From positions 10,074 to 74,073 of IMG/VR virus record IMGVR_UViG_3300032007_000071: a stretch of 64,000 nt of DNA. One strand, 5' to 3'. Positions 1 through 64,000 of this stretch are shown here, one piece after another (positions within the stretch are counted from its first letter, which is position 1; each line of letters begins with the position of its first letter). Position numbers and translations under genes: made by a program. The stretch is from a virus. Its lineage: Duplodnaviria; Caudoviricetes. The notes under the pieces are model-generated. The model was not told the origin of the DNA, did no database searches, and worked only from the letters and a program-made list of their open reading frames with translations.

Positions 1-47
1 GTTGCCATGTTATTTTGTGTTTGTGATTATTGTCTGTTTCGACGGGA

Positions 48-392
48 CTAATCCCCGTCATACTCCTCTGCCTCCTGCCATCCCGTCGGTGGCTCGTAGC
101 CGTCTTTCTCTTTGAGGTACATCACGCGCTTGCCCGACAGCCAGTGCCAGACGAAGCCCATGTCGAGCAGTCCCCGTTCCGCCTCCGGCCATGGGTCTCC
201 GAGGTCGATGGTGGCACGCAGTCCCATAGCGTCGCGTAGCTGTCCCACGTCCATGACCTCCACGCCGATGTCGAACTTCGGCCACGGGATCCAGCGGTCG
301 GCAAAGGCTTCGACCATCGCGTCGATGTTCGCCTTGGCAGCACTGATGTCCGTCACCTTGATCGGTTTCTTCTCTCCGTCTTCCATAGTCAC
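48..392 (-). CDS. hypothetical phage protein
   Basis: 114 aa ORF, overlaps the upstream gene stop by ATGA coupling, in a co-directional minus-strand run. Confidence 0.75.
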   Translation of the reverse strand: MTMEDGEKKPIKVTDISAAKANIDAMVEAFADRWIPWPKFDIGVEVMDVGQLRDAMGLRATIDLGDPWPEAERGLLDMGFVWHWLSGKRVMYLKEKDGYEPPTGWQEAEEYDGD

Positions 393-583
393 CTCCGTTC
401 CTTACGCATCGCCTTGACGACCTTGGTGTAGAAGCCGTCGTAGGACTTCGAGCCGCACCATTCCTCACAGCTCATCCGTGCGTTGACGGCAAATTCGTTG
501 AGCCTACAATGCCATTCCTTGATTCCGCCGGCGGCGGCATTGCCTACCGCCTGTAGACAGTTCATACAGTTCTTTTCCATCAT
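389..583 (-). CDS. small Cys-rich hypothetical protein
   Basis: 64 aa, CxxC plus further Cys, ATGA overlaps with both neighbours. Confidence 0.65.
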   Translation of the reverse strand: MMEKNCMNCLQAVGNAAAGGIKEWHCRLNEFAVNARMSCEEWCGSKSYDGFYTKVVKAMRKERR

Positions 584-1104
584 TTTGTTTCGTTTGGATA
601 AAGATCTTTATTCACACAGAGGTTCAGCGGCTCCTCCCGTTGCATCTGGATGAGTACGGCAAACCATCCGTTCTCCAAGGGACCCACCGACTGATACGAC
701 ACCGTGGCGTCGTCGAGGTCGATGCGTGCGAAGTCGCCATCCATCTTCCCGTTGGAGATCTCTTCATCGTGCTTCTTCAGGAGCCAGGCGAGGAAGTCAC
801 GGGCATGAACCAGTGCCTCCTGCTTGGCCACGGCCGCCTCCATGCCGTCCGCCATCTTCTCCGCACGCACGAAGAAGTAGATGGGGTAATTGAAGGTCGG
901 ACGTGCGATCGGTCCGTCACCCTCTACGGCACTCTCCATGACGACACATGGCGACTGTAGGTTGCTGATGCCTTTCGCCATCTCCACCACTCCCCTCCAG
1001 GAGTCGGTGAACATAAACCGGATATTCCCGGTACCGGGGTTGTGGAGCATATACTTATACTGCGCACACCACTGCTCTACAATAGAATAGAATGAGAATG
1101 TCAT
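580..1104 (-). CDS. hypothetical phage protein, possibly tail completion/terminator-like
   Basis: 174 aa ORF with AT-rich start context; size and C-terminus resemble Bacteroidales phage tail-completion proteins as I recall them; function weakly supported. Confidence 0.5.
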   Translation of the reverse strand: MTFSFYSIVEQWCAQYKYMLHNPGTGNIRFMFTDSWRGVVEMAKGISNLQSPCVVMESAVEGDGPIARPTFNYPIYFFVRAEKMADGMEAAVAKQEALVHARDFLAWLLKKHDEEISNGKMDGDFARIDLDDATVSYQSVGPLENGWFAVLIQMQREEPLNLCVNKDLYPNETK

Positions 1105-1132
1105 TGTTGTATTGTGTTTACGTTATTCATTC

Positions 1133-1375
1133 GGTCGCAAGCTCCCTTGTTGTGGGGTCGCAGAGCTCCCTTGTTGTTGGGCGCTTCGCTTGAAATTTTA
1201 TTTAGAATTTATATTTATAATTTAATTTAAAATTTTCCTGCCCACCACTTCCTGCGGATAGGGTAATTCTACGCGAACACGTACCGCGCCAGCCAATTAT
1301 AAATATAATTCTAAATAACAATTATAAATATAATTTCAAGCGAAGCGCCCCCATAATCAGGGAGCGGAGCGACCC
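1133..1375 (-). repeat. GNA-hairpin/AT-arm palindromic element, copy 1 (2 arms)
   Basis: gggcgcttcgcttgaaatt at 1179 and aatttcaagcgaagcgccc ending 1350 are inverted repeats around phased AT units and a GC core; flanking ggtcgcaagctcccttg motifs. Confidence 0.9.
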
Positions 1376-1377
1376 GG

Positions 1378-2550
1378 CTATATTCCTTTCGGCATCTTCA
1401 CGCCGTAGTGCTCTCCCGCCTTGACAATGCTCTTAGTCACGCGTCCGCCGAGGGCGATGAGCTCCTTGATGTTCAGTCCCCACTGCTTCTTGCGCTCCGG
1501 GGTCGCCTCCGGCCGTGGGTCACGCAGCCACTTCTGGAGATAGGAGATGCGCTTTTTCTTCTCCTCGTCGGTCATCGTCTTTTCGGACTCCGCCTTCTTA
1601 TGGTGCGACCGCTTCGGCTTTGTTGTTCCCTTTTTGTCGTCGGTGGGGATTGTTACCTTCGGCTTCGGGTCTGCGACCTTCCCCGTCTCGGGATCGACGA
1701 GATGCGCCATGCCGAGGTCGTCGAGGACCACATGCCCCGTGGCCACTACCCTCCCCCACTCGTCATCCAGTTCCTTGCGGAGGGCGGCGATGCGGTTGTC
1801 GATCTTCACGGCAGCTTTCGCCCACCGCTCCCGTTCGGTGGCTGTTGATTGAGGATCGTCGAGGAGCAACCGCATGTTAGTGCGTGCCGTGCCGAGGTCG
1901 TTCATCAGAGCACCATATTGTGCGGCCCGCTTCTGGGTGTCCTCGGGAAGGAGATGGATATACTGGTCGATATGCTTCGGCCGGGGCACGATGGTATTGA
2001 GGTCGGTCGTCAACAACTTGGTGTTTTGTGCCACTTTCTTGGTGTCCTGTGACAGATTATTGTCACTCGGTGACGGATTTTCGTCTTTTGCCAGCTTCTC
2101 TTTCGGGGGCCGTCCCCTACCCCTCCGTTTGGGTTCCACTTCTGGAGACGGCTTTTCTGCATCCGACGGCACCGGCTTCTGGGGCGCTACCGACTCTGGG
2201 GTGGTCGTGAGCTTCGGTCGGAACGTCGTGAGCACGTCGATGATATGGAGCACACTCCGCTTCACCGACTTCTTATAGATGGCTTCGGGGAGCCAGGTGT
2301 CGGTGGCTCTCGCAAAGGACGTCATCAGTTTCACGCCCTTCATGAAGGCCTCCTGCTCCTCGGCGCTCCACGCCCCGCTCATCTGCATCACGTCCTGCAC
2401 CCTCGCCAGTGGTTCCCCGGTCTTGGGGACGAGGATCGGTGCCTGACGTTTCAGCCACTCCCCTACCCTTTCGGCCAACTTCAGACGCTCGTCTTCGGTC
2501 ATGTTGTCGTAGCGTTTCAGCCACTCCCCTACCGTTATTCTTTTGATCAT
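1378..2550 (-). CDS. hypothetical phage protein with Pro-rich linker and AT-hook-like RRGRGRPPK motif
   Basis: 390 aa ORF preceded by a minus-strand TAnnTTTG promoter. Confidence 0.75.
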   Translation of the reverse strand: MIKRITVGEWLKRYDNMTEDERLKLAERVGEWLKRQAPILVPKTGEPLARVQDVMQMSGAWSAEEQEAFMKGVKLMTSFARATDTWLPEAIYKKSVKRSVLHIIDVLTTFRPKLTTTPESVAPQKPVPSDAEKPSPEVEPKRRGRGRPPKEKLAKDENPSPSDNNLSQDTKKVAQNTKLLTTDLNTIVPRPKHIDQYIHLLPEDTQKRAAQYGALMNDLGTARTNMRLLLDDPQSTATERERWAKAAVKIDNRIAALRKELDDEWGRVVATGHVVLDDLGMAHLVDPETGKVADPKPKVTIPTDDKKGTTKPKRSHHKKAESEKTMTDEEKKKRISYLQKWLRDPRPEATPERKKQWGLNIKELIALGGRVTKSIVKAGEHYGVKMPKGI

Positions 2551-2579
2551 ATATAAATAAGGTATTTGTTTTTTTCAGA

Positions 2580-2587
2580 CAAAGATA
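2580..2587 (-). promoter_or_regulatory. Bacteroidetes sigma-A -7 box (TATCTTTG) for the leftward operon
   Basis: caaagata on the + strand, about 30 nt upstream of the ORF 1378..2550 start. Confidence 0.6.
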
Positions 2588-2698
2588 ATGTAGGGTGGAT
2601 AAGAAGTCAAGGGCAAGGGGGAGCGTGCCTGACGGAGGCGGTCTGTTAATCTTGCTTAAATAATTGATTAATTGTTTGCTTGTTTGCTTAGATACTCG

Positions 2699-2706
2699 TA
2701 TCTTTG
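2699..2706 (+). promoter_or_regulatory. Bacteroidetes sigma-A -7 box (TATCTTTG) for parA
   Basis: matches the TAnnTTTG consensus, with TTTG motifs upstream. Confidence 0.65.
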
Positions 2707-2774
2707 CCACAGCTACAACAAAAAGAGCGATGGGTATCGCTCAACGATTATTCATTTTTAAAAGCTACAATAAT

Positions 2775-3638
2775 ATGGTAAAGAAACAGCGTACTCACGA
2801 GCTGCGTCATATCGTGGCCGTGTCCAACAACAAAGGTGGGGCAGGCAAGACCTCTACCGTGCTCAACCTTGCGTCAGCCATCTCCCGTCGTGTGGAGGGT
2901 TATCGGGTGCTCGTCATCGACTGCGATCCGCAGCACAACCTCTCCCAACTGCTGAAATGGGAGGACAAGATGGAACTCGACGGCAACCCCACCATTTTTA
3001 ATGCACTCTGCAACCAACAGGGGCTCCCCGTTTATAAGGCACAAAACGGACTTTACTTCACCCCGGCCAGTATGAAGCTCAACGGCATCGACGTCTTCCT
3101 CTCGCAGCTGCCCAACCCTAACAAAGCACTCCAGGAACTCTTGGAACGGCCTATCGACGACCGTACCACAACCCTACTCGGTGACACCATCGGGGAAAAG
3201 CAGTCGGTGCTCTCCCCTACCATCGCCGATAGCTTCGACTTCGTGTTCCTCGACACACAGCCTGCCATGAGCCGCATGACCTACAACGCCCTTTATGCGG
3301 CCGACGGGGTTATCATCACGACCGAGCTCGAGGAGACAAGTATCAGTGGTATGGTCAACGTGGCCGTTGCTGCCGGGAAAGTGATTGCCGATACCGGGAA
3401 ACTCAATATACAAGGAATCCTGATCACCAAGTCGGATGCCCGCTTGCGTATTGCCAAACACTACGAACCGCAGATCCGCCAGTCGTTTTGTGAGACGTTC
3501 CGCACCGTCATCCGTCAGAGCAAGGACATATCGGAGAGTCGTGCCCTGCATGAGGACGTGTTTACTTCTTATGCCGGTGGACGTGCCGCCGAGGACTTCA
3601 TCGCCCTGGCCAACGAGTATCTGGAGAAGTTTGCTTAA
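2775..3638 (+). CDS. parA: ParA family partition ATPase
   Basis: deviant Walker A NNKGGAGKT, VIDCDPQHN, FVFLDTQP; start moved to the ATG at 2775 after an AT-rich leader. Confidence 0.92.
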   Translation: MVKKQRTHELRHIVAVSNNKGGAGKTSTVLNLASAISRRVEGYRVLVIDCDPQHNLSQLLKWEDKMELDGNPTIFNALCNQQGLPVYKAQNGLYFTPASMKLNGIDVFLSQLPNPNKALQELLERPIDDRTTTLLGDTIGEKQSVLSPTIADSFDFVFLDTQPAMSRMTYNALYAADGVIITTELEETSISGMVNVAVAAGKVIADTGKLNIQGILITKSDARLRIAKHYEPQIRQSFCETFRTVIRQSKDISESRALHEDVFTSYAGGRAAEDFIALANEYLEKFA

Positions 3639-3672
3639 CCACTTGGTTACTGCATTACTTGTTTAAGCATAC

Positions 3673-3840
3673 AAGCAATACATTTATCAAGTAGAAAAGC
3701 AATACATTTATCAAGTAGAAAAGCAATACATTTATACAGTAGACAAGCAATACATTTATCAAGTAGAAAAGCAAAACATTTATCAAGTAGAAAAGCAATA
3801 CATTTATCAAGTAGAAAAGCAATACATTTATCAAGTAAGA
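3673..3840 (+). repeat. 7 x 24-bp tandem repeat AAGCAATACATTTATCAAGTAGAA, putative centromere array 1
   Basis: units start at 3673, 3697, 3721, 3745, 3769, 3793, 3817, directly after parA. Confidence 0.9.
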
Positions 3841-3907
3841 AAGCAAGCAATTGCCCAATTAGTAAAGCAATTAATTGTATAAGCACAACATTAAACAAGC
3901 AGACAAT

Positions 3908-4351
3908 ATGGCAAAGAAAGACAAATTCGCACAGCTCCATGCACAAGGTGGGGGGATGCTTGGTTCGGTGGGATCGTTCCAGAATCTCGCGGCAACCGTG
4001 GCAGCTATCGACCAGCAGGAGCAGCAGGAGGAAAAAGAGAACGCACATACGGAGAAAGCCACTACTCCTTCCCGGGCTAAAGAGGAGAAGCAAACGGAAA
4101 GCGCTGTCGAGGAAGAACGCTTCATGCGACTTCCCAACCCGAAGATTCCATTGACGGAATACAACCTTGTAAGCAACTATTGCAACTCGCTTCCGAACAT
4201 GACAAGGCAGGACTTCGTGGAGCTGGCCATTCTCGAAAAACTCTATAAGGACTGCGGACTGCCCAAAGCACAGTTTGATAAACGTTACAAGGAGATACGC
4301 AACCGTCCGCCACGCGGACACCGGAAAGGAACTAAGCAATCAAGCAAATAA
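3908..4351 (+). CDS. putative centromere-binding protein (ribbon-helix-helix-like), type Ib partition partner
   Basis: downstream of parA; disordered N-terminus; C-terminal PKIPLTEYNLVSNYCNSLPNMTRQDFVELAILEKL fits a strand-helix-helix pattern. Confidence 0.55.
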   Translation: MAKKDKFAQLHAQGGGMLGSVGSFQNLAATVAAIDQQEQQEEKENAHTEKATTPSRAKEEKQTESAVEEERFMRLPNPKIPLTEYNLVSNYCNSLPNMTRQDFVELAILEKLYKDCGLPKAQFDKRYKEIRNRPPRGHRKGTKQSSK

Positions 4352-4354
4352 TGT

Positions 4355-4546
4355 ATTGCTTGATAAATCTAACAAGGCAATGCTTGGATAAATCTAACAA
4401 GGAAATGCTTGGATAAGCTAACAAGGCATTGCTTTAACAAGCTAACAAGACATTGCTTGAATAATCTAACAAGGTAATGCTTGAACAAGCTAACAATACA
4501 TTGCTTGAACAATACATTGCTTTGTTAAGCTAACAAGGCATTGCTT
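4355..4546 (-). repeat. degenerate ~24-bp tandem array with inverted core (A[T/A]TGCTT), putative centromere array 2
   Basis: cores at 4355, 4379, 4404, 4428, 4452, 4476, 4500, 4516, 4540; ATTGCTT is the reverse complement of the AAGCAAT core of array 1. Confidence 0.8.
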
Positions 4547-4574
4547 GAATAATTGGATAAGTAATCAATGAACC

Positions 4575-5024
4575 ATGGAGAACAAAGAGAAACCATCTGC
4601 AACAAGCAGAGAAGGGAAGGATGAGATCACGGAGATGGTCAAAAATTTCGAGCAAGTGTTGGAAGGGCAGGACACCACAACGTTGGCACTCGAACACGAA
4701 CTCGTGCGTACAATAGGGGAAAGGATACAAGAGAGGCTCGCACGGATCAAGCAACAGACCTCCGAGGAGACGAGCAACGATCAAGAGTCTGTTGACGGGA
4801 CAGCCGAGAAAGCGGTAGGGGCGTTGTGCTACCTGCCGAAATCCATTCATCGACTGGCCACACGCTATGCCGACGACCATGATGTCACCGCCAAGCGGTT
4901 CTTCTTCGAGACGATGCTGATCGGACTGGAACAGCAGGGGATCATCACCCACGAGCAGCACCTTCAGGCCCTCACGCTCCCCAACGAGTATGGCTGGAAG
5001 GGACGTGGCAGTAAGAAACCGTAA
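4575..5024 (+). CDS. second putative ribbon-helix-helix DNA-binding protein
   Basis: 149 aa; ALCYLPKSIHRLATRYADDHDVTAKRFFFETMLIGL is RHH-like; preceded by array 2. Confidence 0.45.
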   Translation: MENKEKPSATSREGKDEITEMVKNFEQVLEGQDTTTLALEHELVRTIGERIQERLARIKQQTSEETSNDQESVDGTAEKAVGALCYLPKSIHRLATRYADDHDVTAKRFFFETMLIGLEQQGIITHEQHLQALTLPNEYGWKGRGSKKP

Positions 5025-5032
5025 GGCAATAA

Positions 5033-5080
5033 CTCATCAACTTATCAACCAACTCAATAACTCAACAACTCATAAACTCA
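5033..5080 (+). repeat. degenerate 8-9-mer AACTCA(A/T) microsatellite-like run
   Basis: aactcatcaacttatcaaccaactcaataactcaacaactcataaactcaaaa upstream of the lipoprotein gene. Confidence 0.6.
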
Positions 5081-5087
5081 AAAAAAC

Positions 5088-5522
5088 ATGAAACACACAA
5101 AATTATTCTCAATCCTCATGCTCTTCTTCCTGGGCATGATGGCCATCAGCTTCTCAGCATGCAGCAGCAGCGACGATGACGTGGATCCGACACAGCGGTA
5201 CAGGAGCCAAATCCTTGGCGAGTGGTATTGCGACAACATTGAATATCGGTTCGAGCCGGATGGCACCGGATGGCGTAACTGCGGGGACATCATTGCCGAC
5301 TTCAAGTACACCATCTATGGACAGGGCGTAAGTATGCGTCTGTTCACCTATGTCAACACTGCCACGGGAAGCATCTGGAAAGATGATGAGGGCGATGACG
5401 CTGTCTATAATCCCGAGCAGAACACCATGCGCATCGAAGGACGTATTTTTACGCGTCAGAAGCCGACACCCAAACCGACCACGTCCACAGAGGAACCGGC
5501 CGACACCGTGGTGACGGAGTGA
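5088..5522 (+). CDS. lipoprotein, possibly lipocalin-like beta fold
   Basis: signal peptide ending FSAC followed by the acidic SSSDDD typical of Bacteroidetes surface lipoproteins; ILGEW motif. Confidence 0.75.
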   Translation: MKHTKLFSILMLFFLGMMAISFSACSSSDDDVDPTQRYRSQILGEWYCDNIEYRFEPDGTGWRNCGDIIADFKYTIYGQGVSMRLFTYVNTATGSIWKDDEGDDAVYNPEQNTMRIEGRIFTRQKPTPKPTTSTEEPADTVVTE

Positions 5523-5543
5523 TTGTGTAAATTGTAATAGGGT

Positions 5544-5576
5544 AGGGGGCACCGATCATCGGCGCCCCCTTTTTTT
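5544..5576 (+). terminator. intrinsic terminator
   Basis: agggggcaccgatcatcggcgcccccttttttt hairpin plus T-tract. Confidence 0.75.
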
Positions 5577-5579
5577 GTT

Positions 5580-6089
5580 GGTCGCTCCGCTTGAAATTAT
5601 ACTTAAAATTTGGCCTTAAAATTTTACTTAAAATTTGGCTGGCGCGACGAGGGTCGGTCGCAAGCTCCCTTGGTGGGGCGCTCCGCTTGAAATTCTATTT
5701 ATAATTTATATTTAAAATTCTATTTATAATGGCTGGCGCGATGATTGTTGGTCGCAAGCTCCCTTGTTGATGGGCGCTCCGCTTGAAATTTGCTTTATAA
5801 TTTATATTTATAATTTTATTTAGAATTGGCTGGCGCGATGATTGATCGCCTACGGATCCGGGGTTGCCTTCATCGTAGCACCTGTACAAGACGCATGAAA
5901 GGGTGGGCAGGAAAATTTTAAATCAAATTCTAAATAAAAATTATAAATACAATTTCAAGCGAAGCGCCCCGAAGCAGCGCGAAGCGCAAAACAATCGGTG
6001 GCTGGAAAATTTTAAGTCAAATTTTAAGTAAGAATTTTAAGTAAAATTTCAAGCACGAAGTGCGCCCCTAACAAGGGAGCTTGCGACCC
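5580..6089 (+). repeat. GNA-hairpin/AT-arm palindromic element, copy 2 (3 direct + 2 inverted arms)
   Basis: three gc(t/c)ccgcttgaaatt...ggctggcgcg arms, core ending cgcatgaaagggtgggcagg, two inverted arms ending ttcaagcgaagc and ttcaagcacgaagtgc. Confidence 0.92.
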
Positions 6090-6100
6090 GACCATCCGAC

Positions 6101-6714
6101 ACTTCCGTTTTTGTCGGGATCTCCCTGGGAAAAGAGAGACTTCCGTTTTTGTCGGGAAATCAAGACCTATATATTTGTCCCCCAAGGCTATAAATCTGTC
6201 TTCAACGGGAAGTTATAAGAATGTCCCCAGGTTCACATTCTCGTTATCAGTCTGATAATAGCATAGTTACGTATTTGTCGTGGAAGTTGTGTTTTTCCGA
6301 CCGCTTTGATTATCAATGAGTTATAGTTTTCCGACAAAAACGGAACTAAAAAAATCTCTTTATTTATTTTATTTATTACTATATATATTATATATTTATA
6401 GGTACGCGTAACTTGCTGATAATCAAAGGTTAGCCGTGTAGTTTACCGACAAAACCGTAGCTTTTTACCGACAAAAGCGGAAGTATTTACCGACAAAAGC
6501 GGAGCTTTTCTCCGACAAAAGCGGAAGTATTTGCCGACAAAAACGGAGGTCTATTCCGACAAAAACGGAGGTGGGGACAGATTCAGAGTTTTCTGTCCTT
6601 GCAGTACGACGCATTTCTCCGACAAGAAAGTAACTTGATTAAAAAGTTTCAAGTGTTAATATTTTGCAAGTTGCTGAAAATAAACAAGAAAACACTTGTC
6701 AGTTTACCGACAAA
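6101..6714 (+). other. plasmid-type replication origin (iterons, AT-rich unwinding region)
   Basis: CCGACAAAA(A/G)CGGA iterons: inverted copies at 6101 and 6139, one at 6331, six in phase from 6446, partial copies at 6620 and 6707; AT-only stretch about 6347-6400; immediately upstream of the rep gene. Confidence 0.88.
6446..6571 (+). repeat. six iterons at 22-bp spacing
   Basis: ccgac starts at 6446, 6468, 6490, 6512, 6534, 6556. Confidence 0.92.
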
Positions 6715-6718
6715 TTAG

Positions 6719-6726
6719 TAACTTTG
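6719..6726 (+). promoter_or_regulatory. -7 box TAACTTTG of the rep promoter, next to a partial iteron (probable autorepression)
   Basis: consensus match; ccgacaaa at 6707-6714 lies within the promoter. Confidence 0.65.
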
Positions 6727-6789
6727 CCGTGCAATAACACCAATGAAGCTACAACACGTTGGTGTTCACCACATTAAAAAGCTACTATT

Positions 6790-7785
6790 ATGGCAAGAAA
6801 AACTCGCAAGGCCGAGCAGCTCAAACAAGAGATTGTCAACAGTGTGCCTGTAGAACAGCGTGAGATGATTACGCAGCCAATCACATTCACCTATCTCAAT
6901 GGGGAAATGACGATGTTACAGACGCGCATACAGACGATGATCATGGAGAAGCTGCAAGAGCGTATCGCCAATGCTCTTCAGAAGAGAGCGAAGGGTGGAT
7001 TCACCGGGGAGCTGTTCACGGATGACGACTTCGCGCCGCTACCAAACGGACACACGAAGTACCTCACGTTTGAGGTGAAATACTCCGAGTTGGGCGTGGA
7101 GCCTTCACACTATGAGGACATCGACAAAGCAGCACTCGCTATGCAGTCGATTATCCACTCAAAAGAGTTGACCGACGAACATGGAAAGAAATACGTCGAG
7201 TACACGGTGGTTTTTGACAAGGTAACGATCCCCGTCAAGACAAAGGGTAGGGTAGAGCGACGTGACAGCATCAAGCTGCGGATGTTGCCGGAAACGGCAC
7301 ATGACCTGTTCAACATCATTCCCTACCACCGCTATCTCAAAGATGCTGTATTCCTCTTTAGCAGTGGTTATTCGGGGCGTATATATCTTCTCATCAATGC
7401 CAACAAACGACTCGGCACTTGGAAAATCTCCTATGAGAAACTTCGCAAGATTTTGCTCGCAAGTTATGACAATGACACAAAGCAGCTGTCAGTAGAGAAA
7501 TACCCGGAGGTCTATGATTTCAAGCGTCGTGTGCTCGACGTGGCCAAAAAGGAGATTGATAAAGCCGCCGACCGCGTGGACTGCACCTTTGACTATGAGC
7601 TGGAATACCCTCATGGCAAGCACCGTGGAACACCTGAATACGTCGTGTTCCATATCCACATGACCGACTTGGGAAATCGCATCCTCCAGAAGAAGCTCGA
7701 CTGCAAGCCGGCAGAGGCCATAGAGATAAAGGAGGAAAACGAACCAAAGAATACGAACCCTATAAATGATATGAGCAAATGGTAA
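6790..7785 (+). CDS. repA: replication initiator protein (Rep_3/RepA family)
   Basis: ITQP..TY, SGYSGRIYLLI, FKRRVLDVAKKEID, FDYELEY motifs of winged-helix initiators; adjacent iterons. Confidence 0.85.
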   Translation: MARKTRKAEQLKQEIVNSVPVEQREMITQPITFTYLNGEMTMLQTRIQTMIMEKLQERIANALQKRAKGGFTGELFTDDDFAPLPNGHTKYLTFEVKYSELGVEPSHYEDIDKAALAMQSIIHSKELTDEHGKKYVEYTVVFDKVTIPVKTKGRVERRDSIKLRMLPETAHDLFNIIPYHRYLKDAVFLFSSGYSGRIYLLINANKRLGTWKISYEKLRKILLASYDNDTKQLSVEKYPEVYDFKRRVLDVAKKEIDKAADRVDCTFDYELEYPHGKHRGTPEYVVFHIHMTDLGNRILQKKLDCKPAEAIEIKEENEPKNTNPINDMSKW

Positions 7786-8678
7786 AAAAGCAAACCCCCA
7801 ATTACCCCCAGCTCTGGCAGCAGTGCCTGGCAACCATCAGAAGCCAATACCCCAAGGGGGAGAAATACGACCACTGGTTCAGTGTGTGGTTCGGTGACGT
7901 GGCACTCGATGCCTACGATCCCGACAAACGGCAGCTGCGGTTACGGGTGCCGTCACGCTACGTCTATGAGTTCCTTGAAAGCTATATGCTCAAACCGCTC
8001 AGAGCGGCCCTACAAGCCACGTTCGGGGAGCAGGTGGCACTGACGTACCGCATCATGCCGCAAGCCCCGTCATTTGCGGATATGGCCGCTTATCTGCAAC
8101 ATCAGTCGGGTGGGGGAGCACGACGCGACAACCGCATCCATCTCGACAATGCTAAGGAACGGCTCGAGGACGGTCTGCGCTATTTCCTGAAAGATAAGCC
8201 GATGGAGTGGGTGAGCGGCTACGAGGACGTGGTGAAGTTCCTCACCGACAACGACCGCCGGGGACTGCTCATCGTGGGGACACCGGGACTTGGCAAGTCG
8301 CTCATCGCCTGTCGCATCCTCCCCGTACTACTCGCCAACGGCGTGAAGACGCCGCCCGTGGTGAGGGCCACCGACCTGCGGAAGCGGTTAGAGGAACTCA
8401 AACGCGAGCGGGTGGTCATCATCGACGACCTCGGCAAGGAGCCCCGCAAACACTATGGCGACACCGATCAGTCTTTCTTCGAGCTCTGCGACAATGCCGA
8501 GCGCACGGGGGCGATCCTGATCATCACCACGAATCTCGCTACCACGCCCACCGACGACCCCCGCTACTCCGATGACATCGAGACACGCTACGGAGAAGCC
8601 GTGCTCAGTCGGCTGAAGGCCATCACGCACGTCGCTGTCTTTGAGGGCAACGGACTGAGGGAGGAGGAGAAGAAGTAG
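7779..8678 (+). CDS. DnaA N-terminal domain fused to a DnaC/IstB-like AAA+ ATPase (putative helicase loader)
   Basis: N-terminal LWQQCLATIRSQ...WF...LRVPSRYVYEFLE resembles DnaA domain I; Walker A GTPGLGKS, Walker B IIDDLGKE. Confidence 0.75.
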   Translation: MVKKQTPNYPQLWQQCLATIRSQYPKGEKYDHWFSVWFGDVALDAYDPDKRQLRLRVPSRYVYEFLESYMLKPLRAALQATFGEQVALTYRIMPQAPSFADMAAYLQHQSGGGARRDNRIHLDNAKERLEDGLRYFLKDKPMEWVSGYEDVVKFLTDNDRRGLLIVGTPGLGKSLIACRILPVLLANGVKTPPVVRATDLRKRLEELKRERVVIIDDLGKEPRKHYGDTDQSFFELCDNAERTGAILIITTNLATTPTDDPRYSDDIETRYGEAVLSRLKAITHVAVFEGNGLREEEKK

Positions 8679-8683
8679 AAGAC

Positions 8684-9274
8684 CTATTCGCTTCGTTCCC
8701 GGCAACGTTTCTGACGACGCTGCCATTCCCGCCGCATCGCTTCTACATACACGTCGTCGGTGCGGTATTCTTTGCAGAACGCCTCGATCATCTCCACCTG
8801 GGCATAACGCTCCCCCTTGTGCGCTTGCTGGTACTCCTTGCTGAAGACCCCTACGGCCTGCCAGAACGCCTCCCGGATGAGCCGTAGGAGCGATGCTGCC
8901 TGCTGCTGGCCAAAGCTCGTGTCACTGTCCCACGGATGTACCGTGCCGTCCTCGTACATGGCATACGGGGGACAGGCCACGGGGAGGTACTGGACAAACA
9001 GCTCCCGCGTGACGCCGAATACCTTCTCCACGCTCTGCGCGTCCATCTCCAGCCCTACCTCCAGGGCAGCGTGCCAGGTATCGCAGATCACGTTACCGGG
9101 CACGACATCAGGGTGGAGCTCATCGTCGGCAGGCATCTCCATCACCGCTTGAACTCCATCTATATTCTGCACTTCTATCACCGGGTTATCTTTCACCCGT
9201 TTCGGCCCGCCCAGTGTCCTGCGTGCCCATCCTCGCATATAATCTGTTATTTTAAGCCAGCAAATCGGTTCCAT
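8684..9274 (-). CDS. hypothetical phage protein
   Basis: 196 aa, convergent with the ATPase gene, own TACCTTTG promoter at 9338-9345. Confidence 0.75.
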   Translation of the reverse strand: MEPICWLKITDYMRGWARRTLGGPKRVKDNPVIEVQNIDGVQAVMEMPADDELHPDVVPGNVICDTWHAALEVGLEMDAQSVEKVFGVTRELFVQYLPVACPPYAMYEDGTVHPWDSDTSFGQQQAASLLRLIREAFWQAVGVFSKEYQQAHKGERYAQVEMIEAFCKEYRTDDVYVEAMRREWQRRQKRCRERSE

Positions 9275-9337
9275 TCTTAGTCACTCTTTGGTCAGTCTGG
9301 AAAGGCTATAAGCGTATAACTTACTCATTTCCAACTA

Positions 9338-9345
9338 CAAAGGTA
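9338..9345 (-). promoter_or_regulatory. -7 box TACCTTTG
   Basis: caaaggta on the + strand upstream of ORF 8684..9274. Confidence 0.55.
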
Positions 9346-9974
9346 CAAAATATTCCGTCAACATCCAAGTGCTCAGCCATCTTTAATCGTTTGAATCGTC
9401 ACTCAAAATCCACTCAAACGAAAAGGCTACTGATTATCAACGAGTTACAACGAGCGTCGAGAAAAATGGCTATTTCTGTGAGTGGCTCTTGAATTTATGG
9501 CCCAGAGTTCTCAAAGACTTAACTACTTAGTTATCAGCCAAATAGAAATCCGTTGCGCACGAAGGGAGAGAAATACCCCTATTTTTGGTGAAACTCCTCT
9601 CTTCTATTTTTTAATCACACACATGCGGCAAATTCCCCGCACCCCAATCAAAATAAATAATAGGTTATAAAAATAAGAAAAGAAGTTGATTATCAGATAG
9701 TTATATATTATATAATATATTACGTCGTAAAATTTTAAATTAAAATTAGAATATATAAGTAATACTTATACTAAATAACCGCGCAGATTTTTTGTAAATC
9801 GTTGAAAACCAACGAGTTACAAGCGGCAAAACGGAATCCGTCAATTCAAGACAAACCGCAAAGCGATGATGTAACACGCTGATAAACAAACTATTGCACG
9901 TTTGAACGGCAACTTAAAACGAGGATGGGTGCAATTAAAACGGCTGCATTGTTGGCAGTCTCCCGGTTTCTTCG

Positions 9975-9982
9975 TACCTTTG
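9975..9982 (+). promoter_or_regulatory. -7 box TACCTTTG upstream of the spanin-like gene
   Basis: consensus match. Confidence 0.5.
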
Positions 9983-10220
9983 CAGTAGGTAATCACAGCT
10001 TTGAATCTTCAATAGGCATTTGTCTTTGGCTCGAAAGCATGAAGTATATACCGGATGGCCGAGTACTATCCGTCACGCGTCGCCGCTCCCTTGTTGTAGC
10101 TTTTGGGGGAAGGCGGCGCGTTCTTCTTTGATAGCCATTGATGTTTTTGTGCCACATGTATGCGCTTGCCCTTGACTTCAAGGCGCTCGCACCCTATCTT
10201 AGCGACAAAAAACAGAATTT

Positions 10221-10703
10221 ATGGTAAGACAGAATCCCTATTATAACAACGACCCACGGCCGTTCCTCCTCCTGCTCTATGCGATGCTGGTGATGATGTT
10301 CCTCGCCCTGTTCGGTGGCTGCACCACCACCCGTTACGTCCAGGTGCCGGTGAGACATACCGACACGCTCCGTCTCGTCCATGAGCGGCATGACAGCGTA
10401 TGGCTGCACGACAGTATCTACCAGCGTGAGTACATGCGTGGCGATACCGTCTACCGCTACATCGACCGATGGCACAACCAGTACATCAAGCAGCTCCTCC
10501 GTGACACCGCCTATATCTCCCGTCGTGACACCGTGCCGGTGCCTTACCCCGTGGAGAAGAAGGTCCCCGCCCAGCTCGCGTGGCATCAGCAGGCACGGCT
10601 CTGGCTGGCCAACCTCGTCCTCGTGGCACTCGCCGTGGCTGCCGGGGTATGGATCATCAGAAAACGGAGCTGGTGGCTGGAGAAGATCCGGAAGCTGCTG
10701 TAA
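10221..10703 (+). CDS. spanin-like lipoprotein (N-terminal lipobox, C-terminal transmembrane helix)
   Basis: LFGGC lipobox, beta-rich TDT/HDS repeats, hydrophobic LWLANLVLVALAVAAGVWII followed by a basic tail. Confidence 0.6.
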   Translation: MVRQNPYYNNDPRPFLLLLYAMLVMMFLALFGGCTTTRYVQVPVRHTDTLRLVHERHDSVWLHDSIYQREYMRGDTVYRYIDRWHNQYIKQLLRDTAYISRRDTVPVPYPVEKKVPAQLAWHQQARLWLANLVLVALAVAAGVWIIRKRSWWLEKIRKLL

Positions 10704-10717
10704 GCCAGTTCCCCATC

Positions 10718-11151
10718 GGTCGCAGTGCTCCCTTATTTGGGGGCGCACTTCGTGCTTGAAATTTTACTTAAAATTTGGCCTTAAAATTTTACTTAAAATT
10801 TGGCTGGCGCGATGATGGGCGGTCGCAGAGCTCCCTTATTTGGGGGCGCTCCGCTTGAAATTATATTTAAAATTTATATTTAAAATTTTATTTAGAATTG
10901 GCTGGCGCGGTGCTTGTTTCCGCATGGACCCTATCCGCATGAAAGGGTGGCAGGAAAATTTTAAATTCAATTCTAAATAATAATTCTAAATATAATTTCA
11001 AGCGAAGCGACCAGAAGCAGCGCGAAGCGCTCCAAGCAATCGGTGGGCAGGAAAATTTTAAGTCAAATTTTAAGTAAGAATTTTAAGTAAAATTTTAAGC
11101 GGAGCGACCCCATAAAAAGCGAAGCGCCCATCAGCAAGGGAGCTTGCGACC
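10718..11151 (+). repeat. GNA-hairpin/AT-arm palindromic element, copy 3 (2 + 2 arms)
   Basis: arms at about 10743 and 10845, core with ccctatccgcatgaaagggtggcagg, inverted arms ending about 11010 and 11110. Confidence 0.92.
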
Positions 11152-11186
11152 GACAAAACGAATACGAAAACAAAATATAGACAACT

Positions 11187-11456
11187 ATGAAGCAACTTGC
11201 ATTATCCGAGCTCCGGCGTGTCGCCGAGCGGTTCACAGGAGCTCACGAGCGCATCCCCTGGCGGGTGTGGTACGTCGCCGCCAACAACGGCGATGTCATC
11301 CGTGGCGAGGAGGTCATCACCCTCAGTGTCGATGTGCCGCCCAACTGCCCCGGTGCCTACCCCTCCCGACTGGTACAGTTCACCGCCAGCGGCCAGACCC
11401 GCCGCCTCCGTGACTGCTGTATACTAAGGGCTGACGACTACGAGTTGGTCGTGTGA
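11187..11456 (+). CDS. conserved hypothetical Bacteroidales phage protein
   Basis: 89 aa, acaactATG start context, RLVQF..SGQTRRLRDCCI motif. Confidence 0.7.
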   Translation: MKQLALSELRRVAERFTGAHERIPWRVWYVAANNGDVIRGEEVITLSVDVPPNCPGAYPSRLVQFTASGQTRRLRDCCILRADDYELVV

Positions 11457-11461
11457 TGGAG

Positions 11462-11510
11462 TTAGGAGCTATTAGGAGTTAGGAGATAGGAGTTAGGAGT
11501 TAGGAGTTAA
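11462..11510 (+). repeat. 7-mer tandem repeat (TTAGGAG)n
   Basis: about six imperfect copies between two genes. Confidence 0.8.
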
Positions 11511-11545
11511 TTTGGCACACACGATTAAAAACAATTAATAATATC

Positions 11546-12046
11546 ATGGAACCCAAGAAGTATTTACATAAACTCGCGCAAGCCGTGAGCCGACGCAGTG
11601 GCATCAGTATCAACACCTGCTTGGTGGTACTCCCTGCCCTCTTCGACGAGATGCGCTACATGCTCTGTGAGGGCGACTACCGTTGCGTGACGGTGGAGAG
11701 CTTCGGCACCCTCACCGTCAAGGAGCGGCCCCGCCGTCACTACCGCCGCCTCTTCCCCGACGGCACGAGTCAGCTCATCGAACTGCCACCGAAGCTCATC
11801 GTGAAGTTTCTCCCCACCGCCAACCTGCGGAGGGAGGTGGAGTCCTCCAGTTTCGATCCCACCCGCCAGTCGTTCGTCATCCATCCCGACGATCATGGCA
11901 TCCGCACGCGGAAGGCGGTGAAGAGTAAGGCGAAGAAGCACGACCTGTTCTTTGCCATCGACGGCGTGGTGAAACGTGACGACCCGGTGCCCGACCACCC
12001 CAAGCGCATCCGTATCATCCGTGGAAAGGACAGCTCAGAGGAATAA
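11546..12046 (+). CDS. HU/IHF family DNA-binding protein with C-terminal extension
   Basis: LAQAVSRRSGIS, VTVESFGTLTVKERPRR, KLIVKFLPTANLR. Confidence 0.8.
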   Translation: MEPKKYLHKLAQAVSRRSGISINTCLVVLPALFDEMRYMLCEGDYRCVTVESFGTLTVKERPRRHYRRLFPDGTSQLIELPPKLIVKFLPTANLRREVESSSFDPTRQSFVIHPDDHGIRTRKAVKSKAKKHDLFFAIDGVVKRDDPVPDHPKRIRIIRGKDSSEE

Positions 12047-12128
12047 GCGGTCTTTGGCACACAGCTTTCACGATGATTAAGCGAACGGGGCACGGAGCGT
12101 CCGAGCAGTCAGTAAGGCTGAATTTTCA

Positions 12129-12192
12129 AATCAGTACTACTGATTTCCAGCAATCAGTACTACTGTTTTCTCGCAATCAGTACTACTGATTT
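12129..12192. repeat. 3 x 23-bp repeat with quasi-palindromic core AATCAGTACTACTGATT
   Basis: units at 12129, 12152, 12175. Confidence 0.8.
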
Positions 12193-12218
12193 CTCGGGGC
12201 CCCTTTCGGGGGTTGGGT

Positions 12219-12640
12219 GGGGCGCACTTCGTGCTTGAAATTTTACTTAAAATTTGGACTTAAAATTTTACTTAAAATTTTACTGCCACCGATTGCTCTG
12301 GGCGCTTCGCGCTGCTTCCCTGGGTTCGGGGCGCTTCGCTTGAAATTGGATTTATAATTTTTATTTAGAATTTGATTTAAAATTTTCCTGCCCACCCTTT
12401 CCTACGGATAGGCGGATAGCCGAACTGGATGATCCTATGGGAACGCGTACCGCGCCATCCAAATTTTAAGTAAAATTTTAAGTAAGAATTTTAAGTAAAA
12501 TTTTGAGCGGAGCGACCATACAGCAAGGGAGCTTGCGACCGACAATCATCGCTCCAGCCAATTCTAAATAAAATTATAAATAGAAATTCTAAATAAAATT
12601 TCAAGCGGAGCGCCCAAAAAAAAGAGGAAGCGGAGCGACC
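12219..12640 (-). repeat. GNA-hairpin/AT-arm palindromic element, copy 4 (2 + 2 arms, inverted relative to copies 2 and 3)
   Basis: same arms and core as copies 2 and 3 in reverse-complement order. Confidence 0.92.
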
Positions 12641-12695
12641 GGAATATAGAAAACACTTTTTGTACCACATAATTAACAATTAAACACAAAAGACT

Positions 12696-13232
12696 ATGGC
12701 TACCATCAAGTATCAAGTCAAGGAGAACAATACCATCGGTACTCACTCCTTCTATGCACAAGCAGTCAGTTACAGCACCCTCGACATCTCCGACCTCGCG
12801 TCAGAGGTGGCCGAGAACATCGGCATCTCGCCGTCTACCGTGAAGATGGTGCTCGAACGTTACGCTGTCGTGGCAGAGCGCAGCATCATGCGTGGCCACC
12901 GTGTGAAGCTCGGCGACCTCCTCACCTTCTATCCGCAGATCAGTGCCTCCGTCAAGGATGAGCTCGACAAGGAGGGACACGTCGTGAAGAAAGCCACAGC
13001 CGACATGCTGAAGATCTCCGGCTGTAAGAGCACCATCGGTGCCACCATCTCCCAGGCGGTGCAGCAGCAGTTCGCCGCCAAGGTGTCGTGGAAGCGTGCC
13101 GGCGAAGACGATGCTGTGACGAAGGACGACGGCACAACGGGTGGCAGCACGCCTGGCGCATCCGGCAGTTCGTCGGAGGGTGGCAGCGCTTCCGGTTCGG
13201 GCGACTCAGGTTCTTACGGAACCAACGAGTGA
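12696..13232 (+). CDS. HU-domain (Bacteroidetes histone-like) DNA-binding protein
   Basis: FYAQAVSYSTLDISDLASEVAE...HRVKLGDLLTFYP, Gly/Ser-rich tail typical of this family. Confidence 0.85.
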   Translation: MATIKYQVKENNTIGTHSFYAQAVSYSTLDISDLASEVAENIGISPSTVKMVLERYAVVAERSIMRGHRVKLGDLLTFYPQISASVKDELDKEGHVVKKATADMLKISGCKSTIGATISQAVQQQFAAKVSWKRAGEDDAVTKDDGTTGGSTPGASGSSSEGGSASGSGDSGSYGTNE

Positions 13233-13259
13233 CGACAGGGGCTAAGACCCAATTCTATT

Positions 13260-13293
13260 AAGAGGACTGCTTAGCGCAACAGTCCTCTTTTTT
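13260..13293 (+). terminator. intrinsic terminator
   Basis: aagaggactg...cagtcctcttttttt. Confidence 0.75.
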
Positions 13294-13427
13294 ATAGATA
13301 TAGGGTGAAATAAAAACACATATAAAATGTTAAATTTGTAGGCTTGAAGAAAATTTCTCCCGAAATTGTTTGGAGGTGAAATAAAAACACATTACCTTTG
13401 CAGCGAACAATTAAAGCTACAACAATT

Positions 13428-13976
13428 ATGGATACAGCAAAAGTGAAGATGACGCAGGATGCGCTCTATAAATACCTAACCGACCACGACGTGAAAATCT
13501 CACGCATAGCGGAGCTAATGGGGTTAGGTCCGAATTGCGTTATATCATGTTTTCGGCATAATAACAACAGTCATGGGAATCCGAGATATTTCAGTGTGGA
13601 GAATATTCAGAAGCTGAACGAAGCGCTTCCTAAACTCGCTATGCAACTGCGATTTAGCTTGATAACCTTTGGTAGTGACAAGATGTACGCCAATAGGCAT
13701 GGTCGTGTATATGATCCTGGGATGATCGAGCCACTCAACGAACTTGGCGAGCTTATGAATCTAATTGGCCTTACCGGACGTTTGTTAGGATGGAGTAAGT
13801 CTAAGAAAATGAGTGTGTTCAGCTCTCCAACAAGTAAGGCTTATGGGCATATCACCGAGTCGGACATAACAACTATAAATACGGAAATAATTTCCGTTGC
13901 AGGTGTATTGGAGAATGTAGAAATAGTTCCTGATGACAATGCCTATGATGGCAACCCTACCTCTTCTAAGGAATAA
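13428..13976 (+). CDS. hypothetical protein, possible N-terminal HTH regulator
   Basis: monocistronic with TACCTTTG at 13393-13400; KISRIAELMGLGPNCV resembles a helix-turn-helix. Confidence 0.6.
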   Translation: MDTAKVKMTQDALYKYLTDHDVKISRIAELMGLGPNCVISCFRHNNNSHGNPRYFSVENIQKLNEALPKLAMQLRFSLITFGSDKMYANRHGRVYDPGMIEPLNELGELMNLIGLTGRLLGWSKSKKMSVFSSPTSKAYGHITESDITTINTEIISVAGVLENVEIVPDDNAYDGNPTSSKE

Positions 13977-14039
13977 GAGACACCTTATTATATATATGTA
14001 TTCGCAAAGGTAATATATACTTGTTTTACTTTTGATAAT

Positions 14040-14080
14040 AAACGGCAGTCTGCAATAAATGCGGATTGCCGTTTGTTTTT
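14040..14080 (+). terminator. intrinsic terminator
   Basis: aaacggcagtctgca...tgcggattgccgttt plus T-tract. Confidence 0.65.
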
Positions 14081-14215
14081 ATTATTTTCTCCCTTAATTC
14101 GCTATATATGCGCAAAAAAGATAAAAAAAAAATTTGAATCGAAATATTTACCCCGCGCCTCGCTAAGCGGTGTGGGGCGTCCGGCGGGTTCTGGCGTCCT
14201 CCGCAAATATGCAAA

Positions 14216-14375
14216 GGTAGTGCAGCGTTGGGGATAGGTAGTGCAGCGTTGGGGGATAGATAGTGCAGCGTTGGGGATAGGTAGTGCAGCGTTGGGGATA
14301 GGTAGTGCAGCGTTGGGGATAGGTAGTGCAGCGTTGGGGATAGATAGTGCAGCGTTGGGGATAGGTAGTGCAGCG
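14216..14375 (+). repeat. 21-bp tandem array (TAGGTAGTGCAGCGTTGGGGA), 8 cores
   Basis: TAGTGCAGCG at 14218, 14239, 14261, 14282, 14303, 14324, 14345, 14366. Confidence 0.92.
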
Positions 14376-14572
14376 GCAAAAGGTATCCAGGGCAGCGAGA
14401 AAAGGTTTTTTGCGTATATAAGGTTCGCGCGTGCGTTAAAGAGGTACGCGCGCATGAAGCCCTCAGAACATAGTGTAAACAAACGTAAACAAATGTAACA
14501 AAACCTTTCAAACCCCTTATATAATAGGTAAAACAAAAAACGGTAACTTTATTGTTAAAAGTGTTAAGAGCA

Positions 14573-14604
14573 TTTGGAGCGTAAAAGAAAACATAGTAAC
14601 TTTG
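14573..14604 (+). promoter_or_regulatory. full Bacteroidetes promoter (TTTG-N20-TAACTTTG) heading the early block
   Basis: TTTG at 14573 and TAACTTTG at 14597 with canonical spacing. Confidence 0.65.
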
Positions 14605-15109
14605 CAAGCGTAAAACAGAAACAAACGTTTTACACTCGCTCTTTGATTTGCTTACATACGATACGGAGTGGTACATTGGGAGGCTGCACTTTATCATCAT
14701 TTCGGTAAAGTGTACATCAACGTTTCAGGCTGCAATGCCTGTTTGGCTAACTCTTTTATAGGTTTTGGCTACTCTTTGAGTCGCTCGAAAGGCATACATA
14801 CGGTGGGCGGTATGATGAAAATCATATATAACCCGTATGTAGATAGTCAAGCAATGTATTTAGTACGTATCCGAAAAGTTTGTAATAAGCTATTTACTTA
14901 TTGGCACTATATGGAGGCTAACGTCTCAAGCTACGGGTGTATTGGCAATATTAATGCACCTAAAAGTATTGCATATTGTCTTCAGTGCGGCTAACGTCTC
15001 AAGCGACTTTTCAGGCTATTTGCCTATTGCCTGAAAACAACGTATTGCATATTGCCAAACTGCAAAGCATATAGAAAGTAGTAAGTAGGTAGTGGGGGCA
15101 AAGTACCAA

Positions 15110-15164
15110 CCCTAAATGGTTGCGCCCTGTTGGGCGTCTTAGGTTCGATTCCTTTGAGTTAGGG
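15110..15164 (+). ncRNA. tRNA-like structured motif 1 (not a bona fide tRNA)
   Basis: ccctaa/ttaggg closing stem, atggt linker, cgccc/gggcg hairpin, aggTTCGATTcct T-arm. Confidence 0.4.
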
Positions 15165-15196
15165 GCTAATTGTTTCACTTTCAAAATTTTATAACT

Positions 15197-15874
15197 ATGT
15201 TGTACAAAAAGAATTCAATCAATGCAGGTGTTAAGTCTATGATTAAGAAGTCGGCATCCCTTACGCAGGTATGCAAGGCTATCAGCGGTGTGGGCGGTTA
15301 TATCGCTATCAGCGACAAGGAGAAGGTGCGCCCTCTGGAGCTTATGCAGTCATTGGGCGTGCACGTTCCTAAGAACTCCTACAAGCCAAATGACATCCTT
15401 TTGGCATGGTCTGCTCGTCTCAAAGACGGCAAGCAGATACTGATGGCTCACGCTATCCCCTACGTAGTGGACTTTATGGGCTTCGACTATCCGCTCTATC
15501 GTCTCAAAGACGATAAGTATCAGCGTGTATCAGTGCAGCACCTGTGCCGTGTTGTCAATGCGGAGGATAAGTCCGACGCTACCGACGTTGTAATCAGTGC
15601 CGCAAATGTGCTTCGTGGCTTGCAGCAGAGCGTCTATGTGGAGGATACCCTCGCAAAGGTCGCAAAGTCGGAGGCTGCCTGTGCAGCTATCAAGGAGGGC
15701 TACATCAACGTATCTACCGACAAAAAGAGCGAGGAGTGGGTGCGCATCGTCAAGGGTGACGATGGCGTATGGTCTATCGCTACGGAGGAGGAGCAGGTAG
15801 CCTCCAACGCAAAGAATGAGGCTAAAAAGTCTACTCGCAAAGGTACTCGCAAAAGTGCAAAGAAAGCAGCTTGA
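15197..15874 (+). CDS. hypothetical protein, first gene of the early block
   Basis: ttcaaaattttataactATG start; Lys/Ala-rich tail. Confidence 0.75.
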   Translation: MLYKKNSINAGVKSMIKKSASLTQVCKAISGVGGYIAISDKEKVRPLELMQSLGVHVPKNSYKPNDILLAWSARLKDGKQILMAHAIPYVVDFMGFDYPLYRLKDDKYQRVSVQHLCRVVNAEDKSDATDVVISAANVLRGLQQSVYVEDTLAKVAKSEAACAAIKEGYINVSTDKKSEEWVRIVKGDDGVWSIATEEEQVASNAKNEAKKSTRKGTRKSAKKAA

Positions 15875-15889
15875 TGCTTAGGCACTCTA

Positions 15890-15944
15890 TCCGTGCATGG
15901 TGTGGCATCGCATAGGTGCTATGGGGTTCGATTCCCCACACGGA
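15890..15944 (+). ncRNA. tRNA-like structured motif 2 (not a bona fide tRNA)
   Basis: tccgtg/cacgga stem directly abutting a tggggTTCGATTcccca T-arm, inner gcatc/ggtgc hairpin, atggt linker. Confidence 0.5.
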
Positions 15945-15975
15945 ACTATTGTATAACTTTCAAAAAATTACAACT

Positions 15976-16398
15976 ATGGCAACACTGAAAGACGTATGTG
16001 CTTCTTTGCCTACGGAGTGGGTAGAGCACGAGGAGAAGAAAGAGCGCAACGAGGCTATCCGCTTGTCGGAACGCCTCGCTTGGAAAGTGCAGCGCAAAGC
16101 AGAGCATGACCGCTATCGTGCTTATCGTCAACGTGAGAAACGTCGTGCCATCCGTCGGGGTGAGCATGGCGTTTCGCTTGAAAGCAGCCGCAAGGCGGTG
16201 CGCCGTGAGACGATGCCAGAGCCTATGCGCAAAGAGAGCACCAAAGAGATGTTCTTCTATGGACAGGGGGTGCGTCAGCCAAAGAAGGCTAAAAACAAAG
16301 CGTCAAGCGAGGAAATGGGCACTATTGGTCGTCGTATCGTGGTGAAAAGGTTTGCAGGTAGCCGTATCACCTGCGTATGTAAAAGCAGAATTTATTAA
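15976..16398 (+). CDS. basic hypothetical protein
   Basis: acaactATG start, Arg/Lys-rich. Confidence 0.7.
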   Translation: MATLKDVCASLPTEWVEHEEKKERNEAIRLSERLAWKVQRKAEHDRYRAYRQREKRRAIRRGEHGVSLESSRKAVRRETMPEPMRKESTKEMFFYGQGVRQPKKAKNKASSEEMGTIGRRIVVKRFAGSRITCVCKSRIY

Positions 16399-16417
16399 AT
16401 ATTTGGAGGACAAAACT

Positions 16418-16654
16418 ATGGCAAACAACGTTTTTACACTTTATCAGACCAACGAGCCTAACATCTTGGGTGGGCTCATGACGTATAACAGCCTATCGGA
16501 GGCTATGGACCACGTGGGAAAGATGGGCTGCTTCGGCAGACGCATCACGAAGGTCTATGCGGTAACATACGTGAACTCGGAATGGTGGCGCGGTCACTAT
16601 ACGGGCTACCTGTGCGAGGTGCTGGGACAAGGTTTAATATATTCAATCGACTAA
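16418..16654 (+). CDS. hypothetical protein
   Basis: GGAGGA 7 nt upstream of the ATG. Confidence 0.65.
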   Translation: MANNVFTLYQTNEPNILGGLMTYNSLSEAMDHVGKMGCFGRRITKVYAVTYVNSEWWRGHYTGYLCEVLGQGLIYSID

Positions 16655-16671
16655 TATTTGGAGGACAGACT

Positions 16672-16962
16672 ATGAACGCATTATGGTTACTCAACGCCCT
16701 GCTTGATACGCAGGTGAATATGGAGGCCGTGGGCAAAACGCGGCTATCCAGTAAGAATGACGTGTGGGAGTTGCTCGGCTATCCCGTTGAAAAGGACATC
16801 GAGCCGGGAGTGTATATGTACGCATGCTCTGACTCTCTCAACGACTCGCAATTCGAGTATCTCGAATCTGGAGCGGACGCTATCGTGTGGACGGACGAGC
16901 CGAGCAAGGACGGCAGCGATGCTCCTATGTGCTATCTTCTGTTCCGCATAGACGGAATGTAA
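16672..16962 (+). CDS. acidic hypothetical protein
   Basis: GGAGGA 6 nt upstream of the ATG. Confidence 0.65.
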   Translation: MNALWLLNALLDTQVNMEAVGKTRLSSKNDVWELLGYPVEKDIEPGVYMYACSDSLNDSQFEYLESGADAIVWTDEPSKDGSDAPMCYLLFRIDGM

Positions 16963-16972
16963 CAATATCGCT

Positions 16973-17152
16973 ATGGCAGAGAAAACGCTAATCGTAAGGC
17001 TCGTTCCGCACTATCTCCAGCTGCGGAACGAGCGGACCTACACCGAGGTGCAGGTGAAAAACATTCTATACGCTTTCGCCCGTGATTTGGGGTGCAAGTG
17101 GACAGAGGCTAAATTGCGGGCTTTTATCGAGTCCGTTTTCGACTTCGATTAA
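16973..17152 (+). CDS. small hypothetical protein (59 aa, not in the ORF track)
   Basis: manual translation MAEKTLIVRL...SVFDFD* exactly fills the gap between neighbours. Confidence 0.55.
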   Translation: MAEKTLIVRLVPHYLQLRNERTYTEVQVKNILYAFARDLGCKWTEAKLRAFIESVFDFD

Positions 17153-17165
17153 ACACTATTCGCTT

Positions 17166-17387
17166 ATGAAAACTATGCTTCGTATGTTCGTGGCTATCAT
17201 TGTGGCCATGAACGCAGGCGTTGTCGCTATCCTGCTCGACTGGAGCGACAACGCAGTCGTCGCCGTGACGTTCACGGTGCTAATCGTTGTGGGTTTCGTC
17301 GTCGGTGTGTTTGATATTCCTGACGACAACCATCGTGCTATCCGCAAGGATATGTACCACGACAAGGACATGGGCAAAGCAGCCTAA
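17166..17387 (+). CDS. small two-helix membrane protein
   Basis: two hydrophobic stretches; start moved to the ATG at 17166. Confidence 0.6.
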   Translation: MKTMLRMFVAIIVAMNAGVVAILLDWSDNAVVAVTFTVLIVVGFVVGVFDIPDDNHRAIRKDMYHDKDMGKAA

Positions 17388-17468
17388 GACTAAAAGACAT
17401 GTTTTTCTAAGACAGAAAGACAAAAAGAACATATTTTTACGCTAAAACTTTCAAAAATCACACAAAAA

Positions 17469-17687
17469 ATGAAAAAGATTATTCGTACTATCATTGCATA
17501 TATCGTTATCGTGACCAATTTCGGTGTGGCTATCGTGGCTGCACTTCGGGTCGGATTCTACATGATTGACACCCTCAACCTCGTCGGGTTCTGGGTGTTC
17601 TTCGACGCGATTGCTACTATCAGCGTGTTCACACTCACGTTCCTTGCATTGGAGCGTGGTGCAAATGCGCTCAATCTCGACATCTAA
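17469..17687 (+). CDS. small membrane protein
   Basis: 72 aa, two hydrophobic helices. Confidence 0.6.
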   Translation: MKKIIRTIIAYIVIVTNFGVAIVAALRVGFYMIDTLNLVGFWVFFDAIATISVFTLTFLALERGANALNLDI

Positions 17688-17728
17688 ATCAACAATCAAC
17701 AATTACATCAACTTTCAAAACTACAGCT

Positions 17729-17977
17729 ATGATTATCAAATTCGATTTCCACAAGCATATCAGTAATCTTAACGTCAAGAAGAGCGTCAAGCGTGTATCT
17801 CTCGCAGCTGCCACAGCTGCTATGTGCCTGAATCTCGGTCTCAGTGCGGAGGACACTGAGGCTGCCGAGGCTGCTATGCACGACATCGCACAGGAGAAGG
17901 GCGCTGCTAAGGCACGTGCCGTCATCGCAGATATGAACAACGACCACGACCCGTTCGACGGGCCGTTCATCGCATAG
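17729..17977 (+). CDS. hypothetical protein
   Basis: ttcaaaactacagctATG start context shared with neighbours. Confidence 0.65.
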   Translation: MIIKFDFHKHISNLNVKKSVKRVSLAAATAAMCLNLGLSAEDTEAAEAAMHDIAQEKGAAKARAVIADMNNDHDPFDGPFIA

Positions 17978-18022
17978 ACAGAGAGACAGGTTCAAGACAG
18001 AAAGACATAAAAAACATATCCT

Positions 18023-18280
18023 ATGGAAAAATTTAATGGCAGCGCTTTCATGCGCGACGTCTATCTGCACTCAACTCCGAGTGTGGACATCGACAAGGTA
18101 GAGGGGGCTATCACCCCCTGGTACTATACCATCCACGAGCACACCGTCTATGCGCTGATGCGCAAGTATGGAGTGCTCGACAGCAACAACAAGGTTCTAA
18201 ACGCTGACTGGAACGTTGGCGTGAATATGTGGCTCCTAAGCAAGGGGCCACGTGTAGTACGTGACACTAAAGCAGCATAA
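18023..18280 (+). CDS. hypothetical protein
   Basis: co-directional ORF ending KAA* like neighbours. Confidence 0.65.
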   Translation: MEKFNGSAFMRDVYLHSTPSVDIDKVEGAITPWYYTIHEHTVYALMRKYGVLDSNNKVLNADWNVGVNMWLLSKGPRVVRDTKAA

Positions 18281-18306
18281 TCTATTCACTTCAAAATTTT
18301 ACAGCT

Positions 18307-19329
18307 ATGACGAACAATTTCAAGGCTGCCGACCTTATCGGCAAGGAGTTAATCGTGGGCAACGGCGTTGCCAAGTACATCATTAAGAGCGTCGAGGGCG
18401 ACACCTGGCGCTGCATCTTCCATCGTGACGGGGTCAAAGACCTCGAACTTCCTATGAAGGCAGCGAGCCTGCTGAAGATGGTCGAGGAAAAGCGTGTCGC
18501 ATGGGCGGATGCGCCCACCGAGGCTAAGCCCGAGAGCACCAAGGACGAGACCGCTAAGCCCGAGACTAAGCCCGAGCCTACCAAGGCAGAAACTAAGGGC
18601 GATGCAGACGACGTCGAGGAGGTCGATGCCGAGGAAATCGAAACCCCTAAACCGAAGGCTGCCAAGCCTAAGCTCCGTGTGGTCACGGGCAAAATCGTGA
18701 AGGAGAAGGTCCGGGAAGCTATCGAGGAAGCCGAGGAGGAGGAACCTACCGAGCCTATCGACGAGACCGAGGACGACGAGCCGGAGACCGAGACCGAGGA
18801 GGAAGTCGAGGAGACCCCGAAGCCGAAAGCTAAGGCACGTAAGCGTACCGTCAAGGGTAAGTACACCTTTGCTACCTACACTACCAAGCGTGGAAAGACG
18901 GCGGGTAAGATATGCGGACTCTCCGAGGATGAGCCAGCCTATCAGCGTGCAGGTGAAATCCATGCCTCTCATACCTGGGAGCGCAAGGACGGCAAGCGAG
19001 TCTATACGCTGCTGTTCGGTCCCCGCTATACCGATGCCGCCAAGGAGGTGTGCCGTGCCCTTAACGAGGGTGCGGACTTCGATGAGCTTCTCGACATCGT
19101 AGAGACCAACACCGAGGCACTCGCCCAAAAGCGTGCCGAGATGAAGGCGGAATACCTCGAGAAGAAAGCTAAGCGTGAGGCAGAGAAGAAAGCTGCCAAG
19201 GGTGCTAAGGGCGAGGAACTCTACACCGAGGCACAGGTGAAGGAGCGCATCCGCGCTGCCTTTGCCATGGCCGCCAAGGCGTTGAAGATAAACATCGACG
19301 ACCTGGAGCCTATCATCAAGGTCGCGTAA
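18307..19329 (+). CDS. hypothetical protein with long acidic/basic low-complexity linker
   Basis: 340 aa, E/D/P/K-rich middle segment. Confidence 0.8.
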   Translation: MTNNFKAADLIGKELIVGNGVAKYIIKSVEGDTWRCIFHRDGVKDLELPMKAASLLKMVEEKRVAWADAPTEAKPESTKDETAKPETKPEPTKAETKGDADDVEEVDAEEIETPKPKAAKPKLRVVTGKIVKEKVREAIEEAEEEEPTEPIDETEDDEPETETEEEVEETPKPKAKARKRTVKGKYTFATYTTKRGKTAGKICGLSEDEPAYQRAGEIHASHTWERKDGKRVYTLLFGPRYTDAAKEVCRALNEGADFDELLDIVETNTEALAQKRAEMKAEYLEKKAKREAEKKAAKGAKGEELYTEAQVKERIRAAFAMAAKALKINIDDLEPIIKVA

Positions 19330-19336
19330 CCCGATC

Positions 19337-19540
19337 GGTCGCGAAGCTCCCTATCTATTGGTCGCTTCGCTTGAAATTGGATTTAGAATTATTATTTAAA
19401 ATTTTATTTAGAATTGGCTGCGCGGTGATGGTTGGTCGCCGTGCTCTCATACCGCCCTATTCGCATGAAAGGGTATGCAGGAAAATTTTAAACCCAATTC
19501 TAAATATAAATTCTAAATAAAATTTCAAGCGGAGCGACCC
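19337..19540 (+). repeat. GNA-hairpin/AT-arm palindromic element, copy 5 (2 arms)
   Basis: ggtcgcttcgcttgaaatt ... aatttcaagcggagcgacc with core cgcatgaaagggtatgcagg. Confidence 0.9.
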
Positions 19541-19566
19541 TTCAAACTTTCAAAAACATTACAACT

Positions 19567-20031
19567 ATGAAGATTGATTTATCAGCTATCAATGCCGCTG
19601 CCGAGGCACTGAAGCAGCAGCGTGCAGGAGAGGCTCAACCCAAGCGTGAGCCTAAGCGTGAAGCAAGTGCGGCAAGTACGCATAAAACAAAGCGTGCGAC
19701 TAAGAGCGCACCTAAGAGTGCACCTAAGACGGACACCCCCAAGACCAAGGACGGGGCGAGCTACGTCATCCCCGCCGAGTTCAAGGAAGCTATCGAGGTG
19801 TACCTCTATTCCAGACCCGACATCATCGACAATCTCGTAAAACCCGATAAGAGCATTGACGGGTGCTGCGATTATATATTCAGCAAGATGCTGAAGGTCG
19901 CCAAGAAAAACCGCAACGGAAAGACAGCCGTGGGCATCTTCCGTTCGCCAGATGAGATATACGCTATGGCAGTGCACTATTACGACGAGACCGACGAGGA
20001 CTTAAAGAAGGAGGCCGACGATGACGAATGA
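19567..20031 (+). CDS. PcfK-like family protein
   Basis: KSIDGCCDYI...PDEIYAMAVHYYDE; directly upstream of the PcfJ-like gene. Confidence 0.8.
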   Translation: MKIDLSAINAAAEALKQQRAGEAQPKREPKREASAASTHKTKRATKSAPKSAPKTDTPKTKDGASYVIPAEFKEAIEVYLYSRPDIIDNLVKPDKSIDGCCDYIFSKMLKVAKKNRNGKTAVGIFRSPDEIYAMAVHYYDETDEDLKKEADDDE

Positions 20032-21421
20032 TGATTTCAAGAAGCGGTGCTTGCAACTTAACAAACGTCTGAGTTGCAATCCGGGTCCCACGGCGCCCCA
20101 ACGTCTCTATCGCCGTGCGTTCAAGCCGGGGCTTGCTTCCCGTATGTATCGTGGCAAGCTCATCTACTTCTGCACGGAGTGTGGATGCACCATCAACCCT
20201 ATCGGACAAAAGGAGTGCCCACAATGCCACGCCAAGTGGACGGAGAAGAAGACCGTAGAACTCTACAACCGTACCACCGACCGGTCTATGAACGACATTG
20301 CCGTCTTCGAGGCACATGGCGACATCCAGATGGTGCGCCAGATACGGGTGGAGCGTATCCTGCAATATGGCAAGCCCGTCCAGGTCACTGCCTATGAGGT
20401 GGTGCGCTTCATGTATGCCCCTAACGGGGAACGGATGGTATGGGAGCGTCCTGTACAGATGATGACCTAGGCCTACGATCTATTCTCTAAGTGGTCCGAT
20501 ATGGTGCTCCGTCGGGAGTTGTCGCCTAAAAGTATGTCGTATGGCGGTTGGTTGCGGAAAAACATGTGGGTGTACGACTATCAGATTAAGTCGCTCACGA
20601 AGCAGTGGAAATATAAAAACATTCCGCAGTTGATGGAGGACTATTCGTATAGCCTCAGTGCTATCCGTGTCATCGCCTATCCCTATGGCGAGACGATGCT
20701 GAAATGCGGACAGAAAGCCCTCTTCGACCACCTCGTCCATCAGCGTGAGCGTCTGCCTAAAGGGGCAGAGAAGGCGGTGAATATCTGCATCCGCCACCAC
20801 TACACCATCGACGACCCCTCGCTATGGCTCGACACGCTCTATATGCTTATGAACGAGAAGAAAGATATTCATAACCCAAAGTTCGTATGCCCCGACGACC
20901 TCGTGGCACTACATCAGCAGCTCTATGACCGCAAGTGTAAACGTGAGGGCGCTATCCATGCCAGATGGGAGGCGGTCCGTGCCGCACGTGAGGAACAAGC
21001 GCGGGCGGCTTGGGACAAGCAGTATGCGGAGATGCTAAGGAAACGGGAGGAATCCGTGAAAGACTATCCTGAACATTTCGGGAAGCTACTCTCGCTCACA
21101 CTTACTGCCCCGAACCTCTCTATCCGCCCGTTGCAGAACGTGGAGGAGTTCAAGGACGAGGGAAAACACATGCACCACTGTGTGTACAAGGCGTACTACT
21201 GGGACTATCACGCTCACCCCACGTCACTCATCCTATCTGCCAAGGACGACAATGGCAAACGGCTCGCCACCATCGAGTACAATATCGAGACCAACACCAT
21301 CGTGCAGTGTCGTGCCGTACTCAACGAGGTGCCTAAACGTGACAAGGAGATACGGCAGCTCATCACGGACAACAAGGCACAGTTCGTGAAGTTGGAGCGG
21401 ACAGTAAAGAGAGCAGCCTAA
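20021..21421 (+). pseudogene. PcfJ-like protein interrupted by an in-frame TAG at 20468-20470 (nonsense allele or readthrough)
   Basis: ORFs 20021..20470 and 20501..21421 share a frame; joined length 466 aa; C-terminal GKHMHHCVY...LATIEY...IVQCR PcfJ motif; N-terminal CxxC...CPQC. Confidence 0.75.
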
Positions 21422-21447
21422 TTTATAACTATCAAAAATTATATACT

Positions 21448-22284
21448 ATGAATCCGAAAGTATATGTTGGCACATACGCCAAGTACAACAACGGCTCTAT
21501 TGCCGGTGGCTGGATAAGCCTAAAGAGTTGTAAGAACTACGATGACTTCCTCAGTAAGTGTTATGCGCTCCACAGTGATGAGCGTCAGCCGGAACTGATG
21601 GTGCAGGACACCGACGACTTCCCCGACGGACTCTCCTGCGGTGAGAGCTTCGGCGAGGAAGAGTTCAACGATGTCATGGCCGCTATCAAGTCCGAGGAAG
21701 CGGAGGAGAAAAAGCCGTCGGGCGACAAGGCCTTGTTGCCCGAGTTCAGACGGGAGATGTCTAAGGCGTGGAGCGGTCACATGCTTGACTATCATTGCAA
21801 GAAGTTCTCTTATGCCGTGCGTTTGCAGAATGGCGGCATCCTCAGATTTGAAAAGCCGTCTATCGAAAACCGCTTCTGTTGGCCTGACGAGGGGCCGGGC
21901 CTTGACGCTTACAACCGCGTCACATCGAGCGAGGAGCGGCTGAAACAATACTTCCTCCGTGAGAACCTTGCACAGTTCGACAAGGATATAGAGCAGCTTA
22001 AATCGCTGTCGCATGATGGCAAGACACTCTATCTCGTGCGTGAGAGCTATTCCAACGAGACCCCGATGAACATATGGGAGTGGGGATTGTGGGCGGAATG
22101 GGACGTTCAGGAAAACCCTTGGAGATACAAAGATGGCTACGAGAAGATGACGGAGACCGACCGCAAGGCGATCTTAGAAGGTGTGAAGCATGAGCGTGAG
22201 AAGTTTGAGAAACGTCTCAACGCCTATCTGAAACGCTATGGCACCCGTAAGATTAAAACGTGGACTTACTGGGCGGATGCTTAA
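21448..22284 (+). CDS. ardA: ArdA-type antirestriction N-terminal domain fused to an unrelated C-terminal domain
   Basis: VYVGTYAKYNNGSIAGGW...PELMVQD is the ArdA N-terminal signature; C-terminus ends YLKRYG..KIKTWTYWADA. Confidence 0.7.
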   Translation: MNPKVYVGTYAKYNNGSIAGGWISLKSCKNYDDFLSKCYALHSDERQPELMVQDTDDFPDGLSCGESFGEEEFNDVMAAIKSEEAEEKKPSGDKALLPEFRREMSKAWSGHMLDYHCKKFSYAVRLQNGGILRFEKPSIENRFCWPDEGPGLDAYNRVTSSEERLKQYFLRENLAQFDKDIEQLKSLSHDGKTLYLVRESYSNETPMNIWEWGLWAEWDVQENPWRYKDGYEKMTETDRKAILEGVKHEREKFEKRLNAYLKRYGTRKIKTWTYWADA

Positions 22285-22315
22285 AATAATCACATAAATT
22301 TTTGGAGGAACTATT

Positions 22316-23407
22316 ATGGCAAAGGAAAAGAAAAGTCACAAGGGTCTGCGCATGACGGACTCTATGAAGCAGAAGTACGCCCAGCTCTTTCTCGATGAGC
22401 TGGACAGTCTGGAAGCCCACGACTTCAAGATGCCGTGGGTCAATCCCCGGCTCGGTGCGCCGTGTAATATCTATCGGCAGGGCAAACCCTACCGAAAGGG
22501 TAACGCCTTCTTCCTCGCTATGCTCGTGAGTTTGAAGGGCTGGAACACGCCGCTCTTCATCACGAAAACGCAGATGGAGAATGAGGACGGCAAACTAAAG
22601 TATGATGGCCTCCGTGCCAACGCCACGCCTATCCTTGACGAGGACGGGATGGTAACGCTCGACAAGCGGGGGATGCCCGCTATGGATTACGAGCGGCGGT
22701 TCCCGGTCATCTATTACCGACCGCTCCACTACGATGCAGACGGGAACAAAATCTCGGACGAGGACTGGGACGAGATGTCATACGATGAGCAGAAGGAGTG
22801 CAAGACGTGGTTCGTTCAGAAAACCTACGGGGTCTACAACATCGACCAGACCAACTTCAAGGAGCTCTACCCCGACGACTATGCGGAGTTCCAACAGACA
22901 CCCGAGCACGACTACAAGGAGGGGGTACACGACTTGACGTTGGAGACGATGATTGCCGGCGGTGCCTGGCGCTGCCCTATCTACTTCGGAGGCACACAGA
23001 GTTGCTTCAATGTGACACGGGACGAGATTCACCTGCCGAAGCGTGAACACTTCTTAGGTGATGAGCAGTTCTATGCCACCGCCCTACACGAGATGGCACA
23101 CTCCACGGGTAAGGAGCTCGGCCGTGACCAGCATGGTGCCTTTGGTACAGAGGACTATGCGATGGAGGAGTTTGTGGCAGAACTCAGCTCTGCCTGCGTA
23201 TGCTCTATGCTCGGCATCGGCAAGTTGCTCGATGAGAACCATATCGCCTACGTCGATTCCTGGCGCAGGGCGTTGAAGTCCAACAAGGACTTTATCCCCG
23301 TCGTCATCGACGACGTGCAGAAAGCCGTCAACTATATTCTCCGCAAGTACGATGCGGTTGCAGAGGACCAGAAACATCCACGGCTGCTCACCGTATCTGC
23401 TGCCTAA
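22316..23407 (+). CDS. ardC: ArdC-family antirestriction protein (ssDNA-binding domain + zincin-like metallopeptidase)
   Basis: MPW...PYRKGN, YGVYNIDQT, ALHEMAHSTG (HExxH), YAMEEFVAEL, AYVDSW. Confidence 0.9.
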   Translation: MAKEKKSHKGLRMTDSMKQKYAQLFLDELDSLEAHDFKMPWVNPRLGAPCNIYRQGKPYRKGNAFFLAMLVSLKGWNTPLFITKTQMENEDGKLKYDGLRANATPILDEDGMVTLDKRGMPAMDYERRFPVIYYRPLHYDADGNKISDEDWDEMSYDEQKECKTWFVQKTYGVYNIDQTNFKELYPDDYAEFQQTPEHDYKEGVHDLTLETMIAGGAWRCPIYFGGTQSCFNVTRDEIHLPKREHFLGDEQFYATALHEMAHSTGKELGRDQHGAFGTEDYAMEEFVAELSSACVCSMLGIGKLLDENHIAYVDSWRRALKSNKDFIPVVIDDVQKAVNYILRKYDAVAEDQKHPRLLTVSAA

Positions 23408-23419
23408 GACTTTATTTTT

Positions 23420-23617
23420 GGGGCGCTTCGCTTGAAATTGTATTTATAATTTTTATTTAGAATTTTATTTATAATTGGCTGGCGCGGTACGTGTACCGCA
23501 GGTTTATCCTATCCGCATGAAAGGGTGTGCAGGATAATTTTAAATCCAATTATAAATATAAATTCTAAATAAAATTTCAAGCGAAGCGACCAACAAAAAA
23601 AGGAGCGGAGCGACCCC
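23420..23617 (+). repeat. GNA-hairpin/AT-arm palindromic element, copy 6 (2 arms)
   Basis: gggcgcttcgcttgaaatt ... aatttcaagcgaagcgacc with core cctatccgcatgaaagggtgtgcagg. Confidence 0.9.
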
Positions 23618-23657
23618 CGATAAGCGAAACGACATAAACAATTAAACACACAGAAAA

Positions 23658-24011
23658 ATGGAAAGTTTACACGTTTGTTCAAAGTATGAGATCGAGTATG
23701 GTCATACCACCTGCAGCCCCCGATGGCAGGGCAGTCTCTATAACGCCTTTGATATTTTGGGTGCCGACCCTAACGCCACTGACGGATCCGACGATATGTA
23801 TCCGGACAATTTCGAGTGTCCCGTGGAGAGCTATGACGAAGCCATCGAGGAGCTGAAAGAAGAGATTGCAGCCCCCGAGGGGATGTCGTTCAACCTCAAA
23901 TGTGAGCTTGACGCACTTGACATGACCGCCGAGGAACTGCTCAGCTACATGGAGCGTTTCCGCAAGGAGGCAGATACACGTGATGGCTATCTTCACTTCA
24001 TGAAGTTCTAA
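23658..24011 (+). CDS. acidic hypothetical protein
   Basis: 117 aa, D/E-rich. Confidence 0.7.
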   Translation: MESLHVCSKYEIEYGHTTCSPRWQGSLYNAFDILGADPNATDGSDDMYPDNFECPVESYDEAIEELKEEIAAPEGMSFNLKCELDALDMTAEELLSYMERFRKEADTRDGYLHFMKF

Positions 24012-24036
24012 AAATCCCCGGTCACCCCTGCAAAAT

Positions 24037-24062
24037 GTGCAAAGGTTTTTGTACCTTTGCAC
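24037..24062 (+). promoter_or_regulatory. -7 box TACCTTTG embedded in a perfect 10-bp hairpin
   Basis: gtgcaaaggt/acctttgcac inverted repeat containing the box at 24052-24059. Confidence 0.55.
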
Positions 24063-24127
24063 CCATGAAAGGAGAACCCAAAACTTACATTCTTCAAGTA
24101 GTTGTAAGATTTTTGAAAGTTAGACCA

Positions 24128-24160
24128 AGCCGACCCGTCGTGAGACGCGTCGGCTTTTTT
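24128..24160 (+). terminator. intrinsic terminator with GUGA tetraloop
   Basis: agccgac-c-cgtc-gtga-gacg-c-gtcggct-tttttt. Confidence 0.75.
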
Positions 24161-24197
24161 CATTCTAAGACAGAGTAACAAAACAACATATACGACT

Positions 24198-24458
24198 ATG
24201 GAGCAGATTATCTATCAACTTGTCGAGCATTGCCCTAACGGGGCACGTGTAACCGATTACGAGAACAGCACACGTGAGGACGTGATGCGCTATGCAAGTG
24301 ACTGCGTTAGCCCATACGAGCTATACGAAATCAAGCAAGTGAGCGAGGCCAAACCTGTCTATCCTGTCTATAATCCGTTTACGCATAAATGTATCGGTAT
24401 GAGCGAGGGAACGGACTGGAGAACGGTATCAAAAGAAATCATCAAAAAGAAATCATGA
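24198..24458 (+). CDS. hypothetical protein
   Basis: acgactATG start, co-directional. Confidence 0.7.
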   Translation: MEQIIYQLVEHCPNGARVTDYENSTREDVMRYASDCVSPYELYEIKQVSEAKPVYPVYNPFTHKCIGMSEGTDWRTVSKEIIKKKS

Positions 24459-25063
24459 TTATGGAGCAGAAAGAAATCAACTATCGCATCGCCATGTCGA
24501 TGCTGATGCAGTGCAAAGCCGTGTGGGAAATCGCTACGACGTGCTACACTGAGGGCGATTTCCGCTATACCCTCCAAGACGTGCTGAAGGGTATGGAGGC
24601 CACAAAAAAGGCTGCAAGCGGAAGAAGAATGTTTTTTATCAAGGACGCCTATTTCTATATGCATTTCGACGAGTATAACGTACTTGCCGAGCGGATAAAA
24701 GCTATCCCCTGTGTGGTGGGGTATCGGGTGATCGAGGTAACACTGTTTGTCGGTACGAGCGACACCGACCCCAAGCAAGGGTTCGGTTGCACTTATCCGC
24801 TCATCGACGTTTACAGGATGTGCTATCAGTTCTGCCGCAAGCAAGGGTTCAACACCTTGCTAAAGAAAGCCGTGTTCGGGCGAGACGCTGATGGCTTCTA
24901 TGCCATCCTGCCGGAGTGGAAGATTCCGAAAGAGCGGGTGCCCGCTCGGAAGCCAGTAGCTGCTAAGCCATCCGCAAAGGTTGTGGAGGTCCGGATAACG
25001 ATTGACCCCCAGGCGGTGCTCGAAGCCGCAAGGGAACTTGCTAAGCAACGAAAAATAGCATGA
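24455..25063 (+). CDS. hypothetical protein
   Basis: ATGA overlap with the previous stop. Confidence 0.7.
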   Translation: MIMEQKEINYRIAMSMLMQCKAVWEIATTCYTEGDFRYTLQDVLKGMEATKKAASGRRMFFIKDAYFYMHFDEYNVLAERIKAIPCVVGYRVIEVTLFVGTSDTDPKQGFGCTYPLIDVYRMCYQFCRKQGFNTLLKKAVFGRDADGFYAILPEWKIPKERVPARKPVAAKPSAKVVEVRITIDPQAVLEAARELAKQRKIA

Positions 25064-25311
25064 CTATGACGAAAGAAAACAAATCAAACCTGCAACAGGC
25101 CCTCGACTATGTACGGGAGCAGATGGACGATTACAAGTTGACTGTGGTGCGTGCACAACGTAACCATAACTGGGTACACCGCATGCTTGTTCAGACCGAC
25201 TATGACGAGGAAATCTTCGACCTGCTCGAAGAGTGGGGCGAGGAGCATGACCTGCCCGAAGGATGGTGGGCTAACGAAGCAGACATGGAGGATATATTGG
25301 AAATCATCTAA
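25060..25311 (+). CDS. small acidic hypothetical protein
   Basis: 83 aa, ATGA overlap. Confidence 0.7.
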   Translation: MTMTKENKSNLQQALDYVREQMDDYKLTVVRAQRNHNWVHRMLVQTDYDEEIFDLLEEWGEEHDLPEGWWANEADMEDILEII

Positions 25312-25317
25312 AACGCA

Positions 25318-26034
25318 ATGAATATGAAAGGTTTGAAAGCAGACAACAGCAAGAGTTTTAAGTATGGCGGTTACACATTCGTACCGCTTGGGCAGTTTAC
25401 CGATGCGGGCTATAAGGAAGACGCACCGATCAACAAGATTATGAATGATCTCTACTTCATCAACCGTGGTTGTGTGGCCGACGGTCACGAGAAGTACAAC
25501 TACTCCGACTTCTATAAGGCAGCCAAGGCAGCCGGGTGTGGAGACAGTGACATCTTCCTCTGCAAAGAGACGGCGGAGATGTATGTACCTTGTCAGAACG
25601 CCCTGCCTATCTTCGACAAGACCGCCATGGACACCGAGGAGGTAATGAAGCGCTTTAACCACCGCAAGGAGCCGTGCCCTATCAACAATGGATCGGACCT
25701 TAACAGTGACGCTATGCTCGAAGCCCTCTTCGACGACGGGCAGTATGTAGAGCGGCAGGAAGGCAACTTGTATAAGGCGCTCGGGTTTATCTGCGAACAT
25801 CCGATGCTGGTGAGATACTCGCTCCGACATTCGGTCATCGACATCGAACGTCTCGACAAGTCGCATATCTGGAACCATGAGCAAGTCGAGAAAGAAATAA
25901 CTTCCCGACTACGGTGCGAGGACACCGAAGCGGAGCTGCACTACGATGGCGATTCGTGGTGCCAGTCATGGCGGGTACACTTCTACTATACCCCCGCCTA
26001 TGTGGTCGAGAACCTCTATCCGAAAGATGAGTAA
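25318..26034 (+). CDS. hypothetical protein
   Basis: 238 aa co-directional ORF. Confidence 0.75.
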   Translation: MNMKGLKADNSKSFKYGGYTFVPLGQFTDAGYKEDAPINKIMNDLYFINRGCVADGHEKYNYSDFYKAAKAAGCGDSDIFLCKETAEMYVPCQNALPIFDKTAMDTEEVMKRFNHRKEPCPINNGSDLNSDAMLEALFDDGQYVERQEGNLYKALGFICEHPMLVRYSLRHSVIDIERLDKSHIWNHEQVEKEITSRLRCEDTEAELHYDGDSWCQSWRVHFYYTPAYVVENLYPKDE

Positions 26035-26049
26035 CGAAATAAATTAATC

Positions 26050-26217
26050 ATGTTTGAAGAAGAATATCGCGGCAATAGTATTGATGTCAACGATTGCTCC
26101 AGCTGCCCCTTTAACCTTGGGGAGCGTGGCGGAAAGATATGGTGCGACCACTATGAGGACTTCGTGAGCAATTGCGCTTGCGGAGGAAGTTGGAATACGA
26201 AAATTATAGACGTATGA
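26050..26217 (+). CDS. small Cys-rich protein (55 aa, not in the ORF track)
   Basis: MFEEEYRG...CSSCPF...WCDHY...CAC; its TGA overlaps the next ATG. Confidence 0.5.
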   Translation: MFEEEYRGNSIDVNDCSSCPFNLGERGGKIWCDHYEDFVSNCACGGSWNTKIIDV

Positions 26218-27605
26218 TACACGATTATTTCAACGACTGCATGACCCTCGAAGCGTTGGAGCAGAAGCACCGAAAGCTGGTGCTTCAGCTCCACCCCGAC
26301 CGCAACCCCGACAAGGCGGATGCTACCCGGGAGTTTCAGGAGATGCAGCAACAGTACGAGGAGCGCAAGGCCGAGCTCAACGGTGACTACTCGGGCAGTC
26401 AGCGGGCACGGCAGCGTCGGGAACAGGCTGAGCGTGAGGAGCGTGAACGGGAGCGCCGAGAACGGGAAGCCCATATAGTGGACGACGTTCTCAATGAGGC
26501 ACGCCGCAACAAAGGTGTCAGATTCGACACCTTTAAGGCTGGTGCTTACGTCTATGCCCGAAAGGTAGACCAAGTGGCGGACGGATCCTACGACTGGGAC
26601 AGTATGAGTGGCAACGACCTCATTCATGTGTTCTATAAATACGCCGCCGAGTCGGAGACGGTGGTAAAGATAGAGACCATCGTTGAACTGGACGACAAGG
26701 AGATCATGGGCAATGTCCTAAGCAACTATCTCAACGACGTCTATGGCGGATGGGAGATATTGCAGAGTGCTAACCCTAACAAGGGTGTGAAAGGTAAGCG
26801 GGTGGCCAAGGTGGTGATGTTCCGATCGAAGCGCTATTGCTTCTTCGGCAACCCGATGGGCGACCATGTTATCAGCGACTACTACGTCCCTGTCAACTGC
26901 GCTATTATGTTCGGTGTCCTTCTCGGCGACATCTCTACCCAGGAGCGACGGAAAGAGGAGGAGCGTCAGCGTGAGATGGCCAAGCTGAAGGCAAAGATAG
27001 TTGCTGAGCAACAGCCGTTGATTGCGGCGTGGAGCGACAAGCTGATAGCTATCTCGGCCGCCCTCACCGACGAAGAGAAAGAGACTGTGGCCGTCAGCAA
27101 CCTGCGCAAGATACTAAAGTCTCGGTTTCCCGGTGCGGCAATACGCGTAACGAAAAGCAAGGTGATAAGCTATGCCTACCAAGTCGTTTGGGAGGACGGC
27201 CCGATGCTGGATGAGGTGAACGAGACAGCGTGCCTGTTCGAGACTTACAACTCAGCCTATGGCAACATTGTTACCCCGTGGAACGAGCGGTTCGGACGCA
27301 TCTCGCTGTTCGACGCGGTGCGAGTTATGAGCACACTCGCTAAAGCCTCTATCCTGGAACAGCTCGGAGAGGTGTCGGACGTATTCACCACGGCCGGCTA
27401 TGACGATTACGTGGAGGTCAGCGATATGGACTGGACGATGATAAACCTTATGGTGGGTAAGATGGTGGAAGAAGGCAAGGGCGACTGGTTCTGCCACATG
27501 CAGAATGGTAAGCGCATGGTGGTGGTGCGTAATGTCGTGGAATACATCTTCGACAATACGAGCTATGCGAAGAAGCCTAAAGCCAAGAAGCGCAAGGCCG
27601 CGTAG
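26214..27605 (+). CDS. J-domain protein fused to an LPD29-like domain
   Basis: N-terminal KHRKLVLQLHPDRNP...FQEMQQQYE (HPD motif); NLRKILKSRFPG...VVWEDGP resembles LPD29. Confidence 0.75.
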   Translation: MIHDYFNDCMTLEALEQKHRKLVLQLHPDRNPDKADATREFQEMQQQYEERKAELNGDYSGSQRARQRREQAEREERERERREREAHIVDDVLNEARRNKGVRFDTFKAGAYVYARKVDQVADGSYDWDSMSGNDLIHVFYKYAAESETVVKIETIVELDDKEIMGNVLSNYLNDVYGGWEILQSANPNKGVKGKRVAKVVMFRSKRYCFFGNPMGDHVISDYYVPVNCAIMFGVLLGDISTQERRKEEERQREMAKLKAKIVAEQQPLIAAWSDKLIAISAALTDEEKETVAVSNLRKILKSRFPGAAIRVTKSKVISYAYQVVWEDGPMLDEVNETACLFETYNSAYGNIVTPWNERFGRISLFDAVRVMSTLAKASILEQLGEVSDVFTTAGYDDYVEVSDMDWTMINLMVGKMVEEGKGDWFCHMQNGKRMVVVRNVVEYIFDNTSYAKKPKAKKRKAA

Positions 27606-27738
27606 GACAGAAGCACATGTTTTTCTAAGACAGAAAGACACAAAGGACATATTTCTGGACAGAAAGACAGAAAGAACATATTTCTGGACAGAAAGAACAG
27701 ATTAAGCAGAAAGACAAATTTTTATACGATATACGACT

Positions 27739-27960
27739 ATGGCAAATTTCAAAGTAAAGTATGCAATTGTGATGGAGTTGGAGGGAGCCATGGATACATG
27801 GACACAGATAGACGTGTTCGACACGGAGAAAGACTGCTCCAAGTTTATGCACGACGAGTTCGAGACCAACCTCTATCATGGAGAGCCACGCGTCGTCTAT
27901 GGAGACAACCTCGTAAAGAGCTGCAAGATTCAGCGAGTGTTCGATTACAGTAAGAAATAA
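27739..27960 (+). CDS. hypothetical protein
   Basis: acgactATG start. Confidence 0.65.
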   Translation: MANFKVKYAIVMELEGAMDTWTQIDVFDTEKDCSKFMHDEFETNLYHGEPRVVYGDNLVKSCKIQRVFDYSKK

Positions 27961-27972
27961 AACGAGATAACG

Positions 27973-30900
27973 ATGACTATATTACAGAGATTAAGGAATA
28001 ACGTCGAGGCGATCAAGTACGCCTTGACGGGACGTGGCAATGCCAGCGCACTGGATATGTATTCCGGCTTCGGTGGCATCGGAGCCGTGCTCTATGCCGG
28101 ACGCCCCAAGGAGCAGTGGCCCAAGAGTATGCTGCCCTATTGGGACGACATAGAGCGCTTGAAGCAGGTGATTGCATCGATGGGCGGTGGCGTGGATAGC
28201 TTTGTGGATTCACTGAAGTCGTCCACCCTCACCGCATACTATACGCCTATGAAGTTTGTGAGCGGCATTGCGAAAGCCCTCGACAGCAAGTTGCTGATTG
28301 GCGACCGCGTCCTCGACCCCGCTGCTGGCAGTGGTGCGTTCGTGGTTGGTCTCCTCAACTGGTGTCATCAGGATCCCAGCAAGATTGTGGCCTACGAGAA
28401 AGACCTGCTGACGGGTGTGATACTCAATGCCCGTATGAAACGTGACAGCGACATCGTGGATGTGAGGATCAACGGGTTTGAGACGATCTCGAAAGATGAG
28501 CTGGGCACCTACGACCTCGTGACAACCAATGTGCCGTTTGGTGACTTCGCTATCTATGACCCCGACTATACGGTTAGCAAGGACACGGAGTTGAGAAAGG
28601 CAGCTAAGTATATCCATCGCTACTACGTGCTGAAAGGTCTCGACTGTTTGCGTGACGGAGGTATCGAGGCGTACATCATCACGAGCAACTATCTCAACCA
28701 TGACTTCACGCAGGTCGTGAAAGCCTTGGAGCAAGCCCGTCTGATTGGTGCCTACCGGTTGCCGAATAACCTCTTCAAGGAGGCGGGCACGGAGGTGGGT
28801 ACTGACCTACTGGTGTTGCAGAAAGACGAGCAGAAAGGCGGACTGACCGTGGACGAGACGATGCTGATCACGCCCTATACCGAGGACGGCTGTTACACAA
28901 ACATGTACTTCGTTATGAACCCGGACCACGTCATCGCCACCCATACGGAGAAAGGAACGGACGCTTACGGCAAGCCGACCTTCATCTATAAGTATGAGGG
29001 CGAAGAGCAAGCGATGGCCAAAGCGATGCGAATGGTGCTGAGCAAGGACTTGGCGGACAACGTGGACTTCGAGTTGTACAAGAAAGGGGCTAAGAAGAAG
29101 GCCGAGAACAAGCAGCAGAAGCAGGAGAAGCAGCAGACAAACAGTAAGAACCGCTACCGCTATACGGACAACGAGACGGGCGACCTGATTAAGTCTATCG
29201 CCGAGGTGTATAACCAACTCTTCATTACCGAGGCCACGACGTTCACCGAGGACACCGAAGACCGCAAGCAACTCAACGAGCTCTATGACAAGTTCGTGGA
29301 GAAGCACGGAGCCTTCAACAGTAACCCCTTCAACAAAGGGGCGGTGACGGACATCGCCAGGGAGCTGCTGAGTCTGGAGGTGAAGGACGGCAAGCAGTGG
29401 GTGAAGGCCGACATCTTCTACAAGCCCGTGGCGTTCGACACCAGCGAGCTGCATAGTGCCGATACCCCGCAGGAAGCACTGGCTCAGAGCTTGAACGACT
29501 GTGGCTATCCCGACGTGGAGTACATGATGGCACTCACGGGACTGACCGAGACGGAGCTGATGACGAAACTCGACGGCGATGTCTATTACAATCCCCTCAC
29601 GAACAAGTACGAGATTACCGCTAAGTTCATCAGTGGCAATGTCGTGGAGAAAGCCAAGGCGATCCGCAAGGCTTTCGGTATCAACGAGGACGAGCGTGAC
29701 GGCAAGGACGAACTAACCAAGACCATTGACCCGAGGGTGGTCCGTTCACTGAGAGCCTTGGAGGATGCGGTGCCCACCCCGATCCCCTTTGAGGAATTGG
29801 ACTTCAACCTCGGTGAGCGGTGGATCGACACCAAGCTCTATGAGCAGTTCGGTTCCGAGCTTTTCTCCATCCCCGGTGGAAATGGTATCTGTGATCGGGT
29901 TGACCTCGAAGTGAAGTACGACGCTAACCTCGACCAGTTCGTCGCCAGTGCGGAAAACTACTGGAATGAGAAGGTGACCACGCAGTATTACGTGAAGAGT
30001 GAGTGCTCGCATTATAACGGCATCGACCTCTTCGTCTATGCGCTGGAAGACACCTGTCCGAAGATGTGGAGATACAAGCGCGACTCCCTGGGCTGCAAAG
30101 AGACCGACGGAAACGGCAAGTACCTCAAAGAGGAAGACCCCGAGAAGACACAGCTCGCCAACAGTAAGATTGCGGAGATACGTAACGCTTGGGTTGACTG
30201 GCTGATGCGTCAGCCGAGAGAGTTGAAAGACCAGCTCGCCAAGGAATACAATGAGCGGTTCAACTGCTTCGTCAAGCCCCACTATGACGGCAGCCACCAA
30301 CGTTTCCCCGGTCTCGACCGAAAGGCACTGGAGGAGAAGTATGGCGTGAAAGACCTCTACCAGAGTCAGAAGGACTGCATCTGGATGCTCGTACAGAACC
30401 AGGGCGGTATCTGCGACCATGAGGTAGGCAGTGGCAAGACGCTCATCATGTGTATCGCTGCCCACGAGATGAAGCGGTTGGGCATCGTCCACAAGCCGAT
30501 GATTATCGGACTGAAGGCGAATGTCGGTGCCATCGCCGAGACCTACCAGACCGCCTATCCGAACGCCAAGATTCTCTACGCACAGAACAAGGACTTCCAC
30601 GAGAGTGAGCGCGTCAACTTCTTCAACCGCATGAAGAATAACGACTACGACTGCATCATCATGTCGCACGACCAGTTCGGCCGTCTGCCACAGAGCAAGG
30701 ACGTGCAGCGAAAGATTATCCTCAATGAGCTGAAGCAGTTGGATGATGCCATGACTGCCGCCAAGGATTATAGCTGGGAGAACAGCCGGGTCATCTTGCG
30801 AGGACTGGAGCGAAGGAAGAAGAACCTTGAAGCCAAGCTCGCGAATGTCGTGGCGGAGATCAACGAAGCCAAGGACGACGTGTCCGACTTCGAGATGATG

Positions 30901-32961
30901 GGTATCGACCATATCTTTGTGGACGAGAGCCACATGTTCAAGAACCTCGGTTTCACTACCCGTCATAACCGTGTGGCAGGGCTCGGCAACAGTGAGGGTT
31001 CGAAGCGTGCCTTCAACCTTCTCATGGCGATCCGCACGATACAGAAGCGCACGGAGAGAGACCTCGGGGCTACCTTCCTTAGTGGTACGACGGTGACCAA
31101 CTCCCTCACGGAGCTCTATTCTCTCTTCCGCTATCTGCGGCCACTGGCCATGAAGAAGCAGGGCATCACCTGTTTCGATGCGTGGGCTGCTATCTTCACG
31201 AAGAAGAGCACCGAGTTTGAGTTCTCCATCACCAACCAGATCATCATGAAGGAGCGGTTCCGCTACTTCATCAAGGTGCCGGAGCTGGCACAGTTCTACA
31301 ACGAGATCACCGACTTCCGCACGGCGGAGGATGTGGGTATCGAGCGTCCGAAAAAACACGCCCGGTTGCTGAACATCGAGCCGACCCCCGACCAGCAGGA
31401 ATATACCCAGACCTTGATGGAGTTTGCCAAGACCGGCAACTTCTCACTCATCGGCATGGACTATGTCACCGACGCCCAGCAGAAAGCCAAGATGCTCTAT
31501 GCAACAGATCTGGCCCGCAAGATGAGTCTCGATATGCGGATGATAGACCCGAGCTATCCCGACCATCCACGGAGCAAGTCGTCGATGTGCGCCAAACTCG
31601 TGAAGCAGTATTACGACAAGTACGACAGCGTGAAAGGTACGCAGCTCATCTTCTCCGACCTCTCTACCTATCAGGGTAAGAACAAAGGTTGGAACGTCTA
31701 TGAGGACATCAAGCAGAAGCTCGTAGCGATGGGTATTCCCAGCAGTGAGATCCGTTTCATCCAGGAGTGTAAGAACGATGTGGCGAAGGCGAAGATGGTG
31801 CAGGACGTCAACGACGGAAAGGTGAGGGTACTCTTCGGTTCTACCTCGATGCTCGGCACGGGTGTCAACGCCCAGAAGCGAGTGGTGGCCGTGCATCACC
31901 TCGACACGCCGTGGAGACCGTCCGACCTGGAGCAGCGTGACGGCCGGGCTATCCGTAAGGGTAACGAGGTGGCGAAGCTCTATGCCGACAACACCGTGGA
32001 TGTCATCATCTACGCTGTGCGCCGTTCGCTCGACGCTTACAAGTTCGGCTTGCTGAACAACAAGCAGTTGTTTATCTCTCAGCTCAAACGTGGTCAGCTC
32101 AGTGTCCGTACCCTCGACGAGGGGTCTATGGACGAGAAGAGCGGCATGAACTTCGCCGAGTATATGGCCGTGCTCAGTGGCAACACCGACCTCTTGGAGC
32201 GTGCCAAGTTGGAGAAGCGGGTCGCTGCCTTAGAGTCGGAGCGCAAGGCGTTCTATCGTGACAAATCCGCTCAGACGAAGAAGCAGGAGCGGCTGCGTGA
32301 GGACAACGAGCGCAACAAGAAGAATATCGCCGATGCCAAGAGCGACCTCGAGAAGTTCAACGCCGTTGTCAAGCGTGACGAAGCCGGACGTGCTATCAGC
32401 ATGATCACCCTCGACGGCTTCACCCCATACGCCAAAGGGAAGGACGGAAAGCTCACCGACAGGGTGCTGACCGCCGACGATGGGGAAGACTTCGACAAGG
32501 CTATCGGTGAGCAGCTCATCAAGATAGACAAGTCTGCCCGCACCGGTGGAGCGATGCTGACCATCGGCAACGTCTATGGCTTCCCCATCAGTGTGAAGAC
32601 GAAGCAGTATGACAATGCTTATGACCGTGAGGTGGAGTTTGAAAACAACTTCTACGTCAGTGGGCAGCGACTGGTCTATGGCATCAACAACGGCCACGGC
32701 ACCATCAATCGGGTGGCCAAGGGACTGACGGGCCGTATGCCGGTGCTCGCCCTGAACCGTCTGCCGGAGGTCATCAGCGGATGGCAGCAGCTCTATGACG
32801 AGAACGAGTCACGCATCAAGCAGCTCGACACGATCATTCAGCAACCGTGGGGCAAGGACGCCGAACTCACGAAGTTGCGTACCGACCTCTCCGACCTCGA
32901 CGTGAAGATTGGGAAGAGCTTGAAAGAGGATAAGCAGAAAGAGCAGAAGGAAGCAGCGTGA
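27973..32961 (+). CDS. DarB-like N6-adenine DNA methyltransferase + SNF2-family helicase fusion
   Basis: 1662 aa; VLDPAAGSG (motif I), NVPFG (motif IV), HEVGSGKT (Walker A), DESH (Walker B), QRDGRAIRKGN (motif VI). Confidence 0.9.
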   Translation: MTILQRLRNNVEAIKYALTGRGNASALDMYSGFGGIGAVLYAGRPKEQWPKSMLPYWDDIERLKQVIASMGGGVDSFVDSLKSSTLTAYYTPMKFVSGIAKALDSKLLIGDRVLDPAAGSGAFVVGLLNWCHQDPSKIVAYEKDLLTGVILNARMKRDSDIVDVRINGFETISKDELGTYDLVTTNVPFGDFAIYDPDYTVSKDTELRKAAKYIHRYYVLKGLDCLRDGGIEAYIITSNYLNHDFTQVVKALEQARLIGAYRLPNNLFKEAGTEVGTDLLVLQKDEQKGGLTVDETMLITPYTEDGCYTNMYFVMNPDHVIATHTEKGTDAYGKPTFIYKYEGEEQAMAKAMRMVLSKDLADNVDFELYKKGAKKKAENKQQKQEKQQTNSKNRYRYTDNETGDLIKSIAEVYNQLFITEATTFTEDTEDRKQLNELYDKFVEKHGAFNSNPFNKGAVTDIARELLSLEVKDGKQWVKADIFYKPVAFDTSELHSADTPQEALAQSLNDCGYPDVEYMMALTGLTETELMTKLDGDVYYNPLTNKYEITAKFISGNVVEKAKAIRKAFGINEDERDGKDELTKTIDPRVVRSLRALEDAVPTPIPFEELDFNLGERWIDTKLYEQFGSELFSIPGGNGICDRVDLEVKYDANLDQFVASAENYWNEKVTTQYYVKSECSHYNGIDLFVYALEDTCPKMWRYKRDSLGCKETDGNGKYLKEEDPEKTQLANSKIAEIRNAWVDWLMRQPRELKDQLAKEYNERFNCFVKPHYDGSHQRFPGLDRKALEEKYGVKDLYQSQKDCIWMLVQNQGGICDHEVGSGKTLIMCIAAHEMKRLGIVHKPMIIGLKANVGAIAETYQTAYPNAKILYAQNKDFHESERVNFFNRMKNNDYDCIIMSHDQFGRLPQSKDVQRKIILNELKQLDDAMTAAKDYSWENSRVILRGLERRKKNLEAKLANVVAEINEAKDDVSDFEMMGIDHIFVDESHMFKNLGFTTRHNRVAGLGNSEGSKRAFNLLMAIRTIQKRTERDLGATFLSGTTVTNSLTELYSLFRYLRPLAMKKQGITCFDAWAAIFTKKSTEFEFSITNQIIMKERFRYFIKVPELAQFYNEITDFRTAEDVGIERPKKHARLLNIEPTPDQQEYTQTLMEFAKTGNFSLIGMDYVTDAQQKAKMLYATDLARKMSLDMRMIDPSYPDHPRSKSSMCAKLVKQYYDKYDSVKGTQLIFSDLSTYQGKNKGWNVYEDIKQKLVAMGIPSSEIRFIQECKNDVAKAKMVQDVNDGKVRVLFGSTSMLGTGVNAQKRVVAVHHLDTPWRPSDLEQRDGRAIRKGNEVAKLYADNTVDVIIYAVRRSLDAYKFGLLNNKQLFISQLKRGQLSVRTLDEGSMDEKSGMNFAEYMAVLSGNTDLLERAKLEKRVAALESERKAFYRDKSAQTKKQERLREDNERNKKNIADAKSDLEKFNAVVKRDEAGRAISMITLDGFTPYAKGKDGKLTDRVLTADDGEDFDKAIGEQLIKIDKSARTGGAMLTIGNVYGFPISVKTKQYDNAYDREVEFENNFYVSGQRLVYGINNGHGTINRVAKGLTGRMPVLALNRLPEVISGWQQLYDENESRIKQLDTIIQQPWGKDAELTKLRTDLSDLDVKIGKSLKEDKQKEQKEAA

Positions 32962-32968
32962 AAAAGTT

Positions 32969-33154
32969 CCTATACTAACTCCGGGAAGAAGATATACCAT
33001 CTTTTCGGAGAATGTATACCATCTTCTGGGAGAAGGTATACCAACTTTTGGAAGGGGTTAACCTCGACCGATGCTCCAAGTTAACTTCGAGCAGTGGTCC
33101 AAGTATACCTCGACCGATGCCCCAGGTATACCTCGACTATCGGTCGAGGTATAC
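32969..33154. repeat. phased 21-23-bp degenerate array centred on TATAC/TTAAC cores
   Basis: cores at 32971, 32993, 33015, 33037, 33058, 33081, 33104, 33127, 33150. Confidence 0.75.
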
Positions 33155-33183
33155 ATAAATTAAATCAATAAAAGCTACACAAT

Positions 33184-33429
33184 ATGAGCAAAGAAACCAT
33201 AACGGCAAAAGAATATCTCGACCTGCCGTACAAACTGAAAAACAAATTCCTAAGCGATTGGTCATTCAAGCACGGCATGACCTCTACTCTTTACGGAATC
33301 CGTGTATGCCTGCTTAGTGGATTTGGCTACATGGGCGAGACGAGGATGGACGTAAACTTTATCCGCTCCCTCGACGAGAACGACAAGAATATATTACGGA
33401 AAGGCTATGCCTTCCTGCTAAAGAAATAA
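33184..33429 (+). CDS. hypothetical protein
   Basis: aaagctacacaatATG start. Confidence 0.65.
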   Translation: MSKETITAKEYLDLPYKLKNKFLSDWSFKHGMTSTLYGIRVCLLSGFGYMGETRMDVNFIRSLDENDKNILRKGYAFLLKK

Positions 33430-33472
33430 ATCACATACGACTATATAAGTTTCACATTTAATACACACAACA

Positions 33473-34147
33473 ATGAACAACGACAAGAATTACGCGGCTG
33501 ACATCAACCGCATCAGTACCGAGAACTGCAAGAAGGCAAGCAACCTGCTCAACGACATCTGCAAGCAGATACAGGGCGACAAGACGCTGCCGGAGGTTAT
33601 CAAGGACAGCGACCTCTATTGCGACACCTACAAGCTGTTGATGGCTGCCACCGGACGGGCTGTCAATCACGACCGCAAGATGATGGCCTACGATGACGAG
33701 CACAACATGGAAGAGCTGCTGCGTCAGCTCTTCGACCGTCTGTACTTCTTCTACCACAACGGGGCGGCTAAGGGTCGTGACCTGCCTGGCATCCGTTGGA
33801 CGATGGACAACGGCACGTTTGTGGTGTGGTTGAACTCATGCGCGATCAACATGGAGCACTCGGTGGAGGTCACGGAGAGCACAGGCACCGGCTTCTCTAT
33901 CACCAAGCGCGGCAAGGTCTTCAACCTCTGGCTCGACATCCCCGACATGGAGGACGACTCGGACGGTGTAGACAACGGCTATAAGTTTGTCGGCTTCTCT
34001 GCCGACTTCATGCCGAACGATGGTGGACGTGAGGACGTGACTTTTGCCCCCGACGACCAGGACTTCAAACATCTCACCCTCGTGCGGTCTATCCTCGCCG
34101 ACTTCGACATGATAGGCGACATGATACAGGAGAAAGAGAACCAGTAA
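33473..34147 (+). CDS. acidic hypothetical protein
   Basis: 224 aa co-directional ORF. Confidence 0.75.
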   Translation: MNNDKNYAADINRISTENCKKASNLLNDICKQIQGDKTLPEVIKDSDLYCDTYKLLMAATGRAVNHDRKMMAYDDEHNMEELLRQLFDRLYFFYHNGAAKGRDLPGIRWTMDNGTFVVWLNSCAINMEHSVEVTESTGTGFSITKRGKVFNLWLDIPDMEDDSDGVDNGYKFVGFSADFMPNDGGREDVTFAPDDQDFKHLTLVRSILADFDMIGDMIQEKENQ

Positions 34148-34161
34148 TTGCGAATTTCATA

Positions 34162-34204
34162 CGGCAAAGGTTGGAAGTTACAGAAATTCTTCCTATCTTT
34201 GCCG
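34162..34204 (+). promoter_or_regulatory. -7 box TATCTTTG embedded in an imperfect hairpin
   Basis: cggcaaag/ctttgccg and ggaag/cttcc arms; box at 34194-34201. Confidence 0.55.
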
Positions 34205-34242
34205 TAGCTACAACAAAAATATTCATTTCAAAAATTAAACCA

Positions 34243-34302
34243 ATGAGTTTTATCTTCGCGCTGATCTTGCTGTACGCGGTCGTCAAGTCCGTCAATAGCT
34301 AA
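34243..34302 (+). CDS. 19-aa hydrophobic peptide MSFIFALILLYAVVKSVNS
   Basis: AT-rich aattaaaccaATG context about 40 nt downstream of a promoter. Confidence 0.4.
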   Translation: MSFIFALILLYAVVKSVNS

Positions 34303-34384
34303 GACAGAAGCGCACGGGAGGGCGGTCCGCCCTAAACAAATCAACCATTAAGAACCCCGACTGATGGGCTAAACAGTTAGAAAT

Positions 34385-35110
34385 ATGGCAAACGTATTTT
34401 TTATCACTTATGGCGGGTACGCCAAGAACGGGTACAAGTATGTGCCTTACAAAGCAATCGTTCATTCCCCAGAGGAAGCTATTGCAACGATCAACACCTG
34501 GAAATCTTATGGACGGAAAAATTCTACCGCTCCCGGTGACTGCATCGTGGTCAACGAGGTAACGGAGAAGAAGATCCGAGCATTGTTTGCGAACGGACTC
34601 GGAACGTATCCTAACGGAGAGTCCTGCACCTATGTGGGCGTAAGAACCACAGGCTGTGGTGCATGGGAGATCGGCTTCTCCTATCCACTCGCCGACACGC
34701 TTCAAGAGCATGAGCGTATCTACAACGAGCACCAGGCGGTACAGGAGGCGCTACGCAAGGAGCGTGAGATCAAGCGAGAAAGAGAGGCGGCACTCAATGA
34801 GGTACGCCGTGGCTGGTATCATGTGGAGATGAACATCACGCTTTACGTCTTCGCTCGACACGGCAATGACCATTTCGCCAACACCACATTCTGTGGAACC
34901 GTCCTCGCAGAGAGCGGGGCGGACGCCTACGACAAGGCGCTAAGCGAGATGGAGAACAACCCCATGCTTTACCATGGAAATCCCACCGTGGTACACGCTA
35001 TCCCCGATGCCTGGTCGGACGACTTCTCATTCACCTTCCTCGGTATGAGAACCGACGAGGGCTATTCCGTTAAAGAGTGGGAGAAGTGGAAAGAGACTAA
35101 CACTAAATAA
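34385..35110 (+). CDS. hypothetical protein
   Basis: 241 aa co-directional ORF. Confidence 0.75.
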   Translation: MANVFFITYGGYAKNGYKYVPYKAIVHSPEEAIATINTWKSYGRKNSTAPGDCIVVNEVTEKKIRALFANGLGTYPNGESCTYVGVRTTGCGAWEIGFSYPLADTLQEHERIYNEHQAVQEALRKEREIKREREAALNEVRRGWYHVEMNITLYVFARHGNDHFANTTFCGTVLAESGADAYDKALSEMENNPMLYHGNPTVVHAIPDAWSDDFSFTFLGMRTDEGYSVKEWEKWKETNTK

Positions 35111-35127
35111 CTAAAATCTGAACAACT

Positions 35128-35451
35128 ATGGCAAAACTTACAAAGTTCTATTTCGATGAGCTTCCTAAAGAGCAGCAGCGTCGAGTCACGGAATCTTTCC
35201 TCGATAACGGTGGCAGTGAAGACTACTTGAATGGAAAGTTCTCTCGTGAGGAAGTCAATGTGGAGGTAGTGATTGACGAGGATGGCACGCTCTATGACTT
35301 CCGAGTATTCGACCCATTCCAGCTTGTAGATAAAGAGTTATACGTCTATGCAGACGGCTGGTCCAACTGGTTGCTCGAGTATCGTGACAACGCCGGACAC
35401 GACGTGGACGAAATCCTCGATGAGTTCGACGGAGTGCCACAGGACGACTAA
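35128..35451 (+). CDS. acidic hypothetical protein, tandem paralog A
   Basis: MAKLTKFYFDEL...EFDGVPQDD. Confidence 0.75.
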   Translation: MAKLTKFYFDELPKEQQRRVTESFLDNGGSEDYLNGKFSREEVNVEVVIDEDGTLYDFRVFDPFQLVDKELYVYADGWSNWLLEYRDNAGHDVDEILDEFDGVPQDD

Positions 35452-35515
35452 CAAACAGGGCGTGGGGAAGCCCCGCCTAAAACAACACAACTAACAACTA
35501 ACAAAGAAAGCAACT

Positions 35516-35851
35516 ATGGCAAAACTTTCAAAGTTCTATTTCGATGAGCTGAATAAAGATCAGCAGTGTCGAGTCATGATTGATTTCCGCGATAACGGTG
35601 GAAATCTCGACTACCTGAATGGAAAGTTCTCTCGCTCGGTCGTCAGTGCAGAGGTAGTCGTGGACGAGGATTTCGTCCTTTACGATATTCGGGTCTTTGA
35701 TCCGTATCATCATGTAAAGAATGAGGGAGGAACCCCGATCTATATCGGGCCCGTTGGGTGGTCCAACTGGCTGTTCGAGTATCGTGACAACGCCGGGCAC
35801 GACGTGGACGAGATCCTCGACGAGTTCGGCGGAGTGCCGCAGGACGACTAA
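35516..35851 (+). CDS. acidic hypothetical protein, tandem paralog B
   Basis: MAKLSKFYFDEL...EFGGVPQDD; 3' end nearly identical to paralog A at DNA level. Confidence 0.75.
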   Translation: MAKLSKFYFDELNKDQQCRVMIDFRDNGGNLDYLNGKFSRSVVSAEVVVDEDFVLYDIRVFDPYHHVKNEGGTPIYIGPVGWSNWLFEYRDNAGHDVDEILDEFGGVPQDD

Positions 35852-35911
35852 CAAACAGGGCGGGGGAAACCCCGCCACTATTACAACCAATAACCACCAA
35901 AACATACGATT

Positions 35912-36247
35912 ATGAAGACAACGAAGATTACAAAGGATCAAGCTATCACAATCATCAAAAACATCTTACGTGAGGGTTGTTCAATACCAATGGCTTCCCT
36001 CGGAAATGGTGGTGGCGGGTTGTGTTACTTGGACCCTCCACCTTCCAACGACGAAACCCCAGAGTTCCTCTCAACTCTCAAAGACAAGTCCTTCCGTATC
36101 GTTCCAACCTCTGAAATCTCAGAGGAGTTCGGAGGTCTTCACTTTTCCGAAGACTACGACGTATGCGTCGAGTTTTCATCCATGGACGGCAGTAACCCCA
36201 GTCGCGAGCAATACCTTTTGTGGAACATCGACTATTACAAAGATTAA
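35912..36247 (+). CDS. acidic hypothetical protein
   Basis: 111 aa. Confidence 0.65.
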   Translation: MKTTKITKDQAITIIKNILREGCSIPMASLGNGGGGLCYLDPPPSNDETPEFLSTLKDKSFRIVPTSEISEEFGGLHFSEDYDVCVEFSSMDGSNPSREQYLLWNIDYYKD

Positions 36248-36430
36248 CATTCTAAGCCCTACCGCAACACGGTTGAGCGGGAAACTATGACCGATGATGT
36301 AGAGGAGGAAATCGAGTTCAGCGACGACTATGCCGTGGACGAAGTAGGCCGCCCATACCGTGAAGATGAAGAATAAGACTGATGGATCGGTCTTATTCCG
36401 CCCAACAACAACCCATTAAACACAATCACT

Positions 36431-36634
36431 ATGTCTTACCGCAAACTTCGCAAGCGCTATCAGCGCATGGACCACGGCAATACCGTGCAGTTCAAACTCT
36501 ACGACAAAGACCATCGGGTAATGAAGAAAGCGACCAAGAAAGCCACCGCAAAGATCATGAAGCAGTGCGTGTGGCGGAACTGGAACGCCTTGCACTATCT
36601 CGCAGTGGCCGCTAAAGAATGTCAGCATGAATAA
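36431..36634 (+). CDS. small basic hypothetical protein
   Basis: 67 aa, tcactATG start. Confidence 0.55.
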   Translation: MSYRKLRKRYQRMDHGNTVQFKLYDKDHRVMKKATKKATAKIMKQCVWRNWNALHYLAVAAKECQHE

Positions 36635-36797
36635 CCAACCCGCTTATGGTGCTTGCTCCGTCGTCTACCGTTTGGCAGACGGCAGGGAGCAGCACCTGGC
36701 TGCCTATATCCCCAACGAGAAGGTACGCCAAACCTACATCGAACGAGCCAACAAGTTTGGACTCGAAATAACAATAACACCCATCAAAAACAAATAG
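36627..36797 (+). CDS. small hypothetical protein (56 aa, not in the ORF track)
   Basis: MNNQPAYG...TPIKNK* overlaps the previous stop and abuts the next start. Confidence 0.5.
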   Translation: MNNQPAYGACSVVYRLADGREQHLAAYIPNEKVRQTYIERANKFGLEITITPIKNK

Positions 36798-36799
36798 CT

Positions 36800-37081
36800 A
36801 TGTATCAAGCATCCGTTTCAAACCAGCACGGTAATTATGTTGTGACCGTCTGCATGGACGACATTCACGGCTTCCGTCCTTTTGCCAACTTCGGTTGGAA
36901 TCAAGGGGCAGCTATGGAGACCCGCGACCTGATTAATCGTGGTCGTATCGAATACGAGCGGGTATGCGCCAAGATCCGCCTATACGACCCAAAGGTGCTC
37001 TACGGTTATCCTCGTTATCGTGGCAACCGCATCGAATTCACACGCCGTAGAAAATACGTCGGGGAGACCTTCGAAGAATAA
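36800..37081 (+). CDS. hypothetical protein
   Basis: start moved to the ATG at 36800; followed by a terminator. Confidence 0.6.
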   Translation: MYQASVSNQHGNYVVTVCMDDIHGFRPFANFGWNQGAAMETRDLINRGRIEYERVCAKIRLYDPKVLYGYPRYRGNRIEFTRRRKYVGETFEE

Positions 37082-37104
37082 GCAATCAATACGAGCTTTA
37101 TCTG

Positions 37105-37135
37105 CCTCGTCCGAAAATCGGGCGAGGATTTTTTT
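37105..37135 (+). terminator. intrinsic terminator
   Basis: cctcgtccg/cgggcgagg plus T-tract. Confidence 0.65.
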
Positions 37136-37159
37136 ATCATCAACCTAAAATCAAAAGCT

Positions 37160-38059
37160 ATGAGAAATCTGTTTTCTTTCGCAGCCGTGGCACTCGTCTG
37201 TGCCGCTTGTACCAATCAGACCGAACTGGCAGAGACCAGTGAAGCATCAGTAGAGAAGCAGCGGGTGACGCTCTCTTTCTCGCCCTTCACGATGACCCCC
37301 ATGGGAGCCAAGGCAAGAGTGACAACCCGTGCTACGGTGCCGGTCAGTGACGTGGTGAACCGCCTCGACGTGTGGCTGATGGAGGGAGACTCCACCACGG
37401 CCCTCACGAAACGTGAGGTGGTAGCGGAAAGTCACCAGACCGCCACAGACGATGGCTTCGGCTCGTTGTCGCTCACACTCGACAAGAGCAAGACCTACAC
37501 CCTCTATGCCATCGGCCACAAGGAGAGTGCGCCCACGACACTCTCCACGGGGGTGGTATCGTTCCCGGACACGAAGAAGTCGCAGACGCTCTATTATTCT
37601 ACTACCTTCACGCCCGCCACAACAACGACCCTTGAATGTAAGATGCTTCGGGCGGTGGGTATGTTCCGGGTCGTCATCGAAGACGAGATACCCTCTGAGG
37701 TGAAGAAGATTTCTATCACCGCGGACGGAACGCCGACACAGTGGAGCTTCCCACAACATGCGGGCATCACGCCGACGGACACCTACTCCATATCGTGGAC
37801 GAGTTTCAAGCACGAGGCGGACGGCACCATGTCGTTTAGTATCTATATCTTAAGCAGTGACACGGAGAAACGCTATTCCATCACGGTCTCTGCCTATGGC
37901 GCCGACGGAGCCGTGTTGAAGACCCGCACATTCACGGACGTGCCTATCCGCAACAACTACCGCACGATCTACACCGGCCGCTTCTTTAAGGACACGCCCT
38001 TTTCCTCTAAGTTTCGGGTGGAGGAAGACTGGCTGGAATATGACGCAGTAGCGTATTAA
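37160..38059 (+). CDS. FimB/Mfa2-family (type V pilus anchor-like) lipoprotein
   Basis: lipobox VCAAC, TTRA processing-like site, GTYTLYAIGH-like strand, C-terminal FRVEEDW motif. Confidence 0.7.
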   Translation: MRNLFSFAAVALVCAACTNQTELAETSEASVEKQRVTLSFSPFTMTPMGAKARVTTRATVPVSDVVNRLDVWLMEGDSTTALTKREVVAESHQTATDDGFGSLSLTLDKSKTYTLYAIGHKESAPTTLSTGVVSFPDTKKSQTLYYSTTFTPATTTTLECKMLRAVGMFRVVIEDEIPSEVKKISITADGTPTQWSFPQHAGITPTDTYSISWTSFKHEADGTMSFSIYILSSDTEKRYSITVSAYGADGAVLKTRTFTDVPIRNNYRTIYTGRFFKDTPFSSKFRVEEDWLEYDAVAY

Positions 38060-38066
38060 TCTCATC

Positions 38067-38804
38067 GGTCGCTTCGCCCCCTTCCTTTTGGGCGCTACGC
38101 TTGAAATTTTACTTAAAATTTCTACTTAAAATTTTACTTAAAATTTGGCTGACGCGACGATTGTTGGTCGCTTCGCTTGAAATTTTACTTAAAATTCTTA
38201 CTTAAAATTTTACTTAAAATTCCATGCGGAACCGGATGCAGTAGGGAGCGGAGCGACTGCTTATCGTTTTCTTAAATTTAATTCGCCATGAATGTAATAG
38301 AAGAACATAACGCTCCGTTGGAACCGATGCGGGTCATCACGGGCGTTGCAATGAAAGTACATGCAAAATTCCGTTCCGGTCTGTTGGAATCCGCTTATGA
38401 GGCAGCAATGGAATACTTGCTGAAGAAAGGCGGCCATGTAGTAGAGCGGCAGAAAGAGCTGCCCATATTTTGGGACGATGTTCGCTTGAATCAAACTTAC
38501 CGTATGGACTTGGTGATTGACGGAGTGATTGTAGAGCTCAAATCCGTCAGCCATACGACCGATGCACACCTTCGCCAACTGTGGAACTACATGCGTCTTA
38601 CTCATACGGAGTATGGTATGCTTATCAATTTTGGTGCTGAGCATCTGTTCTCTGTGTGGTTTCGTCGTGATCCGATTACTAACCGCATCGAGCGGGTAAA
38701 GCTCCTTTAGCGGTTTGCGCCAGCCAAATTTTAAGTAAAATTTTAAGTAAGAATTTTAAGTAAAATTTCAAGCGAAGCGCCCCGTAACAAGGGAGCTTGC
38801 GACC
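38067..38804 (+). mobile_element. GNA-hairpin/AT-arm element, copy 7, enclosing a GxxExxY nuclease gene (candidate autonomous copy)
   Basis: left arms at about 38092 and 38170, right inverted arm 38718-38782 is a near-perfect reverse complement of the left arms; mobility is inferred. Confidence 0.55.
38288..38710 (+). CDS. GxxExxY protein (PD-(D/E)XK nuclease-like)
   Basis: SGLLESAY signature, YRMDLVIDGVIVELKSV, QLWNYM...GMLINFG. Confidence 0.9.
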   Translation: MNVIEEHNAPLEPMRVITGVAMKVHAKFRSGLLESAYEAAMEYLLKKGGHVVERQKELPIFWDDVRLNQTYRMDLVIDGVIVELKSVSHTTDAHLRQLWNYMRLTHTEYGMLINFGAEHLFSVWFRRDPITNRIERVKLL

Positions 38805-38838
38805 GAAACCAAACGAATCGTTTGCACTTGCAAACAAC

Positions 38839-38885
38839 AAAGGGAGCTATCGGCCCAAGCACCGATGGCTCCCTTTTCTTTTCCT
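38839..38885. terminator. hairpin between convergent operons (probably bidirectional terminator)
   Basis: aagggagctatcgg/ccgatggctcccttt with A-rich and T-rich flanks. Confidence 0.65.
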
Positions 38886-38902
38886 TTGCTTGAAAATCCA
38901 AA

Positions 38903-39385
38903 CTAAGCAGTTATCAGCTGTAGTCCCATGAGGTTATCCACCTTGAACGACACGCTTGTCTTGGCATCCTCCCGGTTCACCTCACACGCGTAGGTATCCT
39001 GAGTGGCTGTCACGAACGCACGCGCGCCCCCACGGAACGTGAGCAACAGATGGCACGGCGTGCGCTCCAGGGTCGTCAGATAGCCCCACGTCGTCTTGTC
39101 CCGGTCGTCGGCCTCACAAGACACCGTGACCGTGTGCTTGCGCCCGGCCACGCTGTCGCTCTCATCGTCCTTCACCTTTCCCGTGCCCCGCATGATCGGA
39201 ATGAGTTTTCCGCCCGTCGTGGCAGGAAATGCCCCGATGACGATAGCGCTCGTGAGGGTAGGGGAGAAATCGGTACTCGGGATGGTCGGAGACACCTGCC
39301 AGGCATGAGTGCCCGGGGAGTAGTCAGTCACCGGGATGGCCGTGACCGACAACAGACCATTGAGGTCGAACTCCTTGCAGTCCAT
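38903..39385 (-). CDS. conserved Bacteroidales phage protein at the end of the head module
   Basis: 160 aa beta-rich ORF co-directional with the capsid operon. Confidence 0.7.
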   Translation of the reverse strand: MDCKEFDLNGLLSVTAIPVTDYSPGTHAWQVSPTIPSTDFSPTLTSAIVIGAFPATTGGKLIPIMRGTGKVKDDESDSVAGRKHTVTVSCEADDRDKTTWGYLTTLERTPCHLLLTFRGGARAFVTATQDTYACEVNREDAKTSVSFKVDNLMGLQLITA

Positions 39386-39388
39386 GGC

Positions 39389-40078
39389 TTAGTCCTCCTC
39401 TGACTGTTCTGACCGAATGACCGTCGCAGACGACTCTTCTTGGGTCTCGTCCATGCTCACGGGCAGGCTCCCTGCCTCTGGCTCTGTGGCACTCTCTGCC
39501 TTTGGCTCGTCGGCACTCTCTGTCTTACGCTCGGCTTTCTGCTTGCGTGCGGTACGCTTGGTGGGCTTCGCCACTTCCGTGTAACGTTTCCAAAGGGCAT
39601 CTACCTCTCCTTGTACAGCTGTGGCCTCACAGACGAAGTGTTCCCCATAGCGGAAGTTGAGTGGTCCCGTCACCGCAAGGTCGGGGAGCAGCAGCACGGT
39701 GTCGGTCTGTGCCTTGTCCACAAGCGTCAGTCGGTCGGGGAACGGATTGTTCTTGACCCACTGGGAGGCCTTGGGAGAGGCACTGTCGCCTAAGTCGGCA
39801 ATGATCGTCAGCTTGTGCAGGCAGTTCATGCGGCCTTTTCCGTCCATGCGTCCCCACGTCCGTCTCATCCATTCGTAGATGATGTCGGCAGCCTGGTCGG
39901 GAACGGCCGGCGCCGCTATGATCATGTCGATCTCGACATAGCGTGAGAGGATGGCTGGCAGCAGTTCAGTCAGCGACATATCTCCGTAGCCTTCAAAAAG
40001 CGTTTTCCCGTTGTCTCCTATCGCGTCGCGCAACATCGGGAATTGTTTCTGTGCGCAACATGGTTCTATTGTCATCAT
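39389..40078 (-). CDS. hypothetical phage protein
   Basis: 229 aa, co-directional. Confidence 0.75.
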   Translation of the reverse strand: MMTIEPCCAQKQFPMLRDAIGDNGKTLFEGYGDMSLTELLPAILSRYVEIDMIIAAPAVPDQAADIIYEWMRRTWGRMDGKGRMNCLHKLTIIADLGDSASPKASQWVKNNPFPDRLTLVDKAQTDTVLLLPDLAVTGPLNFRYGEHFVCEATAVQGEVDALWKRYTEVAKPTKRTARKQKAERKTESADEPKAESATEPEAGSLPVSMDETQEESSATVIRSEQSEED

Positions 40079-40088
40079 AGTCGTTGTG

Positions 40089-41315
40089 TTATTTGATGTT
40101 AGTGGTTGGTATGTGGTAGGTCGCTGGGAACGCCGTGAAGAGTTTCTTGTGACGCAGTTCCCGGGCCTCCCGTGCTTGTCGTTCCTTCGCTTCCTCCACG
40201 TTCTTTGCGTCCCGTTCTTTTTGCGCCTCCCGCTCCTTCACCTGATTGTAGATAGGGGTGTCGATGACGGCATCGCCGAGTGCGGAGAGGTTGTCCTCGA
40301 CATACTGGCACGCCATGGCCATCGCTTGCTGGGCGTCCGACATCGCGTCCCGTTGCAACAATCTCTCTTTGGAAGGCGTGAGCGTGGTGCGACGGCTGTC
40401 TACATAGAAAGCCAGGGCCGTGCGGAGCATGGAAAGCAACTCCTCGGCAGCGTTGGTAGGAATCGGATTTTTGGTCTCTCCGTCTGAGGTGGTCGTGGCA
40501 TCGGACTCCAGTCCGTTTGAATAGTTGACGATCGCCTTCAGCAACTTGGCACCGATCCGTGGCTTGATGTAGGTGTTCTGGCAAAAGCGGATGTCACGCA
40601 CCAATGATACGTAGGTCATGCGGTCGCCGTTGATGTTCAGATACTCGTTGAGCACCCTTGCCGTCTGAAAGAGCAGGTCACGATGGAGATAGAACGCGTC
40701 GGCTTCCTTCCACAGTTCCGTGAAGAGGCGGTCGCCTTTGGCATCGGCTTCGAGGAAGAGGAGAAGCGTATCGACAGCCCGTCCCGCACTCATGTAGGCA
40801 TCCTTTGCCACACGTTCCATGCGCTTGTCGTCGGCAGGATCGTAGCCGTCAGCACTCACCACGTTCATGCCGCCACCCTCGTTGAAGGAGACGGTGAGCA
40901 GTCCTGCCTTGTGCGCCAACATCTTGTAGAACTCAATCTGTTGGCAGATACGCAGCAGTCTGACGGTCTGCAGGTCTTCCGCCGTGACGTCGCTGTCCTC
41001 GGCCGATGGCTCTGACGCGTCGGCAGAGAGATTGCCGTTGGAGATGTCGTTGAGACGGTCGGTCACGTGCGCATAGGGCACGGCGGGGTTCTTTCGCGCC
41101 TTGCCAGTGGGGGAGATGGTCGTCGAGGTGATGTCGGTATAGCTTTCGCGCAGTCGCTCGCACTCCGTGCACAGATGTGCGTAGAGCGCAGCTCCCAACA
41201 GGGGTTCCAGGGCTACCCGCTCTTCCTCTTCGAGATAGCCATAGAGCTGTTGCGGTCGGCTCCAGCGTGCCGTGGGCATCAGACTGACGATTTCGTTTTC
41301 GGTCTTTATAAACAT
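40089..41315 (-). CDS. putative head-tail adaptor-like protein (DUF6712-like)
   Basis: N-terminal YLEEEERVALEPLLG..LY pattern and position after capsid and tube-like genes. Confidence 0.5.
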   Translation of the reverse strand: MFIKTENEIVSLMPTARWSRPQQLYGYLEEEERVALEPLLGAALYAHLCTECERLRESYTDITSTTISPTGKARKNPAVPYAHVTDRLNDISNGNLSADASEPSAEDSDVTAEDLQTVRLLRICQQIEFYKMLAHKAGLLTVSFNEGGGMNVVSADGYDPADDKRMERVAKDAYMSAGRAVDTLLLFLEADAKGDRLFTELWKEADAFYLHRDLLFQTARVLNEYLNINGDRMTYVSLVRDIRFCQNTYIKPRIGAKLLKAIVNYSNGLESDATTTSDGETKNPIPTNAAEELLSMLRTALAFYVDSRRTTLTPSKERLLQRDAMSDAQQAMAMACQYVEDNLSALGDAVIDTPIYNQVKEREAQKERDAKNVEEAKERQAREARELRHKKLFTAFPATYHIPTTNIK

Positions 41316-41335
41316 ATCGTATCGTTTTATGGGTT

Positions 41336-41378
41336 AAAAAGAAAGAGGCCCAGGCCGCTGATGCAGTGCCTGGGCCTC
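41336..41378 (-). terminator. intrinsic terminator
   Basis: gaggcccaggc/gcctgggcctc with an A-rich tract on the left. Confidence 0.65.
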
Positions 41379-41413
41379 GTGCCTATTGAGGATTGATACG
41401 CGGATGAGCTTGA

Positions 41414-42019
41414 TTATCCGTGAGACTCAGAAGAGGAAGGGGTAGTGGAAGCAGCCGTCGCATCGGCCTGGTCGATGTTGCCGTACCACTTGGTCTTGGA
41501 GTAGAGCTGATAGTCGCACTTCACGGTGAAGGTCTGACCGTGGTCGTCGGTGCGCTTGGTGCCGGTGTCTGACTTCACAGACCACTCTGCCTCGCCGTTC
41601 TCATTACCAACGACGATGAACTCCTTCAGGCCGTCGGCGTTTGTCTGGCCGGTGAAGAAGAAGTAGAGGAACTTGTCGCTGTTGTGCAGGACACGGCTGG
41701 TGAAAACCATATCGTCCTCGGAGAGCTCCACACGGCCCGTAGCGGTGCCGCTCCAGCCTTTGCCCGTGCCGTTGTCGTCGGAAGAGTACTGACCCGTCTG
41801 ACTCTTATAGTCGATACGGTAGCCTTGAAGGGCGGGCGTAGCAGAAGCTGACTCTCCGGCCTTTGCCTTAGCCTTGATGTCGTACTGGTTCTTCTCGGCG
41901 TTGGCGGTGATGGACGCAATGTTCTCGAGAGGTACGGCAAACAGATAGTTGCCGAGACCTGCAGGATTCTCTGTGCAAGTTGCGCCGGAGATAACGGATT
42001 TTGGAATACAAGATGTCAT
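41414..42019 (-). CDS. virion structural protein, possibly major tail tube-like
   Basis: 201 aa beta-rich, N-terminal C-x-C pattern, directly after the capsid gene, followed by a terminator. Confidence 0.45.
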   Translation of the reverse strand: MTSCIPKSVISGATCTENPAGLGNYLFAVPLENIASITANAEKNQYDIKAKAKAGESASATPALQGYRIDYKSQTGQYSSDDNGTGKGWSGTATGRVELSEDDMVFTSRVLHNSDKFLYFFFTGQTNADGLKEFIVVGNENGEAEWSVKSDTGTKRTDDHGQTFTVKCDYQLYSKTKWYGNIDQADATAASTTPSSSESHG

Positions 42020-42121
42020 AGTCGTAATTGTTATTTTGTGTTTGTGTTGTTGTTTGAATGGGCCGATAAGAGGGCGGCGACTGACTCAGCGGCCAGCCGC
42101 CGCAGCACCTCCTATGACTTG

Positions 42122-43489
42122 TTAGGGCTCGGGCTGTTTACCGCCCTCAGAGCCCGATTCTGTGCCTGTGCCTGCGCCAGCACCTGTGCCTGCGCCTGCG
42201 GAAGCGCCAGCACCTGCGGGAGCGGTCTCAGCCTTCTCGAACTGAGCCAGCAGCTTGACGTTGCCACCACCGAACTTGTAGTTGTAGGGGTTCTCTTTTG
42301 CGCCGTCGTTCCAACCTACGAACTTATAGCCGCTTGCAGGAGTAGCCTTGACGGTGATGACGTCACCCTCCTCGTAGAGGTCCTTCTTGCCGGAAGTGAT
42401 CTCGGCCGTACCCTCCTTCGTGTCGGAAGAATCAACGGTGAACACGTCAGCGATGTAGTCGCCGGCAGGCACGTTGTTAGGCACGTTGGTCTGGTCGTTG
42501 ACACAGATAGAGCGCGGAGAGTAGTCGCGGACACGCGTATCCTGGGCGGTCTGAACCTGATAGTCGTAGAGGTTGTGATCGTCGCTGTTGCGCTCAACGG
42601 TGATGTTGGCCTGACCCTCCGGACGGATGTCACAGATGTACTCCAAGATACCTGGGAGAGCGAAGATAATCTCCGATCCCTTACCCATAGCAGAGTGCGT
42701 GACGAGCGTAACGTTCTTCATCTGAGAGAACTTCCAACCCTCCTTCAGTGTATCGGGAGCCAGCTGCGGGTGCTTGACCATGTAACCCTCGACGATCTTG
42801 TCGGCGAGAGGAGAGCTGACGTATGCCATCAACTCCTCGGCAGCACGCAGGTCGTCGTTGAGCGCCTGATACATAGCCTTGAACGCTTCATAGGCTTCCT
42901 CTGGATCGACGCTTGATGACATCAGATCGCCTGTCTTGACAAGGTTGCCGATAGCCTCGCTGATGGTGCCATCGGTGATAGCCTTGGCAATCTTGGTGTA
43001 GATACCATCGTAGAGTGAAAGGCCGAGTTTCACCTGGTTCTCTGCTGTCTCTGGCAGCTTGGCGTTGGCCTTGTTACCGAAGAAGACGTTTGCACGTACA
43101 TCCCGTGCGTGGCTCTCAGCGATCTTGTTGAGCAGGAACTGCGTCTGCTCAGCGTTTGTCGTGCCGTCGGGATTGACGTGGAAAGGCTCCTTCTCGCGGT
43201 ACTTCTGTACGTTGTCCTGCGGGTGTGTGACAGCGAGGATCACCTTTGCGGGGTTCTCGATGACCTTACCCAGCTGGACTTTCTTTACGGCACCCGGATG
43301 GTACTGGCGAGCCTGCAGTCCCTTGTCGTTGAAGAGGAAGAGCTTGTCGAGGTTCTCTACGTCGGTGGTGATGGTGAACTTAAGGTTTGGGAGCATCTGG
43401 TCGTTGAGCATGGAAGCACGAGAGACCAGATCGGTGTGCAACTGCTCAGTGACAGTCTGCACTTGGCTAAGACTAATTGCGTATGCCAT
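42122..43489 (-). CDS. major capsid protein with C-terminal InlB-B/Flg_new-like repeat domain
   Basis: directly downstream of the S49 protease; C-terminal YEEGDVITVKATPASGYKFVGWND...LLAQFE repeat-domain signature. Confidence 0.7.
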   Translation of the reverse strand: MAYAISLSQVQTVTEQLHTDLVSRASMLNDQMLPNLKFTITTDVENLDKLFLFNDKGLQARQYHPGAVKKVQLGKVIENPAKVILAVTHPQDNVQKYREKEPFHVNPDGTTNAEQTQFLLNKIAESHARDVRANVFFGNKANAKLPETAENQVKLGLSLYDGIYTKIAKAITDGTISEAIGNLVKTGDLMSSSVDPEEAYEAFKAMYQALNDDLRAAEELMAYVSSPLADKIVEGYMVKHPQLAPDTLKEGWKFSQMKNVTLVTHSAMGKGSEIIFALPGILEYICDIRPEGQANITVERNSDDHNLYDYQVQTAQDTRVRDYSPRSICVNDQTNVPNNVPAGDYIADVFTVDSSDTKEGTAEITSGKKDLYEEGDVITVKATPASGYKFVGWNDGAKENPYNYKFGGGNVKLLAQFEKAETAPAGAGASAGAGTGAGAGTGTESGSEGGKQPEP

Positions 43490-43588
43490 AATCTAACTGT
43501 TTATGTGTTTGTGTTCGAAAATTTGTGTTTGTGTTGTTGCTGCAAAATTAATGCGTTGGCTGTCAGAAGTCAAGGGCGTCGTTGAGAC

Positions 43589-45628
43589 TTATCGGCGGCG
43601 ACGCTTTTCGGCCATCTCCTTGTCTTGCTTGCGCAGCCGCTCGCGGATCTCGTCAGCACTCATGTCAGAGGTGACAATACTCTTCACGGCTCCTGTCATC
43701 ACGGCACCAGTGCCATTGTCCTTGGGTACGCCAGCTTCGTCGTTGGCCATGGGAGCGGGCTCGGCAGCGAGCTCCTTGACCTCTCCACGCAGCTCGGAGA
43801 CCTGCTTCTTCAGTGCGGCAACGGATTCCGTCAGTACCTTGATGCTCTTGTCACGGTCGGCGATGGCGACAAGGTTCTTCGAGTTGTCCTTCGACTTCTC
43901 TTCGAGCTGCTTCTGTAACTCGGCAATCTTGCTGTCCTTTGCCTTGATGGTCTTGTCGCGTTCGGCTACAAGACTCTCGGCATTGCGCAGAGCGTCGTTG
44001 GCGTTGTCGTCCTTCTTGGGCTCTCCGCCACCGCATTTCTCGTCGGGTTCCTCACCCTTTTTCTTCTTCGGGTCGTCCTCCGGCTCGTTGGGCTCTGTGG
44101 CTGGTTCCTCGTTGGGATCCTCACCTTTGGGTTCCTCGGCTGGCTCCTCGTTGGGATCCTCGCCTTTAGGCTCCTCGTTGGGCTCTGTGGCGGGCTCCTC
44201 GTTAGGATCCTCACCCTTTGGCTCCTTGTTGGGCTCTGTAGCGGGCTCCTCGTTGGGGTCTTTCTTCTTAGGATCGTCCTCGCCTTTGGTAGGTTCGGTC
44301 TTGGGTGCCTCGGCAGTCTGTGCGGTCTGCTGGGCTTTCTTCTCTTTGTCTTCCATATTGTTATTGTGTTGTGGTTTAGCGATCTCTTTTTCTACCGGGC
44401 CAAATATCGTCTCGTGGACTTCCTTAACGTGTCCGTTGTTTACGATCTTTGTTGTGCCTTTCCTCGTAGATATGGCAGCCTTCTGCTGCTCGTTGAGTTT
44501 AGACATCTCGTCCTGCTCTTTCTTGTTGGCCGTGTTACCAATCTCCGGCTCATCTTCCGGGCCTTCGGGAACAGGCTGTGCGTCGGGGTTGGGGTCGGGT
44601 TCCGGCTCTTTCTGTGGGTCTGGCTCCACCTTGGGCTCTTCCTTCGGCTCGTCGTTAGTCTTGGAAGGCTCGGCTTTCTTTGCCTCACGTGCAGGAGTCA
44701 GTCTACCATCGGCCAACTCAAAGATGCACTCGATGGCGCGGTCGAGCGTGCCAATCTCATCGACGAGTGCCGGCATCACTTCCTGAGCCTCGAACACGTT
44801 GCCGCTCAACATCCAGTCCTCCACCAACGGACGGTTGTCGCGGACGGTCTGGTGGAACTCGTCGGTGTCCTTGTTGATGAGTGCCTGTAACTTCTCGTAG
44901 TCGCCCTCGGCGGCATTGCGATACCAGTCGTTCTTTTCTGGAGCGTTGTCGCCTACTATCTCGATGTATCGGGAGCCGTCCACGTCCTTTGCACCATCGG
45001 GGGTAGCCCAGAACGCAGCCATCGAGCCAATGCAGCCGATGTCGTCCTTGGGGTTCCGTACCACCATACGGTCGCAACGGCATCCGAGGTTGATGAGAGA
45101 GGAACAAGCCATGCCATCGACAAACATCACGGCCGGTTTCTTATGCGCACGCCAGTCCTCCATCATCAGGTCGTAATCCTTACGGCATGCGCTCTCACCA
45201 CCGGGACTGTTGACGATGAAGAGGTGGCCGACGACCTGTGGGATCGTATCGGCATAGAGAATCTGGTCGCGCCAGTCCTTGGTGCCATACGAACAGGCAC
45301 CACCGTCACGGGTGACAGGGCCGTTAATAGTTACCACGTTGATGACCTGATCGTCGTCGGCCAGTTCCTCGTCGTTCCAATATAGATGGTTCTCGACGCT
45401 GTGGATGTTGCCGACATAGAGTTTGTCCTGGAAGTTGCCGGCGATTGACTTCTTGGGGTCTTTAGAGATGATGCCTTTCTTGGAGAGGAAGTAACCCTGC
45501 TCCTTCTCTACATCATTATTAAGATGCACCTCGATGGCCTTCTTCAGGCCGTTGGCATAGTTCTGTGCCATATCGCGGCGGAAGTCCCATGACACCGTGC
45601 GAAGAATATTCAAGAGTGAAATGTCCAT
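43589..45628 (-). CDS. S49/ClpP-like prohead protease fused to acidic scaffold-like region
   Basis: VNSPGG, ACS, IGCIG motifs; EPKGEDPNEEPATEPN tandem repeats; C-terminal coiled coil. Confidence 0.8.
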   Translation of the reverse strand: MDISLLNILRTVSWDFRRDMAQNYANGLKKAIEVHLNNDVEKEQGYFLSKKGIISKDPKKSIAGNFQDKLYVGNIHSVENHLYWNDEELADDDQVINVVTINGPVTRDGGACSYGTKDWRDQILYADTIPQVVGHLFIVNSPGGESACRKDYDLMMEDWRAHKKPAVMFVDGMACSSLINLGCRCDRMVVRNPKDDIGCIGSMAAFWATPDGAKDVDGSRYIEIVGDNAPEKNDWYRNAAEGDYEKLQALINKDTDEFHQTVRDNRPLVEDWMLSGNVFEAQEVMPALVDEIGTLDRAIECIFELADGRLTPAREAKKAEPSKTNDEPKEEPKVEPDPQKEPEPDPNPDAQPVPEGPEDEPEIGNTANKKEQDEMSKLNEQQKAAISTRKGTTKIVNNGHVKEVHETIFGPVEKEIAKPQHNNNMEDKEKKAQQTAQTAEAPKTEPTKGEDDPKKKDPNEEPATEPNKEPKGEDPNEEPATEPNEEPKGEDPNEEPAEEPKGEDPNEEPATEPNEPEDDPKKKKGEEPDEKCGGGEPKKDDNANDALRNAESLVAERDKTIKAKDSKIAELQKQLEEKSKDNSKNLVAIADRDKSIKVLTESVAALKKQVSELRGEVKELAAEPAPMANDEAGVPKDNGTGAVMTGAVKSIVTSDMSADEIRERLRKQDKEMAEKRRRR

Positions 45629-45898
45629 AACCTTTGCGTTTGTTGAATTTTGGCCGAAAGTTAATACATTGAGGAACTTAGGTCAAGGGCAAAGTATTTC
45701 CGTAAGGTAGATACAAAAAATCAGCCTTAGTGACTTTGAGAAGTCTCTAATGCTGAATTTTAGAATCAGAAGTACTGATTGCGAGCAAACACAATGCTGT
45801 TTGCTCGAAAACAGTACGGTGATTTTTTGGGGGCTGTTTTTGGGGGTATAAAAAAGGCAGACGTTTTGATCGTCTGCCTTGTCTTTTTTGGTGGTTGG

Positions 45899-46612
45899 TT
45901 ATTTCTCTCCGGGTTGTTTCTCTGCCGCCATGTCCACGCGGTCGTTGATGCCGATGTGAGAGTTGTGAACGTCTTGGATGTTGACGGGCATCCGGCGGAG
46001 GAAGGTCTCTTGGTTGCGCAGCAGCTCTGAGAACTTCGCCTTCAGTTCGGCAATGTCGTGCTCCAAGAGATCCACCCGATGGGCAAGCTCAGCATAAGAG
46101 GGAGCGGTGCGCTCTTCCGTTTTTGTGGCACAGCCCCGGTTGGGGTCGTTGAGAAAGAGGAAAGGTGAGAGGGAGAAGGCGTTGCAGGTGGCGAAGAAGT
46201 CCGTTACCTTGAACCGCCGTTTGAGTGAAAAGCGTTCGTGTGGCTTCTGTGCACTGGCTTTCATCACCACAGCCACGTCTTTCCAGTTGATCCGTCCGTT
46301 GCCGTCGCCAAAGGTGTTCTCTACCGCCTCGTAGTTCCACGACACGGGCTTCCACTGGTCGAGCGGGATGGTAGCACTTTCCCGGTTGGGGATGATGAAA
46401 TTGTTGTCCTCGGCCACAAAAAGGTATAACGGCATCCGCAGGGAGTTGCAGAGGTTGAGTAGAACTTGTATGCTTACAACATTTTCGTTTGTTGTGTAGC
46501 GACTCAGTACCTGCTGGCGTAGTCCGCAGCGACGTGCTATCTCAGTACCCGTGATGTCTAACACCTCGGATAACCGACTGAATAGCGGTAAGTTAAAGCT
46601 CCATTTGTCCAT
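45899..46612 (-). CDS. CI-like repressor with two HTH_XRE-like domains
   Basis: GTEIARRCGLRQQVLSRY...LLNLCNSL and a second INWKDVAVVM..S unit; divergent from the replication operon. Confidence 0.7.
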   Translation of the reverse strand: MDKWSFNLPLFSRLSEVLDITGTEIARRCGLRQQVLSRYTTNENVVSIQVLLNLCNSLRMPLYLFVAEDNNFIIPNRESATIPLDQWKPVSWNYEAVENTFGDGNGRINWKDVAVVMKASAQKPHERFSLKRRFKVTDFFATCNAFSLSPFLFLNDPNRGCATKTEERTAPSYAELAHRVDLLEHDIAELKAKFSELLRNQETFLRRMPVNIQDVHNSHIGINDRVDMAAEKQPGEK

Positions 46613-46707
46613 GATCGCATATTCTTTATGGTTGATACTCTAAAATTTTAACATATAGTTTTGGTGAATATATCTCCAAAACTCTTTGTCATTTCGCACA
46701 AAAGTTA

Positions 46708-46715
46708 TACCTTTG
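46708..46715 (+). promoter_or_regulatory. -7 box TACCTTTG of the rightward lytic operon
   Basis: consensus match, TTTG at 46685 upstream. Confidence 0.6.
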
Positions 46716-46741
46716 TGGCAAAGTTACAACAAATATGTGAA

Positions 46742-47101
46742 ATGAGCAACCAAAAACATAAAATCAAACCCGCGGTAAAGCACTACTTCCTCCGCCTTTG
46801 GGCAGCCCTCTGTGGCCGCGACCTATATAATAAGGAGAAGAAGGAGCTGGAGCAGCGCCTTGACAAGGCCACTGCCGAGTTGGGCAAACTGAAAGAGATG
46901 TATGCCACGGCTTTGGACCAGTGGAGCAACGCACAGGTTATGGCCAGGGATTTGGACGAACAGAACACAGTGCTGACGCATGATCTTGCCGAGTTCCGTG
47001 ATTCCCTCTCCTCGTGCCGCCGTCTCGTCGAGACCCTCCGTGAGCACCTCCGGGAAAAGGACAAGCAGCTCGACGCTTATGTAAAAGGAGCACATATATA
47101 A
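46742..47101 (+). CDS. coiled-coil hypothetical protein
   Basis: start moved to the ATG at 46742. Confidence 0.7.
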   Translation: MSNQKHKIKPAVKHYFLRLWAALCGRDLYNKEKKELEQRLDKATAELGKLKEMYATALDQWSNAQVMARDLDEQNTVLTHDLAEFRDSLSSCRRLVETLREHLREKDKQLDAYVKGAHI

Positions 47102-47124
47102 TAAGGTGTACCAAAACAAGAAGA

Positions 47125-47418
47125 ATGAATATAGGACAAGCAATCAAGATGCTTCGTCAGAAGCGAAATATGACACAAGGCGATCTGGCTTCACGTATCG
47201 GAATGAGCGTGAATGCGGTGAGCTCGTGGGAGCTGGGTAAGTCGTTCCCGCCCAAGGAGAGCATCAACCTCGTCTGTGAGGCTTTCGGCATCCCCGAGAG
47301 CTACCTCATGCTTGCTTGTCTGGAGGAGAAAGATGTACCCGAAGAGAAGCGGGCGGTCTATCGTGCGTTGATAGATCCGTTGAAGAATATTCTGTTGGAG
47401 AAAGGTGACGAGAAGTGA
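47125..47418 (+). CDS. HTH XRE-family transcriptional regulator (Cro-like position)
   Basis: LRQKRNMTQGDLASRIGMSVNAVSSWELGK. Confidence 0.9.
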   Translation: MNIGQAIKMLRQKRNMTQGDLASRIGMSVNAVSSWELGKSFPPKESINLVCEAFGIPESYLMLACLEEKDVPEEKRAVYRALIDPLKNILLEKGDEK

Positions 47419-50400
47419 GAAAGGAGAGTCTGGACATACTTCGTAACATCTCACTCGTAGAGGTGATGCGCGCCAACGGCTATGAGCCTGTCCGGTTGCC
47501 GAAGGGTGACGGCCGAGTGCTCTATCTCTGTCCGTTCCACGATGACCATGATGCCTCGTTTGCTGTTGATCAGCGTGTGAAGGATGGTGCGGACGCACCG
47601 GGATGGGGATGCTTCGGATGTGGACGGAAAGGTTATGGAGCCATAGCACTGCAGGCTGCCCTGTTGGGGTACGACTGCACCTCACTCACTGCCGAGCAGA
47701 TGCGTGAGGTATGCCAGCGGCTCGTCGATGACCACGCCATTGAGCTCCCGGACGTGAAACCCACGGAGCCGAGCGAGCGTACCGAGGCCATCAACCCGCA
47801 GGATTGTGAGTTTGACCTTACGCCCTGGACGGCGCAACATCTCAATGCGCTGGGCTTCGCCACCAAGATAGCGACGGAGCAGCAGGGCGATGCGCTGATC
47901 GTGAAGCGGAAAGCGGCCGACACGAAGGACACAGACAAAGAGCAACCGCTCTACCGCTGCTCCATCGACAGAGACTATTGGCGGGGTAGGGGAGAAAGCC
48001 GTACCGCTAAGGAGTGGGGCGAGATCCTCGAAAAGACGTTCGACGTCTATCCCGTGGAAACGTTTACCACTGCTCCCGTGACTGTCACCAATGGCAGTGG
48101 CAAGGTGTCGTTGAAGATACCGTCACGGCCGAGCTATCCCATCTTCGCCTTCACATACGATTGGGGCATTAAGAAATATGAGCCGAAAGGTGGACCCTCG
48201 CACAAATGGTACTGGAGTCGGAGCGAGGGACTGGCTACCAAGATCTATGGTGATAACGTGGCGGTAGTAGCCCTCCGGCAAGCCGCCAAGACGAACACCG
48301 ACGATGGGAAGTCGGAACGCCCGTGGTTCGCTGACTCGCTGAAAGACCGTCGTCACCCGGTCATCGTCACCGAGCGTGACAGTGACAAGAATCCCGTCAA
48401 GGCAAAGATGAAACGACTGGTGCTTTGTAGTGGTCCGAGAGATGCCATGCAGATGTGGGCGGCAACAGACGCTCATGTGCTGTGGCTTCACAATGAGTTG
48501 GCAGGTATCAAGGACGGGATGGTGGACGACTGGCTGAAAGCACTCTTAGTGAGAATGTCGTCAGTGGCCGTGAATATCTACGTCTGCTACGACCTCGACA
48601 CCACGGGCGTGACAAGCAGTGCTGCCATTGCCCTGGAAAACCCCAAGGTACACTGGGTGCGCTTGCCGCAGGAGATGACGGCCGTCACCCTCCCTGCTAA
48701 GAAGAAAGGGGAAGTGAAACGATTAAAGGATGTAACCGATTTCGTGACACGCTTCCATCAGATACAGAAACACTTCGCTCCCGACCTTCGCAAGAACAAC
48801 CCCTCGGAGGCACTGATGCGCTTGTTGAAGAATGCGCTGACGATGCAGTTCTGGATCGACAAGCCGACAACGAAGAAAGACAAGGACGGAGCGCGGGAGA
48901 CCAACGTGCGCTATGTGCTGAGCGTGGCCAACCTCCTTCAGTTCCTCGGAGCGAAAGGAATCCGTTGCGTGCAGGACGAGCACGGTCAACGGGCGTTCTA
49001 CCAGCTCTCCTACAACAATACCTACCGCTACCTCGACACGTCGAGAGCGGGCAGTCAGCTGGAGAGTGTCTGCCGCACGGCGATGCTCAACTGGATAGAC
49101 GCACATATCACCGACGAGGACGCGCCTTATAAGGCCAACCTCGTGAACACCATCTTCACCGGCAAGGGGCTCGACCCTCGCACGATGAACACGATGTCGA
49201 CAACACCCATCAACGAACACTCGTGGGGAGAGGACTTCGACCATTTCTTCTTCGCCAACTGTGCCGTGAGGGTGACGAAAGACGAGATCAAGGCGGTGCA
49301 ATATGCCCAGCTTCCCTATGTCACCAACGAGGAGTGTATCCTGCCTGGCGACTACTCCTATATCAAGCAGCCGTGGCGCATCATCATCCATCCGAGATAC
49401 GAGGCGGAGAAGAAACGGCATGAGGAGATCAGTAAGGAGTGCAGCACCCCCGCCATGCGTGCCGCCGAGAACAGACGGTGGACACAATGGGAGCAACTCT
49501 GGAAATATAAGCTCGTCATGGACAAGCCGCTCAACGAGATGCCGCTTCACTTCCGGTTCCTCTACAACCTCGGACGGATTTTCTGGGAGAAGGAGAGTTT
49601 CGGAGAGAAACTGACGGAGACGGAGAAGCAGATGCAGGACATGCACTTCATCAATAAGGTACATGCCATTGGCTATGCCATCACGCGCCATCGGAGCCGT
49701 GCCCGTCAGCAGATCGTTCACTTCACTGACTATGCAGTGAGTGACGAACAGAAAGCAAGCGGGAGAAACGGCAAGAGTGCGGTCATTGACATGTTGGCTT
49801 CCGTAAGACCCTCATCGGCAAACGTGGCGGGAAAGAGTATCAACGGTAACAACATCACGTTGAGCATCATGCTCGGAGATGTGGTGGCTGGCGTACACAG
49901 TCTGGTATGCGTCGATGAGCTGCCCGACGGCTTCAAGGCAGAGGAGCTCTACAATGCCCCGGTATCACTCGTGTGCAAGACATTATATAAGCAGCCCGTG
50001 ACCCTCCGGGGCGACGACGTTCCCAAGCTCTTCATCGCAAGCAACAAGCCCTTCGACCGCTCCAGCGGTTCAACGAAAGGACGTATCTATCCTTGCTTCA
50101 CGAGCGACTACTACCATGCCGCCACAGACGACGGACGATGGTTGGACTTCTCGCCAAAGGATGAATTTATGGAGCAGTATGGCGTGCAGGAGGTGGCGAA
50201 CGGACTGTCCGACGACCTGCTGAACGAGTTGCGCAACCTGCTCCTCGCTTGTGCGCAGTTCTTCTTCCAACACCCGACCGACACCATCCTCCCACCGACG
50301 GAGAGCCGATCATTGCGACGTGAGATCTATGCGATGACAAAGGACGCGGGACTCACCGACTGGCTCCTCGCTTACTTTGAGGACACGCCCGACAATGCCC

Positions 50401-50882
50401 ACTACGGGCAACCGATACCCCCGCAGGAGATGGCGATCAGTCTGTTAGACTCGGAGAGCGATACCGTCACGACGGCGACAATCGAGAAGGCGAAGAAGCG
50501 GATTATGAAATACCTCAAACCCTGTCTGAACCGCATGGGGGTGGTCATGGATCCGGACGTGGTACTGAACACGGCTTCTTACCGACGACACGGCGGACGA
50601 CAGATGCGGGCATGGCTCACACAACTCGATGCCGAGGGGAAGCCGATCGAGAAAATGACCAAGAACAAATATCGGCAGGTGGTGAGCACGGGCGAAAGGG
50701 TGCCGAGAGAGTTGAGTGCGCATGTCTTCGTCCACTACTTCTACCACAATCGACCGGGAGCCATCCCCACCAACCCCTACGAGCCGGGGCATGAGGGCAA
50801 CGAAAGCTATGTGCAGGCCGCTCTCGATCACGACCCGGAAGCGGTGGGAGAGACCGAGAAAGAAGATAAACAAACCGAATAA
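47415..50882 (+). CDS. DNA primase-helicase (CHC2 zinc finger + Toprim + P-loop)
   Basis: CPFHDD...WGCFGCG; LCSGPRD...CYDLD; SGRNGKS Walker A and VCVDE Walker B. Confidence 0.85.
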   Translation: MRKESLDILRNISLVEVMRANGYEPVRLPKGDGRVLYLCPFHDDHDASFAVDQRVKDGADAPGWGCFGCGRKGYGAIALQAALLGYDCTSLTAEQMREVCQRLVDDHAIELPDVKPTEPSERTEAINPQDCEFDLTPWTAQHLNALGFATKIATEQQGDALIVKRKAADTKDTDKEQPLYRCSIDRDYWRGRGESRTAKEWGEILEKTFDVYPVETFTTAPVTVTNGSGKVSLKIPSRPSYPIFAFTYDWGIKKYEPKGGPSHKWYWSRSEGLATKIYGDNVAVVALRQAAKTNTDDGKSERPWFADSLKDRRHPVIVTERDSDKNPVKAKMKRLVLCSGPRDAMQMWAATDAHVLWLHNELAGIKDGMVDDWLKALLVRMSSVAVNIYVCYDLDTTGVTSSAAIALENPKVHWVRLPQEMTAVTLPAKKKGEVKRLKDVTDFVTRFHQIQKHFAPDLRKNNPSEALMRLLKNALTMQFWIDKPTTKKDKDGARETNVRYVLSVANLLQFLGAKGIRCVQDEHGQRAFYQLSYNNTYRYLDTSRAGSQLESVCRTAMLNWIDAHITDEDAPYKANLVNTIFTGKGLDPRTMNTMSTTPINEHSWGEDFDHFFFANCAVRVTKDEIKAVQYAQLPYVTNEECILPGDYSYIKQPWRIIIHPRYEAEKKRHEEISKECSTPAMRAAENRRWTQWEQLWKYKLVMDKPLNEMPLHFRFLYNLGRIFWEKESFGEKLTETEKQMQDMHFINKVHAIGYAITRHRSRARQQIVHFTDYAVSDEQKASGRNGKSAVIDMLASVRPSSANVAGKSINGNNITLSIMLGDVVAGVHSLVCVDELPDGFKAEELYNAPVSLVCKTLYKQPVTLRGDDVPKLFIASNKPFDRSSGSTKGRIYPCFTSDYYHAATDDGRWLDFSPKDEFMEQYGVQEVANGLSDDLLNELRNLLLACAQFFFQHPTDTILPPTESRSLRREIYAMTKDAGLTDWLLAYFEDTPDNAHYGQPIPPQEMAISLLDSESDTVTTATIEKAKKRIMKYLKPCLNRMGVVMDPDVVLNTASYRRHGGRQMRAWLTQLDAEGKPIEKMTKNKYRQVVSTGERVPRELSAHVFVHYFYHNRPGAIPTNPYEPGHEGNESYVQAALDHDPEAVGETEKEDKQTE

Positions 50883-50895
50883 ACGATAAACAGAT

Positions 50896-51357
50896 ATGGT
50901 CAACAAAAAGGACTGCAAAGTCGTCGTCTTGAAACGCTCCTGCCTGACGGGAAGAATCGTCTGGGCATATCGGGGCGACAGTGAGGAGGGTGCCCGCAAA
51001 GCCTATTGGCGAGCCTGTAAGAAAGAGGTGAGACGTGTGCGCAACTGGATGAAGCGTATGGCAAACCGCCGCCGACAACTGCTACGCATCATCACCCACG
51101 GCGACAACACTTCGGTGAGCAGCTCCATGCTAAAGAGTATGAATCCTCAGCAACGGGCGGCAGCGCGCAAAATTATGCAACTCGCCAAGAAAGAGCCGCC
51201 GTTGGACAGAGCATTCTATGACCATATCATCGAGGAAGCGAAAAGACGCAACTGGCAGTCGGGACGGTGGAAAGAAACCCGTGAGAAGATGATACGCTAC
51301 GGTCAGACCCACACGGCCAGCGAATACCAACCCAAGGACAAAAAGAAAAAACAATAG
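50896..51357 (+). CDS. basic hypothetical protein
   Basis: 153 aa, Arg/Lys-rich. Confidence 0.7.
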   Translation: MVNKKDCKVVVLKRSCLTGRIVWAYRGDSEEGARKAYWRACKKEVRRVRNWMKRMANRRRQLLRIITHGDNTSVSSSMLKSMNPQQRAAARKIMQLAKKEPPLDRAFYDHIIEEAKRRNWQSGRWKETREKMIRYGQTHTASEYQPKDKKKKQ

Positions 51358-51401
51358 ATAATGAATTTTACATAATTCGTATTTAAGAATAAAAGAAAAC
51401 A

Positions 51402-52286
51402 ATGAGATACATTAATCCAATCGTAGAATACTGGCAGCAGTCGAAAGACCGTGCGGCACATGTGGCGAAATGCGCCCGTGTGTGCTACGCCTCAGAGAAG
51501 ACCACCGACAACGAGCAGATGGTGGCTCGGCTCGAAGCCAACAAGCACATGTCGATGTTCCGCCACGAGAGCCGCTACTATATTGTCCCGGATATTAAAC
51601 TATTGAAAGCCGACTGGGTGATCCACTTCCTACAGAACAAGGACTATGTCGGGTGCTACGTGCTGAACAAGCGTTCCGCATGGATCAGTACCAACGGGCA
51701 GTTCGTGCGCGAGCATACCGCCATATTTGAGGGAGAGCTGGGGAAGTATGAAGTGGACCCGTCGGTGTTCCGGGCCAAGGCACGGGAGAGCAAGCAGAAA
51801 GCTATCATGATGCTGGTGCGCCACACACTCTGCGTGACGACGAGCATTGCCATCACCAGGGAGCTGAACCGCAAGTCGCCCAACAGCATCGCCGAGCAGA
51901 GTACGAGATACGTCAACTTCGGAAAGAAGTTCGGTGGTATCACCATCTGCCGGTCGTGGTTTCAACTGGCATGGCACAAAGACAAGATGAGCCATTCATG
52001 GTGGCGCACGCTGCCCATCCGCCTCTCATGGCATGTCGCTGATTGGGCTTACCGCTTGTCATTGCGGTTGGGTGTGAAGCCACAGGACGCACGAGCCTGT
52101 CTGCCCTTGGAGACCGCCAGTCGTGCCGTCTATACCTACAACGGCTTCGAGTGGAAAGAGATCCTCGATCTGCGATTGCGTCAGCTCACCGGACCTGCAC
52201 ACCCCGATGCGGTGATCATCGCCGAAAAGATACAACATGCGATCCTATGGCAGATGAACCTGTGCGGAATAAACATCAGTATTTAG
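51402..52286 (+). CDS. thyX: FAD-dependent thymidylate synthase
   Basis: CARVCY, HMSMFRH, RELNRKSPNSIAEQSTRY, ARACLPL, HPDA motifs. Confidence 0.82.
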   Translation: MRYINPIVEYWQQSKDRAAHVAKCARVCYASEKTTDNEQMVARLEANKHMSMFRHESRYYIVPDIKLLKADWVIHFLQNKDYVGCYVLNKRSAWISTNGQFVREHTAIFEGELGKYEVDPSVFRAKARESKQKAIMMLVRHTLCVTTSIAITRELNRKSPNSIAEQSTRYVNFGKKFGGITICRSWFQLAWHKDKMSHSWWRTLPIRLSWHVADWAYRLSLRLGVKPQDARACLPLETASRAVYTYNGFEWKEILDLRLRQLTGPAHPDAVIIAEKIQHAILWQMNLCGINISI

Positions 52287-52497
52287 GGCATACGGAGCAT
52301 GGACTTCGTGCAGTTTTTGCACGTACTGCCCTACCCGCACATAGTACTGATTATGATAAATCTCAGAGCACAAACGTGTGTACGATAAATGATGAAATGA
52401 AAGGTATGTGTTATCTGTTCCTACCCCTTCGGAACCTTTCTTGCCATTGATGGACTGGAGGTGGTAAATACGGACCAATTAGAAATTGAAATAGACC

Positions 52498-52698
52498 ATG
52501 ACAGAATATGAATACAGACAACGACGGCTACTGCTGCAAGAGCGGTTCCTGGCGATCCCCAACCCGAAAGTGCTGCGGCATACGGCCAACAGAGTGATGC
52601 GGATGATGGCCGCTCTCGACGCGGAATATACGGGTCGGCCAGAGGAGGACTGCTATAATCAGCTCGTGAAGGTACTAAAAGAGAAAGGAAAACTATGA
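52498..52698 (+). CDS. hypothetical protein
   Basis: 66 aa, ATGA overlap with the next gene. Confidence 0.65.
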   Translation: MTEYEYRQRRLLLQERFLAIPNPKVLRHTANRVMRMMAALDAEYTGRPEEDCYNQLVKVLKEKGKL

Positions 52699-53240
52699 AG
52701 AAGAAAGTGCTGTGCATCATCGGCCATTCAGGGAGTGGCAAGACGACCATCGAGGAGATATTGGCGAGAACCTTCCCGTTGCATTTCAACCGGGTGGTGA
52801 GCTACACCACTCGTCCGATGCGGGAAGGAGAGCAGGAAGGCGTGGAGCACCATTTCGTCGGGAAGGACAAAGTGCCGACGGGCAAGGATGTGCTGGCCTA
52901 TACCAAGTATGGAGACTACGAGTATTGGGCGTTACCCGGCGACCTTGCGACGGGGAAGATCAATACCTACGTCATCGACGTGGAGGGCTACCGCTACCTG
53001 CAACGGTTCTATGGCGACCAGTTGGAACTTCGGGTGATGTACGTCAAACGAAGCACGTGCAGCGACATAGACCCAGAGCGGGCGCACAGAGATGAGGGAC
53101 GGATGCAGCTGGAACCGGACGACATCGACGTGTTGCTTCGGAACAATGGAAGCATCAGTGATCTGATCGCCAACGTGACGAACAATATCATCTATTACAT
53201 CATGAGCATCTTCAACGAGAACCCTTTGGATGCCAAATAG
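52695..53240 (+). CDS. gmk: guanylate kinase-like protein
   Basis: GHSGSGKTT, VSYTTRPMREGE.EGV.HHFV. Confidence 0.85.
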   Translation: MKKKVLCIIGHSGSGKTTIEEILARTFPLHFNRVVSYTTRPMREGEQEGVEHHFVGKDKVPTGKDVLAYTKYGDYEYWALPGDLATGKINTYVIDVEGYRYLQRFYGDQLELRVMYVKRSTCSDIDPERAHRDEGRMQLEPDDIDVLLRNNGSISDLIANVTNNIIYYIMSIFNENPLDAK

Positions 53241-53273
53241 GGAAAAGTAGTATAATCATAAAAACTAAAAGCA

Positions 53274-53771
53274 ATGAAATCAAAGACAAGTTTGTGGTTT
53301 GAAACCAAGGTCCGCCTTGACAAAGTACAGGAAGACGGAACCCAGAAGAAAGTGACGGAACTTTACGTCGTCGAAGCAATGAGCTTCACCGAGGCCGAGG
53401 CGAAGATTACTGCCGTGGCAAAAGACTATACGTCGGGCGAGTTCTCTGTCAAGAATATCACGCCAACGAGCTATCACGAGATCTTCTTCTCGGAAAACAG
53501 CAAGGACGACAAGTGGTACAAGGCCAAGCTCCAGTTTATCACCATCGACGAGAAGACGGAGAAGGAAAAGCACCAGACCATCTACTACCTCGTGCAGGGC
53601 AGCTCCACCGAGAGTGCACAAAAGACTATCAACGAGGTTATGGGCCACACGATGATAGATTATGTTATCGTAAGCATCGTCGAGACGAAGATCCTTGATG
53701 TCTTTGAGCATAAAGCCAACGATGGCGCAGCAGAGACTGGAAGCAATAAAACCATTGATGAGTTTGAATAA
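53274..53771 (+). CDS. DUF4494-family protein
   Basis: WFETKVR.DK..EDG..KKVTE.Y.V.A.SFTEAE, DDKWYKAKL.FITIDE. Confidence 0.85.
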   Translation: MKSKTSLWFETKVRLDKVQEDGTQKKVTELYVVEAMSFTEAEAKITAVAKDYTSGEFSVKNITPTSYHEIFFSENSKDDKWYKAKLQFITIDEKTEKEKHQTIYYLVQGSSTESAQKTINEVMGHTMIDYVIVSIVETKILDVFEHKANDGAAETGSNKTIDEFE

Positions 53772-54535
53772 TGGCTAAGTTGACCGACGAAGAGCGCAAG
53801 CGCATATTGGCGAAGATCAAGAAGCTCCTGGCCCTAAAAGAGGGAGCTGAGAAGATTGGCAGTGAGGGCGAAGCCTATGCTGCCGCCAATGGCGTGCACC
53901 GGCTGCTGACAGAGTACAATCTGTCGATGGCGGATGTCATGGGCGAGGACGGCGAGCGGAAAGGTCCGAAGATAGAGCAATCGGAGGGCATATCCTATAT
54001 GAGTCACTTCGGACTGTGGAAGCAGAAGCTGATCGGCATCATCTGCCGATACAACTATTGTCAGTCGCTCATATCGCCACGAACCAAGCAGGTGGTTATT
54101 GTAGGACAAGAAGACAATATCGCCGTCTGTCACCAGCTCTACGACTACCTCGTCAAGGCGTTTGTACGGTTGGCCAAGGAGAAGTTTCTGGATTACTACT
54201 CAATTCACGATATGCCATTGTCGGTAGCTCGCTTGCAGATAGGTGAGAAGGAAGTGGATGAGTTCTTCCATTCCTACTACATTGGCGTTGACTATGGATT
54301 GATAAAAAATTTCGAGTCGCGTCAGCCTACCTCTGATGAGCGTGCGCTCGTGGTGACACACAAGACGGCCATTGACGACTATCTGAAAAAGTTGAATGTC
54401 AAAGAGAGGCGTGGCTCTGTCAACTACGATGAGCTGAACGGCAATGCGCTCATGGAGGGCTATCGTGACGGAAAGAACATCAATCTCGACCGCCAGATCG
54501 GGGGCAGTGAAAATCTAAAGATTGGAAGACGATGA
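53771..54535 (+). CDS. DUF2786-domain protein
   Basis: RILAKIKKLLAL...EA.AA...LL.EYNLS. Confidence 0.8.
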   Translation: MAKLTDEERKRILAKIKKLLALKEGAEKIGSEGEAYAAANGVHRLLTEYNLSMADVMGEDGERKGPKIEQSEGISYMSHFGLWKQKLIGIICRYNYCQSLISPRTKQVVIVGQEDNIAVCHQLYDYLVKAFVRLAKEKFLDYYSIHDMPLSVARLQIGEKEVDEFFHSYYIGVDYGLIKNFESRQPTSDERALVVTHKTAIDDYLKKLNVKERRGSVNYDELNGNALMEGYRDGKNINLDRQIGGSENLKIGRR

Positions 54536-55335
54536 GTAATAAATGTATCTATCAGCCTTCGGGCGCGGCACGAGAATATGGGGCGTGGGCGTGCAATCTA
54601 TATAACGGATGCCGCCATCAGTGCGACTATTGCTACTGCCGTCGGGGAGCATGGAGAAACGTCCTCGGTGTGGATAAACCCGTACTGAAGACGATGGTTG
54701 GGAATGACGAGGAAGAAGCCTTTCTGACCTTTCGTCGGGAGCTGCTGCAACACCGGGATGAGATCCTCGAAGCGGGCACGGGACTCTTCTTCTCCTTCTC
54801 GACCGACCCCATGCAACGGGAGGAGATAGCCCTGACGATGCGGTGCGTGCAGGAGTGCCGGATAGAACAGGTACCCGTACAGATCCTCACAAAGGCGACC
54901 TGGTGGACGAAAGTGGGAAACACCATGGAGGGCGACTATCTTAGGCAGCTCGTGGCATGGAGGGATTACGTCACCATCGGGGTGACGCTCACCGGGCACG
55001 ACGAGTTGGAACCGGGGGCTCCGACGAACAGAGAGCGCATTATCCTGCTCAACCATCTGCTCCATTGTGACATCCGTACCTTTGTGAGCTTGGAGCCAGT
55101 GATAGACTTCGAAAGCAGTCTGAAGATGATCCTCGACACACTGGACGTCACGGCGGAATACCGCATCGGACTGATGTCGCCCTACAAGAAGGACCGCTAT
55201 GACCACGAGCAGTGTGAGCGGTTCTGCAAGAAGGTGACGGAGCTGTCTCAAAGGTACGGCTTCACCGTGAAATGGAAAGAGAGCATCCGGAAATTCTATG
55301 AGGACGGACTACCACTCTTAAAACTGATGAAGTGA
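54532..55335 (+). CDS. radical SAM protein (spore photoproduct lyase-like)
   Basis: GCRHQCDYCY (CxxxCxxC), FSTDP, ILTK, VSLEP. Confidence 0.85.
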   Translation: MSNKCIYQPSGAAREYGAWACNLYNGCRHQCDYCYCRRGAWRNVLGVDKPVLKTMVGNDEEEAFLTFRRELLQHRDEILEAGTGLFFSFSTDPMQREEIALTMRCVQECRIEQVPVQILTKATWWTKVGNTMEGDYLRQLVAWRDYVTIGVTLTGHDELEPGAPTNRERIILLNHLLHCDIRTFVSLEPVIDFESSLKMILDTLDVTAEYRIGLMSPYKKDRYDHEQCERFCKKVTELSQRYGFTVKWKESIRKFYEDGLPLLKLMK

Positions 55336-55395
55336 GGTGTTTCCAAAATGGAAATAGCCACTTGACAGTCATTCATAACCATCATCAATAAAATT

Positions 55396-56124
55396 ATGGA
55401 AACAACAAAAGCTACAAGAACATTTACAGACTATCAACTGCATCGGGCATTGCAGATGTCTGTCAGCAAGGAGAAGAACGAGGACGATTGGGAATGGTTA
55501 CATCCCGATCCCTTTATCCAGCGTGAACACGTAACGGGTACCGACGGCAAACATGCCGTCAACATCCCAGTATCGTTCTTTCCTGCCGTCACATGGTTTA
55601 CAGCAGCGAATACGCCGGGTATCGAGGAACTATTCGATAAAATGGAAAAGTTAGAGAAACCCGCCATCACAATCACCCTTGATGCCATCAACGCTGTCTT
55701 AGGCCAGGTGCCGACAACAAAGTATGAGACGTGCCCCGAATGTAACGGCGACGGCTGGGTGACTTACCGCTACCGCTGCAAGATGCAAGACAAGACTCTG
55801 ACCGAGCAAGAGCCGTGTCCGATATGCGACCGCAGGGGCGTAATCAGTGCCGAGAGCACCCCGGCGTTCTTCTATCCTGTGTGGATAGATGGCTACAAAA
55901 TTACGTGCAACGAGTTGACGTGGCTGCGTGACGTGATGATGTGCCTCGGCATGTACTCGGTGGCCTATCATGGTGGCGACGCCGGTTGTTGCTACTTTCG
56001 GCAAGACGGCATCCGTTTCCTGATCGCTGCCCTCGTGAGCGATGAGACGACCAAGAAGCTGCGTCGGAAATACGAGGTGAAGTCGAAAAGGGAACTGGTG
56101 CTCGTGAAGACTGCGGAACCTTAA
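55396..56124 (+). CDS. hypothetical protein with inserted DnaJ-type zinc finger
   Basis: CPECNGDG and CPICDRRG. Confidence 0.65.
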   Translation: METTKATRTFTDYQLHRALQMSVSKEKNEDDWEWLHPDPFIQREHVTGTDGKHAVNIPVSFFPAVTWFTAANTPGIEELFDKMEKLEKPAITITLDAINAVLGQVPTTKYETCPECNGDGWVTYRYRCKMQDKTLTEQEPCPICDRRGVISAESTPAFFYPVWIDGYKITCNELTWLRDVMMCLGMYSVAYHGGDAGCCYFRQDGIRFLIAALVSDETTKKLRRKYEVKSKRELVLVKTAEP

Positions 56125-56136
56125 TAATTGGAAGAG

Positions 56137-56361
56137 ATGGTAACATTAACAGATTATCAACCCAAATGCCACTCCTGCGTCTATGGTTATCGTAACGAGT
56201 GTCACTGTCAGAAAAGCATTTATTGCGGCATGGATTTAGACCGTATCCCATGGGAGGGTTGTCCCTGCTTCCTCTCACAACGTAAATGGGGGCATGACAA
56301 ACCCAAGAAGAAACGCAAGAAGAAGTACCCGAGCCTGGAAGAATTCGAGTTCGGGGTGTAA
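56137..56361 (+). CDS. small Cys-rich protein
   Basis: CHSC, CHC, C...CPC; start moved to the ATG at 56137. Confidence 0.55.
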   Translation: MVTLTDYQPKCHSCVYGYRNECHCQKSIYCGMDLDRIPWEGCPCFLSQRKWGHDKPKKKRKKKYPSLEEFEFGV

Positions 56362-56379
56362 CAATCAAAACAAAAGACA

Positions 56380-56619
56380 ATGGAAAATAATACGCATCAG
56401 GAAGGGCTTCAGATGGAAGCCGACGCCAATTGGGAACAGGTACGTAACTGTGCGGCCGTTGCTGCCTTGCAGGGAATCGTGTCATCAAGTACACATTGGA
56501 ACGCATCCTGTCACGTTGTTGAAGGCATTAGTGGAACGGCGGCAGCAAGAGAGGCTGTGTGTTTTGCAGACTCGCTGGTTGCAGAGCTGAAGAAGAAGCG
56601 TGAGAACAAAGATAAGTGA
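56380..56619 (+). CDS. hypothetical phage protein
   Basis: WEQVR..AA..ALQG...A...AD.L...LK pattern common in phage small ORFs. Confidence 0.65.
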   Translation: MENNTHQEGLQMEADANWEQVRNCAAVAALQGIVSSSTHWNASCHVVEGISGTAAAREAVCFADSLVAELKKKRENKDK

Positions 56620-56638
56620 TAATAAAGATAAGAAAACC

Positions 56639-56878
56639 ATGAGAGCAACAGAACAACGGTTAAAAAGCATCGTGATTGACCGGTTAGGCGTAGAGGACAG
56701 TGAGGTGTCGTGTGATGCCAACTTCACCGAGGATCTCGACGCTGACAGTCTCGACATCGCCTTCCTGGTGATGGATGCAGAGAAAGAGTTTGGTATCAGC
56801 ATACCCGATGCCGACGCAGAGAAGATACACACCTTTGGCGAGGCTGTGGACTACATCAATCGGTTTCCAGAATACTAA
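56639..56878 (+). CDS. acpP: acyl carrier protein
   Basis: F.EDLDADSLD...LVM.AEKEFGISIPDADAEKI.T.GEAVDYI with the conserved phosphopantetheine Ser. Confidence 0.92.
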   Translation: MRATEQRLKSIVIDRLGVEDSEVSCDANFTEDLDADSLDIAFLVMDAEKEFGISIPDADAEKIHTFGEAVDYINRFPEY

Positions 56879-56883
56879 AGACT

Positions 56884-57540
56884 ATGGAAAAGAAACCTGA
56901 ATGGACAAGGTTGGAAGAAATTGTCATCGACCCCGAATTCGGACGTTTCACAAAGACGGCCAAGACACGAGCTCTGAAAGCTCTGATGTATGCCGGAAAG
57001 CTGGACGACGTTGACAGCTTCCTGCTGGCGTGGCACGACTCAAAGGTTTCGGTGGGACGATATTCATGCCGCATCAATCCAGTCACTGACAAACGCATCG
57101 CTAACCACTTAGTGTGCTGCTATCCACGTGGCAGCAGCAATCCATACGAAGGTGATAAGGTGAATGCCTATGTCGAGGCTCTCTTCCATACTATCCAAAA
57201 GCGCAATCCTGCACTCGTGGCGAAGTATATGCGAGGCGTTGATAAGCCGATGAAGATGTACCAGGTGGCCTACGTGGTTAACAACGACGGGGTCGGTACG
57301 AATATGTCGGAAGTGTACTACGGCTTTGACTCTGTCTTTGATGTCATGCACGCGCTTTCCGACAAATACGGCTACTATCCCCTTGTGCTGAACGTCTACA
57401 GTGAGACGCTGCCAACCGATGTTACCGACACGCTCCGTTTCCTTTACGGGTTTAAGCAGGGCAGTTATTCGGCTAAGGAGTGGTACGAAAATTTTGATGA
57501 AGCAAAGAAAATCTTAGAAAACAGCAATGGAAAAAAGTAA
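56884..57540 (+). CDS. hypothetical protein
   Basis: 218 aa co-directional ORF. Confidence 0.7.
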   Translation: MEKKPEWTRLEEIVIDPEFGRFTKTAKTRALKALMYAGKLDDVDSFLLAWHDSKVSVGRYSCRINPVTDKRIANHLVCCYPRGSSNPYEGDKVNAYVEALFHTIQKRNPALVAKYMRGVDKPMKMYQVAYVVNNDGVGTNMSEVYYGFDSVFDVMHALSDKYGYYPLVLNVYSETLPTDVTDTLRFLYGFKQGSYSAKEWYENFDEAKKILENSNGKK

Positions 57541-57997
57541 CGACAAACAATTCACCATCACCCTCAATGAGCGGCAGCTAAAGGTCCTTGCCTACGCTTG
57601 CCGGATGACAGGCAGACTGATTCTCGGTCAACTCGACTGCTCGCTCCAAGAGTGCTGCGAGGATGCGTTTGAGAAGATCCATAAGGATGATGGCCTTGGA
57701 AAGTTTGGCGGCCAGTCGTGGAATATGATGGAGTCTCTTGTCGATCTATCTATACAAACACTCCGCAAGGTGTGCTGGGGAGTGGAATATTGGGAGAACC
57801 ACGGCATAGGGTTCAGCGATACCGCTGACATCCTCTTGGATATGCGAAAGGTTATGGAACATGCCTTGTGGTAGGAGGAAAACCCAGAGGCGCGGTGCGA
57901 CATAACCAGCGACGCTTTCGAGCATACAAACCAAATCGGGAGCGAAAGGAACATTAAAGTAACTAAGTGTGGCGACAATGGAAAAGAAAAACGATAA
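57527..57997 (+). pseudogene. tandem paralog of 57978..58442 with in-frame TAG at 57872-57874
   Basis: homology to the second copy continues in frame past the TAG (TTG in the paralog) to a TAA at 57995. Confidence 0.7.
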
Positions 57998-58442
57998 ACA
58001 ATTCATCATCACGCTCAATGAGCGGCAGCTAAAGCTCCTTGCCTACGCTTGCCGGGTGACAGACCGACTGATCCTCGGCCAGCTCGACTTCTCGCTTCAG
58101 GAGTGCTGTGAGAACGCGTTTGAGAAGCTCCACAAGGGTAAGGAAGCCGGGAAGATTGGTAGCGACGAATGGTACGCTATGCGGTTCGAGGTCGAAGAAG
58201 CGATACATAAGCTCCGTGAACTGTGTTGGGGTGTGGAATATGGCGAGAACCACGGCATCGGTTACGACGATACCGCAGACGTATTATTCGATATGCAGAA
58301 GGTAATCGAACATAGCATGTGGTTGGAGAAAAACCCCGAAGAGAGGTCCAACATAACCAACGACGCCTTCGAGCATACAAGCCCATTCGGGAGCGAAAGA
58401 AATATTAAAGTAACTAAGTGTGGCGACAATGGAAATTCATGA
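57978..58442 (+). CDS. hypothetical protein, intact tandem paralog
   Basis: 451-bp periodic duplication. Confidence 0.75.
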   Translation: MEKKNDKQFIITLNERQLKLLAYACRVTDRLILGQLDFSLQECCENAFEKLHKGKEAGKIGSDEWYAMRFEVEEAIHKLRELCWGVEYGENHGIGYDDTADVLFDMQKVIEHSMWLEKNPEERSNITNDAFEHTSPFGSERNIKVTKCGDNGNS

Positions 58443-58641
58443 AATTAAAAAGAGCAAGAGCCGTTTGCATCGGGTGATTAGGTTTCTGGCTCGTACTGAG
58501 CTCGTTTTGGGGTGGCTCGCTTTATTGGCCTACTTTAACTATTGGGCCTTTTCGAGTGGTGATCTTTTTCCGATTTTCTTGCTGACTTTTGCTGACACTT
58601 CGCTTGTACTGTTGATTTTGGATATTGTAACTTCTGATTAA
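58429..58641 (+). CDS. small two-helix membrane protein
   Basis: two hydrophobic segments. Confidence 0.55.
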   Translation: MEIHEIKKSKSRLHRVIRFLARTELVLGWLALLAYFNYWAFSSGDLFPIFLLTFADTSLVLLILDIVTSD

Positions 58642-58646
58642 AGATT

Positions 58647-59219
58647 ATGGATAATAAGCAACTGAACGCACTGAAAGATCGTGCGTATAAAACAGCCGTT
58701 GCACACGGCTTCCACGAGGAGGAGAGACCGGATGCCTTCTGGCTCGGTCTCGTGATGAGCGAGATGGGCGAGGCTATCAATGCGGACCAGAAGGGACTGC
58801 ACGCTAATGTGGTAAGATTTGTGGAGGATATGGAGCTTGGAAATCCTTTCAAGGAGAGCTTCGAGGCGCACGTCAAGGACAGTCTGGAAGACGAGCTTGC
58901 GGATGTGGTCATCCGATTGCTTGACTTTTCAGGGCGGAAAGGAATCGAGCTGTCTATTACACCAAAAGAAGAACTTGTATCTCATATTTCGGAAGCATTT
59001 GATAATTTGAAACTGCCCGGCGTCCTCTTTTGTCTTGCTGGTGTTCTTCATAGCTCGATTCTAAACGGTGAACTTGAATCGTACATCTGTGGTCTCATCA
59101 GTATCTTGTCCGACTGCTTCAAGAAGATTACAGGCAGAGACTATGATTTATGGTGGTTCGTTGAGCAAAAGATGCAGTACAACGAGCTTCGTCCGAAGCT
59201 GAACGGGAAGAAATACTAA
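58647..59219 (+). CDS. MazG-like nucleotide pyrophosphohydrolase
   Basis: LVMSEMGEA...EDELADVVIRLLD, KM.YNELR. Confidence 0.75.
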   Translation: MDNKQLNALKDRAYKTAVAHGFHEEERPDAFWLGLVMSEMGEAINADQKGLHANVVRFVEDMELGNPFKESFEAHVKDSLEDELADVVIRLLDFSGRKGIELSITPKEELVSHISEAFDNLKLPGVLFCLAGVLHSSILNGELESYICGLISILSDCFKKITGRDYDLWWFVEQKMQYNELRPKLNGKKY

Positions 59220-59254
59220 AGCAAATAAACGATAAGATGAATGGTTAGAAACTG

Positions 59255-59494
59255 ATGACAGAAGAACAATTCGCAAGGTATAAATTCAGGAGCTGCGAGC
59301 CTATAATCTTTCATCAAAGGCACCCAACAATTGATGTCGAGATGATGCTGTTAGCAGTAGATTTCGAGAACGAGATATTGAAGCTCGCTCCTATTGATAC
59401 CTATCTGTACGAAGATAACGCTATTTGGGTTAATCGAGAGTTCTGCGACAAACCGAGAGCGATAATGAAAATCGTTAAATGCAAGAAACAGTGA
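59255..59494 (+). CDS. hypothetical protein
   Basis: 79 aa. Confidence 0.6.
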   Translation: MTEEQFARYKFRSCEPIIFHQRHPTIDVEMMLLAVDFENEILKLAPIDTYLYEDNAIWVNREFCDKPRAIMKIVKCKKQ

Positions 59495-59497
59495 ATT

Positions 59498-60196
59498 ATG
59501 AAAGACGAACAGAAATTAAAATTATTGCGGTTAGCTATTAACTACGCAAGCGACCTTGACGAAGCGAAGGCAAATGTGTCATTCATTATTGGAGACAGGA
59601 GCCCGATCGTTACTTGTGCTCCACGAGCAGATGAAGGTGATGGGCGCACTAAGGCCGTCAAAGAGGGCGGAGTGTATATTGTTACGAAGGGACTTCCACC
59701 AATTCCTTTCGGAGCTGTTGGTGTAGTGCAAAATCCAGAGAAGTTCAATGTCATGGTTAGCTATCATGGCCACGAATGGATTGTTGCTAAGGAAGATTTG
59801 AAGGGTGATGAATTACCTCTGTTTTCTGATGATTCGCACCCAGAAGATACCTCCTCATTCTACAAGTGCGAAATCGAGGCTATTAATGATTTCGACATGA
59901 AGTCTTGTACAGAGCATCTTCGAAAGGCTGGTATTGCATTCGAGTTGGATGCTGACTTGTACATTCCTACTGCCGGGCAGCTCGCAGCCATGTTTCTCTT
60001 TCGCAAAGAGCTGAACAAGGCTCTTGAAATGGTAGGTGGAACTCCAATGAAAGAGGAAATATACTGGTCATCAAGCGAGGGCGGTGCGTGGAGCAGTTGG
60101 GGCGTCGCCTTCGGTTCGGGCTACGTCGGCTACCGGAACGGCAAGTACCCCGACTACTACGTTCGTCCTTGCACGGCGTGTGAACTTAAAAGATAA
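59498..60196 (+). CDS. putative DGR target protein (C-type lectin/DUF1566-like C-terminus)
   Basis: YIPTAGQL...YWSSSE...W.V.F..G......K....YVR signature; NNC-rich terminal region. Confidence 0.75.
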   Translation: MKDEQKLKLLRLAINYASDLDEAKANVSFIIGDRSPIVTCAPRADEGDGRTKAVKEGGVYIVTKGLPPIPFGAVGVVQNPEKFNVMVSYHGHEWIVAKEDLKGDELPLFSDDSHPEDTSSFYKCEIEAINDFDMKSCTEHLRKAGIAFELDADLYIPTAGQLAAMFLFRKELNKALEMVGGTPMKEEIYWSSSEGGAWSSWGVAFGSGYVGYRNGKYPDYYVRPCTACELKR

Positions 60197-60204
60197 TAAT
60201 AGCC

Positions 60205-60456
60205 ATGCCACAAAGACATCCAGCAGATAGTCAAGCGTTGCAAGACTACTATCATAGCCAAGAGTTTGAAGAATTCAAGAAACAATTTTTTAACGAAAAT
60301 AATATGGAGAAGAAACAACCTGATTTTTACGACGAACCCTTCAAGACGGATGGGGAGGGCAATGAGCTGACCGTCCGTGATTGCTTGAATCGCAGAGAGC
60401 GTAGACAGCTGATGAGAGAGAAGAAGAGAATGTCGAAGAAGAATAAACGCAGATAA
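60205..60456 (+). CDS. hypothetical protein
   Basis: co-directional; true start uncertain (possibly 60304). Confidence 0.5.
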   Translation: MPQRHPADSQALQDYYHSQEFEEFKKQFFNENNMEKKQPDFYDEPFKTDGEGNELTVRDCLNRRERRQLMREKKRMSKKNKRR

Positions 60457-60466
60457 CATTACGCTT

Positions 60467-60973
60467 ATGGAAAGAGTTTGGTTACGTGGTGTACCAGGAC
60501 GCGGCAAGGAAGTAATGGACTTGCTTGCAAAATTTGGTGGGAAACCAACAGATATTGCTTCAGGTTGTTCAGATGATCCAAAGTATATACTCTTTATGGA
60601 TCACGATGATGAAATATGTGCTATGTCTGAAAATCTCGAGCTTGCTAAGGTCATCATGGATTGTTATAACCCCATTAGTCTGCCTGCAGAAGATCATTTT
60701 TGGGAGGATGGTACACTTTTGATTAGAAGAAACATTCTTCAAACTTTCGGTATTGATTACGCAATCTTTAAAGCCACTGATAGTACATTGCCATTCTTTA
60801 TGGTATACGCCGGATTGACAACTGATGATAAAGTTTTTAACGGTGGACTTTGTGATTTCGGAGATTTTCGTCCGGCAACGGAAGGAGAAACCGCTGAGTT
60901 CGTAAACCGCTTACTGGCGATAGGAAAGTTCTGGAATCCCTGGACTAAGAGAATGGAGAATTTGCAACAGTAA
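60467..60973 (+). CDS. hypothetical protein, paralog of 62803..63282
   Basis: shared V...G..GR..EV...L...G and A..IMD.Y..I.LP patterns. Confidence 0.7.
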   Translation: MERVWLRGVPGRGKEVMDLLAKFGGKPTDIASGCSDDPKYILFMDHDDEICAMSENLELAKVIMDCYNPISLPAEDHFWEDGTLLIRRNILQTFGIDYAIFKATDSTLPFFMVYAGLTTDDKVFNGGLCDFGDFRPATEGETAEFVNRLLAIGKFWNPWTKRMENLQQ

Positions 60974-60990
60974 AGTAATACATTACAGCT

Positions 60991-61512
60991 ATGAAAAAGT
61001 ATAAATATCTTTTCTGCGACCTTGATGGTACGCTGATTAAAACGGCAAGTGGGAAAACATTTGCCGAGGACGCTACGGATTTCAGAATCCGTAAAGATGT
61101 GCTCGACAAGATAAAGGAGCTGCATCAAGAAAACGGTTTAGAGTTTATTGCCATTGTTACCAATCAAGGTGGCATCCCTCAGTATATTTCAACGTTTGAT
61201 TTCGTTGCAAAACTTAAAGCAATTGAGACTTTCATAGAAAACATAACACCCATTTTGGTTATGTCTTATTACTGTGATTCGCTCGATCCAAGCGATGAGA
61301 ACAGAAAGCCTAATACGGGTATGCTTGTGAAAGCGGCACGAGGTTGCACGATAATTCTTGGGTCGGAATTTGACAAGGAGAAGGCTTTGATGATTGGAGA
61401 TGCTTCTGGTAAGCCCGGACAATTTAGTGACTCGGACAAGAAGACTGCCGAGAACTTCGGTATCGACTATATGGATGTCGAGGACTTTATAAAACTGAAC
61501 GAGAATGAATAG
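60991..61512 (+). CDS. HAD-IIIA phosphatase (polynucleotide 3'-phosphatase-like)
   Basis: DLDGTLI, IVTNQGG, RKPNTGM, MIGDASG. Confidence 0.85.
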   Translation: MKKYKYLFCDLDGTLIKTASGKTFAEDATDFRIRKDVLDKIKELHQENGLEFIAIVTNQGGIPQYISTFDFVAKLKAIETFIENITPILVMSYYCDSLDPSDENRKPNTGMLVKAARGCTIILGSEFDKEKALMIGDASGKPGQFSDSDKKTAENFGIDYMDVEDFIKLNENE

Positions 61513-61792
61513 ACTACAAGAATTTACGCCTGTATTTACAGAGGAATTGCCATACAAGAAAGATATGGAGTTTGGAAAAATCTATATCAGTCGTGAGCAT
61601 GAGGTCGCTTGTTTCCTCTGTCCTTGCGGATGCGGAGAGGTGAATCACATCAGTTTCATCAAGGGACTTCGGAATCAGTGGACTTTCATCGAAGATAAGG
61701 GAAAGGTCACTTTCAGACCATCCATTGGCTGTTTCGAGTCTTCTTGCAAAAGTCATTTCTTCATCACGGAAAATCATATCGACTGGGTATGA
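61505..61792 (+). CDS. DUF6527-like zinc-binding protein
   Basis: CPCGCGE...W...PSIG...C.SHF.I...I.W. Confidence 0.7.
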   Translation: MNRLQEFTPVFTEELPYKKDMEFGKIYISREHEVACFLCPCGCGEVNHISFIKGLRNQWTFIEDKGKVTFRPSIGCFESSCKSHFFITENHIDWV

Positions 61793-61829
61793 TAAAGAGA
61801 AAATAGATAACCAAGTAAAATAGTAAATT

Positions 61830-61913
61830 ATGGAAACAAAGATTACAGTAACACCCGAAGAGGTGGCAGAGAACATGACTTGCTTAAAGAATGGGGACGA
61901 TAAAAAGAGATAA
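61830..61913 (+). pseudogene. 5' remnant of the gp49-like gene found intact at 63324
   Basis: atggaaacaaa(g/c)attacagtaacacccgaagaggt...gagaacatg shared with 63324-63371, then an early TAA. Confidence 0.6.
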
Positions 61914-61917
61914 GAAC

Positions 61918-62796
61918 ATGAACAACGAGAATAAAACAGAAGACCTACAGCTAATGGCGCAGAATGTTGGCGAGGCGGCCGGCCTTGTTAAACTCATCTG
62001 CGGGATAAGTAACAACGCGGCGCACCAGCTGGCATTGGAAGCCATGGATGTAATCCGCCGCTATCCTGGAGCCAAGAAGCGTATCAAGGGTGGCTACAGT
62101 ATCTGGTATGAATTCAAGCGTGCATTCTTCGCCTTCGAGGAATACGAGCGCAGACTACTCTATAGCGAAGAGTACGGATTCTTCCACCTCGCTGACATGG
62201 CTCCCGAGACTCGCAAGCGTTACGGCGATATTACCGACCGTGAATACTTTCAAATGTGGGAGGTAATGGGTGGCTATAGTTACACACAGCACAGAGATTT
62301 CGCCACGTGCCTTCAGAATAAATGGCGTATCTATTTGGAGCAAAAAGGAATTAAAGATGCTGATGTGAAGGCCTGGGCGCTCACGGCATTGAACGGTTTT
62401 GGTATTGCTGCTATTGGTTTTGAAGCGTCTATGGACCAAGCACACCAGCGGTTCCCATTGTTGAAGTCCTCTGTGCTTCGGAACATCTTCGGTGCATTCT
62501 CCATCCGCCATATCGGACAGATGTGGATGAGCGCAATGGACAGCCTCGATCATGAGGCACTCATGCTCGGACAAGAAGCACTCGACCCTAATTGGGGAAA
62601 CAAGAATATCAAGATCAGCGTTGTTCAACTTCAGGATGCGTGGCTCGGTAAAGAGGCGTTGGCGGATGTTATGCGCCGTGCTATTAATGGCTATTCCGAT
62701 GTCTTCCGCACTCAGGGCGAGATGAAGAAGAGTTTACGAGAAGTCGATGAATTTGAGGAGGACTTGAACAATGCGGAGAAACCATTAAAAGATTAA
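61918..62796 (+). CDS. hypothetical protein
   Basis: about 292 aa helical ORF; start ambiguous (61891 or 61918). Confidence 0.7.
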   Translation: MNNENKTEDLQLMAQNVGEAAGLVKLICGISNNAAHQLALEAMDVIRRYPGAKKRIKGGYSIWYEFKRAFFAFEEYERRLLYSEEYGFFHLADMAPETRKRYGDITDREYFQMWEVMGGYSYTQHRDFATCLQNKWRIYLEQKGIKDADVKAWALTALNGFGIAAIGFEASMDQAHQRFPLLKSSVLRNIFGAFSIRHIGQMWMSAMDSLDHEALMLGQEALDPNWGNKNIKISVVQLQDAWLGKEALADVMRRAINGYSDVFRTQGEMKKSLREVDEFEEDLNNAEKPLKD

Positions 62797-62802
62797 AGGA
62801 AT

Positions 62803-63282
62803 ATGGAAGAAAAGAAAAAGGTATTCATTAAGGGCCGCGAAGGCCGTGAGCAAGAAGTCATAGACATTCTTGCGGAACTGGGAGCCAATGCCCCAAAGTC
62901 CGAACTCGCAGATAGCGACGGCTATTTATATTTCATTAATCACTACAATGAGATTGGCGTTGCGTTAATCAACTCCGAAGTTGGAGCTATAATCATGGAC
63001 AATTACAAGGAGATTGAGCTTCCGCCGTCGTTGTCATGGAAGGAAGGCGACATACTTACTACGGATAAGTACTGGGGTTGCTACGCTGTGTTCAAAAGTT
63101 ACATCAACGACGAAACTTTCGCGGCCAATTTTCTCATATTCGATGAAGAAATGCGCTTCGGTTTAATAACATTGTCTACAGCGTCTTATCGCCTTGCAAA
63201 TGAAAAAGAGAAAGAGGTATTCCATAGACAATACAGTCGTCTGTGGTCCAATCTGAAAGCGGCAAACACCGTCTTAAAATAA
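62803..63282 (+). CDS. hypothetical protein, paralog of 60467..60973
   Basis: see paralog. Confidence 0.7.
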   Translation: MEEKKKVFIKGREGREQEVIDILAELGANAPKSELADSDGYLYFINHYNEIGVALINSEVGAIIMDNYKEIELPPSLSWKEGDILTTDKYWGCYAVFKSYINDETFAANFLIFDEEMRFGLITLSTASYRLANEKEKEVFHRQYSRLWSNLKAANTVLK

Positions 63283-63323
63283 AGATACGGAATGAATGAT
63301 AATCAAATTTTAAATTCACAATT

Positions 63324-63848
63324 ATGGAAACAAACATTACAGTAACACCCGAAGAGGTAAAAGAGAACATGCAGGATGTCATCGTCAGAACTCTTGATGA
63401 GTTTGGCAAACCATGTACTTACGTCACAGTGAGAATGAAGAATGGCTTCACTCTCAGAGAATCAACCACATGTGTTGACCCTGCCAATTACTCGGAAGAG
63501 ATTGGTAAGCAGATTTGTCTGGAGAAGATTGAGGATAAGGTTTGGTTTCTCTTAGGCTATGCCTTGCAGACCGAGGCTTCCGCCAAGAACCGAGTCCTCG
63601 CCAGTACCCGCGATATGATGATTTCGCCGGACTACAAGGAGCGTTTCAAAGCTGAGTACATCCAACTCAAAAATCGCTTTGACGGTCTGAAAAAGATGCT
63701 CGACGCATGGGATGACAAGAAGCTCAACTTCGTTCCTACTTGCCCTCGTGACCTCTATGACGAGCAGGTGACCAGCATGGAACTGTATCTCCGTGTACTG
63801 GAGCGCAGAGCCAAGCTGGAGAACATTGACCTCTCGGATATTCAGTAA
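63324..63848 (+). CDS. phage Gp49-like N-terminal domain fused to a crAss001_48-like C-terminal domain
   Basis: MKNGFT..ES.TCVDPANYSEEIGKQIC...WFLLGY; DYKERFKAEY.QLK.R...L..ML. Confidence 0.75.
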   Translation: METNITVTPEEVKENMQDVIVRTLDEFGKPCTYVTVRMKNGFTLRESTTCVDPANYSEEIGKQICLEKIEDKVWFLLGYALQTEASAKNRVLASTRDMMISPDYKERFKAEYIQLKNRFDGLKKMLDAWDDKKLNFVPTCPRDLYDEQVTSMELYLRVLERRAKLENIDLSDIQ

Positions 63849-63911
63849 TCATTCAGTTGCTGTCCTATCGGCATGACGGGGGTAAAGAAAACGAAACACT
63901 ATGAAATAGCT

Positions 63912-64000
63912 ATGACACGAAACGAAAAAATACGCCAAGAAGCGTTGAAATGGAAAACAGACGATAACGAGTTTATCGCACAGACCGCTTTTGAGGCAGG
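63912..64000 (+). CDS. partial ORF truncated by the window end
   Basis: MTRNEKIRQEA... open to the end. Confidence 0.5.
   Translation, partial: MTRNEKIRQEALKWKTDDNEFIAQTAFEA

Follow-up and report, generated by a model that had tools for sequence, protein, structure and literature searches.

The seven palindromic loci of the analysed DNA (the window, 64,000 nucleotides of a Prevotella phage-plasmid from the bovine rumen) are on balance best explained as a nuclease-associated family of dispersed hairpin repeats tied to a GxxExxY nuclease of the PD-(D/E)xK type. Locus 7 would represent the full unit, a nuclease gene between inverted arms, and loci 1-6 gene-less units, in which one or more A arms, a short core and one or more B arms may at times be multiplied in tandem like BIMEs. 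We regard the gene of locus 7 as the key to the family, because the arms and GxxExxY nuclease genes travel together. The family is carried at very high density by rumen Prevotella phage-plasmids and is also present in chromosomes of the likely hosts; its members occupy transcribed intergenic space just past stop codons and turn over much faster than the surrounding genes.

Modular design of the arms

A preliminary description had claimed a family of seven loci with about 22 arms. Using a looser regular expression and an nhmmer profile we re-found 22 arms, all inside the seven loci (1133-38804), and the same searches of the 74-kb record detected none in positions 38805-64000 or in the 10 kb upstream of the window. 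The claimed modular arm of about 65 bp is borne out as well: it is composed of a GC mini-hairpin head, TTGAAATT, three AT units of 12-13 nt and an inner end of A or B type. The head GCGCYYCGCTTGAAATT has 18 matches at no more than two mismatches, compared with 0.06 expected from shuffles, and the AT units recur with a period of 12-13 nt (autocorrelation 0.61-0.63 at lags 12-13). Twelve inner ends are A-type (GGCTGGCGCG-like) and nine are B-type (TTCCTGCCCACC-like), and the remaining arm, at 38168, is odd. Arm number ranges from two to five per locus as described earlier (2, 5, 4, 4, 2, 2 and 3 in loci 1-7). The core motif reported as usual in the gene-free copies, CGCATGAAAGGGT, is exact in loci 2, 3, 5 and 6 and present as variants in loci 1 and 4, and the reported spacers were likewise recovered as GGTCGC..GCTCCC spacers or outer ends (n = 12), every one within the loci.

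Terminal inverted repeats are present, formed by GGTCGC...GCGACC ends and the inverted 65-bp arms, and folding of whole elements gives long hairpins (z = -7.2 to -10.8). Read on the outward strand, the arm heads have the sequence GC-GNA-GC, the motif of an extraordinarily stable DNA mini-hairpin (PMC13037366). An automatic tally of head hairpins fits two registers, GC-GAA-GC and GCG-AAG-CGC; only the lengthened head variants (GCAC/GTGC, GCCGC/GCGGC, GCC/GGC and GGGC/GCCC) decide between them, in favour of a GNA loop.

Placement of the seven loci

All seven loci are intergenic, as had been stated, and the plasmid-like half of the window contains every one of them, beside genes for ArdA, ArdC, PcfJ and PcfK. 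The claim that five of them start close to a stop codon holds for loci 1, 3, 5, 6 and 7, which begin 3-15 nt past the upstream stop according to the ORF calls (with some uncertainty about the upstream ORF at locus 3); the distance from a stop is 58 nt for locus 2 and 173 nt for locus 4. The A arm comes first relative to the direction of the flanking gene at six of the seven loci, again as described, a ratio that is not significant by itself; the exception is locus 4. Neither the Rep3 origin nor GC skew, taken as the reference for arm orientation, gave a clearer pattern than transcription did, and no tRNA genes were found in the window.

Locus 1 (1133-1375, minus strand) consists of a core between two arms, B 1181-1246 (+) and A 1285-1348 (-), plus outer GGTCGC..CTCCC heads, of which two stand to the left and one to the right. 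It is located 3 nt past the stop of the minus-strand gene 1378-2550. Five arms make up locus 2 (5580-6089, plus strand): A 5582, A 5678 and A 5774, then B 5967 (-) and B 6065 (-), with CGCATGAAAGGGT at 5892 between A 5774 and B 5967; a terminator-like hairpin with a T-run (5546-5576) intervenes between the stop and the element. Locus 3 (10718-11151, plus strand) consists of A 10743, A 10846, B 11010 (-) and B 11107 (-), and its first head has the lengthened form GCAC-TTC-GTGC. The four arms of locus 4 (12219-12640, minus strand) stand in reversed order, B 12222, B 12331, A 12515 (-) and A 12613 (-), with one HU-like gene on either side and a GC hairpin, read by eye at about 12195-12212, ahead of the element.

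The remaining loci are all on the plus strand. Locus 5 (19337-19540; A 19362 and B 19537 (-)) begins 8 nt past the stop of 18307-19329 and has a PcfK-like gene downstream, while locus 6 (23420-23617; A 23423 and B 23589 (-)) begins 13 nt past the ArdC stop. In the gene-bearing locus 7 (38067-38804), which starts 8 nt past the stop of 37160-38059, the arms 38092 (A) and 38168 (odd inner end), both (+), precede the nuclease gene, and arm A 38780 (-) follows 7 nt past its stop.

The GxxExxY nuclease gene of locus 7

The gene of locus 7 (38288-38710, plus strand) is intact and encodes a GxxExxY / PDDEXK_3 nuclease of 140 aa. Its only Pfam and NCBIfam matches are PF13366 (E = 1.3e-30, 106.5 bits, cut-off 22) and TIGR04256 (E = 2.1e-32, 111.9 bits, cut-off 35), and it is not a GIY-YIG protein. 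The catalytic set G31, E34, Y37, D74, E83 and K85 is intact and invariant across 34 homologues, and an alignment-based AF2 model reached a pLDDT of 95.4 (a single-sequence AlphaFold model with pLDDT 39 was set aside). Together, the invariant residues and the confident fold model make the nuclease look active. Matches of the model to known folds were weak and comprised the PD-(D/E)xK enzymes Cas4, lambda exonuclease and Hjc; a sequence search of the PDB gave no relevant match. To our knowledge, no transposase chemistry is associated with a 140-aa PD-(D/E)xK core. The PF13366/GxxExxY proteins form a common family of small nucleases without an assigned function: it was listed as of unknown function in the 2012 survey of the PD-(D/E)xK superfamily (PMC3424549), and no account of its function was found in literature under the GxxExxY or PDDEXK_3 name.

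Linkage of nuclease genes and arm types

Window-type arms directly adjoin GxxExxY genes (63-78% identity) in the window, L128, L129, L040/L072 and L017, and the locus 7 arrangement recurs at the syntenic site (L128) of G006, a complete relative with about 73% identity to the window. A test of five arm-bearing viral records for PF13366 found the gene in every one. Inverted flank sharing, with at least four 8-mers, was seen at 15 of 30 Prevotellaceae GxxExxY loci compared with 1 of 43 neighbouring genes (Mann-Whitney p = 2e-6). Arm and gene also co-vary: among locus pairs with unrelated outer flanks, to which this test was limited, arm 8-mers are shared by 80% of the pairs at 70% protein identity or more and by 1-6% of those below 55% (Spearman p = 7e-8).

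GxxExxY genes of a clade with 53-61% identity have arms that are laid out in the same way but built from GAAATC and NNNCAAATC units. This second arm type is present in five of six sampled genomes with the cognate gene clade and in 3 of 195 without it (Fisher p = 1.3e-7). Around more distant GxxExxY genes the arm design is alike, but the arm sequence differs. The window-arm profile detected no window-type arms at host GxxExxY loci, where reading of the flanks revealed other arm types. In G003, one arm type stands upstream of the gene and window-type palindromes downstream; this hybrid indicates that arms and gene are not strictly one indivisible unit. Most host genomes with window-type arms have no close cognate gene: in G001, G004 and G005, which are incomplete MAGs, GxxExxY identity is at most 36% or no gene was found. 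Gene-less copies are far more numerous than gene-bearing ones.

Turnover between relatives

Alignment of empty and filled sites, as proposed in the preliminary description, showed that the loci are not fixed. Loci 1-4 (four of seven) are lacking in G006. Its orthologous junction is empty for locus 1, and locus 2 is a clean presence/absence case in which G006 has a terminator of its own followed by the conserved CCGACACTTCCG box; the region surrounding loci 3 and 4 is absent. Conversely, G006 has elements at sites where the window has none. For instance, the junction of ArdA and ArdC bears an element in G006 and L177, while the window has 31 bp there. The gain at this junction was accompanied by the ArdA gene itself and may therefore reflect recombination of a segment rather than insertion.

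The site of locus 5 is filled in all relatives and has three alleles: the full element, an element of another subfamily and a minimal palindrome in an 87-88-bp interval. The element orthologous to locus 6 is found in five of six relatives with 98-100% identical ArdC and is deleted in L175, where a hybrid head is left and the junction shows TTCG microhomology. These near-identical relatives exhibit a single deletion, a single case of shortening to a minimal palindrome and a single subfamily swap, the last with unchanged flanks; none of them was caught with a de novo insertion at a site that had been empty before. Deletion and shortening of a long palindrome can occur by replication slippage, without a dedicated enzyme. 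The proposed search for target-site duplications revealed none at the seven window junctions or in the filled/empty comparisons, most of which are too diverged for base-exact borders.

Distribution among viruses and hosts

A profile search beyond the window, another of the proposed checks, located the arm family in chromosomes of rumen Prevotellaceae as well as in viral records. It adjoins housekeeping genes in about a dozen genomes, with TatC, V-ATPase subunits, glutathione peroxidase and an ECF sigma factor among its neighbours, and so is not specific to phages. The shared repeat family ties the virus to rumen Prevotellaceae. According to the public run list, the window sequence is present in bovine gut metagenomes of several studies; a megablast search of positions 1-20000 against the phage collection gave no match. 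Among 45 IMG/VR matches to the 17-mer head only L017, L019 and L040 are real, the others being mostly chance matches inside unrelated genes, and L054 and L057 from a second IMG/VR scan were also dismissed as chance.

Relation to known repeat systems

One close counterpart of the family is the set of REP/BIME (REPIN) repeats with their RAYT enzymes, likewise short palindromic extragenic repeats, single or mosaic and of alternating orientation (PMC2817692, PMC3116915, PMC3733652). In both systems, inverted copies of the cognate repeat type stand on either side of a low-copy enzyme gene, the repeat type co-occurs and co-varies with the enzyme clade, and target-site duplications are not seen. The enzymes differ, being an HUH/Y1 transposase in REP/RAYT and a PD-(D/E)xK GxxExxY nuclease here, and RAYT (Y1/HUH, PF01797) was not found in G000, G006, G001, G002 and G003, while control genomes gave matches. 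REP units measure 20-40 bp with GTAG or CGTC tags and occur in hundreds of copies, whereas the arms described here are about 65 bp long, combine GGTCGC/GCGNAGC heads with three 12-13-nt units, number in the tens and are densest on a phage-plasmid.

A second parallel is the NTS/SRM repeat of Neisseria, which frames the SsnA nuclease gene on both sides and co-occurs with it across genomes (PMC11893778). Here too, dispersed hairpin repeats stand on both sides of a small stand-alone nuclease gene, gene and repeat go together across genomes, and single-strand structure is implied, but Ssn has a GIY-YIG fold instead of PD-(D/E)xK, and each of the hundreds of NTS copies is one short hairpin, unlike the multi-unit arms in tens. 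Cleavage and a role in transformation have been demonstrated for Ssn (PMC11893778), whereas the action of the GxxExxY nuclease on arms is our inference.

MITEs that phages, among them Prevotella phages, have in common with their hosts (PMC11602168) likewise end in inverted repeats, lie between genes, are probably co-transcribed and occur in the genomes of both viruses and hosts of a single genus or family. Unlike them, the arms are arrays of units, the full copy contains a nuclease gene and no target-site duplication is seen. Correia-type elements have the same inverted-repeat bounds, intergenic position and probable co-transcription. No transposase partner was found among the annotated genes, nor a Y1 enzyme by profile search, and the only gene-bearing relative of the gene-less units encodes the 140-aa PD-(D/E)xK nuclease. 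IS200/IS605 elements and their gene-less PATE derivatives (PMC6006769) resemble the family in having hairpin ends and no target-site duplication. They differ in that TnpA (Y1) and TnpB are absent here and the ends are long, symmetric and multi-unit. The strand-oriented insertion and the implied single-strand intermediate of IS200/IS605 are further features to which the present elements can be likened.

The earlier interpretation as a MITE/REP-like mobile or regulatory family is supported, with refinements; neither outcome named beforehand as speaking against it, a match to a catalogued repeat family or identical presence at all seven loci in relatives, was observed. Lacking visible target-site duplications and any Y1/RAYT or other transposase partner among the genes annotated, the family does not look like a classical MITE, and the chromosomal copies show that it is not confined to phages. 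The element also appears to be undescribed, as had been suggested: no Rfam family matched at gathering thresholds, and no description was found in the GxxExxY/PDDEXK_3 and Prevotella-MITE literature, the catalogue of PMC11602168 lying outside this comparison.

Mechanism and alternative explanations

We propose that the nuclease recognises its own arm type, with the arrays of three 12-13-nt units as putative binding sites and the GC-GNA-GC mini-hairpin as a structure that may form in single-stranded or extruded DNA. Cutting at arms, followed by repair or copying from another member, would then spread, convert or delete elements, which are probably passengers for the phage-plasmid. A rather unlikely alternative is that a host process spreads the palindromes as a REP-like family in its own right, and that the GxxExxY gene is no driver but a passenger or a secondary, homing-type invader of the palindrome centre. 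The excess of gene-less copies, the precise position of the gene at the core, the mixed arm types around one gene in G003 and the arms without a close cognate gene in host genomes would all suit such a history, and element-for-element replacement at one site is expected from homing or gene conversion between members. It fits poorly with the coupling of gene and arm type at unrelated loci and the co-occurrence of arm type with cognate gene clade; no other candidate enzyme was found (Y1/RAYT being absent from G000, G006 and G001-G003), and recognition of the arms by the nuclease would still be required.

We consider it quite improbable that the arms are instead sites of a single-strand-specific nuclease controlling incoming or transferring DNA, not self-mobile and spread by ordinary recombination. 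The NTS/SRM and SsnA system (PMC11893778) is a precedent of a nuclease gene framed by and co-occurring with its own hairpin repeat, the heads carry the stable mini-hairpin motif on the outward strand (PMC13037366), and all loci lie beside ArdA, ArdC, PcfJ and PcfK genes in the plasmid-like half. Yet the nuclease superfamily differs from Ssn, copies per genome number in tens rather than hundreds, and a purely static role does not account for how rapidly elements come and go, or are replaced by another subfamily, at fixed sites. Selected cis-regulatory parts, either transcript-end hairpins (terminators, RNase III or stability sites) or single-strand promoters or priming sites of a transferred leading region, have a slim chance of being the explanation. 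Starts 3-15 nt past stops at five loci, like orientation at six of seven, very strong folding and three arm heads in which a mini-hairpin precedes a T-rich tract, scored as terminator-like in a simple scan, speak for them. On direct reading, however, A-runs rather than T-runs follow whole palindromes, and at locus 2 the terminator-like hairpin with its T-run precedes the element; G006 does without four of the loci, members of the family also flank housekeeping genes of hosts, and the linkage to the nuclease gene is left unexplained. Intrinsic termination was rejected as the primary role; terminator-like sites in total are no more frequent than in shuffles, with only those three arm heads flagged. 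Promoter function was rejected likewise: the Bacteroidota -7 motif TAnnTTTG has no match in the arms. The sole match inside any locus falls within the GxxExxY ORF on the opposite strand, and about 1.7 matches are expected by length. Under the nuclease-associated reading, any effect of the elements on transcript ends would be secondary.

A more far-reaching version, which we regard as distinctly doubtful, is that the phage-plasmid nuclease recognises unit arrays and mini-hairpins of the arms in single-stranded DNA and copies or converts gene-less elements in trans, both in the phage-plasmid and in the host chromosome during plasmid residence, forming a REPIN-like system shuttled by a virus. If the nuclease acts on the arms at all, it would represent a third enzyme superfamily for the design of a nuclease with its own repeat, after RAYT and Ssn, and temperate phage-plasmids could be dense reservoirs of elements shared with their hosts. 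The association of nuclease and arms also offers a testable clue to the function of the GxxExxY family. The window is a compact test system, with one gene, 22 candidate substrate arms and two inner-end types on a single replicon, and natural alleles (full, swapped, shortened and deleted) are at hand in near-identical relatives.

Public contigs covering 4000-23999 end at arms and yielded nothing usable on empty alleles or RNA ends, the depth figures and the RNA run being set aside as well. The contig joints 5740/12544, 23494/5894 and 10742/10841 were discarded as candidate junctions and are best explained by cross-mapping between arms of different loci at 88% likeness; the repeat family explains the assembly breaks at these sites.

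A nuclease-associated family of hairpin repeats

The seven intergenic palindromic repeat clusters of the window (loci 1-7, 1133-38804) are best read as a hairpin-repeat family associated with a PD-(D/E)xK nuclease, comprising six gene-less copies and one gene-bearing copy, locus 7 (38067-38804). The arm head motif occurs 18 times at up to two mismatches against 0.06 expected by chance. With a looser pattern and an arm-derived profile, 22 arms were recovered, every one of them within the seven loci; neither found any elsewhere in the window or in the contig's remaining 10 kb. Each arm starts with GG and a short GC head, most commonly (G/T)CGC-TYC-GC and three times lengthened to GCAC-TTC-GTGC, followed by TTGAAATT and then three AT-rich units with a 12-13-nt period. 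The inner end is GGCTGGCGCG-like in 12 arms (A type), TTCCTGCCCACC-like in nine (B type) and odd in the arm at 38168. Each of the six gene-less loci sets one to three A arms opposite one or two B arms, with a core of 40-70 bp between them, and the outer GGTCGC..GCTCCC pieces of the loci look like truncated heads. Whole elements fold as long hairpins with a strength well beyond that of shuffles (z = -7 to -11). The preliminary description of these elements proved accurate in its arm counts, in placing the start of five loci shortly after a stop codon (3-15 nt past it), and in orienting six of the seven with the A arm first relative to transcription.

On the outward-reading strand the heads read GC-GAA-GC, GC-GGA-GC or GC-GTA-GC, and pairing is kept in the lengthened forms (GCAC/GTGC, GCCGC/GCGGC, GCC/GGC and GGGC/GCCC). 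GCGNAGC is an extraordinarily stable DNA mini-hairpin (PMC13037366). That the arm heads may form a single-strand mini-hairpin of this type is a lead rather than a result, because an automatic tally left the short head form ambiguous between two registers.

Association of arms with GxxExxY genes

The ORF enclosed by locus 7 (38288-38710, 140 aa) encodes a GxxExxY protein (PDDEXK_3, PF13366), a member of a family of small PD-(D/E)xK nucleases. Across 34 aligned homologues, neither the GxxExxY motif nor the D...ExK catalytic residues vary, and an alignment-based structure model is confident (pLDDT 95.4). The model bears a weak fold likeness to Cas4, lambda exonuclease, small restriction-endonuclease-like proteins and Hjc; a sequence search of solved structures with the protein gave no match.

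Window-type arms directly border related genes (63-78% identity) in four further contexts. One is the site syntenic with locus 7 (L128) in G006, a complete relative of 101.7 kb; in another, the viral contig L129, the upstream gene is a different one; a third is represented by L040 and the homologous MAG contig L072, and the last is a 122-kb contig that starts inside the related gene (L017). All five arm-bearing viral records tested possess a PF13366 gene.

The same design is found at more distant members of the gene family. The flanks of 30 GxxExxY genes, out of a 201-genome sample of Prevotellaceae, were read, and nearly all of these genes are bracketed by two to four tandem 9-12-nt units in inverted orientation, often preceded by a GC mini-hairpin. 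The unit sequence differs by gene clade, each having its own. At least four inverted 8-mers are common to both flanks in 15 of the 30 genes compared with one of 43 neighbouring genes (p = 2e-6). Among locus pairs with unrelated outer flanks, to which the comparison of arms and proteins was limited, arm likeness increases with protein identity, and arm words are held in common by 80% of pairs at 70% protein identity or more against 1-6% below 55%. Of six sampled genomes with the 53-61% gene clade, five also contain its arm type, as do three of the 195 that lack the clade (p = 1.3e-7); gene-less copies of this type lie at other sites in those genomes. Together, the inverted sharing between flanks, the co-variation of arms with proteins and the co-occurrence of arm type with gene clade show that gene and arms travel together, accompanied by gene-less copies. 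The association itself is directly observed, and the nuclease would presumably act on the arms.

In the host genome G003, the arms around the GxxExxY gene (L167) are mixed: a single arm type lies upstream of it, and the palindromes downstream are of the window type. The gene's final ~27 nt are duplicated ahead of a second palindrome (L167 1900-2260), 25 nt of them exactly.

Copies in host chromosomes

The arm family of the window is not confined to phage. A scan for the head and first unit, with one genome per prokaryotic species, gave many matches in rumen MAGs of Prevotellaceae or Bacteroidales. These MAGs number about a dozen and come from cattle, sheep, goat and roe deer; the matches are frequently near contig ends, and the arm profile confirmed them. 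Five of these genomes contain 5-16 heads each, a density roughly fifty times below that of the window, with the proviso that MAGs undercount repeats. The neighbours of these copies are chromosomal, among them TatC, V-ATPase subunits, an ATP synthase alpha/beta-family subunit, glutathione peroxidase and an ECF sigma factor. A typical host copy is a simple palindrome of about 100 bp without a core. Larger mosaics were also seen in RUG849 and its relatives (L069, L087, L090 and L124), where palindromes stand amid runs of TCACTTTTCAC, AAATCCTTTAAATCC and GAAGAATGAAGAAT.

Turnover of elements between relatives

Comparison of related replicons shows that the elements change faster than the surrounding genes. 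G006 is broadly syntenic with the window, and the segments that align are 65-88% identical in nucleotide sequence. Loci 5 and 7 are occupied in both, whereas loci 1-4 have no counterpart in G006; conversely, an element stands at the ArdA-ArdC junction of G006, against 31 bp in the window, and a solo arm lies 3 nt past another of its stop codons. The comparison is clean at locus 2: both replicons have a terminator-like hairpin and, further on, the same CCGACACTTCCG box, between which the window has 510 bp of element.

Six metagenome relatives (L172-L177), with ArdC genes mutually 98-100% identical, vary at two element sites. The post-ArdC element is present in five of them and reduced in L175 to a 32-bp remnant, in which two outer head halves are fused at their common TTCG. 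At the site orthologous to locus 5, the interval is 223 bp with a full element in two relatives, and 222 bp in one relative and G006, where an element from a different subfamily lies between unchanged flanks; two relatives have a minimal palindrome. The element of that different subfamily is only 65% identical, and its nearest match is the post-ArdC element. Turnover is seen directly at these sites, and the manner in which copies spread is something we infer. Palindrome instability alone can be enough for the losses and shortenings, and no fresh insertion into an otherwise identical empty site was caught among the relatives compared. The ArdA gene (21448-22284 in the window) is missing in five of the six relatives (L172-L176, ~5918-5957); where that lineage has ArdA, an element follows it, and in L177 and G006 this element arrives with the gene.

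In G006 the last ~37 nt of ArdC occur twice (99730-99766 and 101605-101641; L134 and L135), flanking an insertion of ~1.9 kb. The second copy is followed by the post-ArdC element, which extends over the contig ends, and the reported terminal repeat of G006 may be a circular overlap within an arm.

Alternative readings and known systems

The Bacteroidota -7 promoter motif occurs in none of the arms, and a terminator role of the whole palindromes was rejected on the A-runs, rather than T-runs, that follow them; the element of locus 2 comes after a terminator-like hairpin that does have a T-run. The nearest printed designs are the REP/BIME repeats with their RAYT transposases and the NTS/SRM repeats with the GIY-YIG single-strand nuclease Ssn; 42% of Ssn homologues have their repeat on either side (PMC11893778). 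The window family resembles both in layout and genomic behaviour but differs from both in the defining enzyme. A search of the phage-plasmids and three host genomes for Y1/RAYT transposases was negative, and no target-site duplication was seen. A 2024 survey describes MITEs common to phages and hosts, Prevotella phages included (PMC11602168), among which the present family may already be catalogued. Our literature search brought up no account of what GxxExxY proteins do, nor of their repeat arms. The repeat family is real and, as far as searched, undescribed in print.

The carrier replicon

The window comes from an IMG/VR virus record of 74 kb, and near-identical sequence is present in bovine gut metagenomes of several studies. 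The window encodes ParA (2664-3638), a Rep3-like initiator (6790-7785) with iterons, two HU-like proteins, PcfK, PcfJ, ArdA, ArdC and a SNF2-type protein of 1662 aa, and further along a head maturation protease and a primase-like protein. The layout is that of a phage-plasmid. All seven repeat loci lie in its plasmid-like half.

Several other repeats accompany these genes. Two arrays of 24-nt tandem repeats after ParA (3617-3919 and 4342-4576) are probably partition sites, and 22-nt iterons (6442-6573) lie upstream of the initiator gene. The iteron sequence in G006 differs from that of the window, unlike the palindromic CCGACACTTCCG...TGTCGG box immediately right of locus 2, which is conserved. 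A 21-nt tandem repeat of at least eight copies (14188-14396) shows 3-nt deletions at regular 21-nt steps in one metagenome run, and a 23-nt tandem repeat is found at 33061-33152. Two tandem duplications of ~400-450 bp (35123-35873 and 57525-58435; 76-91% identity) look like duplicated small genes. The segment around the first HU-like gene (11337-12003) has very high contig depth in all four runs, with many loose ends at 11472 and 11508, and is probably a conserved segment common to other organisms.

Follow-up and report, generated by a model that had tools for sequence, protein, structure and literature searches.

A short GC hairpin terminates every copy of a repeat of about 95 bp (an "arm") that occurs 22 times in the stretch of rumen phage DNA analysed here (the window: 64,000 nucleotides, bases 10074-74073 of a 74-kb IMG/VR virus contig with an estimated completeness of 66%). 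Comparison of the arms with those at about 140 related loci makes it near certain that this hairpin, which is local and lies on one defined strand, is under selection as a fold. As far as the aligned sequences reveal, the sequence of the stem is free, and what is kept is the pairing, a C·G closing pair and the G and A at the two ends of the loop. Arms of the same design bracket genes for GxxExxY proteins across rumen Bacteroidales, which suggests, by analogy with a published system, that the nuclease encoded by these genes reads the hairpin as single-stranded DNA (ssDNA).

Arms and terminal hairpins in the window

The arms lie between 1166 and 38800 and are absent from the rest of the contig. 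They were located by means of an anchor on their A/T-rich part alone, the hairpin being left out of the anchor. Read outward, all 22 consist of three to four units of about 13 nt followed by ATTTYRAG-CG(A/G/T)AG-CG(C/A)CC. On the outward strand ten end in GC-GAA-GC, eight in GC-GGA-GC, one in GC-GTA-GC and three in a lengthened GCAC-GAA-GTGC (Table 1), with a stem of 2 bp in 19 arms and of 4 bp in the other three. A preliminary description of this DNA had reported a terminal GC-GNA-GC on the outward strand, a lone GC-GTA-GC, three lengthened hairpins and copies of GCGC-GAA-GCGC in the spacers. The first of these is true of all 22 arms (three of them lengthened) and the remainder were likewise found, GCGC-GAA-GCGC being present at 5977-5987, at 11020-11030 and, on the minus strand, at about 12302-12312.

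Over the entire window GCGNAGC is not enriched (49 matches, 39.4 expected). Thirty of the 49 matches fall within the repeat elements, which occupy 2,354 bp (3.7% of the window) and would be expected to contain 1.8. Often a second motif, GGGAGC-N2-4-GCGACC, stands 8-12 nt past the hairpin; both this motif and the G(A/C)CC tail of the hairpin are kept as sequence. Neighbouring arms often differ in the loop, as do those of element 2, where GGA and GAA are both found.

Table 1. Repeat elements, arm-end hairpins and associated genes, in coordinates of the window
Feature	Position	Strand	Remarks
Composite element 1	1132..1372	.	one left arm, core, one right arm; gene-less; inverted type
Arm-end mini-hairpin GC-GAA-GC	1183..1189	-	
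Arm-end mini-hairpin GC-GAA-GC	1340..1346	+	
Composite element 2	5560..6085	.	three left arms, core, two right arms; contains the stretch covered by the preliminary description
Arm-end mini-hairpin GC-GGA-GC	5584..5590	-	
Arm-end mini-hairpin GC-GGA-GC	5680..5686	-	
Arm-end mini-hairpin GC-GGA-GC	5776..5782	-	
Arm-end mini-hairpin GC-GAA-GC	5959..5965	+	
Lengthened arm-end hairpin GCAC-GAA-GTGC	6053..6063	+	DNA fold 4 bp, -2.7 kcal/mol
Composite element 3	10714..11150	.	two left arms, core, two right arms
Lengthened arm-end hairpin GCAC-GAA-GTGC	10745..10755	-	
Arm-end mini-hairpin GC-GGA-GC	10848..10854	-	
Arm-end mini-hairpin GC-GAA-GC	11002..11008	+	
Arm-end mini-hairpin GC-GGA-GC	11099..11105	+	
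Composite element 4	12211..12640	.	two left arms, core, two right arms; inverted type
Lengthened arm-end hairpin GCAC-GAA-GTGC	12224..12234	-	
Arm-end mini-hairpin GC-GAA-GC	12333..12339	-	
Arm-end mini-hairpin GC-GGA-GC	12507..12513	+	
Arm-end mini-hairpin GC-GGA-GC	12605..12611	+	
Composite element 5	19333..19557	.	one left arm, core, one right arm; single-strand DNA foldback -44.3 kcal/mol, z -7.0
Arm-end mini-hairpin GC-GAA-GC	19364..19370	-	
Arm-end mini-hairpin GC-GGA-GC	19529..19535	+	31 nt before ATG of PcfK-like gene
Composite element 6	23408..23615	.	one left arm, core, one right arm; foldback -50.9 kcal/mol, z -9.7
Arm-end mini-hairpin GC-GAA-GC	23425..23431	-	
Arm-end mini-hairpin GC-GAA-GC	23581..23587	+	
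Element 7, gene-bearing	38063..38800	.	two left arms, GxxExxY gene instead of core, one right arm
Arm-end mini-hairpin GC-GTA-GC	38094..38100	-	sole GTA loop
Arm-end mini-hairpin GC-GAA-GC	38170..38176	-	
GxxExxY / PDDEXK_3 nuclease gene, 140 aa	38288..38710	+	PF13366 E 1.3e-30; TIGR04256 E 2.1e-32
Arm-end mini-hairpin GC-GAA-GC	38772..38778	+	
DnaG-type zinc-finger primase gene	47415-50882		

Composite elements and the nuclease gene

Arms in the window always occur in left-then-right groups and make up seven elements, each with one or more left arms, a GC-rich core and one or more right arms. Six are gene-less composites and the seventh is a gene-bearing copy. The inner borders of the composites are of two types, GGCTGGCGCG and CCTGCCCACC, showing that the composites have a polarity, elements 1 and 4 being inverted with respect to elements 2, 3, 5 and 6. 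Neither a target-site duplication at the borders of the elements nor a transposase was evident. The genes at 11187, 12696, 19567 and 23658 each have a right arm ahead of them, and half of the arms in the window face 3' ends of genes.

The gene carried by element 7 encodes a GxxExxY protein in which E34, E38, D74, E83 and K85, corresponding to the catalytic D...ExK residues and the helix glutamates, are invariant in an alignment of 44 homologs. Its structure model (pLDDT 95.7) has a restriction-endonuclease-like fold, with the nuclease domain of BpuSI as best match (Z 7.9); Cas4, lambda exonuclease and Hjc score below BpuSI. Foldseek and VIA-align searches with the model returned generic PD-(D/E)XK folds and no ssDNA-specific relative, and a sequence search of the PDB gave no relative. 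PF13366/TIGR04256 is a large family, the function of which was given as "Unknown" in a superfamily survey of 2012, and no functional study of GxxExxY or PDDEXK_3 proteins was found in the literature.

The replicon

In addition to the nuclease, the window encodes ParA, a Rep_3-type initiator (beside 22-bp iterons), two HU-like proteins, PcfK, PcfJ, ArdC, a 1662-aa DarB-like protein, an S49 protease, a DnaG-type primase and ThyX. From this gene set the replicon is judged to be a phage-plasmid-like element. Rumen Prevotella and other Bacteroidales have close homologs of one of its genes. Element 2 lies next to the iterons and rep.

A blastn search of the region against a phage collection gave no match, and the phage records closest by their DarB-like protein, MT835707 and MT835677, are without arms. 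There was no match in an Rfam scan of the window, and scans of IMG/VR with DNA patterns for the arm sequences gave chance matches or none.

Arms at related loci

A complete phage of 101.7 kb (G001), whose ArdC is 69% identical to that of the window, has a GxxExxY gene between like arms, as does a contig of 57.6 kb (G004). The arms of the latter provided the first true stem changes found (GCC-GCA-GGC and GGGC-GACA-GCCC). Between its PcfJ-like and ArdC genes the phage has an element that the window lacks at this place; after ArdC it is the window that has one (element 6) and the phage that does not. These differing positions indicate that the presence of elements varies between related phages.

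Further relatives were found by scans with an alignment of three proteins, which yielded 80 metagenome loci and 63 loci in Bacteroidales genomes with 53-79% identity. In most of these approximately 140 loci, from rumen phages and Bacteroidales genomes, the GxxExxY gene lies between inverted arms, each composed of three periodic A/T-rich units and a short GC hairpin at the outer end. The families of A/T-rich unit differ between loci (TTGAAATTTTATTTAGAAT, AGAAATCTTACAAATCT, GAAAAATTATATAAAAATT and TCAAAATCT).

When the ends of the arms were set by composition and periodicity alone, and a hairpin had to end no more than 3 nt from the arm, a perfect hairpin of at least 3 bp was present at 71 of 133 unique ends, compared with 18.9 ± 4.0 when the flank was shuffled. 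Setting the ends purely by position relative to the gene gave such a hairpin in 96 of 180 unique gene-distal flanks (36.7 ± 5.3 in 200 shuffles, with a maximum of 57), counts which overstate the number of evolutionary events because the loci are related by descent and not independent. A 2-bp GC stem with a triloop was present in 30 more of the distal flanks. At the gene-proximal ends of the same arms there was no excess (39 of 172, shuffled 36.6 ± 5.4).

The distal flanks contain 47 distinct 5' stem halves, among them GC, GCC, GGCC, GCCC, TGCCC, TCGCC, TGTCC, CCGCC and CACGC. Of 126 distal hairpins, 94 are closed by C·G. On the outward strand the loop is of the G..A kind in 77 of the 126 and of the T..C kind in 7; loops without G..A also seen include AACA, TTTA, AAA, CTTG and ATA. 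Tetraloops are mainly GNYA (GACA, GTCA, GATA, GGCA and GCCA). Loops with GCA are common among the relatives; since GCA is itself a GNA loop, these leave the idea of a conserved hairpin unharmed. Compensated variants of the 2-bp stem occur (AC-GAA-GT and GT-GAA-AC), and broken stems (AC-GAA-GC, GAAC-GCA-GGTC and TCCAAC-GACA-GTCGGA) are few and far rarer than compensated ones.

The arm-end hairpins had been described as covarying. This holds strongly across the roughly 140 related loci, with their many stem halves and compensated stems, and fails in the window, where the GC/GC stem of 2 bp is invariant and the sole compensated change is the AC...GT insertion. As that insertion is common to three near-identical arms, the window offers a single compensated event rather than covariation. 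The longer stems of the relatives settle the register of the hairpin, which is GC-GNA-GC followed by GACC or GCCC, and not GCG-AAG-CGC. Different stems occur at the two ends of one cassette, each end still being locally palindromic, and, since the hairpin lies on the strand that runs outward from its arm, either strand of an element has a G..A hairpin at its 3' side.

In 57 unique flanks there is a perfect C(G..A)G hairpin with a stem of 3 bp or more, and none of the 259 pairs in these is G·T or A·C. A search for stems with a single mismatch or wobble found none with G·T, which is suggestive but carries little weight, as in stems this short a mismatch would be expensive for RNA as well.

Between near-identical contigs (L046 compared with L048 and L095) the difference is precisely one left-right unit of 146 bp. 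Arms that flank cassettes face the ends of genes in 100 cases and the starts in 60, showing no bias to starts. In a 2.4-Mb Bacteroidia genome (G005) there are 24 arm motifs, mostly without a GxxExxY gene; of about 13 solo arm ends inspected there, nine point at an ATG 18-43 nt ahead, four of them at exactly +29, with open reading frames beyond. The window's own family of arms is not dispersed in Prevotella genomes, in which it was found solely around cassettes.

The DNA mini-hairpin rule

Mini-hairpin DNA has the sequence GCGNAGC or GCGNNAGC, where N is any base, and is held together by two G-C pairs and a sheared G·A pair (reviewed by Kimoto and Hirao 2026, PMC13037366). The melting temperature is 76.5 °C for d(GCGAAAGC) as well as for d(GCGAAGC), compared with 39 °C for r(GCGAAAGC), and natural mini-hairpins are known from ssDNA priming sites and from the N4 promoter (PMC13037366). 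The sequence rule (G-C, C-G, a G-N(N)-A loop and C·G closing) describes all 22 arms of the window. Like d(GCGNAGC) and d(GCGNNAGC), the arm ends would have two G-C pairs, a closing C·G, a sheared G·A and a free middle base, although the mini-hairpin is a structural motif rather than a genetic system.

The loop and closing-pair rules derived from the arm ends match the DNA rule and not the GNRA rule of RNA, GNYA tetraloops being consistent with GCGNNAGC and its free N but not with GNRA. Together with the lack of G·T and A·C pairs, this favours DNA. Nearest-neighbour folding gives 0 kcal/mol for the 2-bp hairpin both as DNA and as RNA, the method being blind to this form, so the stability of the 2-bp hairpin is taken entirely from the published melting experiments. 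Folded as whole strands, composites prefer a long foldback in which GCGNAGC at the right end pairs with GCTNCGC at the left end, and this competes with the mini-hairpin.

Relation to known repeat systems

The closest published analogue, and the one from which the model below is adopted by analogy, is the Ssn/NTS system. SsnA is a GIY-YIG nuclease of 94 aa whose gene is flanked by NTS/SRM hairpin repeats (Chenal et al. 2025, PMC11893778). SsnA acts on just one strand of these repeats, which it binds and cuts in the form of ssDNA; RNA and double-stranded DNA (dsDNA) are not accepted, and recognition depends on both hairpin and sequence (PMC11893778). The two systems have in common a gene for a small single-domain nuclease between hairpin repeats and many copies of the repeat without the gene (here 22 arms and one gene; 24 motifs in the Bacteroidia genome). 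In addition, on our reading of the published consensus, the NTS apex GCGMAVGC resembles the mini-hairpin. They differ in fold, which is GIY-YIG in Ssn and PD-(D/E)XK (PF13366) in GxxExxY as known from sequence and model, and in the arms, which here have three or four periodic A/T-rich units and a much shorter hairpin.

REP/REPIN sequences with their RAYT genes resemble the present system in that a gene lies between inverted copies of its own repeat and that inverted, gene-less doublets with a spacer (here six composites) are dispersed between genes (PMC3116915, PMC3337134). Their hairpins are also thought to act in ssDNA (PMC3116915, PMC3337134). However, there is no HUH/Y1 transposase here, the flanked gene encoding a PD-(D/E)XK nuclease, and no conserved GTAG head, and an AT-rich array of units with a mini-hairpin takes the place of the single palindrome of 20-40 nt found in REP.

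Alternative explanations

The hairpin might work in RNA, where it could mark or protect the end of a transcript or a processing site, or the arm might be a promoter plus leader with transcripts starting at the hairpin. The sequence after the hairpin is A-rich, as are the leaders of Bacteroidota. The aim of nine of the roughly 13 inspected solo arm ends at a nearby ATG in one Bacteroidia genome is promoter- or leader-like, four right arms of the window stand before genes, and the folding of longer stems is favourable in RNA (-8.1 kcal/mol for GGGC-GACA-GCCC). Set against this, the Bacteroidota -7 box (TAnnTTTG) is in no arm, and canonical TTTG-N19-21-TAnnTTTG promoters are present elsewhere in the window, including one at 6148 between element 2 and rep. 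The orientation of the arms is also at odds with a leader, both in the window, where half face 3' ends, and at the cassettes, where ends outnumber starts. Tetraloops are GNYA and not GNRA, no G·U-type pair is present in 259, and an RNA stem of 2 bp would be marginal at rumen temperature, given that r(GCGAAAGC) melts at 39 °C (PMC13037366). A role in RNA is considered unlikely. We think it less likely still that what functions is a long foldback or cruciform formed by left and right arms, as in REPINs, for which the terminal palindromes would serve as base or as an aid to extrusion. Elements 5 and 6 do fold back strongly, with their arm ends paired together (Table 1), arms always come in left-then-right groups and whole left-right units distinguish near-identical contigs. 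But all that a long stem requires is that the arms be complementary to one another; it has no need of a palindrome within an arm end, and yet the local palindrome is kept where the two ends of a cassette have unlike stems and in solo arms that lack a partner. Moreover, neighbouring arms often differ in the loop, and G..A loop ends would be without a role in a continuous duplex.

Conservation of the G(A/C)CC tail and of GGGAGC-N2-4-GCGACC as sequence is what would be expected of a protein site in dsDNA, and the AC/GT insertion is a type of change that hairpin-templated repair would probably make, so that the palindromes might have no single-stranded function and be a duplex site or a by-product of template switching. 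This is very unlikely: 47 different 5' stem halves, in which nothing but complementarity is kept, would be incompatible with a sequence-specific duplex site, and the preponderance of G..A over T..C loops (77 to 7), together with the lack of any excess at proximal ends, points to selection on the fold. The preliminary description had named, as examples, a nicking, priming or ssDNA-promoter signal, and had pointed to the hairpin promoters of the N4 virion RNA polymerase. N4 promoters do have GCGGAGC and GAA or GGA triloops closed by C·G, extruded from the duplex, and GCGAAAGC and CCGAAGG are present at the G4 and ssiA priming sites (PMC13037366). The phage encodes a DnaG-type zinc-finger primase (Table 1), and one element adjoins the iterons and rep. 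However, arm stems are of 2-4 bp and the N4 promoter stem is of 5 bp (PMC13037366), and there is no giant virion RNA polymerase in the window, the largest open reading frame of which (in a contig 66% complete) is that of the DarB-like protein; an N4-type promoter is thus unlikely. Nor do the number of copies (22, in both directions, many aimed at gene ends) and their presence in bacterial chromosomes fit with N4. A signal for the phage primase is also unlikely, as bacterial chromosomes without this phage have the same design, both at GxxExxY genes (on contigs of up to 1.4 Mb) and in solo arms, so that the primase is not the general partner of the arms. Taken together, N4-type promoters and priming or nicking signals of the G4 or RSF1010 ssi type are left with only a slight probability.

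Two further candidates concern promoters. A Bacteroidota sigma-A promoter (TTTG, 19-21 nt, TAnnTTTG) within the arms was rejected as no arm has TAnnTTTG, and an Frpo-type ssDNA promoter in a leading-region-like island was rejected since folded arms would not rebuild a Bacteroidota promoter.

A nuclease that may read the hairpin as ssDNA

The GxxExxY gene is the sole constant partner of the arms, and for this reason the nuclease of the cassette, rather than the phage primase or an N4-type polymerase, is taken as the partner. The arm is the cognate flank of GxxExxY (PD-(D/E)XK, PF13366) cassettes in rumen Bacteroidales and their phages. By analogy with Ssn, its hairpin may be read as ssDNA by the cassette's own nuclease; we put this forward tentatively, with confidence and doubt nearly in balance and doubt slightly ahead. 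The strand-specific bias to G..A loops and the strict Watson-Crick pairing of the stems are indirect support for recognition of ssDNA on one strand.

The arm combines a run of three or four A/T-rich units, each about 13 nt long, with the short GC hairpin as outer terminal module and the G(A/C)CC tail. In this proposal the functional state would be ssDNA, which could arise where the adjacent AT tract melts, during replication or upon entry of the DNA, and in it C(GNA)G and C(GNNA)G would fold into exceptionally stable, compact mini-hairpins. The nuclease of the cassette would bind the periodic units, and the hairpin would position it to bind or cut nearby, as SsnA does with NTS repeats. Cutting might either drive the spread of the element, in a manner similar to REPIN/RAYT, or serve in the processing of host or phage DNA.

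A broader claim, which we regard as doubtful at present, is that GxxExxY proteins form a second family of site- and structure-specific ssDNA endonucleases, of the PD-(D/E)XK type, that read C(GNA)G or C(GNNA)G beside a triple array of periodic A/T-rich units and, together with the arms, make up a self-maintaining repeat system that has multiplied to seven elements in this Bacteroidales phage-plasmid. If true, this would assign a function to a cryptic gene family and to the repeats that accompany it, and would give the mini-hairpin a dedicated protein partner, its first, embedded in a genetic system. Sequence-specific ssDNA nucleases with many natural specificities would be on hand, and the seven repeat elements that punctuate the replicon and its anti-defence block would be accounted for. 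New here are the rule that the sequence of the terminal hairpin obeys, the strand on which this hairpin lies, the control provided by the proximal ends and the match to the DNA mini-hairpin rule. The variety of stems and of unit sequences suggests that each lineage may have its own target.

Motifs at and beyond the arms

Outside many arm hairpins of the window, at a distance of 8-12 nt, stands another conserved motif, GGGAGC-N2-4-GCGACC. Because its middle is variable (TT, TCT, ACT, TTC or GGA), only some copies form a second GC-GNA-GC, and others form no hairpin whatever.

GxxExxY cassettes whose arms belong to the AGAAATC family bear different, separately conserved hairpins at their two ends (for example, at the related loci L063, L066, L071 and L082): GGAGTG(C/T)CC-loop-GG(G/A)CA at the upstream end and GAGTCGC-TTC-GCGA at the downstream end. 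Judged by these hairpins, the ends are distinguishable from one another, as are the left and right ends of transposons. The Neisseria NTS hairpin has the apex consensus GCGMAVGC (PMC11893778), which itself closely resembles a mini-hairpin, GCGAAAGC.

Metagenome contig L046 is near-identical to L048 and L095 but differs from them, in the region at about 860-1115, by exactly one 146-bp left-arm/right-arm unit; the copy number of gene-less units thus changes on short time scales. This unit adjoins the cassette, and its left flank is identical in the contigs compared.

Promoters and transcription

Canonical Bacteroidota promoters, counted as TTTG, 19-21 nt, TAnnTTTG, are apparently very scarce in the plus-strand block at about 14.6-38 kb of the window, so the two gene-less elements in this block, at 19.3 kb and at 23.4 kb, are probably within long transcripts.

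Promoters, outer motifs and other repeats in the window
Feature	Position	Strand
Canonical promoter	2675-2706	+
Canonical promoter	6148-6177	+
Canonical promoter	9952-9982	+
Canonical promoter	13369-13400	+
Canonical promoter	14573-14604	+
Canonical promoter	34171-34201	+
Canonical promoter	46685-46715	+
Canonical promoter	9338-9368	-
Canonical promoter	14480-14512	-
Canonical promoter	46719-46749	-
GGGAGC-N2-4-GCGACC	1152-1165, 5655-5668, 5751-5764, 6070-6083, 10720-10733, 11137-11150 and others	
21-bp tandem array	14188-14396	
ORF at 21-bp array	14026-14700	-
24-bp repeat array	3617-3919	
24-bp repeat array	4342-4576	

At several related loci (including L066, L067, L074 and L144), a -7-like box (TATGTTTG) is found within the 10 nt separating the arm from the GxxExxY ATG; an mRNA transcribed from this box would have no leader or almost none.

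Solo arms built from a different family of units occur at near-constant spacing upstream of start codons, often exactly +29 nt, in G005, the 2.4-Mb Bacteroidia genome that contains L167 (loci L197-L208). The genes behind them are housekeeping-like, and the inner side of these arms bears short tandem repeats of the AGAGTTTAG or AAAGTTGA type.

Other repeats in the window

A 21-bp unit (GGGGATAGGTAGTGCAGCGTT) is repeated in tandem about nine times within or beside a minus-strand ORF. In addition, parA is followed downstream by two 24-bp repeat arrays, which are likely to be partition sites.

Follow-up and report, generated by a model that had tools for sequence, protein, structure and literature searches.

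The region considered here belongs to a 64,000-nt stretch of phage DNA, hereafter referred to as the window, whose source is a linear 74-kb IMG/VR virus record with a completeness estimated at about 66%. At positions 38067–38804, it harbors a cassette in which a gene of the GxxExxY (PDDEXK_3) family is enclosed by inverted repeat arms, two of them in tandem on the left and one on the right (Table 1). The upstream neighbor of the cassette is an Mfa2-like lipoprotein gene with its stop codon at 38059; since the cassette is placed between this stop codon and the terminator of the same gene, it is probably co-transcribed with its neighbor. In this phage group, the cassette is found between tandem Mfa2-like (fimbrillin-fold) lipoprotein genes (37160–38059 in the window; loci L020–L024). 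A sigma-70 promoter scan, whose model does not cover Bacteroidota promoters, found no promoter; the Rfam search did not match any family, and neither the blastn search of the locus against public phage records nor the neighbor-protein scan of IMG/VR retrieved any match.

Table 1. Features of the cassette and of the arm clusters, in window coordinates (G001 and L180 are related phage sequences described in the text).
Feature	Position	Strand	Basis or remark
Gene-less copy 1, single B-type hairpin	1134..1375	.	orthologous G001 site empty
Gene-less copy 2 (A+ B+ B+ core B- A-)	5581..6089	.	arm search, comparison with relatives
Empty site	8708..8743	.	36 nt duplicated either side of the 446-bp cluster of L180
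Gene-less copy 3 (A+ B+ core B- A-, nested)	10719..11162	.	arm search
Gene-less copy 4, arms interleaved A B A B, not nested	12218..12649	.	G001 site empty
Gene-less copy 5	19360..19540	.	long ssDNA hairpin (z -7.0); G001 ortholog with diverged arm type
Gene-less copy 6, single B-type hairpin	23421..23596	.	arm search
Outer left arm	38067..38155	+	GC module GGTCGC..GGGCGC, clamp GCTACGC, four units, inner motif GGCTGACGCG
Inner left arm, second tandem copy	38166..38221	+	alignment to right arm
Leader, arm to start codon	38222..38287	+	GGGAGYGAGSCGACTG-like stretch kept in relative G001
GxxExxY / PDDEXK_3 gene, 140 aa	38288..38710	+	profile matches, motif, catalytic residues
Right arm	38717..38804	-	inner GCGCCAGCC, inverted AT-rich units, clamp GCGAAGC, outer module AAGGGAGCTTGCGACC
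Bidirectional terminator hairpin, just beyond cassette	38839..38876	.	terminator of upstream lipoprotein gene

The clamp of the outer left arm corresponds to a GTA mini-hairpin on the bottom strand, and the four phased AT-rich units of 12–13 nt that follow it are CTTGAAATT and three TTACTTAAAATT-like units; the 12-mer TTACTTAAAATT occurs 25 times in the window, with 0.29 occurrences expected. The outer arm pair (38076–38155 and 38717–38796) extends over 80 nt with 88% complementarity and the inner pair (38166–38221 and 38727–38782) over 56 nt with 98%; in the alignment of the inner left arm to the right arm, 54 out of 58 positions agree, from the GC clamp through all the units. The profile matches (PF13366 and TIGR04256) and the arm alignment thus bear out the original prediction, made from the nucleotide sequence, of a GxxExxY gene within inverted arms. 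The same prediction had the right arm starting 8 nt after the stop codon, as a near-perfect reverse complement of the left arms: the arm does abut the gene, but its conserved inner motif is found at 6 nt and its AT-rich units at 15 nt; the left arms are two in tandem.

The gene product matched PF13366 (E 1.3e-30, 106.5 bits, cut-off 22) and TIGR04256 (E 2e-32, 111.9 bits, cut-off 35), and its gene is the only GxxExxY gene of the whole 74-kb record. The protein harbors the motif G31-x-x-E34-x-x-Y37 and the catalytic residues D74, E83, and K85; all of these residues are invariant in 15 close homologs and either invariant or conserved at 90% or more in 69 diverse ones. The AlphaFold model (pLDDT 96.2) has a restriction-endonuclease-like fold, the best PDB neighbors of which are Cas4 SSO0001, lambda exonuclease, and the archaeal Hjc, with TM scores of only 0.4–0.5; the PD-(D/E)XK nuclease-like fold that the original note gave for GxxExxY proteins is upheld by these motif residues and by the model. 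A sequence search for a solved structure of a GxxExxY relative found none, the PHROGs search gave no match, and PADLOC returned only a marginal match to Cas4. No known transposase family was found for the protein in Pfam, PHROGs, and PADLOC, PDDEXK_3 being the sole match. The comparison with the syntenic gene of the related phage G001 yielded a dN/dS of about 0.05, with dS saturated; values for gene pairs with indels were discarded as misaligned. Judging from these substitution rates, the GxxExxY protein is under strong purifying selection.

The PF13366/TIGR04256 family is very common: out of 81 Bacteroidota genomes sampled, 48 contain it (up to 13 copies per genome), and it counts 6,736 cluster representatives at E ≤ 0.001. 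A superfamily survey of 2012 enters its role as "Unknown", and in the literature searched no link between the GxxExxY/PF13366 family and repeats was found, the mentions being either of an unknown function or in passing. In three Bacteroidota genomes, the PDDEXK_3 match falls inside an open frame of 883 aa (G032:C1:1297249, G036:C9:91047, and G048:C22:338274), possibly as a consequence of a fusion or of an in-frame insertion into a larger gene.

Arms and gene-less copies in the window

The search with an nhmmer arm model revealed 22 arms in the record, arranged in seven clusters, only one of which encloses a gene. Since the cores of the other six are of only 60–150 nt, the copy at 38067–38804 is the only one that can be said to enclose a gene, which agrees with the original prediction of one gene-bearing and six gene-less copies. 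From the outside to the inside, an arm consists of a GC module (GGTCGC...GGGCGC), a clamp, four phased units of 12–13 nt, and an inner motif (GGCTGGCGCG or CCTGCCCACC). The clamp, GC-TNC-GC (GC-GNA-GC on the other strand), is present in 22 out of 22 arms; the first unit is CTTGAAATT, and the following three are of either type A (ACTTAAAATT) or type B (ATTTAnAATT). A-type arms enclose the gene, and B-type ones occur in all six gene-less clusters. Arms behave as separable modules, as they occur in tandem (5687 and 5783; 38101 and 38177), solo, nested, or interleaved. All the copies of the window are intergenic, mostly just past terminators, and the terminal inverted repeats are common to the gene-bearing and the gene-less copies. 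The cores of the latter share no homology with the inner flanks of the gene, and they are not deletion derivatives of the gene-bearing copy.

The single-strand folds predicted for arm elements are strong (z of -7.0 and -12.6). The partner arms of the gene-less hairpins are only about 80% alike, and their differences are located in the spacers of 2–3 nt, the unit cores being invariant. As far as arm alignments can tell, such a pattern of invariant cores and variable spacers is more in line with a series of sites bound by protein than with selection acting on base pairing.

The latter point is relevant to the idea that the arms act at the RNA level, either pairing across the transcript or folding locally, as an RNase III-type processing or insulating stem that would allow expression from any host transcript, with the nuclease having an unrelated target, e.g., in defence or repair. 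The probable co-transcription of the cassette, the strength of the predicted folds, and the fact that the arms of a mobile bacterial clade (see below) abut the start and stop codons would all be in keeping with it. However, the spacer mismatches between partner arms are uncompensated, the A B A B order of copy 4 cannot nest, the ends are true inverted repeats, in which the GNA loop changes strand from one end to the other, and the Rfam search was negative; for these reasons, we consider a role of this kind improbable.

The position of the gene, exactly where the other copies have their core, might also recall homing, and some homing endonucleases do have a PD-(D/E)XK fold. According to this scheme, the nuclease would cut the gene-less hairpins and repair would copy the gene into them, so that the gene-bearing copy would spread at the expense of the gene-less ones. 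This appears scarcely credible, since six unconverted gene-less copies stand beside the gene in one genome, their cores lack homology to the inner flanks of the gene, and there is one gene copy per genome for each arm type.

Arms beside GxxExxY genes in other phages and in bacteria

Homologs of the protein (58–76% identity) were retrieved from seven viral contigs, and all seven adjoin arms of the same design, with lineage-specific unit sequences. Scanning IMG/VR with the exact arm-clamp pattern gave eight matches: four are real arms, all abutting a GxxExxY gene, and the other four are chance matches within coding sequences. Moreover, the scan of species-representative genomes disclosed 453 relatives, nearly all from rumen Prevotella and other Bacteroidales.

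The flanks of 90 loci (83 from the genome scan plus seven comprising the viral loci and that of the window) were then compared, 300 nt upstream against 300 nt downstream. Repeats scoring at least 20 were inverted in 45 of the 90 loci and direct in 45 of 90, with either kind present in about 68 (~75%); the maximum score in shuffled flanks was 12. In a broad Bacteroidota sample, 19 out of 34 loci with PF13366 genes had flank repeats. The corresponding figure for control genes, taken from genomes of the same kinds (17 regions of 20 kb chosen at random), was 1 out of 251 (0 out of 80 for isolated control genes). The expectation that close homologs should carry such arms holds at all seven viral loci and at most of the 90, nearly all of them from rumen bacteria. 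The motif GCGNAGC has a density of 3.8 per kb just downstream of the gene and of 2.2 per kb, on the opposite strand, just upstream, with a background of 0.2–0.5 per kb; that is, it is enriched about ten-fold beside the gene, favoring one strand upstream and the other downstream, and it is found on both sides in 34 of 86 loci. The arms of distant family members are built from other units (CACAGAG, TCACAAAG, and ATCCGCG), about three per arm.

One viral contig (L022) harbors two GxxExxY genes (1614–2049 and 3199–3640), each with its own arm type, flanking a lipoprotein gene. Many close homologs (65–99% identical) reside on contigs of only 0.5–2 kb, as would be expected if flanking repeats break assemblies; homologs 94–100% identical exist on contigs of up to 112 kb.

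Ten bacterial copies, whose proteins are 89–96% identical, belong to different species of several families and all have different neighbors. Within this mobile clade, nucleotide similarity is confined to about 530–630 bp, corresponding to the gene with 60–90 nt upstream and 40–115 nt downstream, and the unit can be depicted as [GC hairpin][3 x 11-nt units] - gene - [3 x 11-nt inverted units][GCGAAGC clamp]. The median dS of these copies is 0.86, which implies that they are not recent, and their median dN/dS is 0.045; the upstream arm is still about 80–90% identical at a dS of about 0.9, suggesting that the arms are constrained too. In two of the ten copies (L048 and L075), an in-frame TAA occupies codon 71, which is Tyr71 in the others; this could represent either independent decay or something programmed.

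The more alike the proteins, the more similar the flanks, as measured in 3,610 non-syntenic pairs (Spearman 0.42; 0 out of 300 Mantel permutations), and 82% of the pairs with at least 85% protein identity share arms. The anticipated covariation of arm sequence with protein clade is hence present and, at the level of these pairwise comparisons, it shows that gene and arms travel together, with shared descent contributing.

As for dispersed arms, the bacterial genome G088 contains 27 matches of the mobile-clade arm, spread over at least 13 contigs, with a single cognate gene, and 16 matches of this arm were detected in the genome G087. Out of 101 genomes of the family of G088, four have arms: in two of them the cognate gene is present, adjacent to arms, and the other two lack it and have only distant family members. 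In Prevotella sp. tc2-28 (3.4 Mb), the hairpin occurs only twice, once on each side of the gene, and no dispersed gene-less copies were found; likewise, the gene of a 57.6-kb virus record (G002) has arms, with no dispersed gene-less copies in that record. In a genus-wide DNA search for an empty site of a bacterial cassette, the flanks of that cassette proved to be repeated themselves. It had been argued that genomes rich in arms and devoid of any GxxExxY gene would speak against a partnership between the two; on this point, the data are divided, as the arm pattern in IMG/VR leads to GxxExxY genes only, whereas two of the four arm-bearing genomes have no cognate gene.

These two genomes, the excess of gene-less copies over the gene, and the arm types of G001 (B-like around the gene, a third type in the gene-less sites) might point to a pre-existing family of palindromic repeats, moved by another enzyme, which captured the GxxExxY gene in this phage lineage. 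Such a capture would have to have happened again and again, in many clades whose arm sequences differ, and the arms move wherever the gene moves; we therefore regard the gene as very unlikely to be a passenger of this kind.

Turnover of arms between related phages

G001 is a circular assembly of 101.7 kb, syntenic with the window over nearly all genes. Besides the arms flanking its GxxExxY gene, the nhmmer arm model located arms at four further sites. One of its gene-less sites is orthologous to copy 5 of the window and one lies where the window has none; the sites of copies 1, 2, and 4 are empty in G001. The gene-bearing cassette occupies the same syntenic place in most of the related phages, which implies a long vertical inheritance. 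The "direct terminal repeat" of G001 is a 22-nt overlap inside an arm (ends 1–120 and 101683–101733), indicating that the circular assembly was broken inside a repeat. A breakpoint in gene order (G001 76.7 kb versus window 8675–8687) coincides with a solo arm in G001.

An anchor placed beside gene-less copy 2 retrieved four metagenome contigs; the site is filled in the window and in L180, which is 92–97% identical to the window, and it is empty in G001 and in three G001-like metagenome contigs. Furthermore, L180 harbors an A(B core B)A cluster of 446 bp that is missing from the window, surrounded (L180 3257–3765) by a direct duplication of the 36 nt at window 8708–8743, with one mismatch. This length equals that of three 12-nt arm units, which may be a coincidence. 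The start of the insert (3284–3320, about 35 nt) resembles the leader (window 1104–1135) of the minus-strand gene 580–1104 beside copy 1, and the insert joins segments of unequal divergence (92% versus 97%). Arm clusters seem to move together with neighboring leader sequence, and the presence of non-arm, leader-like sequence together with the unequal divergence makes recombinational shuffling a live alternative; in L180, this composition suggests shuffling rather than a defined transposon.

A second polymorphism concerns a single arm of 98 nt, which is present in G001 and in L181 (97.5% identical) and absent from L178 (95–98% identical). At its borders, the indel has an 8-nt repeat, TGGGCGCC, namely the clamp of the arm itself; hence, it could equally be a slippage deletion. 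The presence or absence in such close relatives implies a rapid gain or loss of arms. The junction repeats at the two polymorphic sites are unlike (36 nt and 8 nt), with no target-site duplication of fixed length, and no significant flanking direct repeats were detected at the seven resident copies. These two polymorphisms are cases of arm gain or loss, in which the nuclease may or may not take part.

In principle, the arms might be recombination or regulatory repeats placed at module boundaries of the phage, similar to PeSL elements, which general recombination shuffles and in which the nuclease gene is merely one of the bracketed ORFs. The composition of the L180 insert, with its unequal divergence and the leader-like piece in common with copy 1, the rearrangement breakpoint of G001 at an arm, the intergenic position of all the copies, mostly just past terminators, and the separability of the arms are what one would expect in that case. 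On the other hand, GxxExxY genes of unrelated bacterial contexts are bracketed by arms that have other sequences and the same design (56–75% of the loci versus 0.4% of the controls), they covary with the protein clade, and in IMG/VR real arms are found only beside a GxxExxY gene; taken together, these data make mere module-boundary repeats an unlikely explanation.

A candidate nuclease with cognate repeats and its comparison with known systems

The explanation that we favor, and to which we would give about an even chance of being right, is that GxxExxY is a nuclease with cognate repeats, like those of the REP/RAYT or Ssn/NTS systems and with another fold, which would bind the phased units and cut near the GC cap. 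It builds on the association of gene and arms and its generality, on their co-travel, on the selection acting on both protein and arms, on the turnover of gene-less copies, and on the intact catalytic residues; that the protein binds and cleaves the arms and acts in trans, and the way in which the copies spread, are inferred. What speaks against it are the arm types, which differ between the gene-bearing and the gene-less copies of the window and of G001, the two arm-bearing genomes devoid of a cognate gene, the lack of dispersed copies in Prevotella sp. tc2-28 and G002, the long vertical inheritance of the gene-bearing cassette, the resident copies devoid of significant flanking repeats, the unlike repeats of the two polymorphic sites, and the composition of the L180 insert. 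In detail, the locus would represent a self-contained cassette, with the 140-aa PD-(D/E)XK nuclease gene between inverted arms, each having four phased AT-rich units of 12–13 nt and a GC clamp able to form a C-GNA-G mini-hairpin. The protein, probably as an oligomer, would bind the phased unit cores and cut at or near the GC-capped arm ends; the 22 phage arms and the similar gene-less arms of bacteria would be its cognate sites. Since strand joining is beyond the reach of a hydrolytic nuclease, new copies would come from the repair or recombination of broken arms, and not from classical transposition.

We see a small chance, well short of even, that the cassettes constitute a class of autonomous selfish elements, in which a minimal nuclease cuts multi-unit arms capped by mini-hairpins and host repair copies both kinds of arms, and that these elements are active in rumen phages, some with 36-nt target duplications.

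If GxxExxY proteins are indeed the partners of the repeats that bracket them, the family would gain a testable function. A class of intergenic repeats of gut and rumen bacteria and of their phages would be explained, and a third nuclease fold, after HUH and GIY-YIG, would be added to the design in which a nuclease is coupled to cognate repeats. The recognition of phased short units, possibly programmable by sequence, might also be of use as a tool. In the literature searched, we did not find a nuclease-plus-repeat partnership described for GxxExxY proteins; the following systems share some of its aspects.

The PeSL (promoter-early stem-loop) cassettes of T4-type phages consist of repeated intergenic stem-loops that bracket small ORFs and mark modular shuffling. 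They differ in carrying a promoter and in having no known dedicated nuclease, whereas the elements described here follow one nuclease family into bacterial chromosomes.

As in the arms, a short site is repeated several times in phase at each end of Mu and Tn7, the orientation being inverted, and in Tn7 a nuclease with the PD-(D/E)XK restriction-enzyme fold, TnsA, acts at the ends. Both elements, however, need a DDE transposase for strand transfer, and the cassette encodes none.

Pairs formed by MITEs and autonomous insertion sequences resemble the present case in their terminal inverted repeats, in the occurrence of one gene-bearing copy and several gene-less ones with the same ends, and in the presence/absence polymorphism between relatives (L180 versus the window; G001 and L181 versus L178). 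Here, in contrast, there is neither a known transposase family nor a consistent target-site duplication, and the gene-less cores do not derive from the gene-bearing copy by deletion.

A closer parallel in layout is offered by the Ssn nucleases and their NTS/SRM hairpins, where the gene of a small nuclease stands between cognate hairpin repeats that are also dispersed: 42% of the Ssn homologs are flanked on both sides, and the dispersed NTS repeats number in the hundreds (Chenal et al. 2025, PMC11893778); the comparable figure here is that of GCGNAGC on both sides of the gene, given above. Ssn proteins have a GIY-YIG fold and a single short hairpin motif, and their cleavage of ssDNA, which modulates transformation, is proven (PMC11893778); the GIY-YIG domain is absent from the GxxExxY protein, which matches PF13366/TIGR04256 instead.

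Finally, the REP/REPIN elements and their RAYT share with the system described here a single-copy nuclease-type gene with its own palindromic repeats on either side, numerous hairpin doublets that have no gene and are dispersed in the intergenic DNA of the same genome, and a gene under purifying selection with repeats that covary with the protein lineage. The two differ in the enzyme, RAYT being an HUH/Y1 (Y1_Tnp) protein that acts on single-stranded hairpins and GxxExxY a 140-aa PD-(D/E)XK hydrolase, and in the repeats, since REP hairpins are 20–40 nt long and each arm is a GC-capped array of four units of 12 nt, set in phase; moreover, the example reported here lies in a phage.
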